NCBI GenBank assembly: GCA_043797545.1
Contig: JAZDPN010000051.1
Span: forward strand, 1 to 46,432
Length of the DNA stretch: 46,432 nt
Direction: 5' to 3'
From: Patescibacteria group bacterium
Lineage (GTDB): Bacteria; Patescibacteriota; Gracilibacteria; JAHISY01
Below are positions 1 through 46,432 of the stretch, one piece after another (the stretch's first letter is position 1; each line of letters starts with the position of its first letter). The notes beneath the pieces are model-generated. The model was given only the letters and a program-made list of their open reading frames with translations. It did no database searches and was not told the DNA's origin. Both the position numbers and the translations under genes were made by a program.

Positions 1-87
1 CAGCGTGTCATCATTATTTTTGTGCGCCAAATAGGCGCCGCACTGCGCACAGTCGAGTCCGCACGCGGCACAAATTTTTGGAGGCAT
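1..87 (-). CDS. DUF3795-like cysteine-rich protein, 5' part (runs off the window)
   Basis: Hand translation from ATG at 87: MPPKICAACGLDCAQCGAYLAHKNNDDTL. The CGLDCxxC-x-AY-x-A...ND pattern resembles DUF3795. It follows purM on the same strand and is not in the ORF track. Confidence 0.7.
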   Translation of the reverse strand, partial: MPPKICAACGLDCAQCGAYLAHKNNDDTL

Positions 88-102
88 TGCGAAAAATTAA
101 AA

Positions 103-1146
103 TCAAATGATTTCGATCTTTCCGGAGTTGGTGATTTTCCCAGCGACGCGCGCCGCGATTTTACTTTTCGCCAAAATTTTCAAAGTTTTCGTGACATCTT
201 GCGGCGCGACGACGACGAGCATCCCGTTGCCGAGATTCCAAACTTCGCGCGCTTCCTCAGTCGAAACTTTGCCGATGCGAATCAGTTCTTCCGCAAAATC
301 AGGCATCGGCCAAAGATTGTCGAGTCGCGCACCGATTTTCCGCGATTTCAAAATGCGCGGCAGATTTCCCGGAATGCCGCCTCCCGTGATGTGGCAAATT
401 CCACGCACTGCGACTTTACTTTTTTTACCGAAACGGCCCACCAAATCGAGTATGGCAGCGTGATAAACCTGACTCGGTGTGAGCAAAAGTTCGCCCCAGG
501 TTTTGTTCCCAAATTTCACTGTGTGCCAATTTTCACCAAAATTATCGCGCAAAATTTTGCGTGCAAGCGAAAAACCATTTGAGCGCAAACCCTTCTCTTG
601 AAGCGAAATAACCGCGTCGCCCGGTTTGATCTTGTCGCCCAAGATCACTTTCTTTTTATCGACGATCCCGAGTGCGGTCGCGTTCCAAACCATTCCGTTC
701 ACAGCTTTCCCAACTTCCGCGAGTTCGCCGCCCGCGATGATAATTTTTTCCGCGAGGCAGGACTCAGCAAGACCTTTCAAAAGCTCGCCGACAATTTTCC
801 GATTCATTTTCGGCGTGTCCAAAGTATTTGTGATCGAGATCATTTCCGCGCCGAGACAAACCGCGTCGTCCGCGACCATCGCGAGCAGATCCGCGCCGAG
901 CGTGTCGAATTTTTGCATTCGTTCGGCGACCTCCATTTTCGTCCCGACGCCGTCGTCGCCCGTCACCAAATAATATTTCCCAAAGTCCAAAATCCCGGCG
1001 AATCCGCCCGGCAATTTCACAGCCGCACCGATTTTTCCTTTCCGGCCCGGGAAAGTTGTTCCTGCAAATTTACCAGCCAAACTCGAGGCGGCGTCGCCTT
1101 CATCGATATTCACCCCGGCCGCGGCATATTTTTTTAAATTTGGCAC
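103..1146 (-). CDS. purM: phosphoribosylformylglycinamidine cyclo-ligase (AIR synthetase)
   Basis: YAAAGVNID, DGVGTK, GLRSNGFSL, HITGGG motifs. Confidence 0.95.
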   Translation of the reverse strand: MPNLKKYAAAGVNIDEGDAASSLAGKFAGTTFPGRKGKIGAAVKLPGGFAGILDFGKYYLVTGDDGVGTKMEVAERMQKFDTLGADLLAMVADDAVCLGAEMISITNTLDTPKMNRKIVGELLKGLAESCLAEKIIIAGGELAEVGKAVNGMVWNATALGIVDKKKVILGDKIKPGDAVISLQEKGLRSNGFSLARKILRDNFGENWHTVKFGNKTWGELLLTPSQVYHAAILDLVGRFGKKSKVAVRGICHITGGGIPGNLPRILKSRKIGARLDNLWPMPDFAEELIRIGKVSTEEAREVWNLGNGMLVVVAPQDVTKTLKILAKSKIAARVAGKITNSGKIEII

Positions 1147-1195
1147 GCAGAGATTTTAGCAGTTTTATTTTTCTGAATCGTTTAAAATTTTCGCA

Positions 1196-2311
1196 ATGTT
1201 TTCCCAAAAAAATCAGTCTCTACTCGTGCTCGGTCGTCATCCCGCGATTTCGCTCGCCGAAATCCGCGCGAAATTTCTACATTCCCGCATCGCCGCGCGC
1301 GAAAATTCTTTTGCGATTTTTGAAAATTTGCTCGAGCTGGATTTGAAAAAAATCGGCGGAGTGGTCAAAGCCGGAAAAGTTTTCGCGCATTCGCTCGATT
1401 TTCCGATTGGCTTGATTTCCGATTTTCTCGAATCCGAGTTCGCGGGCAAATCTGGGAAGCAAACTTTCGCGATTTCGGTTTTGCCGGAAAATCTGCAGAC
1501 ACAAAAAACGCTTTTGATCGGAGTGAAAAAAAACCTACAAAAAGCAGGAATTTCAGTCCGTTTTGCGAATAAAAATTTCGCGAATCTTAGCTCGGCGCAA
1601 TCGCAGTTCGAGATTCTCAAAAAAAACGGGACTGAGATTTTGGTTGCGAATTCTGGTCAAAATTGGTGGCTCGCGAAATTAAATTCCGTCCAGCCTTTTG
1701 AAAGTTACAAATTTCGCGATTACGAAAAAAAATTCCGCGACGCGAAAGTAGGGATGCTTCCGCCGAAACTCGCGCAGATTCTCGTCAATCTCGCGGCGCG
1801 CGACTCCGAAAAGGCGAAAATTTACGATCCGTTTTGCGGCTCCGGCGGGATTCTCGTCGAGGCCGGACTGCTCGGCCACGCGATTCTCGGCAGTGATCTA
1901 GACCCGCGGATGGTTGATTTTTCGCAAAAAAACCTGGCTGAATTTGGTTTATCCGCCGATCTTTTCATTCACGACGCCAAACAAAAAAATTCTAAAAAAT
2001 TCGATTTCATCGCGAGTGAGGGCTACCTCGGGCCGCCGCGCAAAACTTTGCCGGACGAAAGGATGCGCGCCAAAATTTTTGCCGATCTCGCTGACCTTTA
2101 CCAAAAATTTTTCAGCTGGCTCGACTGCGAGCGTGTCGCGATTTGCTTCCCGGTTTATCTAGAAAAAGGTCTGCCAAAATTTTTCGCTTCTCAAGAAATT
2201 TTGCCGAAAATAGCGCAATTCGGCTGGAAAATGCAGAATTCCGAAAAGCTGATTTACTCGCGACCGGGACAAATCGTCGGCCGTGAGGTTGTCGTGCTTG
2301 CGAAAAATTAA
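1196..2311 (+). CDS. TRM11/Trm14-like SAM-dependent RNA methyltransferase
   Basis: GMLPPKLAQILVNL, YDPFCGSGGILVEA, GSDLD motifs. Confidence 0.8.
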   Translation: MFSQKNQSLLVLGRHPAISLAEIRAKFLHSRIAARENSFAIFENLLELDLKKIGGVVKAGKVFAHSLDFPIGLISDFLESEFAGKSGKQTFAISVLPENLQTQKTLLIGVKKNLQKAGISVRFANKNFANLSSAQSQFEILKKNGTEILVANSGQNWWLAKLNSVQPFESYKFRDYEKKFRDAKVGMLPPKLAQILVNLAARDSEKAKIYDPFCGSGGILVEAGLLGHAILGSDLDPRMVDFSQKNLAEFGLSADLFIHDAKQKNSKKFDFIASEGYLGPPRKTLPDERMRAKIFADLADLYQKFFSWLDCERVAICFPVYLEKGLPKFFASQEILPKIAQFGWKMQNSEKLIYSRPGQIVGREVVVLAKN

Positions 2312-2682
2312 TCGACCAGGGCGATTGCTTCGATTTCGACCTTGGCTTTTTTTGGCAAAGCGGCGACCGCGATTGTTGATCTGGCTGGTTTATTCGCGCC
2401 GAAAAACTCGGCATAAATTTCGTTCACTTTCGCGAAATCATTTATGTCGGCCAAAAAGATTGTCGTCTTCACGACTTTCGCGAAATCGGAATTCGCGGCT
2501 TTCAAAACTTCGCCCAAATTTTCCAGAGCTTGGCGCGCCTGAATCTCGACTGATTCGTTGCGAAAATCGCCGTCTTTCGTCAGCGCGATTTGGCCGGAAC
2601 AAAAGACCAAACCGTTATTTTTGATCGCTTGCGAATACGGACCGATCGCAGCCGGAGCGTTCGAAGTGGAAATGATTTGCAT
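2308..2682 (-). CDS. ridA: RidA/YjgF enamine-imine deaminase
   Basis: APAAIGPYSQA, SGQI, PARS, LPK..VEIEAIA. Confidence 0.92.
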   Translation of the reverse strand: MQIISTSNAPAAIGPYSQAIKNNGLVFCSGQIALTKDGDFRNESVEIQARQALENLGEVLKAANSDFAKVVKTTIFLADINDFAKVNEIYAEFFGANKPARSTIAVAALPKKAKVEIEAIALVD

Positions 2683-2733
2683 CGTAGGAAATTAAATTTC
2701 TTTGATTTTACGGCGTGATAAAATTTTGGGGAA

Positions 2734-4443
2734 ATGTTTTTCGCCAGAATTCTCGAAAAAATTCATCCCAAAAAAAGACGTCTCGGGAAATGGATTGGTT
2801 TGGGTTTACTCGCGTTTTTCATCGTGATCGTCATTTTTCTCGAGCTCGCTTTGGGAGAATTCCGCGCGCTCGGATTGCGTGAAATCACTGGTTTTCCCGG
2901 CGCGCGCGATTATCTGATTGTTTTCCAGAATGACGCCGAGCGACGACCGAGCGGGGGATTCATCACTTCGTTCGCGATTCTCAAATTTCGTTTCGGAATC
3001 CCGCTTTTCGAATTTGGCAATGTTTACGATCCCAAATTAATTCAGCCGGGTTCGACGCCGCCCGATCCGCTGGTTGCCGATTTACTCGCGGGCGATTTTT
3101 ATCCCGGACACGGTTTTCGCGATGGCAATCTCGACGCGGATTTTCCGACGACCGCGAAAGAATTGATGCGGCTTTATAAATTGGGCTATCCCGACGAGGA
3201 TTTCGATGGCGTGATCGCGATCGATTTCACGGCGTTCCAAAATCTCGCTGCGAAGTTGTCGCCGGAGATTGGCGGCGAGGCCGGACTTTTCGCGGCGCTC
3301 GAAAATCAAATTCAAAATATCGATTTGCACGATCCGGATCAGATCGCGAATCGCAAAAATTTCCTCGGTGATGTCGCGAAAAATTTAATCAAAAAAGCTT
3401 TTTTCCATCCGCGCGTCGCGGTCGTGAGTTTGCTCGAAAGCCTGAAAAATAAGCATTTGCTCTTTTATTTCACCGACCCGGATACCGAAAAAACAGTTGC
3501 CGAAAAAAACTGGGGCGGGATTTTGCCCGCGCCGACCGATTCTGATTTTCTCGCGATCATCGAGGGAAATTTCGGCGGAATGAAGTCGAGCCGCTATCTT
3601 GTGCGCGACATTTTTTACGATCTCGATTTCACCGAAAATGATAAAAAAGAATTGACTGCGACGGCCAATCTCAAAATTCAAATTCAACATTTGGGTGATC
3701 CGGCCGAGCCGATTTCCGGATATTACAAAGGCATTTGGCGGATTTTCACGCCGCTCGGTTCCGAAAAAATTTCCGGAACCGTCGACCAAGTTTTCGAAAA
3801 TGGCGCGCACAAAGTTTTCGGCAAAATTGTCGAAATGAATCCGGGCGAGTCGCGCGAAATTAATTTGAGTTATCAGCTGCCGATTACGATTTTGCATGAT
3901 GGAATTTACAAATTGCATTTACAAAAACAGCCGGGGAGCGCGGCCGATCACGTGCGCGTCACGGTGAAATTGCCCGCTGGATATTTGCTCGCGTCGCCGA
4001 ATTTCGATGCGCGCGAAGATCTCGCGATTTTCGAAACCGAATTAAATTCCGATCAAGATTTGTCGCTCAAAATTTTGCCGGACACACATCCGCCGCGACT
4101 TGCGTGGCAAGAATTCACGGGTCCAAATCTTGGTGCGATTGATTTACGATTCAACGAGCCGCTCGATGCTGATTCCGTCGCGAATGCGACTTTCTCCATC
4201 GCCGACGAAAATTACCGTAACCAAAGATTTGATGATGTGAAAATTAAACGCGTTCGTTTCATTCCGCCGCAAAATATTCGGCTCGAAGTTTCCGGCGTGA
4301 CGCCCGAATGTCGCGAGTGGTACGAGCTGCGATTCGACGGCGTCGCTGATGTTCACGGCAATATTTTGCACGATCAAAAGGCCACGGTCGTCCAGTGGAT
4401 TGACGTAAATGGGCGCAATTGCGACCCCGACCGGAAGCTTTGA
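2734..4443 (+). CDS. membrane-anchored DUF4012-like protein with a C-terminal Ig-like domain
   Basis: N-terminal TM; YLIVFQNDAERRPSGGF, RDGNLDADFP, DGVIAID, QKQPG; C-terminal LRFNEPLD...V.D..GN. Confidence 0.75.
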   Translation: MFFARILEKIHPKKRRLGKWIGLGLLAFFIVIVIFLELALGEFRALGLREITGFPGARDYLIVFQNDAERRPSGGFITSFAILKFRFGIPLFEFGNVYDPKLIQPGSTPPDPLVADLLAGDFYPGHGFRDGNLDADFPTTAKELMRLYKLGYPDEDFDGVIAIDFTAFQNLAAKLSPEIGGEAGLFAALENQIQNIDLHDPDQIANRKNFLGDVAKNLIKKAFFHPRVAVVSLLESLKNKHLLFYFTDPDTEKTVAEKNWGGILPAPTDSDFLAIIEGNFGGMKSSRYLVRDIFYDLDFTENDKKELTATANLKIQIQHLGDPAEPISGYYKGIWRIFTPLGSEKISGTVDQVFENGAHKVFGKIVEMNPGESREINLSYQLPITILHDGIYKLHLQKQPGSAADHVRVTVKLPAGYLLASPNFDAREDLAIFETELNSDQDLSLKILPDTHPPRLAWQEFTGPNLGAIDLRFNEPLDADSVANATFSIADENYRNQRFDDVKIKRVRFIPPQNIRLEVSGVTPECREWYELRFDGVADVHGNILHDQKATVVQWIDVNGRNCDPDRKL

Positions 4444-4476
4444 ATCTGCTAAAATTTCGCCAACTAAAAAACTCAA

Positions 4477-5799
4477 ATGAAAATTTTGCGCACTCTTGTC
4501 GGCTTCCTGGTAGTCCTAATTTTGGCGCAACCAGTTTTCGCGGAATTATCAATTTCCGGTGACGCGATCACAACGCAGCCAGGCAACGGAGTCGTCGCCG
4601 GACAAACCGTTCGAATTTATACGACGGTGCGCAATTCCGGGGCGACGGATTTGATTGGTACGGTCAAATTTTTCGTCGATGGCGCACAAATCGCGACCGA
4701 CCAGCCGGTGAGTGTCAAAGCAAATAGTGTGCCGGACGAAGTTTTCGTGCACTGGGTCGCAGTCGCTGGCAATCACAAAGTCGCGGCGCAAGTTTTCCCT
4801 ACGGACGATCCGAACGACGATTCTTCGAATAATTATATCGAGACGACTTTATTTGTCGATTCGGATTCGGACGGGGACGGAGTCGGCGATTCGGTCGATA
4901 TCGACGACGACAACGATGGATTGAACGACAAAGACGAGATAGCGGCCGGGACTAATCCTAAAAAATACGACACAGACAACGATGGTGCGGGCGACGGTTC
5001 GGACGCTTTTCCGCTTGATCCGAATGAGCAAATTGACAGCGACCACGATGGAATTGGCGATAATGCCGATCTAGACGATGACAATGATGGATTACCGGAC
5101 ACTGCCGAAAAAGAAATTGGGACGGACCAATTGAATCCGGATACAGATGGCGACGGAGCAGAGCAATGCAATGATTTACTCGACAAATTTCCGCTACAAA
5201 GTGCGGAGTGCAAAGACACCGACGGTGATGGCTGTGGCGACAATTCCGATCCGAATCCGAATGATCCGGGAGATTGCGTCGACAACGATCACGACGGGAT
5301 CGCCGATGCGGTCGATACAGACGATGACAACGACGGCCACCCAGACACGGAGGACGCTTTTCCGCTTGACCCGAGTGAATGGCAGGACAGCGATCACGAT
5401 GGACTCGGTGACAACGCCGATCCAAATGATGCCAATCAGGGTCCTAATGTCGTTTTCGGCGGTGACCGCATCGTGGTCGTCGGCGAAGAAGTTTCCTTCG
5501 ACGCGTCGCAGTCGATTGATCCTGATGGTTCGTTAGTTGCGTTTGAATGGGATTTCGGCGACGGTTCACCAGTCGTTGATACCGCGCAAGTAACTCACAT
5601 TTACCAAAAAGTCGGGGAATATAATCTGAAGCTGAAAGTGACGGACAACGCGGGTGAAAGTCGGGTGAAGTCTGCCGTCATCGTCGTTGAAAATTCGCCG
5701 CTGCTCGAGCAGATTTTGCTCTGGCTGATGATTCTACTTTTGCTCATTTTCCTCTATATTTTCTGGAAAACAGTCCAACGCAAAAAACATCGTAAATGA
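4477..5799 (+). CDS. surface protein: signal peptide, CARDB-like Ig domain, thrombospondin type-3-like Ca-binding repeats, PKD domain, C-terminal membrane anchor
   Basis: Repeated DSDGDGVGD/DDDNDG/DAFPLDP units; FDASQSIDPDG and WDFGDG (PKD); C-terminal TM followed by a basic tail. Confidence 0.85.
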   Translation: MKILRTLVGFLVVLILAQPVFAELSISGDAITTQPGNGVVAGQTVRIYTTVRNSGATDLIGTVKFFVDGAQIATDQPVSVKANSVPDEVFVHWVAVAGNHKVAAQVFPTDDPNDDSSNNYIETTLFVDSDSDGDGVGDSVDIDDDNDGLNDKDEIAAGTNPKKYDTDNDGAGDGSDAFPLDPNEQIDSDHDGIGDNADLDDDNDGLPDTAEKEIGTDQLNPDTDGDGAEQCNDLLDKFPLQSAECKDTDGDGCGDNSDPNPNDPGDCVDNDHDGIADAVDTDDDNDGHPDTEDAFPLDPSEWQDSDHDGLGDNADPNDANQGPNVVFGGDRIVVVGEEVSFDASQSIDPDGSLVAFEWDFGDGSPVVDTAQVTHIYQKVGEYNLKLKVTDNAGESRVKSAVIVVENSPLLEQILLWLMILLLLIFLYIFWKTVQRKKHRK

Positions 5800-6272
5800 T
5801 TTTTCTCGCCAAATTGCGCCGCATTTTTCTCACCGCACTTTTGTTTTTTGTCGCGCTGCCAGTCGCGAGTGCAGCCGGCTCTGGTGGGGTCGGTGTGATG
5901 AATGCCGCGACGCAGGCGGGTATCAAAATTGAGTGTCCGATCGGCTCGGTGAATTGCGTCAAATCGGGCGAAGCGACAGCGTACTCGACTTCTGGCACAC
6001 AAACTTTTATTCTCAAAATCGTCGGCGGCTTGCTCAATTTCGTCGGCATTCTCGCGGTCGTGATGCTCGTCGTTGCGGCGATTCGACTCGTCGTTGCGAC
6101 TGGCAGTCAGGATTCGCTGCAGGCGGCAAAAAAACAAATCAAATGGATATTTATTGCTTTGGCGGTGATTATTCTCTCACTGCTGATTGTCCAAAATGTC
6201 GCGAAAATTATTTTCAAAGCGACGACGCCGGGGTCGGTCAGCGCGCTCGAAAATTTCCAGAATATTGGTTAA
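5796..6272 (+). CDS. CPR-type pilin-like membrane protein (TrbC/VirB2-like)
   Basis: Signal peptide and two TM helices separated by G....AKK.I; overlaps the upstream gene by 4 bp. Confidence 0.6.
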   Translation: MIFLAKLRRIFLTALLFFVALPVASAAGSGGVGVMNAATQAGIKIECPIGSVNCVKSGEATAYSTSGTQTFILKIVGGLLNFVGILAVVMLVVAAIRLVVATGSQDSLQAAKKQIKWIFIALAVIILSLLIVQNVAKIIFKATTPGSVSALENFQNIG

Positions 6273-6288
6273 GAAGTAGAAACGCGAG

Positions 6289-6324
6289 AAAGTAAAGACG
6301 CATGCAATGCGTCTCTACTTTTTT
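6289..6324. terminator. bidirectional hairpin terminator / GTAG-type REP-like palindrome
   Basis: AAAGTAAAGACGCAT-GCA-ATGCGTCTCTACTTT followed by a T run, between convergent genes. Confidence 0.7.
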
Positions 6325-6336
6325 ATTCCAGCGGGA

Positions 6337-7986
<1,650 letters not shown>

Positions 7987-8031
7987 TTAGTAAGGAATAA
8001 GAAGTAAGTTGGTAGGGATTAAGTTTTGTGA

Positions 8032-8126
8032 TTTAAATCCCCCGCTCGCTTCGCTCGTTTCCCCCTTTGCGAAAGGGGGACTTTCGTAGCCCCTCTTTTG
8101 TAAAGAGGGGTTGGGGAGATTTTAAA
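8032..8126. repeat. double-hairpin palindromic element (MITE/REP-like)
   Basis: Hairpins TCCCCCTTT-GCG-AAAGGGGGA (8060-8080) and CCCCTCTTT-TGT-AAAGAGGGG (8090-8110) inside imperfect terminal inverted repeats TTTAAATCCCC/GGGGAGATTTTAAA. Confidence 0.75.
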
Positions 8127-8152
8127 AAAAAATTAAAATTAAAAATGCAAAA

Positions 8153-8377
8153 TTATTCTTTGTAAAAAAAGTTTTCGGAAACAGGGATGAAGTCGTTTTG
8201 CGCCAAAAAATTAAGCATTCCGCCTCGAGGAGCATTTCTTTTTTCATTGTCTAAATCCTTTTCATTTTCGTATTTTTTGGTCAGTTCATCAACGATTTCA
8301 GAATCACCAAAAAATATTCCTGGAACTTGGTCGTATGTATATTTTGATTCGTCTTTTGAAAACTCAAAATAAATCAT
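8153..8377 (-). CDS. small AT-rich hypothetical protein between groES and groEL
   Basis: 74-aa ORF co-oriented with groES/groEL, markedly lower GC than its flanks. Confidence 0.5.
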   Translation of the reverse strand: MIYFEFSKDESKYTYDQVPGIFFGDSEIVDELTKKYENEKDLDNEKRNAPRGGMLNFLAQNDFIPVSENFFYKE

Positions 8378-8406
8378 TTTAAAAGGGTTAAAAAGCCTAA
8401 TTTAAA

Positions 8407-8700
8407 TTATTTTAAAATCGCGATCACGTCGCTTTCTTGAATGAAAAAATATTCGTCTTTGCCGAGTTTGACTTCGGTCGGACCGTATTTCGAATATAAA
8501 ATCACGTCGCCGGCTTTCACCGAAAGGGGAACGCGCTCGTTGTCGTCGCCGATTTTGCCCGGGCCGACCGCGACAACTTTAGCTTTTTGCGGTTTTTCCT
8601 TGTCTGCCGTGTCGGGAATGAAAATCCCGCCTGCGGTTTTTTCCTCGGCTTTTTCCGGCTCAATCAAAATGTAGTCGTTGACTGGTTGAATCTTGGACAT
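8407..8700 (-). CDS. groES: co-chaperonin GroES
   Basis: KTAGGIFIPDTA, VVAVGPG, ESDVIAI. Confidence 0.98.
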   Translation of the reverse strand: MSKIQPVNDYILIEPEKAEEKTAGGIFIPDTADKEKPQKAKVVAVGPGKIGDDNERVPLSVKAGDVILYSKYGPTEVKLGKDEYFFIQESDVIAILK

Positions 8701-8732
8701 TTGAAAAAAATTAAATGATTTTGCGGACCTGG

Positions 8733-8772
8733 ATTTTAATGTCTTGAAGTCAAGATTTCAAGCCGTTAGAAT
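8733..8772. promoter_or_regulatory. overlapping divergent sigma70-type promoters for groES and ilvB
   Basis: Minus: TTGAAA(8761-8756)-17bp-TAAAAT(8738-8733). Plus: TTGAAG(8744)-17bp-TAGAAT(8767). Palindrome TCTTGA-AG-TCAAGA at 8742-8755. Confidence 0.6.
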
Positions 8773-8779
8773 TGATTTC

Positions 8780-10468
8780 GTGCGAAAAAAGACAGGTAGC
8801 GAGATCGTTTTCGAAAGTTTGATCGCCGAAGGGGTCGAGACGATTTTCGGTTATCCGGGCGGACAAGTGCTGCCGCTGTATCACGCGCTCACGAATTATG
8901 CGAAAAAGCTGCGGCACATTCTGACGCGGCACGAACAGGGTGCGGCTTTCGCTGCGGAAGGCTACGCGCGGGCGTCAGGCAAAGTCGGCGTTTGTCTCGC
9001 GACATCCGGTCCGGGTGCGACGAATCTCATTACCGGGATCGCGAACGCGTATCTCGATTCGATTCCGCTCGTCGCGATTACGGGACAAGTGCCGAGCAAT
9101 TTAGTCGGTTCAGATGCATTCCAAGAAGCTGACATCACCGGTATCACGCTTCCGATCACGAAGCACAATTACCTCATCACGCACGCGAAAGATCTCGCGC
9201 CTGCGATCAAAGAAGCTTTTTTTCTCGCGCGCAGCGGTCGACCGGGGCCGATTCATATCGATGTCACCAAAGACGCGCAGTGCGAGCTCGCTGATTTCGA
9301 TTACGCGAAAACGCAAATTAATTTGCCGGGCTATCTCGTGCGCGGTCCAGCCAAAGAAAAGCAAATCGTGCGCGCGCTCGAGTTGATTCAAAAAGCCAAA
9401 AAGCCAGTCGTGATTTCGGGACACGGAGTTTTGATTTCCGGCGCGTCCCGCGAAATGCAAAAGTTCGTCGAAAAGCTCGATGTTCCGGTTGTTGCGACTT
9501 TGCTCGGGATTTCTTCGATTCCTTTTGGTCACCGCAATTACCTCGGAATGCTCGGGATGCACGGTTCGCCCGAAGCGAATTTCGCGATCTCACACGCCGA
9601 TTTGATTATCGCGGTCGGGGCGCGTTTCGACGATCGGATTACGGGCAAATTGTCCGAGTTTGCTGCGCAAGCGAAAGTGATTCACATCGACATCGATGCC
9701 GCGGAAATCGGCAAAATTGTGAAAGTGGACGCGGCGGTTCTCGCGGATGCGCGCGCCGCGCTCGACAGTCTCAATCGCGAAGTTCCGAGTCAAAATCATG
9801 CCAGCTGGTTCGCCGAAATTCAGACTTACGGCGCGAAAGTCGAGGCGCAATTATTGAAAATTGACCAAGCTAAAAAGCCGAAACGACTGAAAGCCGTCGA
9901 GGTGATTCACGCGATCAATAAAACTTCGCCCGACGCATTTGTCGTTTCCGACGTCGGCCAAAATCAAATGTGGGCGGCGATGCATTTTCAATTTCACAAA
10001 CCGGGGCGATTGCTTTCCTCGGGCGGTCTCGGCTCGATGGGCTACGGTCTTCCGGCGGCGATGGGTGCGGCAGTTGCGCACCCGCAGATTCCGGTGTGGT
10101 GTCTCACCGGCGACGGCGGGATTCAAATGAATATTCAAGAATTGACGACGCTCGCGCAGGAGAAAATCCCTTTGAAAATAGCTGTTTTCAATAACGGCTT
10201 TCTTGGGATGGTGCGCCAGTGGCAGGAGCTTTTTTACAACAAAAATTATTCCGCGACGCCGCTTTTCAATCCGGATTTTGTGAAATTGGCTGAGGCATGT
10301 GGGATCAAAGCTTTTCGAGTTGCGAAGGTTTCCGAGGCTTTGAAAATTACGCAAAAAGCCGCACAGACAAAAGGCCCGGTCTTGGTCGAGTATTTGATCG
10401 AGCCGGAGGAAAATGTTTTTCCGATGGTCGCGCCGGGGGATGCGCTGAAGAATACGCGGATTAAATAA
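8780..10468 (+). CDS. ilvB: acetolactate synthase, large subunit (biosynthetic type)
   Basis: FGYPGG, RHEQGA, TSGPGATN, RFDDR, GDGG TPP motif, LGMVRQWQ. In-frame GTG at 8780 preferred to TTG at 8744, which lies in the promoter. Confidence 0.95.
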   Translation: MRKKTGSEIVFESLIAEGVETIFGYPGGQVLPLYHALTNYAKKLRHILTRHEQGAAFAAEGYARASGKVGVCLATSGPGATNLITGIANAYLDSIPLVAITGQVPSNLVGSDAFQEADITGITLPITKHNYLITHAKDLAPAIKEAFFLARSGRPGPIHIDVTKDAQCELADFDYAKTQINLPGYLVRGPAKEKQIVRALELIQKAKKPVVISGHGVLISGASREMQKFVEKLDVPVVATLLGISSIPFGHRNYLGMLGMHGSPEANFAISHADLIIAVGARFDDRITGKLSEFAAQAKVIHIDIDAAEIGKIVKVDAAVLADARAALDSLNREVPSQNHASWFAEIQTYGAKVEAQLLKIDQAKKPKRLKAVEVIHAINKTSPDAFVVSDVGQNQMWAAMHFQFHKPGRLLSSGGLGSMGYGLPAAMGAAVAHPQIPVWCLTGDGGIQMNIQELTTLAQEKIPLKIAVFNNGFLGMVRQWQELFYNKNYSATPLFNPDFVKLAEACGIKAFRVAKVSEALKITQKAAQTKGPVLVEYLIEPEENVFPMVAPGDALKNTRIK

Positions 10469-10491
10469 TTCTTGCTATCGTAGGATTCCAC

Positions 10492-10680
10492 TTTTTCGCT
10501 GGCGCGGTGTTGCTACTTTTTTGACAGCAAAAAAGTAGCACAAAAAACTGCCCGCCGATCTCAAAAATTCGGCGAGCTTGGTTGCTCGCGCACTAAAAAA
10601 TTCAATTGCTCACTTTGTTCGCTGAATTTTTCTGACGCGCGCTCGCAAGTCGCCGCCCCAATTTTTTCGAATGGCGGGGA
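10492..10680. repeat. structured dispersed repeat, copy 1 (~190 bp)
   Basis: Homologous to 35358-35544; 45-bp identical block 10512-10556; nested inverted repeats. Confidence 0.9.
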
Positions 10681-10714
10681 TGTGCGGCTCGCTTCGCTCG
10701 CCGCGCCGCTTTTT

Positions 10715-11977
10715 TTATTTCAACAATACTGAGAGTTCTTCCTCTCGTCCTTCAAACGGCCCGATCGCGGCGAGGCGGAATTTTCCCGGGACGAAGATTT
10801 GCTGCGCGAGTTTTTGGATTTGCTCCGCATTCACTGCGTCGATTTTCGCGAAAATTTCTTCGAGTGAATCCTGTTTCTTATAAAGCAAAAATTGTTTGCC
10901 GATGAGGTGCGCGTATTCTTCGCTGTCTTCGAGTCGCAAAGTCAGTTTGCCTTTCAAAAATTCCTGCGCACGTTTCAGCTCGTCCGCCCCGACTTTTTCC
11001 GCGGCGATTTTTTCATACTCCGCGCGAATCGCGCTGACCGCTTTTGGCAATCTTTTCAGATCGACTCCGGCACTCGTCGAAACCACGCCTGCATCGGTGT
11101 AGTCGTCGGTATTCGTCCGAATGTAATAGCACAGTCCCTGCGCCTCGCGCACATTTAGAAACATGCGCGAGCTCATATTTCCGCCGAGAATAATCGCCAA
11201 AATACGCTGCGCCCAGTGCTGCGGATCTTCCGCTGCGACGCCGCGCACACCGAGCACGAGATGACCTTGCTCAGTTTTTTTGTTCTGAATTTTGACCGGA
11301 CTTTGCGGCTCGAAATTTTCCAAAGCCTGCCAGTCGAAAGCTTTTTTGCCATTTTGAAATTGGAAAAATTTTTCGACTTTTCCGACGATTTCTTTGTGCT
11401 CGCATTTGCCCGCGACCGCGATGATGAGATTACCAGGCTGATAAAGCTCATTTTTGTAATTCACAAAATCGTCGCGCTGAAATTTCAAAATATTTTCGCG
11501 TGTGCCGATCTGATCCCAGCCCATCGGCTGGTCACCGAAAAGTAATCGCTCGAAATCCCAACCGACTTGGTACATCGGCGTGTCGAGATACATGTTGTAT
11601 TCTTCGAGAATTACACCGCGTTCTTTCTCGATTTCCTCGGCCGGAAATTTCGCATTGACCAGCATATCGCTCAAAACATCGAATGCCGTGTCCGCGTGAT
11701 TCGCGGCGACTTTCACGAAGTAGCCCGCATATTCTTTACCGGTGAAGGCATTGAATTCACCGCCGATCGAATCGATGGCCTCGCTGACCGCTTTGGTGTT
11801 TCTAAATTTCTCACCGCCCTTGAAGAACATATGCTCGAGAAAATGCGAAAGTCCGTTCCGTCCGCGCGTTTCGTAGCGTGAGCCCGCTCCGGCGAGGACG
11901 AGACAAGTAATCGCCTCCGTCCCGGGCAAAGTCTGAGTGACGATTTTGAGTCCGTTAGGCAGTTTAGTCAGTTCCAT
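10715..11977 (-). CDS. M16 family (pitrilysin-like) zinc peptidase
   Basis: Inverted Zn motif HFLEH, NAFT, SSRMFLNVRE..GL.Y. Confidence 0.93.
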   Translation of the reverse strand: MELTKLPNGLKIVTQTLPGTEAITCLVLAGAGSRYETRGRNGLSHFLEHMFFKGGEKFRNTKAVSEAIDSIGGEFNAFTGKEYAGYFVKVAANHADTAFDVLSDMLVNAKFPAEEIEKERGVILEEYNMYLDTPMYQVGWDFERLLFGDQPMGWDQIGTRENILKFQRDDFVNYKNELYQPGNLIIAVAGKCEHKEIVGKVEKFFQFQNGKKAFDWQALENFEPQSPVKIQNKKTEQGHLVLGVRGVAAEDPQHWAQRILAIILGGNMSSRMFLNVREAQGLCYYIRTNTDDYTDAGVVSTSAGVDLKRLPKAVSAIRAEYEKIAAEKVGADELKRAQEFLKGKLTLRLEDSEEYAHLIGKQFLLYKKQDSLEEIFAKIDAVNAEQIQKLAQQIFVPGKFRLAAIGPFEGREEELSVLLK

Positions 11978-11987
11978 TGCGAGAGAA

Positions 11988-13247
11988 TTATTTGGGCGAG
12001 TTTACCATCCCTGCCAGGAGAAAAAGACTGAGCGCCGTCGGCGCATCTTCGAGCGGATGTAAAAAGAACATTATTACTGTAATCCCGATCAAAGCGTAAA
12101 AAATTTCAGAGCCAGCCTTTTTCAAATCCAGAGCGAGACTGAGCAAAAAAACCAGGAACAAAATTCCGCCCAACCAACCCAGCTCAAGTGCGATTCCCAA
12201 GAAAGTATTTTCGGGAGTCAGAGCATGATTAAATCTTTGGGAGATGCCGCCAGTCTGACCCAGACCCAATCCCAGAGGATGCGCCCAAACGAGAGCAGCC
12301 GCTTGGATGCTTTTCGTGAAATGTTCTCCGGTCGAAGCGGCTCTACCGATGATTGCTCCCAAATTTTGATTAGAAAAAAGCAGAATCATGATTCCTGAGA
12401 TTGCGGCAAAAGCGCCAAAAGCAAGCCGTTTTTTTATTTTAGCAGGCAAATTTCTTCGCCACATTTTTCCCGCAAAGAGCAAAAAAATTACAGCTGCGCC
12501 GAGCCAGGCCGAACGCGAAAAAGTCCAGACCAAAACCAAAATTCCTCCTAAGATTTCGATCCCCAAAAAGTAGGGCCAGAAATTTTTCGTTTTGCGCTTA
12601 GCCCAAAATTCAGTCAGCGCGACTGGCAAAAGTAAAAGCAAAAACGCGCCGAGCTGATTCGGCCCGGCGAAAGTCGCCTGGGAGCGGATTTGGCCTGACT
12701 CGCCGACGAGATGATAGATCGGGAGATTGCCGCCCGGCTGCCAGCTCGAAACATTTTCCGAATAACCAAAATATTTTAAAAAGTCGGAAGGCAAAAGAAA
12801 TTTTTGTGCCAGGGCAAAAAGAATTACTAGACCGCCAGCTGACAGAAAGATTTTTTTCAGTCGTTCGATGTTCAGCTCGTCAAAATCAAAAAATTGCACG
12901 GCCAAAAAAGCAAGCAAAAATAAAGTTGCGGTTCGCAGGCCGAGCAGTTTTTGCGTCCAGATTCCACTGCCGAAAGTTGCGTAAAGAATTGCCGAGATTA
13001 CAAAAATCAAACCGAGCCAAAATGTCCGCGAGCGGGGAAATTTGCGGCTGGAAACCAATTTCACTAGAGCTAAGACTCCCAGAATTCCGACCAAGATTTC
13101 TTTCCAGGCTTGAATCAGGATCGTCCAAGCGTCAGTCCAAAAAAAACTTTTCAGCCAAGTAAAAAGAAAAGCATGAAAGGGGAGGAGTGCGATCAGGGCT
13201 ATCGAAATTGCGAAGGCCGCGCGGTCGAGTTTTTTGGAGAAACTCAT
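11988..13247 (-). CDS. O-antigen ligase (Wzy_C) family membrane protein
   Basis: Multi-TM; R..ATF.GPNQLG, TFSRSAWLG, HPLGLGLG, EN..L....ELG..G. Confidence 0.8.
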   Translation of the reverse strand: MSFSKKLDRAAFAISIALIALLPFHAFLFTWLKSFFWTDAWTILIQAWKEILVGILGVLALVKLVSSRKFPRSRTFWLGLIFVISAILYATFGSGIWTQKLLGLRTATLFLLAFLAVQFFDFDELNIERLKKIFLSAGGLVILFALAQKFLLPSDFLKYFGYSENVSSWQPGGNLPIYHLVGESGQIRSQATFAGPNQLGAFLLLLLPVALTEFWAKRKTKNFWPYFLGIEILGGILVLVWTFSRSAWLGAAVIFLLFAGKMWRRNLPAKIKKRLAFGAFAAISGIMILLFSNQNLGAIIGRAASTGEHFTKSIQAAALVWAHPLGLGLGQTGGISQRFNHALTPENTFLGIALELGWLGGILFLVFLLSLALDLKKAGSEIFYALIGITVIMFFLHPLEDAPTALSLFLLAGMVNSPK

Positions 13248-13280
13248 TGGAATTTTAAATTTCTAGTTTTAAATTAAAAA

Positions 13281-14336
13281 CTACTTTGCGGCATCCAAGA
13301 TGATTTTAGCAATCCGCTCGGCTGCGTCGCTCGGCGCTAGATTTTTGGCGGCTGCACCGATTTTGGCGAGTCGTGCTGAATCAGACAAAAGCCAGATCAC
13401 TAATTTGGCGAAGTCGTGCGGCTTGGCCTTTTCCTGGGGCATGACCATCGTAGCTCCGGCTTTTTCAAAAAATTTCGCGTTCTCGACTTGGTCACCGCGC
13501 GAGGATTCAGCCGGTAGAGGGATCAAGACGCTGGGTCGGCTGGCGGCTGCGATTTCGAAAAGGGCATTGGCGCCGGCCCGCGAAACGACCAGATCGGCTG
13601 CAGCCAAGACGTCCAAATATTCTTGGTCGAGATAATCAAAGAGTCTGACATTCTCGGGCAAATCCATTTTGGGCAGCTTGCCGGCGCCAGTCAGCCAGAC
13701 GACGTTTGTTTTGTGCGCTAGGGCAAAAACGCTGCGTTCAAGCAGAAGATTCAGAAAAACCGCTCCGGTCGAACCGCCCGCGATCAAGACAATCGGTAAG
13801 TCATTCCCAAAATCCAAAAATTCTCGCCCGTGTTCAGCCGACCCAATGGGCCGGACTGGGTTCCCAGTAATTTGGATTTTGTGGCCGGGGTGGGTAGTTG
13901 GGAAACTGAGACAAATTTTCTTGGCAAAGCGGGCCGTGAGCCGAGTCGCCAGCCCGGGACTGAGATCGGATTCGTGGATAATTAAAGGAATGCGCAAAAG
14001 TGCGGCTGCCAGAGCGACCGGGACGCTCACGAAGCCGCCTTTAGAAAAGACGACTTGCGGCTTGATTTTGATAAGCCGATGTAAGGCTTGGACTATCCCG
14101 ACCGGGACGCGCAGCGCGTCGACCGCATTTTGCCAATCGAAATAGCGCCTCAATTTTCCAGTTTGTATTGCATAAAATTCAATCCCCGTTTTTTCGGCTA
14201 GTTTACGCTCCAGCCCGTCTTGCGAACCGAGATAAAAAATCTGAGCATGACCAGCCAGCTTCTTGACCGCTGCGATGATCGCGAGATTGGGAATCACGTG
14301 CCCGCCCGTGCCGCCACCGGTAAAAACAATTTTCAT
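13281..14336 (-). CDS. murG: lipid II GlcNAc transferase MurG
   Basis: GGGTGGHV, SKGGFVS, HESD, TGNPVR, SRAGA, DQ..NA. Confidence 0.96.
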   Translation of the reverse strand: MKIVFTGGGTGGHVIPNLAIIAAVKKLAGHAQIFYLGSQDGLERKLAEKTGIEFYAIQTGKLRRYFDWQNAVDALRVPVGIVQALHRLIKIKPQVVFSKGGFVSVPVALAAALLRIPLIIHESDLSPGLATRLTARFAKKICLSFPTTHPGHKIQITGNPVRPIGSAEHGREFLDFGNDLPIVLIAGGSTGAVFLNLLLERSVFALAHKTNVVWLTGAGKLPKMDLPENVRLFDYLDQEYLDVLAAADLVVSRAGANALFEIAAASRPSVLIPLPAESSRGDQVENAKFFEKAGATMVMPQEKAKPHDFAKLVIWLLSDSARLAKIGAAAKNLAPSDAAERIAKIILDAAK

Positions 14337-14347
14337 AAGTTGACATT

Positions 14348-15070
14348 TTACAGAGAATCTTCTGTTTTGCGAATCGGTCTGGGCTGGTCACGCATTGCTT
14401 TTAATTCTTCAGCCGAAAATTTCTCGCCTTTGCGTGCATGCACCAGATCGTCGTCACGCTTACTAAAATCGCTCATACGCCGGCGCTGGTGGCTGGCCTT
14501 CTGAATATCCAAGATTTTGCGCGCAGTCATCTGCGGTGATTTTACGAAGTTCATCAGAAGCGGGATATCGCTTCCGGCAGTTTGGATTTCGAGCTGACCG
14601 ATATCAGAAAGAGTGCGCCAAAAACCATGCGTTTGACCGCCGACTTCCTGAATTCGGTCGAGATTAGTCTCGGCGATTTGCCAGTCAAAAATACTGGTTT
14701 GAGTGATATCGACTACGCGCTCATTGGTCACGACCACGACGGTGAACTCGCTTTTGATAAATTCAATTAGAGTTACCAGCCAGGCAAACAAAAAGTAGAA
14801 GACAGCAATTAAATTCAAAATCAGCTGAGATGCCAGTGGCAGGTTGATGTAAACAAAAAAAATAAAAATTATTCCAGGCAAGAAAACACCCAAGAGCAAG
14901 AACCACAAAAAAATCTTGGCGCGCTGCAGCCAGTGAGTGCGAATACAAATCTCGACTTCTTCGTTGGCGCGCTGTCCTGGAAAAAAATTCGTCCGTCGCG
15001 TGATATTGGTGTGCAATTTTGCGAGCTTTGCATCGCTGGCCGAAAGTGATTTTTCGCCTAAAAACATCAT
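14348..15070 (-). CDS. membrane protein with a bacterial PH domain
   Basis: Two TMs, then VVTNERVVDI.Q, IQEV, G.LEIQTAG. Confidence 0.75.
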   Translation of the reverse strand: MMFLGEKSLSASDAKLAKLHTNITRRTNFFPGQRANEEVEICIRTHWLQRAKIFLWFLLLGVFLPGIIFIFFVYINLPLASQLILNLIAVFYFLFAWLVTLIEFIKSEFTVVVVTNERVVDITQTSIFDWQIAETNLDRIQEVGGQTHGFWRTLSDIGQLEIQTAGSDIPLLMNFVKSPQMTARKILDIQKASHQRRRMSDFSKRDDDLVHARKGEKFSAEELKAMRDQPRPIRKTEDSL

Positions 15071-15155
15071 TTTAATTTTAACCGAATTCGGAGCTCGCTA
15101 ACTTGCCTTTATCTCCACTTTTTGTTAAAATATCGAAGAACAAAAACAAAACTGA

Positions 15156-16016
15156 ATGGATAAAAATACGCTGCAGTTGCCGTCCAAAAATGAAGTTTTT
15201 CGGCAGATTGTCGCCGAAAAGCCCGAAGACGCCGAGATGGATTTTCATAGTGCCTTGCATTTCATTGAAGGGCGCGAGGAAGACGAGCGTTTTGTCGAGG
15301 CGCGCCGTGCGATTCAAAAACAACTTGAAGAGAGCGAGGAGAGCGAAGAGCGTGGAACCTGCAATTACTATCTTTTGCGCCTGATGTTGCGCGAGCACTT
15401 GCTTTTTGAAAATAAGGACACGCGCGACGCCTACCAGAGGATGCGGGACAATTTTCTCGCGGCTGAACGCGAATACAAGAAGAATTTTTTCCAAATGAAG
15501 CGCGGTGAAGAGAAGGAAAATTCGCGCTCCCAGATCGAAAACTTTTACCGACTGGTCGATAGCTATTTCATCGTGCTCGAAAAGATTTATCAAAAAAAAG
15601 GTTTTCTCGGCGCGGGCGAGCGCGCTTATGAGGACAAAATGCATTTTCGCAAAAGTCTCGCTTATTTTTCGGGTCACCACTTCGCGCATCTCGGCCATCT
15701 TTTCCTCGACAAAACTTCCCGCTACGGTCACTCTCTAGGTCGCTGGGGGATGACTGTTTTGCTCTTTATCACTTTTTTCGCTGCGATCTACGCCTTGCTG
15801 GATTTCACTTCATCGACTTCAATGTTCGCGGACTATCCCGCACGGACCGGATTTTTCGATTATTTCTATTTCTCGGTCGTCACTTTCACTACGCTGGGCT
15901 ACGGTGATATCACCCCGATCACAGTCGCCGAAAAAATGGTGGTTGGCTGTGAGGTTTTGCTCGGTTTCACCATGTTGGGTATTTTCATCAATCTGATCAA
16001 GCGTCGTTTCAATTAA
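15156..16016 (+). CDS. two-TM potassium channel family protein with a large soluble N-terminal domain
   Basis: YFSVVTFTTLGYGDITP selectivity filter flanked by TMs. Confidence 0.85.
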   Translation: MDKNTLQLPSKNEVFRQIVAEKPEDAEMDFHSALHFIEGREEDERFVEARRAIQKQLEESEESEERGTCNYYLLRLMLREHLLFENKDTRDAYQRMRDNFLAAEREYKKNFFQMKRGEEKENSRSQIENFYRLVDSYFIVLEKIYQKKGFLGAGERAYEDKMHFRKSLAYFSGHHFAHLGHLFLDKTSRYGHSLGRWGMTVLLFITFFAAIYALLDFTSSTSMFADYPARTGFFDYFYFSVVTFTTLGYGDITPITVAEKMVVGCEVLLGFTMLGIFINLIKRRFN

Positions 16017-17082
16017 TAACCCGGCCTAAGCTCTCGGCCATTTGAGTCGGATCGTGGGCGGCGTGGAGCGCTTCTTCGGCTGAGATATCACCGCTTCTGA
16101 CGAATCGCAGCAAATTCTCGTCAAAAAGACGCATGCCGCTTTTGCCGTTGATTTGGATCTGGGAATAAATTTCCGAAATTTTGCGCTCGCGAATCGCATG
16201 TGCAATGCCGGAATTATTGAACATGATTTCTCTGACGCAGACCCGGCCCAGGCCGTCTTTGGTCGGAATGAGGCGTTGGCTCATCACGGCCGCGAGCGAA
16301 TGGCTAAGCTGGACGGCGATTTGTTGCTGCTGATTAGCCGGGAAAACATCGACAATTCGCTGAATCGCGCGCGGCGCATCGTCTGTGTGCAGAGTGGCCA
16401 AAACGAGATGCCCGGTCTCAGCCAGAGTGATCGCGGTCGCGATTGTCTCCAGATCGCGCATTTCGCCAATCACGATCACGTTTACGTCCTGGCGTACGGT
16501 GTGCTTGACCGCGCTGGCGAAGCTCTCGGCATCGATCCCGACTGCGCGCTGCGAAATCACGGCCTTTTTTCTTTTGAAAATAAACTCAATCGGATCTTCG
16601 ATCGTGATGATGCGCACTTTACGTTCGGCGTTAATAAAATCAATCAGGCTCGCGAGAGTAGTCGTCTTGCCGCTTCCATTTGGGCCGGTCACTAGGATCA
16701 AGCCTTCGTCGCGCAGGACGTATTCCAAAATTTCGGCTGGAATATCGATTTCATCGGGTCGCGGAATTTCAAAAGGAATCGCGCGAAAGGCGATGGCCGG
16801 ACCGTGCATTTCCTCATAAAACGCGACTCGGAAGCGGCTCAGATTTGGTCGCTCAATCGAGAAATCAAATTCTTTCTCGGCGGCTAGTTTTTTGAAACCC
16901 TCTTCGCCGATAATTTCGCGCGTGACTTTTTCGATTTCCTCGCGCTTGACTGGTTCAGCATCTGGTACCGGCCAGATCTGGCCATTTTTGGCACGCAGAA
17001 AGGGTGGCTCATCAGTCAGAATATGCAGATCGGAGCAGGCGTTTTCGATTTGCTGGATGAGCAGCTTCTCGAGGTCAAACAT
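16009..17082 (-). CDS. pilT: PilT/PilU family type IV pilus retraction ATPase
   Basis: SDLHI, GPNGSGKTTT, TIEDPIE, GEMRD, AETGHLVLATLHT. Confidence 0.92.
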   Translation of the reverse strand: MFDLEKLLIQQIENACSDLHILTDEPPFLRAKNGQIWPVPDAEPVKREEIEKVTREIIGEEGFKKLAAEKEFDFSIERPNLSRFRVAFYEEMHGPAIAFRAIPFEIPRPDEIDIPAEILEYVLRDEGLILVTGPNGSGKTTTLASLIDFINAERKVRIITIEDPIEFIFKRKKAVISQRAVGIDAESFASAVKHTVRQDVNVIVIGEMRDLETIATAITLAETGHLVLATLHTDDAPRAIQRIVDVFPANQQQQIAVQLSHSLAAVMSQRLIPTKDGLGRVCVREIMFNNSGIAHAIRERKISEIYSQIQINGKSGMRLFDENLLRFVRSGDISAEEALHAAHDPTQMAESLGRVIN

Positions 17083-17116
17083 TTGATTTTTTTAGATCGC
17101 GCCATTCTAGCACGTT

Positions 17117-18364
17117 TTAGCGCTTTTTCCAAGCGTTTTCCTGCCGACACAGGAGTCTACGATCGGCCGGGTTGCGCAGAATTTTTACCAAAGCTTGTTC
17201 AAGTCGGACTTGGTTTTGGCTGCCTTTGGCGAGAATCAAATCGCCCGGTCGAATTTCCTTTTTCAAAAACTCGCCGGCTTGCCTGGCCGTCTCAAAAAAC
17301 CTGGTTGGTTTTTTGGCGAGTTTCGCGGCTTGGACGAATTGCTCGGCTGCCCCAAAAACTCCGATCACAAGATCAGAGACTTTAGCGGCCTTGGCGCCCA
17401 GCTCGTGGTGAAACTTTAGCGAATTTGTTCCCAGCTCGTTCATCTGTCCGCCCAAAAAAATTTTCCTTTTGGCAGGCAAATTTTCCAAAGTTTCGAGCGC
17501 GGCCGCCAAGCTTTTGGGATTCGAATTGTAGGAGCCGTCCAAGATTTTCGAGCCTTTGATTCCCGCCAGGAGATTCAAGCGCCCGGGCGGTAAATGAAAA
17601 TCTTTCAGTGCGGAAATCGCTTTTTTCAAGCTAATGCCATTCGCCAGGCCGATTGCCACGGCGGCCAGGATTGAACCCAGATTTTGCCGCCCCAGGATGG
17701 GAATTTTTAGCTCGGCTTTTTCCTGACCCCAGGCAATCTGGGCCGAAAGTCCAGTCAGGTCTTCCCGGATTTTGCTTGCGCGCAGATTGGCGCTCTTGTC
17801 CAGCCCGAAGAAAATTTTCCGCGCATTTGTTTTCGTCTTTCGCGAAAACTCATCATCGGCGTTCAAAATTGCGACTCCGTTTTTGGGTAAATTTTCAATC
17901 AACTTTCTTTTTTCGCGAGCGATCGCTTCCAGGCTTGCGAATTGGCCGGGGCCGAGATGGACCGGTGCGACGTTCAAGAAGACGCCGATCTGCGGCCGCA
18001 CGATTTCCAGCAGTCGGCTCAAGTCACCCGGTCGGTCGGCCCCCAGCTCGAGGACGATTTTTGCCGCTTCCAATTTTTGCGTTCCGCGCCATTCCGCGCG
18101 CCAGAGAATTCCGAGCCATTTCAAAGGATTGGAAAAACCGGATTCTTCCTCAAGCAAAGTCAAAGGAACTCCAAATTCTGAATTAAAACTTTTCGCGTTG
18201 GCTAGGACTGTAAATCGGCTGGCCAAGATTTGCGCAGCCGCGTCTTTCGCCGTCGTTTTGCCGACCGAACCGGTGATTCCGACGATCGTCGATTTAGCCG
18301 AAACGCGTCGTCTCGCATGCAGACTCAGGAATTTAAGGACGAGATGGCGGGCGAGCTTCTTCAA
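17117..18364 (-). CDS. murF: MurF-type Mur ligase, lacking the usual N-terminal domain
   Basis: GITGSVGKTT, FNSEFGVPLT, LELGAD, LNADD, D.SYNSNP, G.M.ELG, KGS. Start uncertain (TTG 18364 or ORF start 18406). Confidence 0.85.
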   Translation of the reverse strand: MKKLARHLVLKFLSLHARRRVSAKSTIVGITGSVGKTTAKDAAAQILASRFTVLANAKSFNSEFGVPLTLLEEESGFSNPLKWLGILWRAEWRGTQKLEAAKIVLELGADRPGDLSRLLEIVRPQIGVFLNVAPVHLGPGQFASLEAIAREKRKLIENLPKNGVAILNADDEFSRKTKTNARKIFFGLDKSANLRASKIREDLTGLSAQIAWGQEKAELKIPILGRQNLGSILAAVAIGLANGISLKKAISALKDFHLPPGRLNLLAGIKGSKILDGSYNSNPKSLAAALETLENLPAKRKIFLGGQMNELGTNSLKFHHELGAKAAKVSDLVIGVFGAAEQFVQAAKLAKKPTRFFETARQAGEFLKKEIRPGDLILAKGSQNQVRLEQALVKILRNPADRRLLCRQENAWKKR

Positions 18365-18737
18365 TTTGCAAACCCAATTCTCCCAAAATTTCGCAAACTT
18401 TTCCAAAAATTTTGCGTGCGATTTCCGTCAATTTATCGATTCGAAGATCCTGATGTTCTGGACTTGTTGAAAAATTTGGGGCTACTAATAATGCTTGATC
18501 AGCTATTCCCGCTAGATTCCCAATTTTTTCTTTTGGCAAAAACTCTAAAATGTTACCAAGATGGTTTAATACCACAAATAAATTTAGCCTCAGTTGGCTT
18601 TTTGTAAAAAAATTAGGATTATTTTTCTTACAGATGTATTGATCGATTGGATCAGGGTCTAAAACATTTTTAATTCTTTTAACTAAAATTTGGATTCGCT
18701 CCCAATCTGGTTCGGAAATTTCAAATTTTTCAGCCAA
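18333..18737 (-). CDS. AT-rich hypothetical protein
   Basis: 134-aa ORF filling the miaA-murF gap; low GC; no recognised motif. Confidence 0.4.
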   Translation of the reverse strand: MAEKFEISEPDWERIQILVKRIKNVLDPDPIDQYICKKNNPNFFTKSQLRLNLFVVLNHLGNILEFLPKEKIGNLAGIADQALLVAPNFSTSPEHQDLRIDKLTEIARKIFGKVCEILGELGLQIEEARPPSRP

Positions 18738-18779
18738 AAATTTTTTAAGTAGCTGATTTTAACTGAGGGATTTTTGCCG

Positions 18780-18821
18780 TCAAATCCAGTGAATCTCGCT
18801 CGCGAAGTCGCAATTGCGCCA
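18780..18821 (-). pseudogene. displaced duplicate of the miaA 3' end
   Basis: Reads WRNCDFASEIHWI* versus the current miaA end LRNCSFANEIIWI*. Confidence 0.8.
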
Positions 18822-18824
18822 TCC

Positions 18825-18866
18825 GTCCTTCGTCCCGCCTTGGCGGGACTTCGGAGGACTGCGCCA
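18825..18866. repeat. CTTCG-stem-CTTCG family REP-like palindrome
   Basis: GTCCTTCG-TCCCGCC-TT-GGCGGGA-CTTCGGAGGAC-TGCGCC; same architecture as 22915-22949 and 41087-41114. Confidence 0.75.
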
Positions 18867-18871
18867 CTTTG

Positions 18872-19777
18872 TTAAATCCAAATTATTTCATTTGCGAAGC
18901 TACAGTTTCTCAACCAGGTCGTCTGGCGTTTCGCGTAATTGCGCGTGTCGCGTTTGATTTCCTCGATCGCAGTTTCCCAAGTTTTTTCGCCATGCAAAAA
19001 ATCCAAAATTTCCCGATAACCGTGGCCGCGCAGTGCGGGGGAGTAGCGGTCGAATTTTTTCGCGAGTGATTCGACTTCGCTCAAAAGTCCCGCGCGCAGC
19101 ATTCCACCGACGCGGCGGTCGATGCGCGCATAAAGTTTTTCGCGGTCGGTCGCGATTCCGAAAATCAAAAAATCGAATTTGCGTTTTCCGTGCGTCGGTT
19201 TTTCCGCATTTTCCGCGCGCTCGAGCGCGCGAATTAAATGGTGGCGATTTTCCGGCGGGATTTTCGCCGCCGCGTTCGGATCGCTTTTGCGCAATTTTTC
19301 CCACAATTTCTGCGGATTTTTCAGCCAAATTTTTTCGAGTGCCGCGCGCCGCGCGAGATCGGCTTTGCCCGGGAAACGAAAATTTTCAATAATCGCCGAG
19401 AGCAATAAAGTGTGTCCGCCCGCCAAAATCGGCAGTTTTTTTCGGTTCAAAATTTCCCGGATTTTCTTTTCGGCGAGTTTTCGGTACGCCGCGACGGAGA
19501 CGACTTTTCGCGGGGAAAAAATTCCGACGAGATGATGCGGAACCAATTTCATTTCTTGATCGGTTGGCCGAGCCGAGCCGATGTCGAGTTCGCGGTAAAT
19601 TTGCCGCGAATCGCAATTCACGATCTCGCCGCGAAGTTTTTGCGCGAGTTTAATCGCGAAATCAGTCTTGCCGCTCGCAGTCGGACCGAGAACCACGAGG
19701 ACCGGTTTGGTCGGTTTCCCAGCCAAAAATTTTTCGGTTAGCTTGGCGGCTTTTTGGACTTTCAATATTTTTGGCAT
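18872..19777 (-). CDS. miaA: tRNA dimethylallyltransferase
   Basis: GPTASGKT, DSRQIY, PHHL, RALE, TRNYAKRQ.TW. Confidence 0.96.
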   Translation of the reverse strand: MPKILKVQKAAKLTEKFLAGKPTKPVLVVLGPTASGKTDFAIKLAQKLRGEIVNCDSRQIYRELDIGSARPTDQEMKLVPHHLVGIFSPRKVVSVAAYRKLAEKKIREILNRKKLPILAGGHTLLLSAIIENFRFPGKADLARRAALEKIWLKNPQKLWEKLRKSDPNAAAKIPPENRHHLIRALERAENAEKPTHGKRKFDFLIFGIATDREKLYARIDRRVGGMLRAGLLSEVESLAKKFDRYSPALRGHGYREILDFLHGEKTWETAIEEIKRDTRNYAKRQTTWLRNCSFANEIIWI

Positions 19778-19806
19778 AAACTTGTTGCGAATTTTAACCC
19801 TAAAAA

Positions 19807-20328
19807 ATGCAAAAGATTTTCATGGCTTTAGCCGTCTCGACTCTGCTTTTTGGCTGCAATTTCGGTTCTGGTCCAGCCGACCCGACCGAGATTCAAAAGG
19901 AAATTGCAACCGAACCCGCTCCTGTCGTCCTCAATGACGATCTCTTCATTACGCTCTCCGCCAAGATTCTCTGTCTGCCATCCAATCATCCCGAGGCCTC
20001 CAAGGCTGAGATTGAGCAATTTGCCAAGCAAATTTTGGCCGAAGCTGGGGTAAACGAGGCTGATTTTGGGACTTACCAGCAAACGGTCGAAGCCGATCAG
20101 GCTAGCAAAAAAGAGCTTTCGCTCGCGATTGTCGGCAAGATGCCTGATTTCTGCAAACTGATTCCGGTTTCCCAAAGCGCTCCTACGCCGGAAGCTGAAA
20201 AACCGACCGAAAATATCGAACCGTCGACCGAAGTCCAATCCAGCGAAAAACCGGTTGTCCAGGATTCCGCTGGGACGATCTCGTCCGAAGTGAGTCCGGC
20301 CGCGCCGACCGAAAATCCAGCGCAATAA
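19807..20328 (+). CDS. hypothetical lipoprotein
   Basis: Signal peptide ending LLFGC (lipobox); P/S/T/E-rich tail. Confidence 0.7.
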   Translation: MQKIFMALAVSTLLFGCNFGSGPADPTEIQKEIATEPAPVVLNDDLFITLSAKILCLPSNHPEASKAEIEQFAKQILAEAGVNEADFGTYQQTVEADQASKKELSLAIVGKMPDFCKLIPVSQSAPTPEAEKPTENIEPSTEVQSSEKPVVQDSAGTISSEVSPAAPTENPAQ

Positions 20329-20331
20329 AGA

Positions 20332-20360
20332 TTTGCATTCCTAAAATTTTTCGCTAGAAT
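20332..20360 (+). promoter_or_regulatory. sigma70-type promoter of rplJL
   Basis: TTGCAT-16bp-TAGAAT just upstream of the leader. Confidence 0.6.
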
Positions 20361-20371
20361 CCATCCACATT

Positions 20372-20464
20372 TCGGGCTGAAGAAAGCAGGTTGCTAAATC
20401 CTGCCGAGGCAAAACCATAGTTTTCAAAGGGTTTGCCGTCTCAGTTCGACGCAAACCTTTTTTA
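20372..20464 (+). promoter_or_regulatory. ribosomal protein L10 leader (autogenous attenuator)
   Basis: GAAGAAAGCAGG...TAAATCCTGCCGAGG core typical of L10 leaders; TCGGGCTGA/TCAGTTCGA pairing competes with terminator AAAGGGTTTGC...GCAAACCTTTTTT; directly upstream of rplJ. Confidence 0.85.
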
Positions 20465-20475
20465 TTTCAATTCCA

Positions 20476-21009
20476 ATGGCTATCTCAAAATCCCAGAAAG
20501 CCGCGATTCTCGCCGCTCTGGAGGCCGAGTTCAAAAGCGCTGCTTCAGTCGCTTTTACGGCTTATACCGGTATCACGGTTGCTGCGATTCGCGATTTGCG
20601 CAAAAGACTGCGAGCTGGTGAGGCCAAGATGATTATCGCGAAAAAAACTCTAATCAAGCTGGCCGCGAAAAACGCAGGCCTGAAAGAAATCCCGGCCGAG
20701 TCATTGGAAGGCCCGATCGCCGCGGTTTTTTCGCATGGCGACGAGTTGGCCGGTCTCCAGATTCTCGAGAAAGCCAAAAGTGATTTCAAGCAAATCGAAA
20801 TCCTGGGCGGAGTTTTCGATGGTGAAGTCCTCGACAAAGCCAAAGCACAGCAGCTCGCCAAGCTGCCTTCCAGGGATGCTTTACTGGGTCAAATCGTTGG
20901 TCTGCTGGCTTCGCCGCTACGTGGTTTCGTCGGAGTCGGCAATCAAGTTTTGTCCGGGTTTGTCAGAGCGCTGGATGCGATTCGCGAGAAACAAAACGCC
21001 CAAGCTTAA
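20476..21009 (+). CDS. rplJ: 50S ribosomal protein L10
   Basis: Y.GITV..IRDLR, KKTL, LAKLPSRD.L. Confidence 0.96.
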   Translation: MAISKSQKAAILAALEAEFKSAASVAFTAYTGITVAAIRDLRKRLRAGEAKMIIAKKTLIKLAAKNAGLKEIPAESLEGPIAAVFSHGDELAGLQILEKAKSDFKQIEILGGVFDGEVLDKAKAQQLAKLPSRDALLGQIVGLLASPLRGFVGVGNQVLSGFVRALDAIREKQNAQA

Positions 21010-21039
21010 TTCTCTAATAATTTTTTAACCCAATTCAAA

Positions 21040-21438
21040 ATGTCTGAAGAGACCAAAATCGAGCTTTCCAAAGAGGCTCAAAAAATTCTCGACGCGGTGA
21101 GCGAGCTCAAAGTCCTCGATTTGGCCAACTTGGTCAAAGCGATGGAGGAGAAGTTCGGCGTCTCAGCGGCGGCTCCGGTCGCAGCTGCAGCGGCTCCGGC
21201 GGCTGGTGCTCCGGCTGCGGAGGAGAAATCTTCCTTCTCGGTCGAGCTGACTGATGCCGGTGCGAATAAAATCGGCGCGATCAAGGCCGTCAAAGAAATC
21301 ACAGGCCAGGGTCTCGGTGAAGCGAAAGCGACTGTCGAAGGTGCTCCGAAAGTCATTAAAGAGAATGTTCCGAAAGCGGAAGCTGAGGAAATGAAGAAGA
21401 AATTGGAAGAGGCTGGCTGCAAAGTAACCCTCAAATAA
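21040..21438 (+). CDS. rplL: 50S ribosomal protein L7/L12
   Basis: [10 protein letters not shown] hinge, KI..IK.V.EITG.GL.EAK. Confidence 0.98.
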
Positions 21439-21455
21439 TTCCTAAAAATTCTCAG

Positions 21456-21487
21456 AAGCGGGCGGTCGCAAGATCGCCTGCTTTTTT
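21456..21487 (+). terminator. intrinsic terminator after rplL
   Basis: AAGCGGGCGGTC-GCAA-GATCGCCTGCTT followed by a T run. Confidence 0.85.
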
Positions 21488-21499
21488 GTTGCTATTTTT

Positions 21500-21667
21500 T
21501 TACCACTTGTGCCGATAAGTTGTTGATGGGTGGCTTCGAGAATAGCTCGGAGTCACGAATCTTCCAGTTTTCGAACTGCGATAATAACTTCGCGCGAACG
21601 AAGCCGGAGTCGCAAAAACAGTAAAAACCATTATCGCGACAACGGAAGCGAGTATCTTTTTGAGCAT
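21500..21667 (-). CDS. small secreted cationic peptide (55 aa)
   Basis: Hand translation MLKKILASVVAIMVFTVFATPASFA-RSYYRSSKTGRFVTPSYSRSHPSTTYRHKW; clear signal peptide with a small-residue cleavage site. Confidence 0.75.
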   Translation of the reverse strand: MLKKILASVVAIMVFTVFATPASFARSYYRSSKTGRFVTPSYSRSHPSTTYRHKW

Positions 21668-21793
21668 AAAATTTTTTGTTAGACGGACAGGTCAATTTTA
21701 ATTAAAAATGTTTAGAATTAACAATATCGCTTTAACTCAAGTTTAATTTTTCCAAAATAGACATCCCTAATCTTGGCAATTAGAATTCCGGCG

Positions 21794-22375
21794 ATGTCAT
21801 TTTTCATTCACAAAAAAACTCCGGTTTCGGACGCGCTGCTTGATCTGATCGCGCATTTGCCGACCGCGAGTTTGTCGAAATTAGTTGAGCCGAATTTCTG
21901 GAAAATGCTGGAAAATAAGGATTTTATGCGCATCGCGGTTTTGCTCGCGCAAAAAAGTTTTGCCGAAGGCGGCTGTCCGATCGGCGCGGTCATTATTGAC
22001 AACAAAACGCGCGCGATTGTCGGCAAAGGTCACAACACACTCGTTCAAGAAAATGATCCGTACAATCACGGCGAGACTTCCGCGATTCGCGACGCTGGCC
22101 GGATCGATTTCAGTCGGACGACGATTTTCACGAGTCTCAGTCCTTGCGATGTTTGCGCCGCGCTGATTTACATGCGCGGTTTCAAGAAAGTCGTCGTCGG
22201 CGATGTCACGAATGCGTCGGGCAACGAAAAATTATTACGCAAAAAGGGGGTCACGGTTGAAATTCTCGAAGATCAAAAAGGCATCGAGCTTTACGCGAAA
22301 TACCGTAAAAAAAGGCCAAAACTTGATTTGGAAGATTGGAAAGGTTTGGCGGCGGTGCGCAAAAAATCAAAGTGA
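21794..22375 (+). CDS. zinc-dependent nucleoside/cytosine deaminase
   Basis: PIGAV, GHN..VQ, HGE, LSPCDVC; resembles the fungal FCY1-type cytosine deaminase layout; ATG 21794 preferred. Confidence 0.85.
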   Translation: MSFFIHKKTPVSDALLDLIAHLPTASLSKLVEPNFWKMLENKDFMRIAVLLAQKSFAEGGCPIGAVIIDNKTRAIVGKGHNTLVQENDPYNHGETSAIRDAGRIDFSRTTIFTSLSPCDVCAALIYMRGFKKVVVGDVTNASGNEKLLRKKGVTVEILEDQKGIELYAKYRKKRPKLDLEDWKGLAAVRKKSK

Positions 22376-23281
22376 TTGCAAATATTCCGCGAGCGCATCT
22401 TCCCATTTTCGCATTTCCGGCAATTTCGAGTTGCGCAAAATCGAATTCCGCGGTCGCCGCGCGGGAGTCGGGAATTCACTTGTCGGAATATCGATGACTT
22501 TCGTCGGTAGATTTTTCAACTCAAAAATTTTTCGTGCGAAATTTGCCCAGCTCGTCGCGCCGGAATTCGTTGCGTGAAAAATTTCTTTGTATGGATTCCC
22601 GCTTTCGCGGGAATGACAAAGAGAGGATTCAGGATGACAATTCAAGATAATTTCGAGCGTCATTTTTGCGAGATCTTCGGTAAAAGTCGGGCAGCCGATT
22701 TGATCGGAAACTACTTTAATTTCAGCTTTCTCTTTCGCAAGCTCAAGCATTTTTTTTACGAAATTTTGCCCATCGCCGAAGAGCCAGCTCGTTCGCACGA
22801 TTGCGAAATCACAGCCCGATTCCAAAATTTTTTGTTCTCCGGCGAGCTTCGATGCGCCGTAAAAATTCACCGGATTCGGCGCGTCATTTTCGAGATAACC
22901 TGCAAAATTTTCTCCCGCCTTCGCTCTTTGAGCTTCGGCGGTCTGCGCCTGCGGCTTGCCATCAAAAACATAATCCGTCGAAAAGTGAATCAACTTCGCG
23001 CCAATTTTTTTCGCGATCCGCGCCAAATTTCCGACCGCGTCGGAATTGATTTTCAGCGCGAGTTCGCGCTCCGACTCCGCATGATCGACGGCGGTGTAAG
23101 CCGCGGCATTCACCAAAAAGTCGGGTCGTGATTTGTCGCAAACGTTTTCGACTTCCTCGGAATTAGTGATGTCGAGATCTTTTTTCCCGAAAGTCGAAAC
23201 TTCAAAATCGACGGAAAGCACTTGTTTCAAAGCTTTTCCGAGTTGGCCGTCCGCGCCGAATAAAATTATTTTGAACTTCAT
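22367..23281 (-). CDS. rfbD: dTDP-4-dehydrorhamnose reductase with two in-frame palindromic insertions
   Basis: GADGQLG, NAAAYTAVD.AE, STDYVFDG, YGASK, DQIG.PT, PARRP.NS.L. Start is ATG 23281; the ORF-track start lies inside the tRNA-like gene. Confidence 0.95.
   Translation of the reverse strand: MKFKIILFGADGQLGKALKQVLSVDFEVSTFGKKDLDITNSEEVENVCDKSRPDFLVNAAAYTAVDHAESERELALKINSDAVGNLARIAKKIGAKLIHFSTDYVFDGKPQAQTAEAQRAKAGENFAGYLENDAPNPVNFYGASKLAGEQKILESGCDFAIVRTSWLFGDGQNFVKKMLELAKEKAEIKVVSDQIGCPTFTEDLAKMTLEIILNCHPESSLCHSRESGNPYKEIFHATNSGATSWANFARKIFELKNLPTKVIDIPTSEFPTPARRPRNSILRNSKLPEMRKWEDALAEYLQSL
22593..22640. repeat. GTCATTCCCGCGAAAGCGGGAATCC-type palindrome plus a degenerate second unit, inside rfbD
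   Basis: GGATTCCCGCTTTCGCGGGAATGAC at 22593-22617 and GGATTCAGGATGACAA at 22625-22640; encode CHPESSLCHSRESGNP. Confidence 0.85.
22915..22949. repeat. CTTCG-stem-CTTCG palindrome inside rfbD
   Basis: CCGCCTTCG-CTC-TTT-GAG-CTTCGGCGG-TCTGCGCC; encodes AQTAEAQRAKAG. Confidence 0.8.
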
Positions 23282-23293
23282 TTCAGTAAAAAG

Positions 23294-23369
23294 TGGTGGA
23301 GTCGACGGGACTCGAACCCGCATCTTCTGCTTGCTAAAGGCGAAATTTTACCAATTAAACTACGACCCC
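23294..23369 (-). tRNA. atypical tRNA-Ala-like gene, anticodon undetermined (UAG by position, AGC in a shifted register)
   Basis: GGGGTCG/CGACTCC acceptor stem with G3:U70, A73 and encoded CCA; good D arm and T arm (GCGGG-TTCGAGT-CCCGT); anticodon stem TCGCC/AGCAG has two C-A mismatches and C37. Confidence 0.75.
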
Positions 23370-23419
23370 GAGTGATCGAGGCTGGCTCGCGCCAACTCCA
23401 CCGCTAAAAATTTTACACG

Positions 23420-23448
23420 AAAAAAGCCCCCAAACAGGGGACTCTTTT
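23420..23448 (-). terminator. intrinsic terminator of the candidate sRNA
   Basis: Minus strand GAGTCCCC-TGTTT-GGGGGCTT-TTTT. Confidence 0.75.
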
Positions 23449-23490
23449 CTAGCAAGCAGAGATGCCGTAGTTCAACGGTATCGCCTTCAC
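23420..23490 (-). ncRNA. candidate ~70-nt small RNA antisense to the neighbouring tRNA-like gene
   Basis: Own promoter and terminator; body GAAGGCGATACCGTTGAACTACGGCATCTCTGCTTGCTAG is complementary to tRNA nt ~4-34 and ~33-50. Confidence 0.65.
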
Positions 23491-23494
23491 CGGG

Positions 23495-23541
23495 ATTTTA
23501 ACAAAATATGTATTCAAAATCAACACAATTTGTATTCAAAA
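23495..23541 (-). promoter_or_regulatory. sigma70-type promoter with overlapping direct repeats
   Basis: TTGATT(23523-23518)-17bp-TAAAAT(23500-23495) with TGn extension; TGTATTCAAAA repeated at 23509 and 23531. Confidence 0.65.
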
Positions 23542-23544
23542 AAT

Positions 23545-24642
23545 TCATACATTGAATTTGAAAACGCAGACATCGCCGTCTTGGACTAGGTAAGTTTTAC
23601 CTTCACTCCGAATCCAACCGCGATCGCGCGCTGCCGACTCGCTGCCCGCTTCCAAAAGTTTTTCCGTCGCGATCACATCGGCTTTGATAAATCCGCGCTC
23701 GAAATCGGTGTGAATTTTTCCGGCGGCGTTCGGCGCGGTCGAACCTTTTTCGATCGTCCACGCGCGCGTCTCTTTTTCGCCGCTCGTGAAAAAAGTAATC
23801 AAATTCAAAAGAGCGTACGCCTCGCGAATCAACCGATTCAAACTCGATTCCGCGAGCCCGAGATCGGCGAGAAAAATCGCAGCTTCGTCGTCGGAAAGTT
23901 CGACCAATTCCGACTCGATTTTCGCGGAGATTGGCACGATTTTCGCATCCGCGGGGAGCTTAGTTTTTGCACGAAAACTCTCGATATCGAAATTCGCCAA
24001 ACTTTTTTCGTCGACGTTTACCCCATAAATCAAAGGTTTTGCGGTGAGCAACTGCAGCTCGCGGAGAATTTTCGCTTCGTCTTCATTTTCGATTTCGACC
24101 GAGCGCGCGGGTTTTTCCGCTTCCAAATTTTCCCGCAATTTCGCAATTAAACCCGCCGCGACTTTCGCATCTTTTTCACCCGCCCGGGCGCGTTTTTCGA
24201 AATCCGCGCCGCGTTTAGCGAGCGTCGCGAGATCGGCCAAAATCAATTCCGTCTCGATTACTTCGATGTCCTCGGCCGCGTCCGGCTCGCTCGAGACGTG
24301 CTGAATATCCGGATTCACGAAATCGCGGACGACCTCGACGATCGCGTCGACTTCGCGAATATGCGCGAGAAATTTATTTCCGAGTCCTTCGCCTTCGCTC
24401 GCGCCTTTCACTAGTCCGGCGATATCGACAAATTCGATTGCGGTCGGAATTTTCTTTTTCGACTGCGAAAAATCCGCCAATTTGTCCACCCGCTCGTCGG
24501 GGACTTCGACAATTCCGATATTCGGGTCGATCGTGCAAAAGGGATAATTTTCCGCGGCAGCGGCGTGCGACTTCGTCAGCGCGTTGAAAAGAGTCGATTT
24601 CCCGACGTTCGGCAGACCGACAATTCCGATTTTGAGAGCCAT
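23545..24642 (-). CDS. ychF: redox-regulated ATPase YchF
   Basis: GLPNVGKST, NYPFCTIDPN, DIAGLV, GKIHTDF, YLVQDGD. Confidence 0.98.
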   Translation of the reverse strand: MALKIGIVGLPNVGKSTLFNALTKSHAAAAENYPFCTIDPNIGIVEVPDERVDKLADFSQSKKKIPTAIEFVDIAGLVKGASEGEGLGNKFLAHIREVDAIVEVVRDFVNPDIQHVSSEPDAAEDIEVIETELILADLATLAKRGADFEKRARAGEKDAKVAAGLIAKLRENLEAEKPARSVEIENEDEAKILRELQLLTAKPLIYGVNVDEKSLANFDIESFRAKTKLPADAKIVPISAKIESELVELSDDEAAIFLADLGLAESSLNRLIREAYALLNLITFFTSGEKETRAWTIEKGSTAPNAAGKIHTDFERGFIKADVIATEKLLEAGSESAARDRGWIRSEGKTYLVQDGDVCVFKFNV

Positions 24643-24700
24643 CTAGTTGCTTTTTAACTAAAAACTTGGTAAAATTGCGAGCCAAATCTAACTTATTTTA

Positions 24701-25408
24701 GTGGAATTGTCTGCAAAACTCATTCGCTGCAAAAAAGGCTTCACACTGGTCGAGCTGATCGTTGTGATTACAGTTATTTCCGTGATCACAGTCGCTTCAC
24801 TGCCGGGTTTTATCGCGGCTTTGCGTCGCGCCCAGTTCGAAAAAACAGTTAACGGGGTAGTCGCCTTGCTCGAAAAAGCGCGTACGCAAGCGCTTGCGAG
24901 TGAGCTGGACTCAGCCCAAAAGATCACAACTGGCGGTTATGGTGTGTTTTTCGATTTCACGAGCGAATCTACTCCGACTGATCAAAAAGTCGTTCTTTTC
25001 GCCGACAATTGGAATAACGATCCTAATAATGACGGTAATTTTGCCGATGGTAAGCCAGTCAATTTGAATTATGGCGATGCCGATATCGCGAACCGTGTTT
25101 TGCCGGATGGTATTTACACACCTGGTAAGGATTCTGCTTTGACCACGATCGCAATCAACGATCCGGCCTATGTCCAGCTGACTGGTCTGCGCGGCCAGAA
25201 ACTTTTGAACGGACTGAGCTGGGATTCTTTGGCTGGTAATACGATTACGACTATTTTCAAGCCACCTTATGCTGATGCAACCATCCTCGGTAATGGTATT
25301 ACGCCGCTCCAGAATTTCGAGGCGGAGTTTAAACTAATGACCGAAAGCTCAACCCGGACAATCAAATTTAATCGCGTGACGACTGCGACTCAAGTCATCA
25401 AGAACTAA
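24701..25408 (+). CDS. type IV minor pilin (FimT/GspH-like)
   Basis: KKG|FTLVEL prepilin cleavage/methylation motif; L..AR..A. Confidence 0.85.
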   Translation: MELSAKLIRCKKGFTLVELIVVITVISVITVASLPGFIAALRRAQFEKTVNGVVALLEKARTQALASELDSAQKITTGGYGVFFDFTSESTPTDQKVVLFADNWNNDPNNDGNFADGKPVNLNYGDADIANRVLPDGIYTPGKDSALTTIAINDPAYVQLTGLRGQKLLNGLSWDSLAGNTITTIFKPPYADATILGNGITPLQNFEAEFKLMTESSTRTIKFNRVTTATQVIKN

Positions 25409-26073
25409 TGTTTTCCCAAATTAAATCGCGTCGTGGTGAAACCTTGATCGAAGTCTTGGTCGCGACGATCGTCCTGATCGTCGGCGCGCTAGCGGCGGCT
25501 CGTCTTTTTGCGATTGCGACGGTCAATGACCAGCTCACCAAAGAGCGAGTGATCGCGACCAATCTTGCCCGCGAAGGACTCGAGGCAGTGCGCAATATTC
25601 GCGACACGAACTGGTTGCGCTTCGCGGGAGAGCGGCGGACTTGCTGGAATAATCTAAATCCGGCCGAGTGCAACGATACCAATTTAGATGGCGTGCCGGA
25701 TGACGTGATTTTGCAACAGAAAAACTACATTGCTCTTTTTGATGCAGATAATTATCGTTGGGGGCTGGACTCTTCAGGTCTGAATCATCGTCTCGATTTG
25801 AGCGATGGAGTTGGTTCGGATGATGAAAAATACCGCCTCAAACTAGATGGTCTGGGACTCTACAATTACCCTAGTGCGGGTGGCAGCGACACGATTTTTT
25901 ACCGCGAAATCTATACCGAGTATCTCAATCCCAACCAAACTCTAGCTATCGACCCGAGCGCCAATATTTTGCGGGTCACTTCCAAAGTCGAGTGGTACGA
26001 TCGCGGCAAGATGAGCGAGGTCACTCTGTCGACTATTCTGACCGATTATCTCGGACGCAAAAACCATGATTAA
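25408..26073 (+). CDS. type IV minor pilin (PilV-like)
   Basis: RRG|ETLIEV; A.NLAREGLEAVRNIRDTNW; V.SKVEW. Confidence 0.85.
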   Translation: MFSQIKSRRGETLIEVLVATIVLIVGALAAARLFAIATVNDQLTKERVIATNLAREGLEAVRNIRDTNWLRFAGERRTCWNNLNPAECNDTNLDGVPDDVILQQKNYIALFDADNYRWGLDSSGLNHRLDLSDGVGSDDEKYRLKLDGLGLYNYPSAGGSDTIFYREIYTEYLNPNQTLAIDPSANILRVTSKVEWYDRGKMSEVTLSTILTDYLGRKNHD

Positions 26074-27043
26074 AATGTTTCCCAAAATTCCCCAGCTCGT
26101 TCGCAAATCCAAAGGCTTCACTTTGGTCGAGGCGCTGGTTGCGCTTTCCGTTTTTATGATCATCATCGCGATGTCGACTGGTCTTTTTACCAATTCGTTC
26201 GCGAGTCAGCGCAAAGCTGAGATTTCGAAAATGGTTTTCGAAGAGGCGCGCATTGCGCTGGAGCGCATTGCCAAAGAAGTTCAGCGCGGGACCATTGATT
26301 ATGAAGAATATTGGAATCGTTTCCAGTTTCAGGCCGGTTCCGTTTCCAGTCTGGCTTACGGTCAGCATTATGGCGACTACGCGCGTCAGTTTTACCGCAA
26401 CGCCTCTGATGACATCCCGGCGACCGTGACGCGCTATGATGAAAATGTCGGCGTAAACGCCGGACCCGATCCGCTTGGCGATGCCAGTTCGCTCACGGTT
26501 TGTTCACCGCCAGCTGTTCTGACATACCCTGGATCTTCCGGCTATGATCAGTGCGAGCTTTATCTCATTACGGCCGAGGGTGACGAAAAAACGATTTTCA
26601 AGCTATTACCTGAGACGGTTGATAGTGTGCGTGAATATCGCTTGGCGATGCTCAAGCTACCGGGTCGTGACTCTGACGTGGACGGCCAGATTGATTCCTG
26701 GGAAATCCGCAACGGGGTTGACCCGAGCCCTTCACGTTTTTTTGATTTTTGTTCGGAATACGATGACAACACCCATATTTGTAAGAATCCGATTTTCCAA
26801 AAGATTCAACCTGACTCAATCAAGATTACTTCCCTGAAGTTTTACATTTCTCCGCGGGAAGATCCGCGCAAGGCTTTTGCCGAATTTACTGATGACGTTC
26901 AGCAACAGCCGCATGTCACGATCGTCCTGACGGCCGAACCGAGCGTGAGTCGGGCGAGCGGGATCCGTGGCGAACAGCCTTCGATTACGATTCAGACTAC
27001 AGTCGGGGCACGGGCCCAAAATGAAGTTAAAAGTTTGCGCTAA
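26066..27043 (+). CDS. type IV minor pilin (PilW/GspJ-like)
   Basis: SKG|FTLVEA; LERIAKEV; QP.VTI...QTTV. Confidence 0.85.
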   Translation: MIKMFPKIPQLVRKSKGFTLVEALVALSVFMIIIAMSTGLFTNSFASQRKAEISKMVFEEARIALERIAKEVQRGTIDYEEYWNRFQFQAGSVSSLAYGQHYGDYARQFYRNASDDIPATVTRYDENVGVNAGPDPLGDASSLTVCSPPAVLTYPGSSGYDQCELYLITAEGDEKTIFKLLPETVDSVREYRLAMLKLPGRDSDVDGQIDSWEIRNGVDPSPSRFFDFCSEYDDNTHICKNPIFQKIQPDSIKITSLKFYISPREDPRKAFAEFTDDVQQQPHVTIVLTAEPSVSRASGIRGEQPSITIQTTVGARAQNEVKSLR

Positions 27044-28261
27044 ATGCCAAAATTTCTAAGCCGTTTCCGTTCCAATCTCCGCGATCAACGCGGCGTCTCG
27101 CTGATGGTCGTTTTTGGTATGACGCTCGTCCTTGTCTTGGTCGCGACCGGAGTGACCAAGCTGATCTTGGCTTTCATGGAAACGACTTACCAAGTCGAGC
27201 GGGCCAATGTTGCCTATGCCTCGGCTGAAAGCGGAGTCGAAATGGCACTTTACGATTTGGCGGCCTATCAGGATGGCTACCAGACCGACTCATCGCAGAT
27301 AGTCTGTGGGAGCGGGATTGATCTCAATCAGTCCAACAACTTCAATGTTGTCTGTGATGCCGATAATCCTTATCGTTTCGTTAATTTAACCGGTTCGGAA
27401 AATTCCGGTGGTCGTGGGTTTTGGCGGCTTTTCGCTAGGACGCTTCCGAGCAGTTCTGAGTATCTCGTTCCCAATCCTTACTTCACGGGCGACAAGGATG
27501 GCAATTTGTCAGCTTCGGAATGGGGCAACTTAACCAAGGGCCAGCCGATCAGTTTGAGCTTGCTGACGGATTCCAGTCCCAGCCAGACCGACCCTAGAGA
27601 CCGTTTTACCTACCTTTCCGATTCGCTCGATAAGAAAATCATTTTTGATCCGGGTCCGTCTTGGAATCCGAATTACAACAGCAATGACGCAGATGAGTTA
27701 TTTACCTGGACGCTCTCAGCTCTGGACGGAGAAGGCGGAGAACACACTCTGCAGGGGGTTGCTTGGGAATCGGATTTTACCCAGGACTGTGGCGATGGCC
27801 GTCGGACCTGCCTCATTTTTGATCTAAATGATTCCACCTCTCACAATCCGGCTGCGCCAGATGGAGATGTTTACGCTGGCGAGGACATTAACCAAAACTT
27901 ACCTAGCGGCCGCGAATCAATCGGAACAAGCTTCAACCGAGTTTCTGCTGTCGAAGAGACTTTTCGCTATGCCACACCTCAAGAATTCATCGAGGATCTC
28001 GATACCGCGATGCATAGTATCAACGCGGACGAGCAATGGGTGAGCGTGCGTTTGACGATTAACCTCATTACTACTTTGTCCGAGACCTCCGGTGTTCCTT
28101 CGAATGCTCTGAAATTTAAACTGGTCAGTGACGAACCTTGGTCAGATGAATATACCCGTATTGTTTCAGAGGGTTTCGCAGGAGATGTGAAGCAAACGAT
28201 CGAAATGCGCTTCCGCCGCGAATCGGCGATTCCAATCTTCTCGTACGTGATTTTCCAGTAA
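27044..28261 (+). CDS. PilX/GspK-like minor pilin
   Basis: QRG|VSL hydrophobic helix without E5; AYASAESGVE.AL. Confidence 0.8.
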   Translation: MPKFLSRFRSNLRDQRGVSLMVVFGMTLVLVLVATGVTKLILAFMETTYQVERANVAYASAESGVEMALYDLAAYQDGYQTDSSQIVCGSGIDLNQSNNFNVVCDADNPYRFVNLTGSENSGGRGFWRLFARTLPSSSEYLVPNPYFTGDKDGNLSASEWGNLTKGQPISLSLLTDSSPSQTDPRDRFTYLSDSLDKKIIFDPGPSWNPNYNSNDADELFTWTLSALDGEGGEHTLQGVAWESDFTQDCGDGRRTCLIFDLNDSTSHNPAAPDGDVYAGEDINQNLPSGRESIGTSFNRVSAVEETFRYATPQEFIEDLDTAMHSINADEQWVSVRLTINLITTLSETSGVPSNALKFKLVSDEPWSDEYTRIVSEGFAGDVKQTIEMRFRRESAIPIFSYVIFQ

Positions 28262-28351
28262 ACATTAAACATGAAGCATGGAACGTGGAACATGCAGTAT
28301 GAAACAGTTTTTGTGCTATCTTGTTCCATGTTTTAAGTTTTAGGTTTCATG
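28260..28351. repeat. degenerate heptamer tandem repeats forming an inverted pair
   Basis: AAACATT AAACATG AAGCATG GAACGTG GAACATG ... CATGTTT TAAGTTT TAGGTTT. Confidence 0.7.
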
Positions 28352-28777
28352 AAGTTGAGTCTTTTTTGCGACGGCGGGGCGCGTGGCAATCCCGGACCAG
28401 CGGCGGCGGGCGCAGTTATTTTCGACGTCCAAAAAAATAAATTGGCCGCAGTCGCGAAATTTCTCGGTAACGCGACTAACAATCAGGCTGAATATGCCGC
28501 GGTTATTCTCGGTTTGCAAAAAGTGCTTGAATTTCAGCCGACCGAACTTGAGATCCTGCTTGATTCCAAATTACTAGTTGAGCAGATCGCGGGTCGTTGG
28601 AAAATCAAAGATTTGGAATTGAGAAAGCTAGCCGAAAAAGTCCACGTTGGCTTGGCTCAGATTTCCAAATGGCAGATTTCCCATATCCCGCGCGCCAAAA
28701 ACCACTTGGCAGACCAGCTAGTCAATCAAACCCTCGATCAGCGTGGTTTCCGCAAATCAACCTTTTTTCGTGATTGA
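28349..28777 (+). CDS. rnhA: ribonuclease HI family protein
   Basis: DGGARGNPG, TNNQAEY, DS.L, HIPR..N..AD. Confidence 0.92.
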   Translation: MKLSLFCDGGARGNPGPAAAGAVIFDVQKNKLAAVAKFLGNATNNQAEYAAVILGLQKVLEFQPTELEILLDSKLLVEQIAGRWKIKDLELRKLAEKVHVGLAQISKWQISHIPRAKNHLADQLVNQTLDQRGFRKSTFFRD

Positions 28778-29029
28778 TTTAGCCAGTTTCGCGACTTTGG
28801 ATTTGCGTCGCGCGGCTGTTTTTTTGTGTAGTAAATTGCGCTTGGCGGCTTTGTCAATCAATTGATAGGCCTTTTTGACAGCCTCGGAGATCTTTTCGCT
28901 AGCCTTGGATTTGGCCAATTTCTCGACCGACTTGATCGCAGAATGCATCTGTTCTTTCTGTAAACGGTTATGAGCCGTTTTTTTGCGGTCTTTCCGCATT
29001 TCCTTGATGGCTGATTTGAGAAGAGGCAT
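28757..29029 (-). CDS. rpsT: 30S ribosomal protein S20
   Basis: KSAIK.MR, IDKAAK...HK.TAARRKS. Confidence 0.95.
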   Translation of the reverse strand: MPLLKSAIKEMRKDRKKTAHNRLQKEQMHSAIKSVEKLAKSKASEKISEAVKKAYQLIDKAAKRNLLHKKTAARRKSKVAKLAKSITKKG

Positions 29030-29076
29030 TTTGAAATCTTAAAGTTGCGAGATTCTAATTCGAAAAAGCTGATTTT

Positions 29077-29964
29077 TCAAGCCCAAATGACCAGCTCGAT
29101 TTTTTCCTCAGCCAGTGCGCGCAGCATGCGCAAAGTATTGACTCGGCTCTCGTCTAGCCGGACAACCACGATTTTGGTTTCGTTGCGTCCGATTTTTTCG
29201 GCATCGCGCGGTAGTTCCAGAGTCTTGAGCTCGAGGTCGAGTTTGGCGCGCAACTTCGCGATATCGAAATCGATGCCGACGAGCTGGACGCCGCCGCCCT
29301 TTTTGGCTAGTTTTTTCAAAAAGTGCGCCTCATCCTTCTTCGGATTACGGAAGATCACGATGGCCTTGCTGCCCAAAATTTCTTCAGCTTCCCGCACCGA
29401 ATTGATCTGGCCGCCCAGTGCGGCAGCTAAAATCAACCAGGCGATCCCCAATAAAATTCCGCCGAAGGCCGCTGCCGAAAGCGTTTTTGCCAAGCTGCTG
29501 CGTGCGTCACTGACCGATTCGCCGTGCTGGCTCATGAAGAATTTGAATTTCGAGTCGGCGTCATACTTCTCGAGCTCTTCGGCCAAAATTTGTTTGACCG
29601 CAGCTGAGACCAGTTCGCCATTCGCTTGCAAAAAAGTCGCCTCGACCAAGAAATTTTGCTTGGCTTGGGTTTCGCCTCCCAGCGCGACCGGCGTGCCGGC
29701 CAGACCGCTGATGCGCTCTGCCAGAGTCGGGGAGCGCAGCCAGCCCGCGACTGAATTCGCAAAATCATCACTAGCCTTGGTGAAATCAAAACCTTGTTCG
29801 ACTGGGCTTTCGGCTTTGACTCCGACTGAAAAAAGCAGAGTCAGTTTATCGCGCGGCGGCTGTAAAAAGTAAACCGTCCCAGCCGCGATAGTCGCGGCGA
29901 GAGTGATTATCAGGATAACTAGCCAGCGCCGTCTCAGTAAATCGGCAAAATCATTGAAATCCAT
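29077..29964 (-). CDS. Wzz/polysaccharide co-polymerase-like membrane protein
   Basis: D...L.RRW..I first TM, second glycine-rich TM, I.S..EAE..LG. Confidence 0.65.
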   Translation of the reverse strand: MDFNDFADLLRRRWLVILIITLAATIAAGTVYFLQPPRDKLTLLFSVGVKAESPVEQGFDFTKASDDFANSVAGWLRSPTLAERISGLAGTPVALGGETQAKQNFLVEATFLQANGELVSAAVKQILAEELEKYDADSKFKFFMSQHGESVSDARSSLAKTLSAAAFGGILLGIAWLILAAALGGQINSVREAEEILGSKAIVIFRNPKKDEAHFLKKLAKKGGGVQLVGIDFDIAKLRAKLDLELKTLELPRDAEKIGRNETKIVVVRLDESRVNTLRMLRALAEEKIELVIWA

Positions 29965-30056
29965 GCAGAAAAATTAAAGCGGGGAAAGTCTATCGAAAAA
30001 GCTGCTAAATAAAAAGCGTCTTTCGTTCGGCTTTCCGAGGTGCTACAATCCCGGGC

Positions 30057-31022
30057 ATGCAGCTCCAAAAATTTTACGACCTTGCGGTCGAAAAGGGTCG
30101 CTCTGCCGACCCGCGCTCGAAGGCCGATATTGACCGATTTCTCGCGAATGAGAAAAAGGAGTTCGACAAGCTCGACAAAAAAGAGCGCGATTTCTTCGAT
30201 CCAGAGAGATTGAAAAATCCTTATGCGGATACGCGCATTCTTTTCGGCAGTCCTAAGACCGAGGTTAAGAAAATCGCAGTTGGCATCGATCTCGAAGCCG
30301 CCGAGCTTTTGCTGGTCCACGAATTAAATCGTGCCAAAGCCAAAATCGATCTCGCGCTTTCACATCATCCTGAGGGTAGTGCTTTGGCGCGGCTCGATGC
30401 AGTTATGAAAATTCAGGAGGAAATGTACGAGTCGGTCGGTGTGCCGATTAATGTGATTGAGAAATTGATGGACAAGGAAGTTGCACGAATTTTACGCGGC
30501 ATTCACCCGATCAATCACCAAAAAAATGTTGATGTTGCGCGTGCGCTTGGCATCCCATATGCCTGCACTCACACTGTGGCGGACAATCTCGCTTACCGTT
30601 TTGTCGAAAGATTAATGGCTAAAGAAAAGCCGCGCACGGTCGGCGACGTGATCGAAATTTTGCTGAGCCAACCGGAGTTCCGTGAATCGGCCAAACGAGC
30701 TGTGCCGCCGCTTGCTTTCGTCGGCAACAAAAATTCCAAGGCTGGCCGGGTCACTGTGACCGGGTTCACTGGCGGGACGAGCGGTTCGGCTGAGATTTAC
30801 GAATCGCTGAAGCACGCCGGTGTCGGGACGGAAATCGCGATGCACATGAAGCCGGAGGCCCAGAAAGAAGCTGAAAAACATCATATCAATGTCGTGATTG
30901 CGGGGCACATTGCTTCCGATTCGCTGGGTATGAATTTACTGCTTGATGAGGTTGAGAAGGCAGCCAAAGCAAAAATCGAGATTGTGCCGCTGGGCGGTTT
31001 CATGCGTTTCGCGCGTAAGTAG
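30057..31022 (+). CDS. NIF3/DUF34-like metal-binding protein
   Basis: NPYADTRI, GID, HHPEG, HT.ADN, GH.ASDSLG. Confidence 0.85.
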   Translation: MQLQKFYDLAVEKGRSADPRSKADIDRFLANEKKEFDKLDKKERDFFDPERLKNPYADTRILFGSPKTEVKKIAVGIDLEAAELLLVHELNRAKAKIDLALSHHPEGSALARLDAVMKIQEEMYESVGVPINVIEKLMDKEVARILRGIHPINHQKNVDVARALGIPYACTHTVADNLAYRFVERLMAKEKPRTVGDVIEILLSQPEFRESAKRAVPPLAFVGNKNSKAGRVTVTGFTGGTSGSAEIYESLKHAGVGTEIAMHMKPEAQKEAEKHHINVVIAGHIASDSLGMNLLLDEVEKAAKAKIEIVPLGGFMRFARK

Positions 31023-31045
31023 CTGCTTTGGTCTAGAATCAAGCT

Positions 31046-31432
31046 ATGATTTTCATCCAAATCCTGGCCGGTCTCGGTTTACTACTTTCGCTATACACTT
31101 TGTATCTGCACTGGCAATCGAAACGCGCGGAGAATTACAAAGCCGCTTGCGATTTGAGCGATCGGATGTCTTGTATGAAGAGCATTCGTAGCGCCGAGGG
31201 CAAGATGTTTGGGCTACCAAATGGAGTTTATGGAATTGGTTTTTACGCTGCGATTGGAGTCGCGACTTTGTCTGAGTTTCAAAATTACCTCTGGCCGCTG
31301 GCGATCATCGGAATGTTATTTTCGGTTTATTTCGGCTACCAGCTTTATTTCAAAGTTAAGACTTTTTGTGTGGTTTGCACTTCGATTTATTTAATCAATC
31401 TTTTGCTGTTGATTTTTGCCTGGAGGGCTTAA
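31046..31432 (+). CDS. vitamin K epoxide reductase family protein
   Basis: ACD....SC loop cysteines, CVVC motif, four TMs. Confidence 0.9.
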   Translation: MIFIQILAGLGLLLSLYTLYLHWQSKRAENYKAACDLSDRMSCMKSIRSAEGKMFGLPNGVYGIGFYAAIGVATLSEFQNYLWPLAIIGMLFSVYFGYQLYFKVKTFCVVCTSIYLINLLLLIFAWRA

Positions 31433-31590
31433 AGCACCAAATCTTGTTGTTGCGATTCGAGCGAGCTACCTTATCCTGAAAGGACTCTCTTTTTGCGCAA
31501 GTCGGAAAAATATTGCATTGTAAACGATGTTCATACTACAATTTCATCTAAATTTAATATTTGCAATTCAGTCTCTCTGAATCGCGAATC

Positions 31591-32610
31591 ATGCTCCACG
31601 ACCGTAGAGTCGGAAGGGAGGAATTTGTTTTCGGAGAAAGATTTTTGATTTTTGAGCAACAAAGTGAGCCCGCCGAGAAAGCTTGTTTGGAATGTCTTTC
31701 GCCGAAAGAATTAATTCAATTTGTTCGCACAGCGCTGATCGATTTGTTTAATTTTTTAAAAGAGCGACATGGAGAATCTTTAATGCAAAGAACGATCGGT
31801 GTTCCCGATGACCAAATTAAAATCCCACTTGCAAAGATTTTCGAACTGGACGCAAATGGTCAGAGAAGCGTTGGTATTTTTCAAGTGCTCAACAAGGCTT
31901 TGGAGGAAATTAATGACGAGAAAGAGCCTTCGTTGTCTTTTTGGCGTCAGCTGATCGAGCTCATGGCGCACACATACAGGAATCAAATTGGATTTGTTTT
32001 GCGCCAAAACGACAAAGCTGGACGGAAAGAAATTTGTCCCGAGTTGACTAAATTTCAAAAATGTTTCGATGAAGTGCTTGCTCAATTAATGCGAATTACT
32101 CCTCGCGAAGAAGAACAAAGCTGCACGATTTTGATTCCATTTTCCGTCCTCTCAGATTTGTGTGATGCAGCTGTCAAAAAATTAATCGCCGTGAGAGTTG
32201 CCGAGAAAAAAGAAGGTCAAAATTTAACAGCTGAAGAAATACAGAAAATCATCGGCGAAATAAAATTATCGCAGCAGCAAATTTTATTATTACAACGAGC
32301 TTTATTTTTTATCGCGGAAAGAAATAGGAGTATCCGAAAAGGAGCCGGCGAGCTCGCTGTTGACGACATTAGTTCCGTCGCAAGTCAAGATATTCAGTCC
32401 GATATCGATGCTGCCGCGAGATTACTTGCACTGAATATAGTTCAGCATTTAAAAATCGCTGGAGACAACGGTCATTGCGCGTTTGTTTTCCGGTCTGTGG
32501 GGGATCTTAAAATAATCGCTGAAGACGCTAAAACTGAAATTAATCCGCACGCGCGACCTCATCCGCAAACGCCGATTCATGTGCTTCGCGAATGTGGATT
32601 CGGGCAGTGA
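31591..32610 (+). CDS. hypothetical protein
   Basis: ~340-aa ORF with lower GC and no recognised motif; ATG 31591 or TTG 31561. Confidence 0.6.
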   Translation: MLHDRRVGREEFVFGERFLIFEQQSEPAEKACLECLSPKELIQFVRTALIDLFNFLKERHGESLMQRTIGVPDDQIKIPLAKIFELDANGQRSVGIFQVLNKALEEINDEKEPSLSFWRQLIELMAHTYRNQIGFVLRQNDKAGRKEICPELTKFQKCFDEVLAQLMRITPREEEQSCTILIPFSVLSDLCDAAVKKLIAVRVAEKKEGQNLTAEEIQKIIGEIKLSQQQILLLQRALFFIAERNRSIRKGAGELAVDDISSVASQDIQSDIDAAARLLALNIVQHLKIAGDNGHCAFVFRSVGDLKIIAEDAKTEINPHARPHPQTPIHVLRECGFGQ

Positions 32611-32611
32611 A

Positions 32612-33595
32612 TTACTTCTTCTCAAACATTTTGCGAATGCGAGCGCCGACGACCTCGATCGGATGTTTCGCTTCTGCTGCGCGCCACTTTTTCATTTTCT
32701 TCATTCCGCCGGCATACTCCGCCATCCAGACTTTCGCGAATTTTCCGCTCTCGACATCTTTCAGCGCAGCTTTCATCCGTTTCTTCGTCCCGGCGTCGAT
32801 GATTTTCGGACCGACGAGTCGACCGCCGAATTCCGCGGTATTCGACACGACGTCGTACATTCGCCCGATGCCGCCTTCGTAAATGAGGTCGACGATCAAT
32901 TTCAATTCGTGCAAACATTCGAAATACGCGAACTCGGGTGGGTAGCCCGCTTCGGTCAGAGTTTCGAATCCGGCTTTGATCAGTTCCGCTGTTCCGCCGC
33001 AAAGCACAGTTTGTTCGCCGAAAAGATCTTCATAAGTTTCCTCCGCGAAAGTCGCTTCGATCACGCCCGCTTTCGTGAAATACATCGCTTTCGCCATCGC
33101 GAGCGCAATTTTTTTAGCATCTTTCGTCGCATCTTGCTCGACCGAGATCAGCGCCGGCACGCCGAAGCCTTGCAAATAGCATTTGCGTTCTTCCGTGCCC
33201 GGACATTTCGGTGCGACCATGATCACGTTCACATTTTTCGGCGGGACGATTCGCTTGAAAACAATATTAAATCCGTGTGAAAAAGACAGCGTTTTCCCAG
33301 CCGTCACGAATTTCTCGATGTCTTTTTTGTAAACATCTTTTTGAATTTCGTCCGGAATCAAAATGTGAATAATGTCGGCTTTTTTCGCGGCGTCGGCGAT
33401 CGAAGCGACTTTCAAACCGTCTTGCTTCGCGAGCTTCGCGGACGGTCCGCCCGGGCGGACACCGACGATGACATTCACTTTCGAATCGTGGAGCATCCGA
33501 GCTTGCGCGCGACCCTGCGCGCCGTAGCCGATCACCGCGATTGTCTTATCTTTGAGGATACGCGTATCTGCGTCTTTTTCGTGGTAGATTTTCAT
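32612..33595 (-). CDS. ilvC: ketol-acid reductoisomerase
   Basis: GYGAQG, SHGFNI, DLFGEQ.VLCGG, AYFECLHE, SNTAE. Confidence 0.98.
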   Translation of the reverse strand: MKIYHEKDADTRILKDKTIAVIGYGAQGRAQARMLHDSKVNVIVGVRPGGPSAKLAKQDGLKVASIADAAKKADIIHILIPDEIQKDVYKKDIEKFVTAGKTLSFSHGFNIVFKRIVPPKNVNVIMVAPKCPGTEERKCYLQGFGVPALISVEQDATKDAKKIALAMAKAMYFTKAGVIEATFAEETYEDLFGEQTVLCGGTAELIKAGFETLTEAGYPPEFAYFECLHELKLIVDLIYEGGIGRMYDVVSNTAEFGGRLVGPKIIDAGTKKRMKAALKDVESGKFAKVWMAEYAGGMKKMKKWRAAEAKHPIEVVGARIRKMFEKK

Positions 33596-33618
33596 TGCAA
33601 AAAAATTAAAAATAAAAT

Positions 33619-34806
33619 TTATTGGGCAGGTGTAGTCGCTTCAGTTTTCGGCTCGGTTGCCGGATTTGCCGAGCTCTCAGCGGACTGGACCGGCTGCTCG
33701 GATCGTTCGATTTTGGTGGGAGTCGGAGTCACATTTGCATCAGTTTGAGCTTGGTCGCTTTCTGGGGTGGTAGTTTCTTTCGGACTGGTAGCCTCCTCGG
33801 ACGGGGCAGGCGTCAAGCTAGCCGGGTCAAATTCCTCGGCTGGCTCAGTCGGTGCTTCGACAGTCTGCGGCTGATTGATTTCTGAGAGCTGGGAATTAAT
33901 CATGATTTTCAGTTTGCCAGCTGGCAGGCTGGGCTGACCGAGATCAGCTAGATTCAAATCTAGACTAACTATTTCCCGATTCAGAAAACCATCAGACTTG
34001 CTGATCTCCAGCGTAATCTGGGGATTGAGTTTCGGTAAGATATTTTTCAAGATTTGCTGCAAGAGCTGGGTCTGAGCGGCCAGAGGGTTTTCCGCTCCTT
34101 CGGGTAATCCGGACGGAGTCAGGAATTTCGCCAATTCGGTCAAGAAAGCATCCGAACCGAGAAGCTCTTGGTTCAAACTAACCTCGACTGGCTGAACATC
34201 GCCGCCAAAAACCCAAGGCATTTTTTGGACGAGAAGGACATTATTGCCAGCCAAGAAATCTTTCAATTTTTCGCGCAAAGCAACCTGTTGTGTTTTTTGC
34301 TGTTCGAGCACTTCGGCAATCTTGGGATCGGAATCGGCTAATTTTTTGAAGGAAAGCGAAAACCATTTTTCTGCTGATCCATTGAGTTTATCGAATTGAG
34401 CTAGTGCTTCGGGGGAGAATCCAGTCAGAGTGATTTTATCGAGCCGACCGTAAAAAATTTCGTCCAAAATCTTCAACTCACCGCCTGCCGCGAGACTGGC
34501 CGGTTTACCTGCGAGTGTGCCTTGGCCCTGAATCTTGGCCAGATAATCCAGTGTCGGCAGATAGGCTGTCGCATTGGCGATCTGGCCAGAAAGGTCGAGC
34601 TGAAGTTGGCCATTGCCACTCTCGCCCAAATCAGCAATGACCTGGATCGTGCTGGCAAATTTAGCCGAATCAAGCGCAAGCGAATTGGCCAGAGCGGTAT
34701 TGACGAATTTTTGCGCGTCGCCCGGCCGATCGAACCAGACCTTGCCGAAAAAGGCTGCGCTGCCGAGGACAATTACCGCGATGAAGACGAGAAGGAACTT
34801 TTTCAT
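33619..34806 (-). CDS. membrane-anchored/secreted hypothetical protein
   Basis: N-terminal hydrophobic helix (MKKFLLVF), P/T/E-rich tail. Confidence 0.7.
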   Translation of the reverse strand: MKKFLLVFIAVIVLGSAAFFGKVWFDRPGDAQKFVNTALANSLALDSAKFASTIQVIADLGESGNGQLQLDLSGQIANATAYLPTLDYLAKIQGQGTLAGKPASLAAGGELKILDEIFYGRLDKITLTGFSPEALAQFDKLNGSAEKWFSLSFKKLADSDPKIAEVLEQQKTQQVALREKLKDFLAGNNVLLVQKMPWVFGGDVQPVEVSLNQELLGSDAFLTELAKFLTPSGLPEGAENPLAAQTQLLQQILKNILPKLNPQITLEISKSDGFLNREIVSLDLNLADLGQPSLPAGKLKIMINSQLSEINQPQTVEAPTEPAEEFDPASLTPAPSEEATSPKETTTPESDQAQTDANVTPTPTKIERSEQPVQSAESSANPATEPKTEATTPAQ

Positions 34807-34855
34807 CTCAAAAAGTATTAAAAACAAAAGCGGAGTGAGTTTAGCGCAATCCGGT

Positions 34856-35332
34856 TCAGCTCGAAAGCGCAGTCGCGCCAGCGCGTGAAATTTCCAGAAT
34901 CTTAAATTTACCGGCGGCCGTCAGGAACGCCTCGATTTTTTCAGGCGATTCGCAGATTTCTAAGACCCAAAAAGTTCCGTTTTTGCGGGGGACACGCGCC
35001 TTGAATTTTTTCACCAGAGCAGAGATTTGGGCTGAATTTTTCGCGCTAACCGCGATTTTGACCAAAGCGAGATCGCGGATCACGGCATCGATAGAGTCCA
35101 GTTTTTTGATCTGGATAACTTCGACGATCTTGTACATTTGGCGGACGACTTGGTCGATATCGGTGCCTTCCTCGACCACGATCGTCATGCGGCTCAGACC
35201 TTTCTTCTCAGAATGGCCGACCGTGAGACTCTCGATATTGAATCTTCTGCGGCGAAAAAGACTGGCGATGCGATTCAAAACACCCGTTTTGTTTTCGACG
35301 AGAGCGACGAGTGTGCGCGGTTTGGGAGACAT
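34856..35332 (-). CDS. ilvN: acetolactate synthase small (regulatory) subunit
   Basis: VENKTGVLNRI..LF.RR.FNIESLTVG, SRMTI, RDLALVK; ATG 35332 preferred. Confidence 0.93.
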   Translation of the reverse strand: MSPKPRTLVALVENKTGVLNRIASLFRRRRFNIESLTVGHSEKKGLSRMTIVVEEGTDIDQVVRQMYKIVEVIQIKKLDSIDAVIRDLALVKIAVSAKNSAQISALVKKFKARVPRKNGTFWVLEICESPEKIEAFLTAAGKFKILEISRAGATALSS

Positions 35333-35357
35333 GACAAAAAGCATTTTAACAAATAAT

Positions 35358-35544
35358 TTTTTCGCTGGCGCGCGCCGCTACTTTTTTGACAGCAAAAAAG
35401 TAGCACAAAAAACTGCCCGCCTACGCGAAAATTCCGCGAACTTGGTCGTTCGCGCGCGAAAAAATCCGATGTTCACTGCGTTCACCGGATTTTTTTTGAC
35501 GCGCGCTCACGAGTCGTCGCCCAAATTTTCGCTGATGGCGGGGA
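35358..35544. repeat. structured dispersed repeat, copy 2
   Basis: Homologous to 10492-10680, same orientation; identical block 35377-35421. Confidence 0.9.
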
Positions 35545-35688
35545 CTATTTTATAAAAAAATGGTATTCAATTATTAGTCCAGCAATAGTTATTATTATTC
35601 CGATGAAAATTGTTCGCACTGGATGGTCTTTGATTTTTTTTCCTACACTGATTAGTGATCTTGTGATCCTATTATTTTCACCGTCCAT
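35545..35688 (-). CDS. small AT-rich membrane peptide or gene remnant (47 aa)
   Basis: Hand translation MDGENNRITRSLISVGKKIKDHPVRTIFIGIIITIAGLIIEYHFFIK; GGAGG upstream; one TM. Confidence 0.4.
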   Translation of the reverse strand: MDGENNRITRSLISVGKKIKDHPVRTIFIGIIITIAGLIIEYHFFIK

Positions 35689-35804
35689 TTCAACTCCTCC
35701 GTATATTTTACTTTTATCTACAAGACAATTTTTTGCGGTGGGTAAATATTTAAGTGCGACATGGTTTTTGTCTTTTGATATAAATGTTTAATGCTGAATT
35801 TAAA

Positions 35805-37721
35805 TTATTCTTTTTTCTCCTCATCTACCACCTCGCCCTCGACCGTGTCATCGTCTTTTTTATTCTTGTCCTCGACTTTCACGTCGTCGGTCGATTGTGT
35901 GGCCTGCTGCTCGTAGAGCTTCGCAAAAGCGGATTGGCTGACTTTCGAGAGCTCTGCCTGCGCGTTTTTCACTTTTTCCAAATTCAACTCTTTCTCGCCT
36001 AGCTCGTTTTTGAGAGCTTCCAATTTTTCTTTGATCGACTTCGCATCAGCCTCGGCGATTTTCGACTCATGTTCTTTTAGCGTTTTCTCGGTCGAGTAAA
36101 CCAGCGCATCAGCTTCATTCACGACGTGCGCACGTTCTTTTTTTTGCTTGTCGGCCTCGGCATTCGCCTCAGCCTCTTTCCGCATCTTCTCGACCTCGTC
36201 GTCAGATAGTCCGCTCGAACCCTGGATTGTAATTTTCTGTTTCTTACCTGTGCCTTTGTCGTGCGCTGAAACATTCAAAATTCCATTTGCATCGATATCG
36301 AAAGTCACTTCGACTTGTGGGACACCGCGCGGTGCGGGCGGGATGCCGTCGAGGATGAATCTCCCCAAGCTCTTATTGTCTCCGGCCATCTCGCGTTCAC
36401 CCTGCAAAACATGGATTTCCACGCTGGGTTGATTGTCCGCTGCCGTCGAAAAGACCTGACTCTTCGAAGTCGGAATCGTCGTATTGCGTTCGATCAGCGG
36501 AGTTCTCACGCCGCCCAAAGTTTCGATTCCGAGTGTCAGCGGCGTGACATCAAGCAATAAAACATCCTTTACATCGCCACGGAGAATGCCGCCCTGGACG
36601 GCTGCGCCGATCGCGACGGCTTCGTCCGGATTGACATCCTTGCGCGGTTCTTTCCCGAAAAGCTCTTTCACTTTCGCGACGACGGCGGGCATACGTGTCA
36701 TGCCGCCGACGAGGATGATTTCGTCAATCGCGCTGGCTTCGATCTTGGCGTCCTTCAGGGCTTTCTTGCAAGGTTCGACGGTTCGCTCGACCAAATCGCT
36801 GACCAAAGCTTCCAACTTCGCCCGGGAAAGCTTCAAATTGAAATGTTTTGGTCCGCTCGCATCGGCGGTCAAAAACGGGAGATTGATTTCCGTTTCGTTC
36901 GCCGAGGAAAGCTCTTTCTTTGCCTTTTCCGCCGCCTCTTTCAATCTTTGCAGGGCGAGTTTGTCTTCTCTCAAATCAATGCCATCCGATTTCTTGAATT
37001 CACTGACCAGGAATTCAATAATTTTTTGGTCAAAATCATCGCCACCGAGGTGCGTATCACCATTCGTCGAGATGACTTCGAATTGCTTCTGGCCATCGAC
37101 GTCTGCGATTTCCAAAATCGAAATGTCAAAAGTACCACCGCCGAGATCATAGACAGCGACCTTTTGGTCTTTGGTTAATTTTTTGTCTAGGCCGTAGGCG
37201 AGGGCAGCGGCTGTCGGCTCATTGATGATGCGTTTCACATCGAGTCCAGCGATCCTTCCGGCGTCTTTGGTCGCATTGCGTTGCGAGTCGTTGAAATAAG
37301 CGGGGACAGTGATGACTGCCTCAGTGATTTTCACGCCGAGTTTCGCCTCCGCATCAGCCTTCATTTTTTGCAAAATCATGGCGGCGATTTCCGCAGGTCG
37401 GTAATTTTTGCCACCCATCATGATTTCACATTCGCCCTTCGCACCTTTGACGACTTTGAAAGGCATTTCGCTGATTTCTTTGGTGACTTCGTCGAATTGT
37501 CGTCCGACAAATCTTTTTGACGAAAAAATCGTGTTTTCCGGGTTAATGATCGCCTGATTTTTGGCTGGCGTGCCGACGAGCTGCGAGCCGTCTTTGATCG
37601 CGACTACCGAAGGCGTCGTACGATTGCCCTCGGCGTTTTCGAGGACTTCCGGCTTGCCGGCCTGCATCACAGCCAAGCAGGAATTCGTCGTGCCGAGATC
37701 AATACCAATAATGTAGGACAT
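35805..37721 (-). CDS. dnaK: molecular chaperone DnaK
   Basis: [32 protein letters not shown]. Confidence 0.99.
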
Positions 37722-37785
37722 TTGAAAAAAGGTTAAAAATAGCTTTTTCGAAGCACCCGATATTTTATTCTTTTAGTTCAAAAAA

Positions 37786-38031
37786 TCAAGTCCGACCTCT
37801 TTTTTTTCGTGGTTTTCCCGCCAATGCTTTGTTGAACTTAACTCTTAGATGTCTACGATCTTCCGCAGCATATTCTCTAACGGCGGCAGTGAGAGCCTTC
37901 GACATTTCTTCCGCCGAGAATTGATCACCAAACTTTTGAACAATTTCTTTCGCGCTCGGCAAACTGCCATCCCAGTTTAAGAGCGCTCTCCCGAGCGTGT
38001 TCGGAGAATCAATTTCCTCAGCTGCTTCCAC
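37786..38031 (-). CDS. hypothetical protein or gene fragment
   Basis: 81-aa ORF, GTG start, atypical codons. Confidence 0.3.
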   Translation of the reverse strand: MEAAEEIDSPNTLGRALLNWDGSLPSAKEIVQKFGDQFSAEEMSKALTAAVREYAAEDRRHLRVKFNKALAGKPRKKRGRT

Positions 38032-38153
38032 GTAGTTCTTTTACGACACTTTTAACAACAAATCAAAATTCATCTAAAAATATTTGGTCAGCCGTTTGTT
38101 GCAAACACTGATTGCTTTAGCACGATTTATTGGGCTCTTACAGCGGTTACGTA

Positions 38154-38345
38154 TTATGCCTGCATGACTTTTCTCTCATGGGCATCTTTTTTTGCCCTGC
38201 TTATATCGATAAGCATACCCCCGACATGTTTTCTGACATCATTCCTGCTAGGGAGTCCCATCCAGAGTTCACTATCGCTCATTTCTAGTTGTGTTCCAGC
38301 TTCCCAAAGCCGTCTTAGAAATTTCCTTGTAGTTTGTGCGCTCAA
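38154..38345 (-). CDS. hypothetical protein or gene fragment
   Basis: 63-aa ORF, atypical codons. Confidence 0.25.
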   Translation of the reverse strand: MSAQTTRKFLRRLWEAGTQLEMSDSELWMGLPSRNDVRKHVGGMLIDISRAKKDAHERKVMQA

Positions 38346-38484
38346 CCTACCTATCGCTCCTAGAACATCCTCTTTAGTTTCTAGTCTTATCGGCTTAGTT
38401 ATTTTATTGGGGTTAAAAGTGTCCTATTGTAAATGTTTAAATCTCACAAAGTCAAATTTGCTTGCATGCTAAAATTACTCAACC

Positions 38485-39645
38485 ATGTCTCGCGACAATC
38501 CCTTGATTTGGGTCGAAATCTCGCAATCCGCTTTGCGCCACAATTTTCAAGTTTTCCGCGAAATTGTTTCTTCGACAAGCTCAGAACAGGTGGCAAAAAT
38601 TGAGCTCGCGCCGATGGTGAAGTCGAACGCGTACGGCCACGGACTCGAGATTTGCGCCGAGATTTTTCGCCAGGCTGGAGCCGAATATTTGGCAGTCAAT
38701 TCCATTTTCGAAGCTGAAAAAATTCGCGCTACAGGAGACACCGGCAAAATTTACATCGCCGGATTCACGCCGGAGTCCGAACTGCAAAACGCCGTCGCCG
38801 CGGACGCGGAGTTTGTCGTTTACAATTTCGAAACTTTGCTCGCGCTCGAGAAATTAAATTTGGCCGCGAAGATTCATCTCAAAGTGGAGACCGGGACGAA
38901 TCGGCAGGGGATTCAGTTGCCCGAAATCCCCAAATTTCTCGAGAAAATTAAGTCTTTGAAAAAAGTTGAATTGATCGGCGTCGCGATGCATTTCGCCGAT
39001 ATCGAGGACACGACGAGCCACGAATTTGCCAAACAGCAGCTCGCCGAGTTTCAAAAAATTCGCAGCGAAATCGAAAAGCTCGGTTTTTCGCATTTGAAAT
39101 TTCACGCCGCGAATTCCGCCGCGACACTTTTGTGGGACGCGACGCATTTCGAAATTTGCCGCACCGGCATCGCGAATTACGGTCTGTGGCCGAGCGAGGA
39201 GACTTTCATCTCGCTCGCCGAGAATCGCAAAAAGAAAATTGTTTTGCAGCCAGCGCTGACTTGGAAAACGCGCATCGCGCAAATCAAAACAATTCAAAAA
39301 GGCGAGTCGGTCGGCTACGGTCGTTCGTTCACCGCGGAAAAAGAAATGAAAATTGCGATCATTCCGGTCGGCTATTACGACGGCTACGCACGGAATTACG
39401 CCGAACAGGGTGCGGTTTTGATCGCTGGCCAGCGTGCGAAAATAGTCGGTCGCATTTGCATGAATATTTTTATGGTCGATGTCACTGCGATTCCAAATTT
39501 GAAAATCGAAGACGAGGTTGTTTTGCTCGGAAAATCCGGCGACGAAGAAATCACCGCCGAGGAAATCGGAGAGTGGGGCGGGACGATTAATTACGAAGTG
39601 ACGACGCGGATTCGGGAAAATATTGGCAGGAAAGTTGTAGCTTGA
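38485..39645 (+). CDS. alr: alanine racemase
   Basis: VKSNAYGHG (PLP lysine), HLKVETG.NR.G, H.ANSA, GYYDG, GRICM, TINYE. Confidence 0.97.
   Translation: MSRDNPLIWVEISQSALRHNFQVFREIVSSTSSEQVAKIELAPMVKSNAYGHGLEICAEIFRQAGAEYLAVNSIFEAEKIRATGDTGKIYIAGFTPESELQNAVAADAEFVVYNFETLLALEKLNLAAKIHLKVETGTNRQGIQLPEIPKFLEKIKSLKKVELIGVAMHFADIEDTTSHEFAKQQLAEFQKIRSEIEKLGFSHLKFHAANSAATLLWDATHFEICRTGIANYGLWPSEETFISLAENRKKKIVLQPALTWKTRIAQIKTIQKGESVGYGRSFTAEKEMKIAIIPVGYYDGYARNYAEQGAVLIAGQRAKIVGRICMNIFMVDVTAIPNLKIEDEVVLLGKSGDEEITAEEIGEWGGTINYEVTTRIRENIGRKVVA
38565..38588. repeat. TTCGACAAGCTCA-type REP-like palindrome inside alr
   Basis: TGTTTC-TTCGACAAGCTCA-GAACA; encodes VSSTSSEQ. Confidence 0.65.
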
Positions 39646-39655
39646 AAATTAGCTT

Positions 39656-39787
<132 letters not shown>

Positions 39788-39865
39788 GTTTGAGTGAATT
39801 TAAAAGAGCAAAACCAGACTGCGAGCCGGGCGATTTTCCCAAAAATTCCCTTGCCGCGCAACGCT

Positions 39866-41029
39866 TTATTGCAAACTGTTTTTTAACTTTGAAATCTGTT
39901 CGACCAGCAAAGTATTGGAAGCCAAGATAATAATAAAAATCAGAATCAGGGAATTGCCTCCCAAGAAGATGCCACCCATGATTGCGACGATCGCTGCTCC
40001 GAGGGTCGTCACGATATTGTCCATCGCAACTCCGACGATCGCGTCGCCGATTCGGCCTTTCGGATTGACCGAAAAATTGTGTACCACGACCATTTCGCCG
40101 AAGCAGCCGATCAAGCCAGCCAGGACACCGGTAATGACAAAAGGGATATGTAGCAAATCAGAAAAGACTTCCATTGCCTTGACCATGCTTTCGGCCGCGA
40201 AAAGAATTGCCACGCCAGATAGGATTAGATCGAGCCAAATCCGCCAAGTTTTGCTTTTCAAATAGAAGAGCCCTTCTTCCAAAATATCGACTGCGTGTGA
40301 AAGCGGGCGGTTACTTTTGCGAAAACGAAAAATAGTCCAGAAACAAAGCCCCAACAAAACAAATCCAACTGGTTGGATCAATTGGTAGAGATCGCCCTTG
40401 AGATGCAGAGTTGTATTTTCGACCTTACCGAAGAGAACCATACTAATCGCACAAAAAGCGGTCAGAGCGGTCAGCGCGGTCAAAATGTGAATTGCATTAT
40501 CCATCTCGATTCGGACTGGCTTGCGAGCGTGCTTGGCAAGCGGTTTGAGTATTCCTCCAAATTGAAAAGGTGGGAACATCAGCAGGCTTTTGTTTTTCAA
40601 ATTGGCTAAGTTTTGGCGCGCGATACACCAAGTCGCATGCAAGATATTGTAAATATTCGAGCCAAAAGTCGTCGAGGCTGCGATGATGGCTAGATTTACC
40701 GATCTAGTGTAATCCGTATCCCGGACTTTCAGAGAAATTGCCGCTGCTACGACTCCGATGACCATATCTGGGAAGGCTGTTCCAAAAGCCTGCAAAAGAC
40801 CACCAGCCAGTCGAGTCCGGTCTTGCAATACATCGGTTGTTTCCTCGATCACCTTGGCCGTCCCGCGAAAAACATAACCGATTCCAATTCCGAAAATCAG
40901 GGCGATGCCCAGTAATTGCAGCCACCAGATCGGCTCATTGGCTAAAAGTCGGTCCACAACCAAAAATCGCAGACCCAAAGCCAAAATGAGGTAGCTAGCA
41001 ATTTTTAGAAATTGACCTTGATTTTTCAT
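39866..41029 (-). CDS. Ca2+/cation antiporter (CaCA) family membrane protein
   Basis: Alpha-repeat-like AFGTAFPD and GSNIYNI; ~10 TMs. Start is ATG 41029; the ORF-track extension runs through tRNA-Ala. Confidence 0.75.
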
Positions 41030-41115
41030 AGTAGCGGATTGGTCAGCCAGGTGTCTGGTGAGTTTAAGATTTGGTTTGGTGGAACCACTCGAAGTTCGTC
41101 GCAGCGAACGAAGAA

Positions 41116-41191
41116 TGGTGGAGCTGAGGGGGATCGAACCCCTGACCTCACGATTGCGAACCGTGCGCTCTACCAACTGAGCTACAGCCCC
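41116..41191 (-). tRNA. tRNA-Ala(CGC)
   Basis: GGGGCTG/CAGCTCC with G3:U70; CACGG-TTCGCAA-TCGTG; CCA. Confidence 0.96.
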
Positions 41192-41358
41192 GAGATTTGC
41201 CGGCGAAGCCACGCATCCCGCTAAGCGAGACTACAGCCCCAAAATGATTAGTAATTATTTGTATTGATTGATCCAATTTTAGATTGACCAGGATTTTAGC
41301 GGCAAGTTCTTAGAATTTCCATTCTCGCCAAGATGCTTTAAAATCAGCTTAAATTCGG

Positions 41359-41694
41359 ATGCCCTCTCACCCGCTCTATCATCTTTACCGTCAAAAAAAA
41401 TTAGTCAAATTACGGCGACCGCTTTTTCCCGAGCGGTGGGTCAAAATCTTAGACAAGATTGCAATGTTGGTCGCGATCCTCGGGCCGATCTTTACTTTGC
41501 CTCAGATTTACAAAATCTACGCTTTGCAAAACGTCGAAGGCCTCTCGCTAATTTCCTGGGGCAGCTATCTTGTTTTCAATATCCCGATGTTGCTTTACGG
41601 CATCGTGCATTGCGAAAAGATGATTACGCGGATGTATTTTTTGTGGATTTTGGTCAATGGTTCAATCGTAGCGGGGATTATCCTCTTTCACTAA
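41359..41694 (+). CDS. SemiSWEET/PQ-loop transporter
   Basis: LPQIYKI....VEGLSL, YG; three TMs. Confidence 0.85.
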   Translation: MPSHPLYHLYRQKKLVKLRRPLFPERWVKILDKIAMLVAILGPIFTLPQIYKIYALQNVEGLSLISWGSYLVFNIPMLLYGIVHCEKMITRMYFLWILVNGSIVAGIILFH

Positions 41695-41730
41695 GTTACT
41701 TTCGGCGCTCTGTGGCGTAATAATTTGTGC

Positions 41731-42288
41731 ATGCATTCCACCCCAGACGAGCTCATCGCGCGTGTCCAAAATGGCGAAACAGAATTTTTCAGCGAAGTTT
41801 ACGAGCTCTTCGCTCAGAAAATCTACGCCTTCATTTTTTACAAAACTTTTCATCGCGAGTTGGCGGAAGATCTGACTTCTCAGACTTTCATTCGCGCTTT
41901 GGAAAAAATCGCGACCTTCAATCCCAAAAAAGGCAGTTTCAATTCCTGGATTTACGGGATTGCACGCAACTCAGTCATCGATCACTTTCGCGCGCCCGAA
42001 AAACACCAAAAGATCGAAGATGTTTTCGATCTATCTTCAGACGAAAATATTTCCGCCGAGTTTGCCCAAAAAAGTGAATTTTCCGAAGTGCGCGCAGCTC
42101 TACAGAAGCTCGTTCCGCGCCAGCGCGAAATCATCGTCTTGCGCATCTGGGAAGGCTACAAGTTTCGCGAAATCTCTGAAATTCTCGGCAAAAGTGAGGC
42201 CGCCGTCAAAATGGATTTTTTTCGCGGTATCAAAAGTTTGCGCCAGGAAATCGTGGTTGCGCTGATCTTGCTACCTCTAACTTTCTGA
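41731..42288 (+). CDS. ECF RNA polymerase sigma factor
   Basis: AEDLTSQTF, F.SWIYGIARN..IDH.R, L..RQREII.LR, EISEILG. Confidence 0.95.
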   Translation: MHSTPDELIARVQNGETEFFSEVYELFAQKIYAFIFYKTFHRELAEDLTSQTFIRALEKIATFNPKKGSFNSWIYGIARNSVIDHFRAPEKHQKIEDVFDLSSDENISAEFAQKSEFSEVRAALQKLVPRQREIIVLRIWEGYKFREISEILGKSEAAVKMDFFRGIKSLRQEIVVALILLPLTF

Positions 42289-42290
42289 AA

Positions 42291-43976
42291 ATGAATTCCA
42301 AAATTCTGGACGAAATCGTAGCTGATCTAATCGCGCTTGATCCTAAGTTTGCCAAAATCGAAGTCGAGCTGCGCCGACTAGCCGCCAAACTTCTGGCGGC
42401 CAAACCTGATGCCGAGATGGATCTGATTTTCAGGCAGAGACTGCGAGGCGAGTTGCGCGCGCAGGCGTCCGATCTCAAAATAGAGTCGGAACAAATTAAG
42501 CTTTCTAATTCTTTTTCTATGCAAAAACTTTTCTTCGCGCTGGGCGGTGCAGCACTCGCGGTAGTGCTTTTTTTCAGCTACCAGCAGCTCGAAAATCACA
42601 TCGCTTTCGATTTCTCAGCTGGAATCGAATCGGTCGGGCCCAAAGCTTTTGGCTCGCTGGCGAATGATTCAGGTGCTGCTCCGGCTATGGGTAAAGGCGG
42701 AGGCGGCGGAGGAGCAGCAGCCGAGATGGCCTACCGCGATGGTGCGATTCCCGAGTTCACGATCACCAAATTCGTTTACAGAGGATCAATCAATCTGCCG
42801 ACCAGCCCAATTCAAGTTCTCAAAAGGGTCAAAAATCAGACAATCGGCGGCAGTTTGTTGCAGTCTTTGGCTGATTTCAATTTTGGCTTAGCCGACTTCA
42901 GCTCGCTCCAAAACTTGAAATTACAAAATTTTGGCTTTGCCGAAGATCGCGACCGTGGTTATGCCGTCTATGTCGGGGCGGAGGATGGCAGTGTTTCGAT
43001 TTCTCAAAACTGGCAAAAGTGGCCGAATGTTTATGATCAATGTAATGGCGCGGCGCAGGATTGTTATGAGAAAAACCGCATGAAGGAGGGCGATATGCTT
43101 TCTGATCAAGAGGATCTCCGAATCGCGGCCGACTTCGTCCAAAAATTCGGGGTTGATTTGCAAAGTTTCGGCCAGCCCGAGATTTTCAACTCTTGGCGTG
43201 AGGAGCTGGCCCGCTCGACTGAGAAAATCGGTTTTTATTTCCCTGAGCAAGTTGCGGTTATTTATCCGCTTCAAGTCGCTGGCCAAAAAGTCTACAACGA
43301 TGGCGGAACGGTCGATGGTTTGACTGTCAATATCGACCAGCGTCTCAAAGCCGCAACTGGTCTTTGGAATTTGCAAACTCAGAAATATCAAGCTTCAGCT
43401 TACGAGCCCGTCCGAGATGAAAAACTTTTCCGCAAATTTCTTGAGCGTGGCGGACTGTGGAATTGGATTCCGGAAAATTCCCAAAACGCTAGAATCGTTG
43501 AAGTAGAGTTGGGCGATCCGGAGATGGTTTTATTGAAATATTGGAATTACCAGGATAACGAAAACACGGAGCTGCTTATTCCGGCTTTGCGCTTTCCGGT
43601 CGTCAAAGTTCCTGAGGGAGAATATGTCTATCAAAAAGCGATTGTGATCCCGCTTGCAGCTGAGATCTTGGCTAATCAAGACAAAAATCAGCCTGTGCCA
43701 TATTTGAATAGTGAGCCAGTGAAGATCGATTCCGCGATTACGCCACTTGATTCGACTCGGACTGAAGCTTTGGCTGATTGTCCGCAGCTCGCACCAGTCG
43801 GACCGGACTTCTGTCCGAACGGCAAAATCGTTCAAGGTGAAAAAGATGCCAATGGTTGTCTCCCGGCGCCGACCTGCCAGAAGTCAGATGCGGAAAAAGT
43901 TGAAACCCCAGCCGAGCAAAATAATCCCGACGGCGACAATACCGAAAAACCAAGCGAGCGCACGCCAGGGAATTAA
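42291..43976 (+). CDS. putative anti-sigma factor with a large extracytoplasmic domain
   Basis: Starts 2 bp after the ECF sigma gene; P.....F...LR..L N-terminus, single TM, cysteine-rich C-terminal module. Confidence 0.65.
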   Translation: MNSKILDEIVADLIALDPKFAKIEVELRRLAAKLLAAKPDAEMDLIFRQRLRGELRAQASDLKIESEQIKLSNSFSMQKLFFALGGAALAVVLFFSYQQLENHIAFDFSAGIESVGPKAFGSLANDSGAAPAMGKGGGGGGAAAEMAYRDGAIPEFTITKFVYRGSINLPTSPIQVLKRVKNQTIGGSLLQSLADFNFGLADFSSLQNLKLQNFGFAEDRDRGYAVYVGAEDGSVSISQNWQKWPNVYDQCNGAAQDCYEKNRMKEGDMLSDQEDLRIAADFVQKFGVDLQSFGQPEIFNSWREELARSTEKIGFYFPEQVAVIYPLQVAGQKVYNDGGTVDGLTVNIDQRLKAATGLWNLQTQKYQASAYEPVRDEKLFRKFLERGGLWNWIPENSQNARIVEVELGDPEMVLLKYWNYQDNENTELLIPALRFPVVKVPEGEYVYQKAIVIPLAAEILANQDKNQPVPYLNSEPVKIDSAITPLDSTRTEALADCPQLAPVGPDFCPNGKIVQGEKDANGCLPAPTCQKSDAEKVETPAEQNNPDGDNTEKPSERTPGN

Positions 43977-44834
43977 TTTCTTCAGCATCACCGCTTCGGG
44001 CAACGAAAGTCCGGCGGCCGACATCATGAGAGCGAGGGCTGTCCCGAGTGGCAGCCCTTTTTCGGTTAGCGCAAAAATAATTGGCACGATCGAGGCTGAC
44101 CGAGCATAAATCGGCAAACCCAAAATTACCGCAGCCGGTACGCCCCAAATTTTCGAGCTTTCACCCAAAATCGCGAGGAAAAATTCCGCCGGGACGAGAC
44201 CGTGGATCGCTGCGCCAATCGCGATTCCGAGCAAAATAATCCACCACATTTGCCGAAAAATATTCAGCGCGCGCCGCGCCGAATATTTAATTCTCGCCAA
44301 AAATTCGGTCGGCAGATCTGACTGCGTCCCAAAAATATTCGCGCCTTTGCCAAAAATTTCAATCTTCTTTCCCAAGATTTTTTCCAAGATTATTCCCGCC
44401 GCGACGCCCAAAATTATCCCGCTTGCCGCGTAAAGTGCTGCGATTTTGAGTCCGAAATTGCCGGCCATCACTGCGAACACGACTTCGTTCACGAGCGGTG
44501 AAGTCGCAAGGAAAGCGAACGCGACGCCGAGTGGCGCTTCGGCTTCGAGGAAACCGAGGAAAAGAGGAATCGAGCTGCATGAGCAAAACGGCGTGACTGC
44601 GCCGAGAAACGCGGCGAGCAAATACGCACTACCGAACTTCGAATGCAAGAAGAATTTTTGCAATCGATGTGTCGGCAAAAAAGTTCGCACGAGCGAAATC
44701 ACGAAAATGACCACAAACATCAAAAGCGAGATTTGCAGTGCATCCGCGACAAAAAATTCGCTCACGTCGGCGAGTCGTCCGGGTACGAGTTGCAAAATCT
44801 CGAAAACGAAAAAATGAGCAAAATTTTCAAACAT
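43884..44834 (-). CDS. ArsP/DUF318 family permease
   Basis: TPFCSCSSIP, FL..SPL.N, KG...GTALA.M....LSLPE. Confidence 0.88.
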   Translation of the reverse strand: MFENFAHFFVFEILQLVPGRLADVSEFFVADALQISLLMFVVIFVISLVRTFLPTHRLQKFFLHSKFGSAYLLAAFLGAVTPFCSCSSIPLFLGFLEAEAPLGVAFAFLATSPLVNEVVFAVMAGNFGLKIAALYAASGIILGVAAGIILEKILGKKIEIFGKGANIFGTQSDLPTEFLARIKYSARRALNIFRQMWWIILLGIAIGAAIHGLVPAEFFLAILGESSKIWGVPAAVILGLPIYARSASIVPIIFALTEKGLPLGTALALMMSAAGLSLPEAVMLKKLIPWRALAWFFGIVAVGIILLGWGFNFFRI

Positions 44835-44866
44835 GCCCGCAGCTTAACACAAAGTTTGTGTTAAAC

Positions 44867-45346
44867 CTACTTTGCCTTCGCTTCCCGGACTTTGCTTGCC
44901 CGATCAGTGAAGAGAATTCCGTCGAGGTGATCAATTTCGTGTTGGATTGCGCGCGCATTCAGGCCTTCTAGCTCGAGGATTCTCGGTGTACCGTTTTCAT
45001 CCCAAAAGCGCACAGTCGCGGTCGCGTGACGCTCAACCTCGCCGAATATTCCCGGCAAAGAAAGGCAGCCCTCTTCGTCGCAAATCAGCTCGAGACTCGC
45101 GTCCAAAATTTCTGGATTCACGAGTGCGACGGTCTGCCATTTTTTCGGCGCGATCTTGAGATTCAAAATCACGGCGCGTTCATTCACGCCGACCTGCGGC
45201 GCGGCGAGTCCGACCCCATCTTTTGCGAGCATTATCTCCGCCATTTCTCGTAAAAACTTTTTCAACTTTTTGTCGAATTTCACTATTTTTACCGACTTTT
45301 TGCGCAAAATCGGATTGTCCGGTCCGGTCTCAATTTTCAGCTTCAT
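44867..45346 (-). CDS. def: peptide deformylase
   Basis: GVGLAAPQVG, EGCLS, QHEIDHLDG. Confidence 0.97.
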   Translation of the reverse strand: MKLKIETGPDNPILRKKSVKIVKFDKKLKKFLREMAEIMLAKDGVGLAAPQVGVNERAVILNLKIAPKKWQTVALVNPEILDASLELICDEEGCLSLPGIFGEVERHATATVRFWDENGTPRILELEGLNARAIQHEIDHLDGILFTDRASKVREAKAK

Positions 45347-46431
45347 TTTTCGGCGATTAAATAAGCCCGCAAAAATTCTTCGAGGTCACCGTCCAAAACT
45401 TTTTCCGGGTCGTGCGTCTCGAAGCCAGTACGCGCATCTTTGACCCGTTTGTCATCCAAGACATAGCTGCGAATCGTGTCGCCGCCGAAATCGGCTTTCA
45501 AATTTTTGCCGCGGAGTTTCGCTTCGGCCGCTTCTTTTTCTTCCAATTTTCGCTCGGCCAATTTCCCGCGCAAAACTTCGAGCGAGCGCGCTTTATTTTG
45601 GTGCTGGCTTCTTTCGTTTTGGCAGCTCACGACGATTCCAGTCGGGAGGTGCGTGATGCGCACGGCCGATTCAGTCCGATTCACATGCTGGCCGCCCGCG
45701 CCGCTCGCGCAAAAAGTATCGATTTTCAGTTCTTCGTCTTTGATCGCGATTTCATTCTCATCCGCCAAAATCGGCAAAACGGCGACTTTCGCGAAGCTCG
45801 TTTCCCGCGAGTGCGCACTGTTGAAAGGACTTCTTCGCACCAAGCGATGTCCGCCTTTTTCGCCTTTCAAAAGTCCGAACGCATTTTCGCCTTTGATCTC
45901 GATCGTTGCCGAGCGAATCCCGGCTTCTTCGGCTTCCGACTTTTCGAGAATTTCCGTTTTCCAGCCTTTTTGCTCTGCGAAACGCAAATACATTCGCAGC
46001 AACATTTCCGCCCAATCGGCCGCGTCGACTCCGCCCGCGCCGGCGTGAATTTCCAAAATCGCGTCGCTGGAATCGTATTCGCCGCCGAGAAAAAGCGTCG
46101 TCTCGGCTGCCTTCAATTTCGCCTCGAAATCGGCGGCTTCGACGCGAATTGCCTCGACCGAGCGCAGATTATCTTCGCGAGTCATCCCGACCAATTCCAA
46201 AAGATCGGCGTGCTGCGCGGCGAGACTTTCCCAAAGATCGCTCGTTTTTTGCAGATTGGATAATTCGCGGGCGACTTTTTGCGCTTCAGTCGGATTGTCC
46301 CAAAAACCGGGCGCGCCCATTTTATTTTCAAGTTCGGCGATTTTGGCAGCTAGATCAGAATCTTGAATTCTTTTCTTGCCTTCCAAAATCAGCTCGGTCG
46401 AATCGTGAAGAATTTTTTTGATGTCCTGCAT
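45343..46431 (-). CDS. prfB: peptide chain release factor 2
   Basis: SPF tripeptide, GGQ, FW...AQ, AGAGG..A.DW..ML.RMY. Confidence 0.95.
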   Translation of the reverse strand: MQDIKKILHDSTELILEGKKRIQDSDLAAKIAELENKMGAPGFWDNPTEAQKVARELSNLQKTSDLWESLAAQHADLLELVGMTREDNLRSVEAIRVEAADFEAKLKAAETTLFLGGEYDSSDAILEIHAGAGGVDAADWAEMLLRMYLRFAEQKGWKTEILEKSEAEEAGIRSATIEIKGENAFGLLKGEKGGHRLVRRSPFNSAHSRETSFAKVAVLPILADENEIAIKDEELKIDTFCASGAGGQHVNRTESAVRITHLPTGIVVSCQNERSQHQNKARSLEVLRGKLAERKLEEKEAAEAKLRGKNLKADFGGDTIRSYVLDDKRVKDARTGFETHDPEKVLDGDLEEFLRAYLIAEK

Positions 46432-46432
46432 T

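Follow-up and report, generated by a model that had tools for sequence, protein, structure and literature searches.

The structured element that occurs twice in the window (the whole 46,432-nt stretch of DNA analysed) probably represents a family of hairpin-forming repeats interspersed between genes and specific to one lineage, the Peribacteraceae-type CPR bacteria; it is similar to REPIN/BIME, ERIC and SPRITE elements and likely to act as a bidirectional terminator. The family is new, and the kind of element is already known from other bacteria. The initial annotation counted two copies; a covariance-model search of the genome revealed instead a 15-copy family with three arm subfamilies.

Whole-length alignment located the two copies at 10492-10680 and 35358-35544, both on the + strand, as originally described, with 83% identity over positions 1-189 (blastn). 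The covariance model R1 delimited them at 10490..10687 (copy 1, 207.2 bits) and 35356..35551 (copy 2, 192.7 bits), in each case over model positions 1-197, and both are full-length members of subfamily A. The 45-nt identical block reported earlier corresponds to the invariant columns 73-117 of alignment A1 (GCTAC...CTGCCCGCC) and contains the small hairpin 1, GCTACTTTTTT-GACAGC-AAAAAAGTAGC, located at 10512..10539 in copy 1 and, from sequence and fold, at 35377..35404 in copy 2. In copy 1, it is followed by an A-rich linker (ACAAAAAACT, 10540..10549), a U-tract when read on the opposite strand, and by a long hairpin (10550..10679, MFE fold) with the clamp GCCCGCC/GGCGGGG and an inner conserved stem CTAAAAAATTC...GAATTTTTCTGACGC. 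The corresponding linker of copy 2 lies at 35405..35413 (sequence and fold) and its long hairpin, closed by CCCGCC/GGCGGG and then followed by ACTATTTTAT, was assigned to 35414..35544 by the MFE fold; all these features are on the + strand. The fold first proposed was recovered in each copy, with CCCGCC/GGCGGG closing a long hairpin in addition to the small one. Folding free energies were -70.8 kcal/mol for copy 1 and -78.0 kcal/mol for copy 2 (z-scores of -4.1 and -4.9), and none of 200 shuffles folded as well as either copy. The two arm changes from copy 1 to copy 2 that had suggested structural conservation are also present, namely the double substitutions converting AAAAAATTCA/TGAATTTTT into AAAAAATCCG/CGGATTTTTT and the replacement of CAAAAATT/AATTTTTT by GAAAATT/AATTTTC.

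Copy 1 lies between two convergent genes: an acetolactate synthase large subunit-like gene (TPP enzyme; 8744..10468, +), whose stop is 24 nt before the element, and a gene for an M16 peptidase (10715..11977, -). The T-run that is missing directly after the clamp of copy 1 is provided by an accessory 3′ hairpin, read from the sequence as GCGGCTCGCTTCGCTCGCCGCG(CCGC) then T7 (10684..10712, +). Three close matches to this accessory motif were found in the genome, all directly 3′ of copies (C12a, C25, and C37b), and a fourth, looser match does not adjoin any copy. Copy 2 is located 13 nt from the start codon of the acetolactate synthase small subunit gene (34856..35344, -). On its other side, the upstream gene in the direction of transcription encodes DnaK/Hsp70 (35805..37721, -; ORF call, neighbours checked with Pfam), with a predicted 47-aa ORF without Pfam match between them (35545-35688, -).

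Throughout the genome (995,533 bp; 79 contigs, 93.6% complete), the covariance model identified 15 full or near-full forward-strand copies scoring at least 58 bits. The remaining 19 of its 34 matches were opposite-strand echoes of the same 15 loci, and degenerate fragments of the repeat are present besides. The unit, ~190-230 nt long, consists of a near-invariant small hairpin (CTTTTTTG-N4-CAAAAAAG), an A-rich linker, a long GC-clamped hairpin spanning ~130 nt with arms of ~60 nt, and usually a T-run. All 14 genomic occurrences of the hairpin-1 core motif are inside copies, and the ends of the copies are merely A/T-rich (AATAATTTTT... and ...ACTTTTTAT).

The structure of the repeat is kept by compensatory change, and what had been proposed from two copies was upheld in larger alignments. 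Among 12 copies, 90.8% of the cells pair, compared with 46-55% when the 3′ partners are slid, and 15 of the 52 pairs show double changes, compared with 2-6 in the slid controls; none of 500 shuffles reached the observed value. In an alignment of 40 copies from nine genomes, which was fitted to the covariance model, 89.5% of the cells pair (44-54% slid) and 44 of the 52 pairs show double changes (309 cells), compared with 16-24 pairs (31-75 cells) in the slid controls; here too, none of 500 shuffles did as well. Pairing in helix 1 reaches 98.7% in these 40 copies. Between subfamilies, entire arms differ while complementarity is retained: the arms of the long hairpin are free to change provided that they remain complementary. 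A conserved ORF was ruled out by these compensatory changes together with the 20-24-nt indels between orthologues.

Such strong covariation could also reflect a structured RNA family, either 3′-UTR-derived or independently transcribed, in which hairpin 1 and an inner CUAAAAA/UUUUUUUGACGC stem would serve as binding sites for a protein or another RNA and copy number would be the result of gene-family expansion. We consider this unlikely, even though a class-wide comparison shows conservation of hairpin 1 and of the inner motif alongside varying stems, and orthologous copies at three sites are more conserved (96-97% identity) than the flanking genes (85-96%). Some copies carry optional internal modules of 22-24 nt with TTCG loops (UUCG in RNA), present in both arms and always on the same strand. 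This strand constancy favors the RNA reading and may point to a function tied to one strand, possibly at the RNA level, that a simple repeat leaves unexplained; the observation counts against our preferred interpretation.

Several observations argue against an RNA family. No promoter-like site was detected inside either window copy (hairpin 1 and the 3′ arm do contain TTGACA/TTGACG words). At the tandem sites, the element is sense to its neighbours in two cases and antisense in three, and its copy number is 0 to ~11 in congeners versus 15 here. Pairing between the arms is Watson-Crick almost throughout, and G-U does not exceed A-C on the element strand (48 versus 57 among model pairs; 8 versus 16 isolated mismatches, p = 0.15). 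This strand test leans, if anything, to the opposite strand. Moreover, in 33 of 38 copies it is the opposite strand that folds better. An Rfam search of the window returned only three tRNAs above gathering thresholds, the best sub-threshold match on copy 1 scoring 17.3 bits for a threshold of 43. The element thus matches no Rfam family; the initial annotation had likewise been unable to assign it to a named one. That annotation had left the choice between an ncRNA and a non-autonomous mobile element. An interspersed non-autonomous repeat fits much better, and a free-standing ncRNA gene is disfavored by the lack of an internal promoter-like site, the occurrence in either orientation, the variable copy number among congeners, and the many copies that take up the entire gap between two stop codons.

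The copies are situated at the 3′ ends of genes, with a preference for convergent pairs. Eight of the 13 determinable sites are convergent, five are tandem and none is divergent (neighbours checked with Pfam), for a convergent background of 20.5% based on greedy ORF calls (P ~0.0015). The element is found in either orientation relative to neighbouring genes, several copies fill the intergenic gap to within 1-6 nt of stop codons, and the family is found at the ends of housekeeping genes, among them those of EF-Tu, MurB, ArgRS, DnaK, and acetolactate synthase. Weighing against the preferred reading, the distant family of genome G018 shows only two convergent sites out of eight and one divergent site, as assigned by a heuristic.

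In intrinsic terminators, a U-tract comes directly after a GC-rich stem, and the bidirectional type adds an upstream A-tract; the usual hairpin has a stem of about 5-14 bp and a loop of 3-8 nt. With its A-tract, GC-clamped hairpin and T-tract between convergent genes, the repeat resembles ordinary bidirectional terminators. Every aligned copy has an A-run ahead of its clamp, 12 of 14 have a T-run behind it, and a terminator scan detected terminator-like T-runs on both strands at the two ends of copy 2. Two features speak against this role: the 3′ T-run is missing in two of the 14 copies, and the ~60-nt arms are far longer than those of a usual terminator, the scan recognizing merely local sub-stems within the long hairpin. 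The repeat further differs from ordinary terminators in that it recurs as a family, its internal motifs are conserved and it has an extra hairpin upstream. Judged from its sequence layout, it would act as a bidirectional intrinsic terminator and/or as a 3′-end stabilizer of the flanking genes. Such a function would account for the tolerance of the element and even its conservation in situ.

The enrichment between convergent genes, the near-perfect long palindrome and the absence of strand asymmetry among its mismatches are also compatible with a DNA-level architectural or protein-binding site. Such a cruciform or bent DNA, recognized by a nucleoid protein or a topoisomerase, would be kept at the ends of convergent units for supercoiling, a role of the kind proposed for BIMEs. 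A/T tracts recur at spacings of ~12, 13, 21, 32, 32, and 35 nt, although such a spacing follows from the palindrome itself. We regard this possibility as quite improbable given that the TTCG modules are strand-specific, that no evidence points to a binding protein, and that congeners with zero copies manage without the element.

Comparison with relatives showed that the family is both inherited and renewed. Among the eight congeners searched with the covariance model, G001 carries ~11 copies, G005 ~10, G006 ~5, G008 one, and G003 a single weak match, while no match was obtained in G002, G004, and G007. Class-wide, 37 of 151 genomes were matched at E ≤ 0.001. Six sites hold a copy in both the present genome (G000) and G001; the three orthologous sites with the element identities given above are cases of such conservation. 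The copy-2 site is devoid of the element in G001, G005, G007, and G008. Conversely, G006 has a copy where G000 has a near-spacerless gene junction, measuring 4 nt by greedy ORF calls and 14 nt between BLAST flanks. The same site can be occupied by different subfamilies in different species, and presence/absence polymorphism is seen between relatives. Vertical inheritance thus prevails between close species, and gain, loss or subfamily swap at the same sites over longer distances. Copies were found at contig ends, as is usual for repeats, and two DNA contig runs returned only short contigs of relatives, breaking at the element. One joint in them, from 10560 to 10684, was discounted because its shorter side covers only 23 letters. 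For the interval 9000-12000, the run listing contained no RNA run.

The location of copy 1 after ilvB and of copy 2 before ilvN, 25 kb apart and with the two genes on opposite strands, raised the possibility of an inversion between the copies. This scenario was rejected since G001 and G008 share the separated ilvB/ilvN arrangement without an element at the copy-2 site.

MITEs of the Correia, RUP and ERIC type have terminal inverted repeats (TIRs) matching those of a parent insertion sequence and show a target-site duplication when filled and empty sites are compared, and PATEs derived from IS200/IS605 have the left- and right-end hairpins of these elements, with TnpA and/or TnpB encoded in the genome. 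The presence/absence polymorphism described above is shared with MITEs, and the fragmentation of the assembly means that a parent element could be missing from it. The repeat might then be a MITE or PATE, non-autonomous and derived from a conventional insertion sequence that is extinct or missing from the assembly. This origin appears very unlikely. No TIR was found in the repeat, nor any target-site duplication (TSD), the compared sites differing by more than the element with no clean empty site or junction; these absences weigh against our preferred reading as well. No parent insertion sequence was found in the genome, where TnpB (PF07282) has no match (at 93.6% completeness) and the Y1 genes carry ends other than those of the repeat. 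Phage and plasmid collections contain no similar sequence, and most copies are old and orthologous.

The genome encodes seven RAYT-like Y1 (HUH) loci, whose genes score as RAYT rather than IS200. None of them is flanked by the repeat: their flanks show only chance matches to it of 13-17 nt and one of 29 nt at 86% (E 0.002-0.034). Two of these loci have their own, different REPs, and palindromes other than the repeat accompany the C60 and C52 genes. Nor do RAYT scores follow copy number, G001 and G005 being copy-rich without any RAYT above the cut-off and G007 and G008 having several RAYTs for 0-1 copies of the repeat. Both observations count against a RAYT-mediated component of the preferred interpretation.

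REP, REPIN and BIME elements are described as extragenic palindromes forming long hairpins with compensatory changes on both sides, located downstream of genes, between unidirectional and convergent ORFs (PMC3116915; PMC3733652), and the short REP palindrome as having at one end a tag, GTAG or CGTC, that is left unpaired (PMC3733652). In a REPIN, two inverted REPs form a hairpin with compensatory changes, and the cognate RAYT gene has the same REP or REPIN at its flanks. The repeat is likewise an extragenic palindrome with a long, compensated hairpin, and its distribution (8 convergent, 5 tandem, 0 divergent sites) agrees with a position downstream of genes. It also resembles them in its vertical inheritance and persistence at orthologous sites, in forming mosaics with other palindromic units, and in the presence of RAYT-like genes in the same genome. 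In contrast, the repeat has no GTAG or CGTC tag; in hairpin 1, some copies have GTAG within the stem, and others have GTGG or GTAA instead, with the partner altered accordingly. Neither the long-hairpin arms nor hairpin 1 occur as singlets, the small hairpin is an extra, separately conserved part, no RAYT gene is flanked by the repeat, and there are ~15 copies instead of hundreds, of a unit about twice the length of a REPIN.

ERIC and IRU (RU-1) are elements of enterobacteria (PMC3184786; PMC2759123). The repeat shares with ERIC an intergenic palindrome with a long hairpin, found in either orientation and in variable copy number. ERIC is an imperfect palindrome of ~127 bp that forms a long hairpin in intergenic regions, in either orientation; its copy number varies widely between related species, longer variants have insertions at fixed internal sites, and it has been described with terminal inverted repeats and TA duplications. 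The repeat differs by its unrelated sequence, by showing neither terminal inverted repeats nor TA duplications, and by its separate small hairpin, which is not an ERIC feature. SPRITE, the Streptococcus pneumoniae Rho-independent terminator-like element, is likewise interspersed and of small size (PMC3049150). It also has in common with the present family the shape of an intrinsic terminator and a location after genes. SPRITE is about half the size of the repeat unit; it belongs to another phylum, its sequence is unrelated and it lacks the two-hairpin layout.

For the preferred reading, an intergenic repeat family with a terminator function, spread may occur through a single-strand hairpin intermediate recognized in trans, probably at hairpin 1; the most plausible candidate enzyme is one of the seven RAYT-like Y1 (HUH) proteins. 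Alternatively, copies could spread by recombination or gene conversion between one another. The two-hairpin module, with its invariant U6/A6 hairpin, A-tract, covarying long hairpin and strand-specific UUCG-capped expansions, is recognizable throughout an entire class of CPR bacteria. A bolder proposal, which we advance only tentatively and hold to be rather doubtful, is that this module serves as nucleic-acid partner to a conserved CPR protein, for which one of the expanded RAYT-like HUH enzymes is the most attractive candidate. It would then constitute a REPIN-RAYT-like, vertically inherited replicator, independently arisen in CPR and co-opted to supply and renew bidirectional terminators in 1-Mb genomes.

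Few known genomes are as reduced as those of CPR/Patescibacteria, which are commonly portrayed as containing few repeats and little mobile DNA. In the literature searched, we found no description of interspersed palindromic repeats in these genomes, and the available portions of the Peribacteria genome paper (PMC4736985) do not mention palindromes, transposases, intergenic regions or terminators. The covariance model can be used to mask or annotate the repeat in CPR MAGs, and the family bears on where MAG assemblies break, and why. It also bears on the nucleic-acid partners of the many RAYT-like genes of this lineage, and it offers a concrete model for the building and renewal of transcription ends in reduced genomes.

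The repeats at 10492-10680 and 35358-35544 (copies 1 and 2), both on the forward strand, could be aligned over their full length with 83% identity (blastn) and have an identical 45-nt stretch in common, which includes the hairpin GCTACTTTTTT-GACAGC-AAAAAAGTAGC. Each copy folded into two hairpins, first this small one and then a long one with CCCGCC/GGCGGG as its closing stem, with free energies of -70.8 and -78.0 kcal/mol and z-scores of -4.1 and -4.9, respectively; none of 200 shuffles folded as well. Alignment and folds confirmed the two structured copies with a common block and hairpin described in the initial annotation, and both sets of double substitutions quoted there were found in the sequences. 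Its count of two copies holds for the window, which contains no other, but not for the genome. In G000, the Patescibacteria genome under study (995,533 bp in 79 contigs, 93.6% complete), in which the window is contig C12, additional copies were recovered by blastn, nhmmer and a covariance model alike. This model, R1, built from 12 copies and comprising 52 base pairs, gave 34 matches at E <= 0.01: 15 are forward-strand copies (58.6-207 bits), and the remaining 19 are opposite-strand echoes on the same 15 loci, as a near-palindrome would be expected to give. Two copies adjoin contig ends (contigs C41 and C60), and degenerate fragments occur in C60 (1096-1155), C29 (55791-55865) and C33. In the middle of the degenerate copies at C29:55678-55866, C60:1096-1290 and C33:5244-5328, GTAG-type palindromes (GTAGGG...CCCTAC) fill the space, as if REPs inserted into the element or replaced parts of it.

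The element, which the initial annotation could not assign to a named family, has no matching family in Rfam: only three tRNAs pass gathering thresholds in the window, and the best sub-threshold match to copy 1 scores 17.3 bits where the threshold is 43. Phage and plasmid collections gave no match to the element.

From its 5′ end, the unit consists of an A/T-rich lead-in with CGCTGGCGC, hairpin 1 with the near-invariant core CTTTTTTG-N4-CAAAAAAG, the A-rich linker CAAAAAAC, a long hairpin with the clamp GCCCG(C/A)C / G(G/T)CGGG(G) and, usually, ACT(N)TTTT. All 14 genomic occurrences of the hairpin-1 core lie within copies, and the outer pairs of this hairpin covary (GCTAC/GTAGC, TCCAC/GTGGA, TTAC/GTAA). 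The long hairpin contains a conserved inner stem, CTAAAAAATYCRA ... TYGRATTTTTTT(G)ACGC, and the arms from clamp to inner stem exist in at least three unrelated versions, with arm complementarity kept in all. These versions define subfamilies A (copies 1 and 2 and, named by contig, C37a, C26, C3, C50, C7, C17 and C39), B (C25, C67, C41 and C37b) and C (C63 and C60). Optional modules of 20-24 nt at fixed internal spots consist of two mini-hairpins, one of them TTCG-looped; the presence of the TTCG modules varies between orthologous copies of two species, and their strand relative to the element is always the same. Every aligned copy has the A-run, and 12 of 14 have the T-run. An accessory hairpin, GCGCGGCTCGCT..GCTCGCCGCGC, has three close matches in the genome, each directly 3′ of a copy (window 10684-10712, C25:1676-1697 and C37:4253-4275), and it carries the T7 run of copy 1. 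Centre-to-centre spacings of A or T runs, in copy 1 and others, are about 12, 13, 21, 32, 32 and 35 nt, which may reflect helical phasing or be a mere consequence of the palindrome.

The initial claim that structure is conserved by compensatory change was tested by sliding pairing partners, and pairing and double changes lay above these controls in two alignments. With 12 copies (MAFFT), standard pairs occupy 90.8% of cells versus 46-55% with partners slid by 1-3 columns, and double changes affect 15 of 52 pairs (33 cells) versus 2-6 slid pairs. With 40 forward copies from nine genomes, aligned to R1 and hence biased towards the model, 89.5% of cells pair versus 44-54%, and double changes affect 44 of 52 pairs (309 cells) versus 16-24 pairs (31-75 cells). 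None of 500 shuffles reached the observed values in either alignment, counts that are not readable as probabilities because the sequences are related. The arms are nearly perfect Watson-Crick duplexes, with 54 isolated mismatches in 38 copies. On the element strand, model pairs include 48 G-U versus 57 A-C, isolated mismatches are 8 G-U versus 16 A-C (p = 0.15), and the opposite strand is the more stably folded in 33 of the 38 copies. The hairpin is maintained, and it may be so in RNA from one strand or the other or in single-stranded DNA. The conserved pairing is what a structured RNA family would display; we consider such a family unlikely. A DNA-architectural site appears more improbable again.

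The element is repeated, structurally constrained and located at gene 3′ ends. Neighbors were checked with Pfam for 13 copies, the remaining two being those at contig ends, and the flanking genes are convergent at eight sites, tandem at five and divergent at none. The convergent pairs are acetolactate synthase large subunit/M16 peptidase (copy 1), TatD/TPM phosphatase, TP-methylase/115-aa ORF followed by a class-I tRNA ligase, MurB/shikimate kinase, Mur ligase/isopropylmalate dehydrogenase, EF-Tu/RibD, Exo_endo_phos nuclease/ArgRS and histidine phosphatase/NAD synthase. Among all G000 gene junctions (greedy ORF calls), 20.5% are convergent and 19.6% divergent, giving a probability of about 0.0015 for at least 8 of 13 convergent sites (0.0096 against gaps of at least 150 nt). 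At several convergent sites the element occupies the gap up to 1-6 nt from the stop codons. Of the five tandem copies, two are sense to the genes and three antisense; the tandem set includes copy 2, which lies after dnaK and 13 nt ahead of the gene for the acetolactate synthase small subunit. A heuristic survey of 14 more sites in genomes from this family, some orthologous to G000 sites and thus non-independent, gave eight convergent, six tandem and no divergent, and the same heuristic at eight sites of the distant genome G018 gave two, five and one.

Two further observations concern the surroundings of the window copies. The acetolactate synthase large (8744-10468, +) and small (34856-35344, -) subunit genes are separated by 25 kb and lie on opposite strands, and each adjoins a copy; the elements did not cause this split, since the congeners G001 and G008 show the same arrangement. 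Between dnaK and copy 2 lies a 47-aa hydrophobic ORF (35545-35688, -) with no Pfam match.

The layout of A-run, GC-clamped hairpin and T-run would suit a bidirectional intrinsic terminator, a reading consistent with the preference for sites between convergent genes. The stem, however, is unusually long and hairpin 1 is additional, features that do not fit an ordinary terminator. We favor, as the probable reading, an interspersed palindromic repeat with a terminator-like role.

Matches were found by blastn in six of the eight other genomes of the genus. R1 detected about 11 forward copies in G001, about 10 in G005, about 5 in G006, one in G008, one weak match in G003 and none in G002, G004 and G007; G009, of another genus, has one copy. 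The covariance-model search proposed initially for the genome and CPR MAGs was also run on the class (E <= 0.001), where 37 of 151 genomes match, G000 included. G018 (11 matches), G079, G082, G073, G085, G013 and G106 combine a very different sequence with the same layout of T-run/A-run hairpin, A-rich linker and long hairpin, and the inner stem CTAAAAA...TTTTTTNACGC occurs in five of eight distant copies inspected (G018, G079, G082, G073 and locus L113). A strict hairpin 1 and linker pattern matched Peribacteraceae and Gracilibacteria MAGs, as well as a single MAG each of Paceibacterota and Uhrbacteria.

The element persists for long periods at orthologous sites, although in the course of time it is also gained, lost and swapped. 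Six sites are occupied in both G000 and G001 (copy 1, C3, C50, C7, C25 and C67); the copy-1 site is occupied in G006 too, the C25 site holds the sole G008 copy, and G005 has copies at the C50 and C37b sites. At three G000/G001 sites, element identity over aligned positions is 96-97% versus 85-96% for the 800-nt flanks, so that conservation of the element equals or exceeds that of the adjoining genes. Identity is lower at C50 (84%) and C7 (76%), owing to exchange of hairpin 1 or of internal modules. A tree of 40 copies groups the G000 and G001 orthologues in pairs, and more distant species carry another subfamily at a given site; the G006 copy at the copy-1 site has subfamily-B arms and then the 3′ end of a subfamily-A copy. 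The copy-2 site lacks the element in G001, G005, G007 and G008, and its spacer on the dnaK side varies in every relative examined (106 nt with a simple terminator in G005, an extra 309-aa gene in G001). A G006 copy with other palindromes lies at a junction where the two G000 genes nearly adjoin (a spacer of 4 nt according to greedy ORF calls and of 14 nt as measured between BLAST flanks), and the site of a G001 copy is, in G000, a 45-nt spacer retaining a hairpin-1-like relic. These comparisons among relatives revealed no clean junction, target-site duplication or terminal inverted repeat. Gain and loss would be expected of a MITE of a missing IS, but the element lacks the terminal inverted repeats of classical MITEs and showed no target-site duplication at the sites compared, and we hold this origin to be very unlikely.

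For the palindromic repeat, spread could proceed through a single-strand hairpin recognized by a protein, as proposed for REPINs in PMC3116915; the long stem and hairpin 1 would be expected of such a repeat. TnpB had no match in G000. A model of RAYT, the REP-associated Y1 (HUH) tyrosine transposase, identified seven loci there: C59:13558-14136 (98.6 bits) and C60:20092-20595 (91.4 bits), both above the curated cut-off as ORFs, C52:6192-6746, C22:1127-1660, C30:10432-10920, C77:4145-4600 and a broken one at C51:3191-3361. The HxH motif and conserved Tyr are kept in the three proteins aligned. Arrays of a 23-nt palindrome particular to the C60 gene, GGTTCAAGTTTGTAACTTGAACC, border it on both sides, and the six genome copies of this palindrome all lie at this locus (L026, C60:19500-21100), a classical REPtron; the C52 gene lies among GTAGGG...CCCTAC palindromes, of which the genome has four. 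No flank of the seven loci resembles the element. RAYT-like genes occur in 11 of 12 genomes of the family (8 above the cut-off), with no relation to element copy number. Granted the palindromic-repeat reading, a RAYT-like mobilizer is conceivable though rather doubtful, a link that we infer from general hairpin-repeat biology and not from a finding.

Among these genes, the C59 Y1 copy begins 20 nt beyond a 1208-aa ORF and overlaps with the ORF that follows, and therefore looks operon-embedded rather than mobile; in relatives, the Y1 domain sometimes lies within open frames of 950-1311 aa. Downstream of the C22 and C30 Y1-like genes are other G-rich hairpin repeats, CCCCCC...GGGGGG units with a GATTTT end.

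In the way it works, the element resembles REPIN/BIME, ERIC and SPRITE repeats. It has no GTAG/CGTC tag and flanks no RAYT gene, and by these criteria falls outside the REPINs. The literature searched yielded no account of such repeats in CPR bacteria, and we rate the element as a new family of an already known kind of bacterial repeat.
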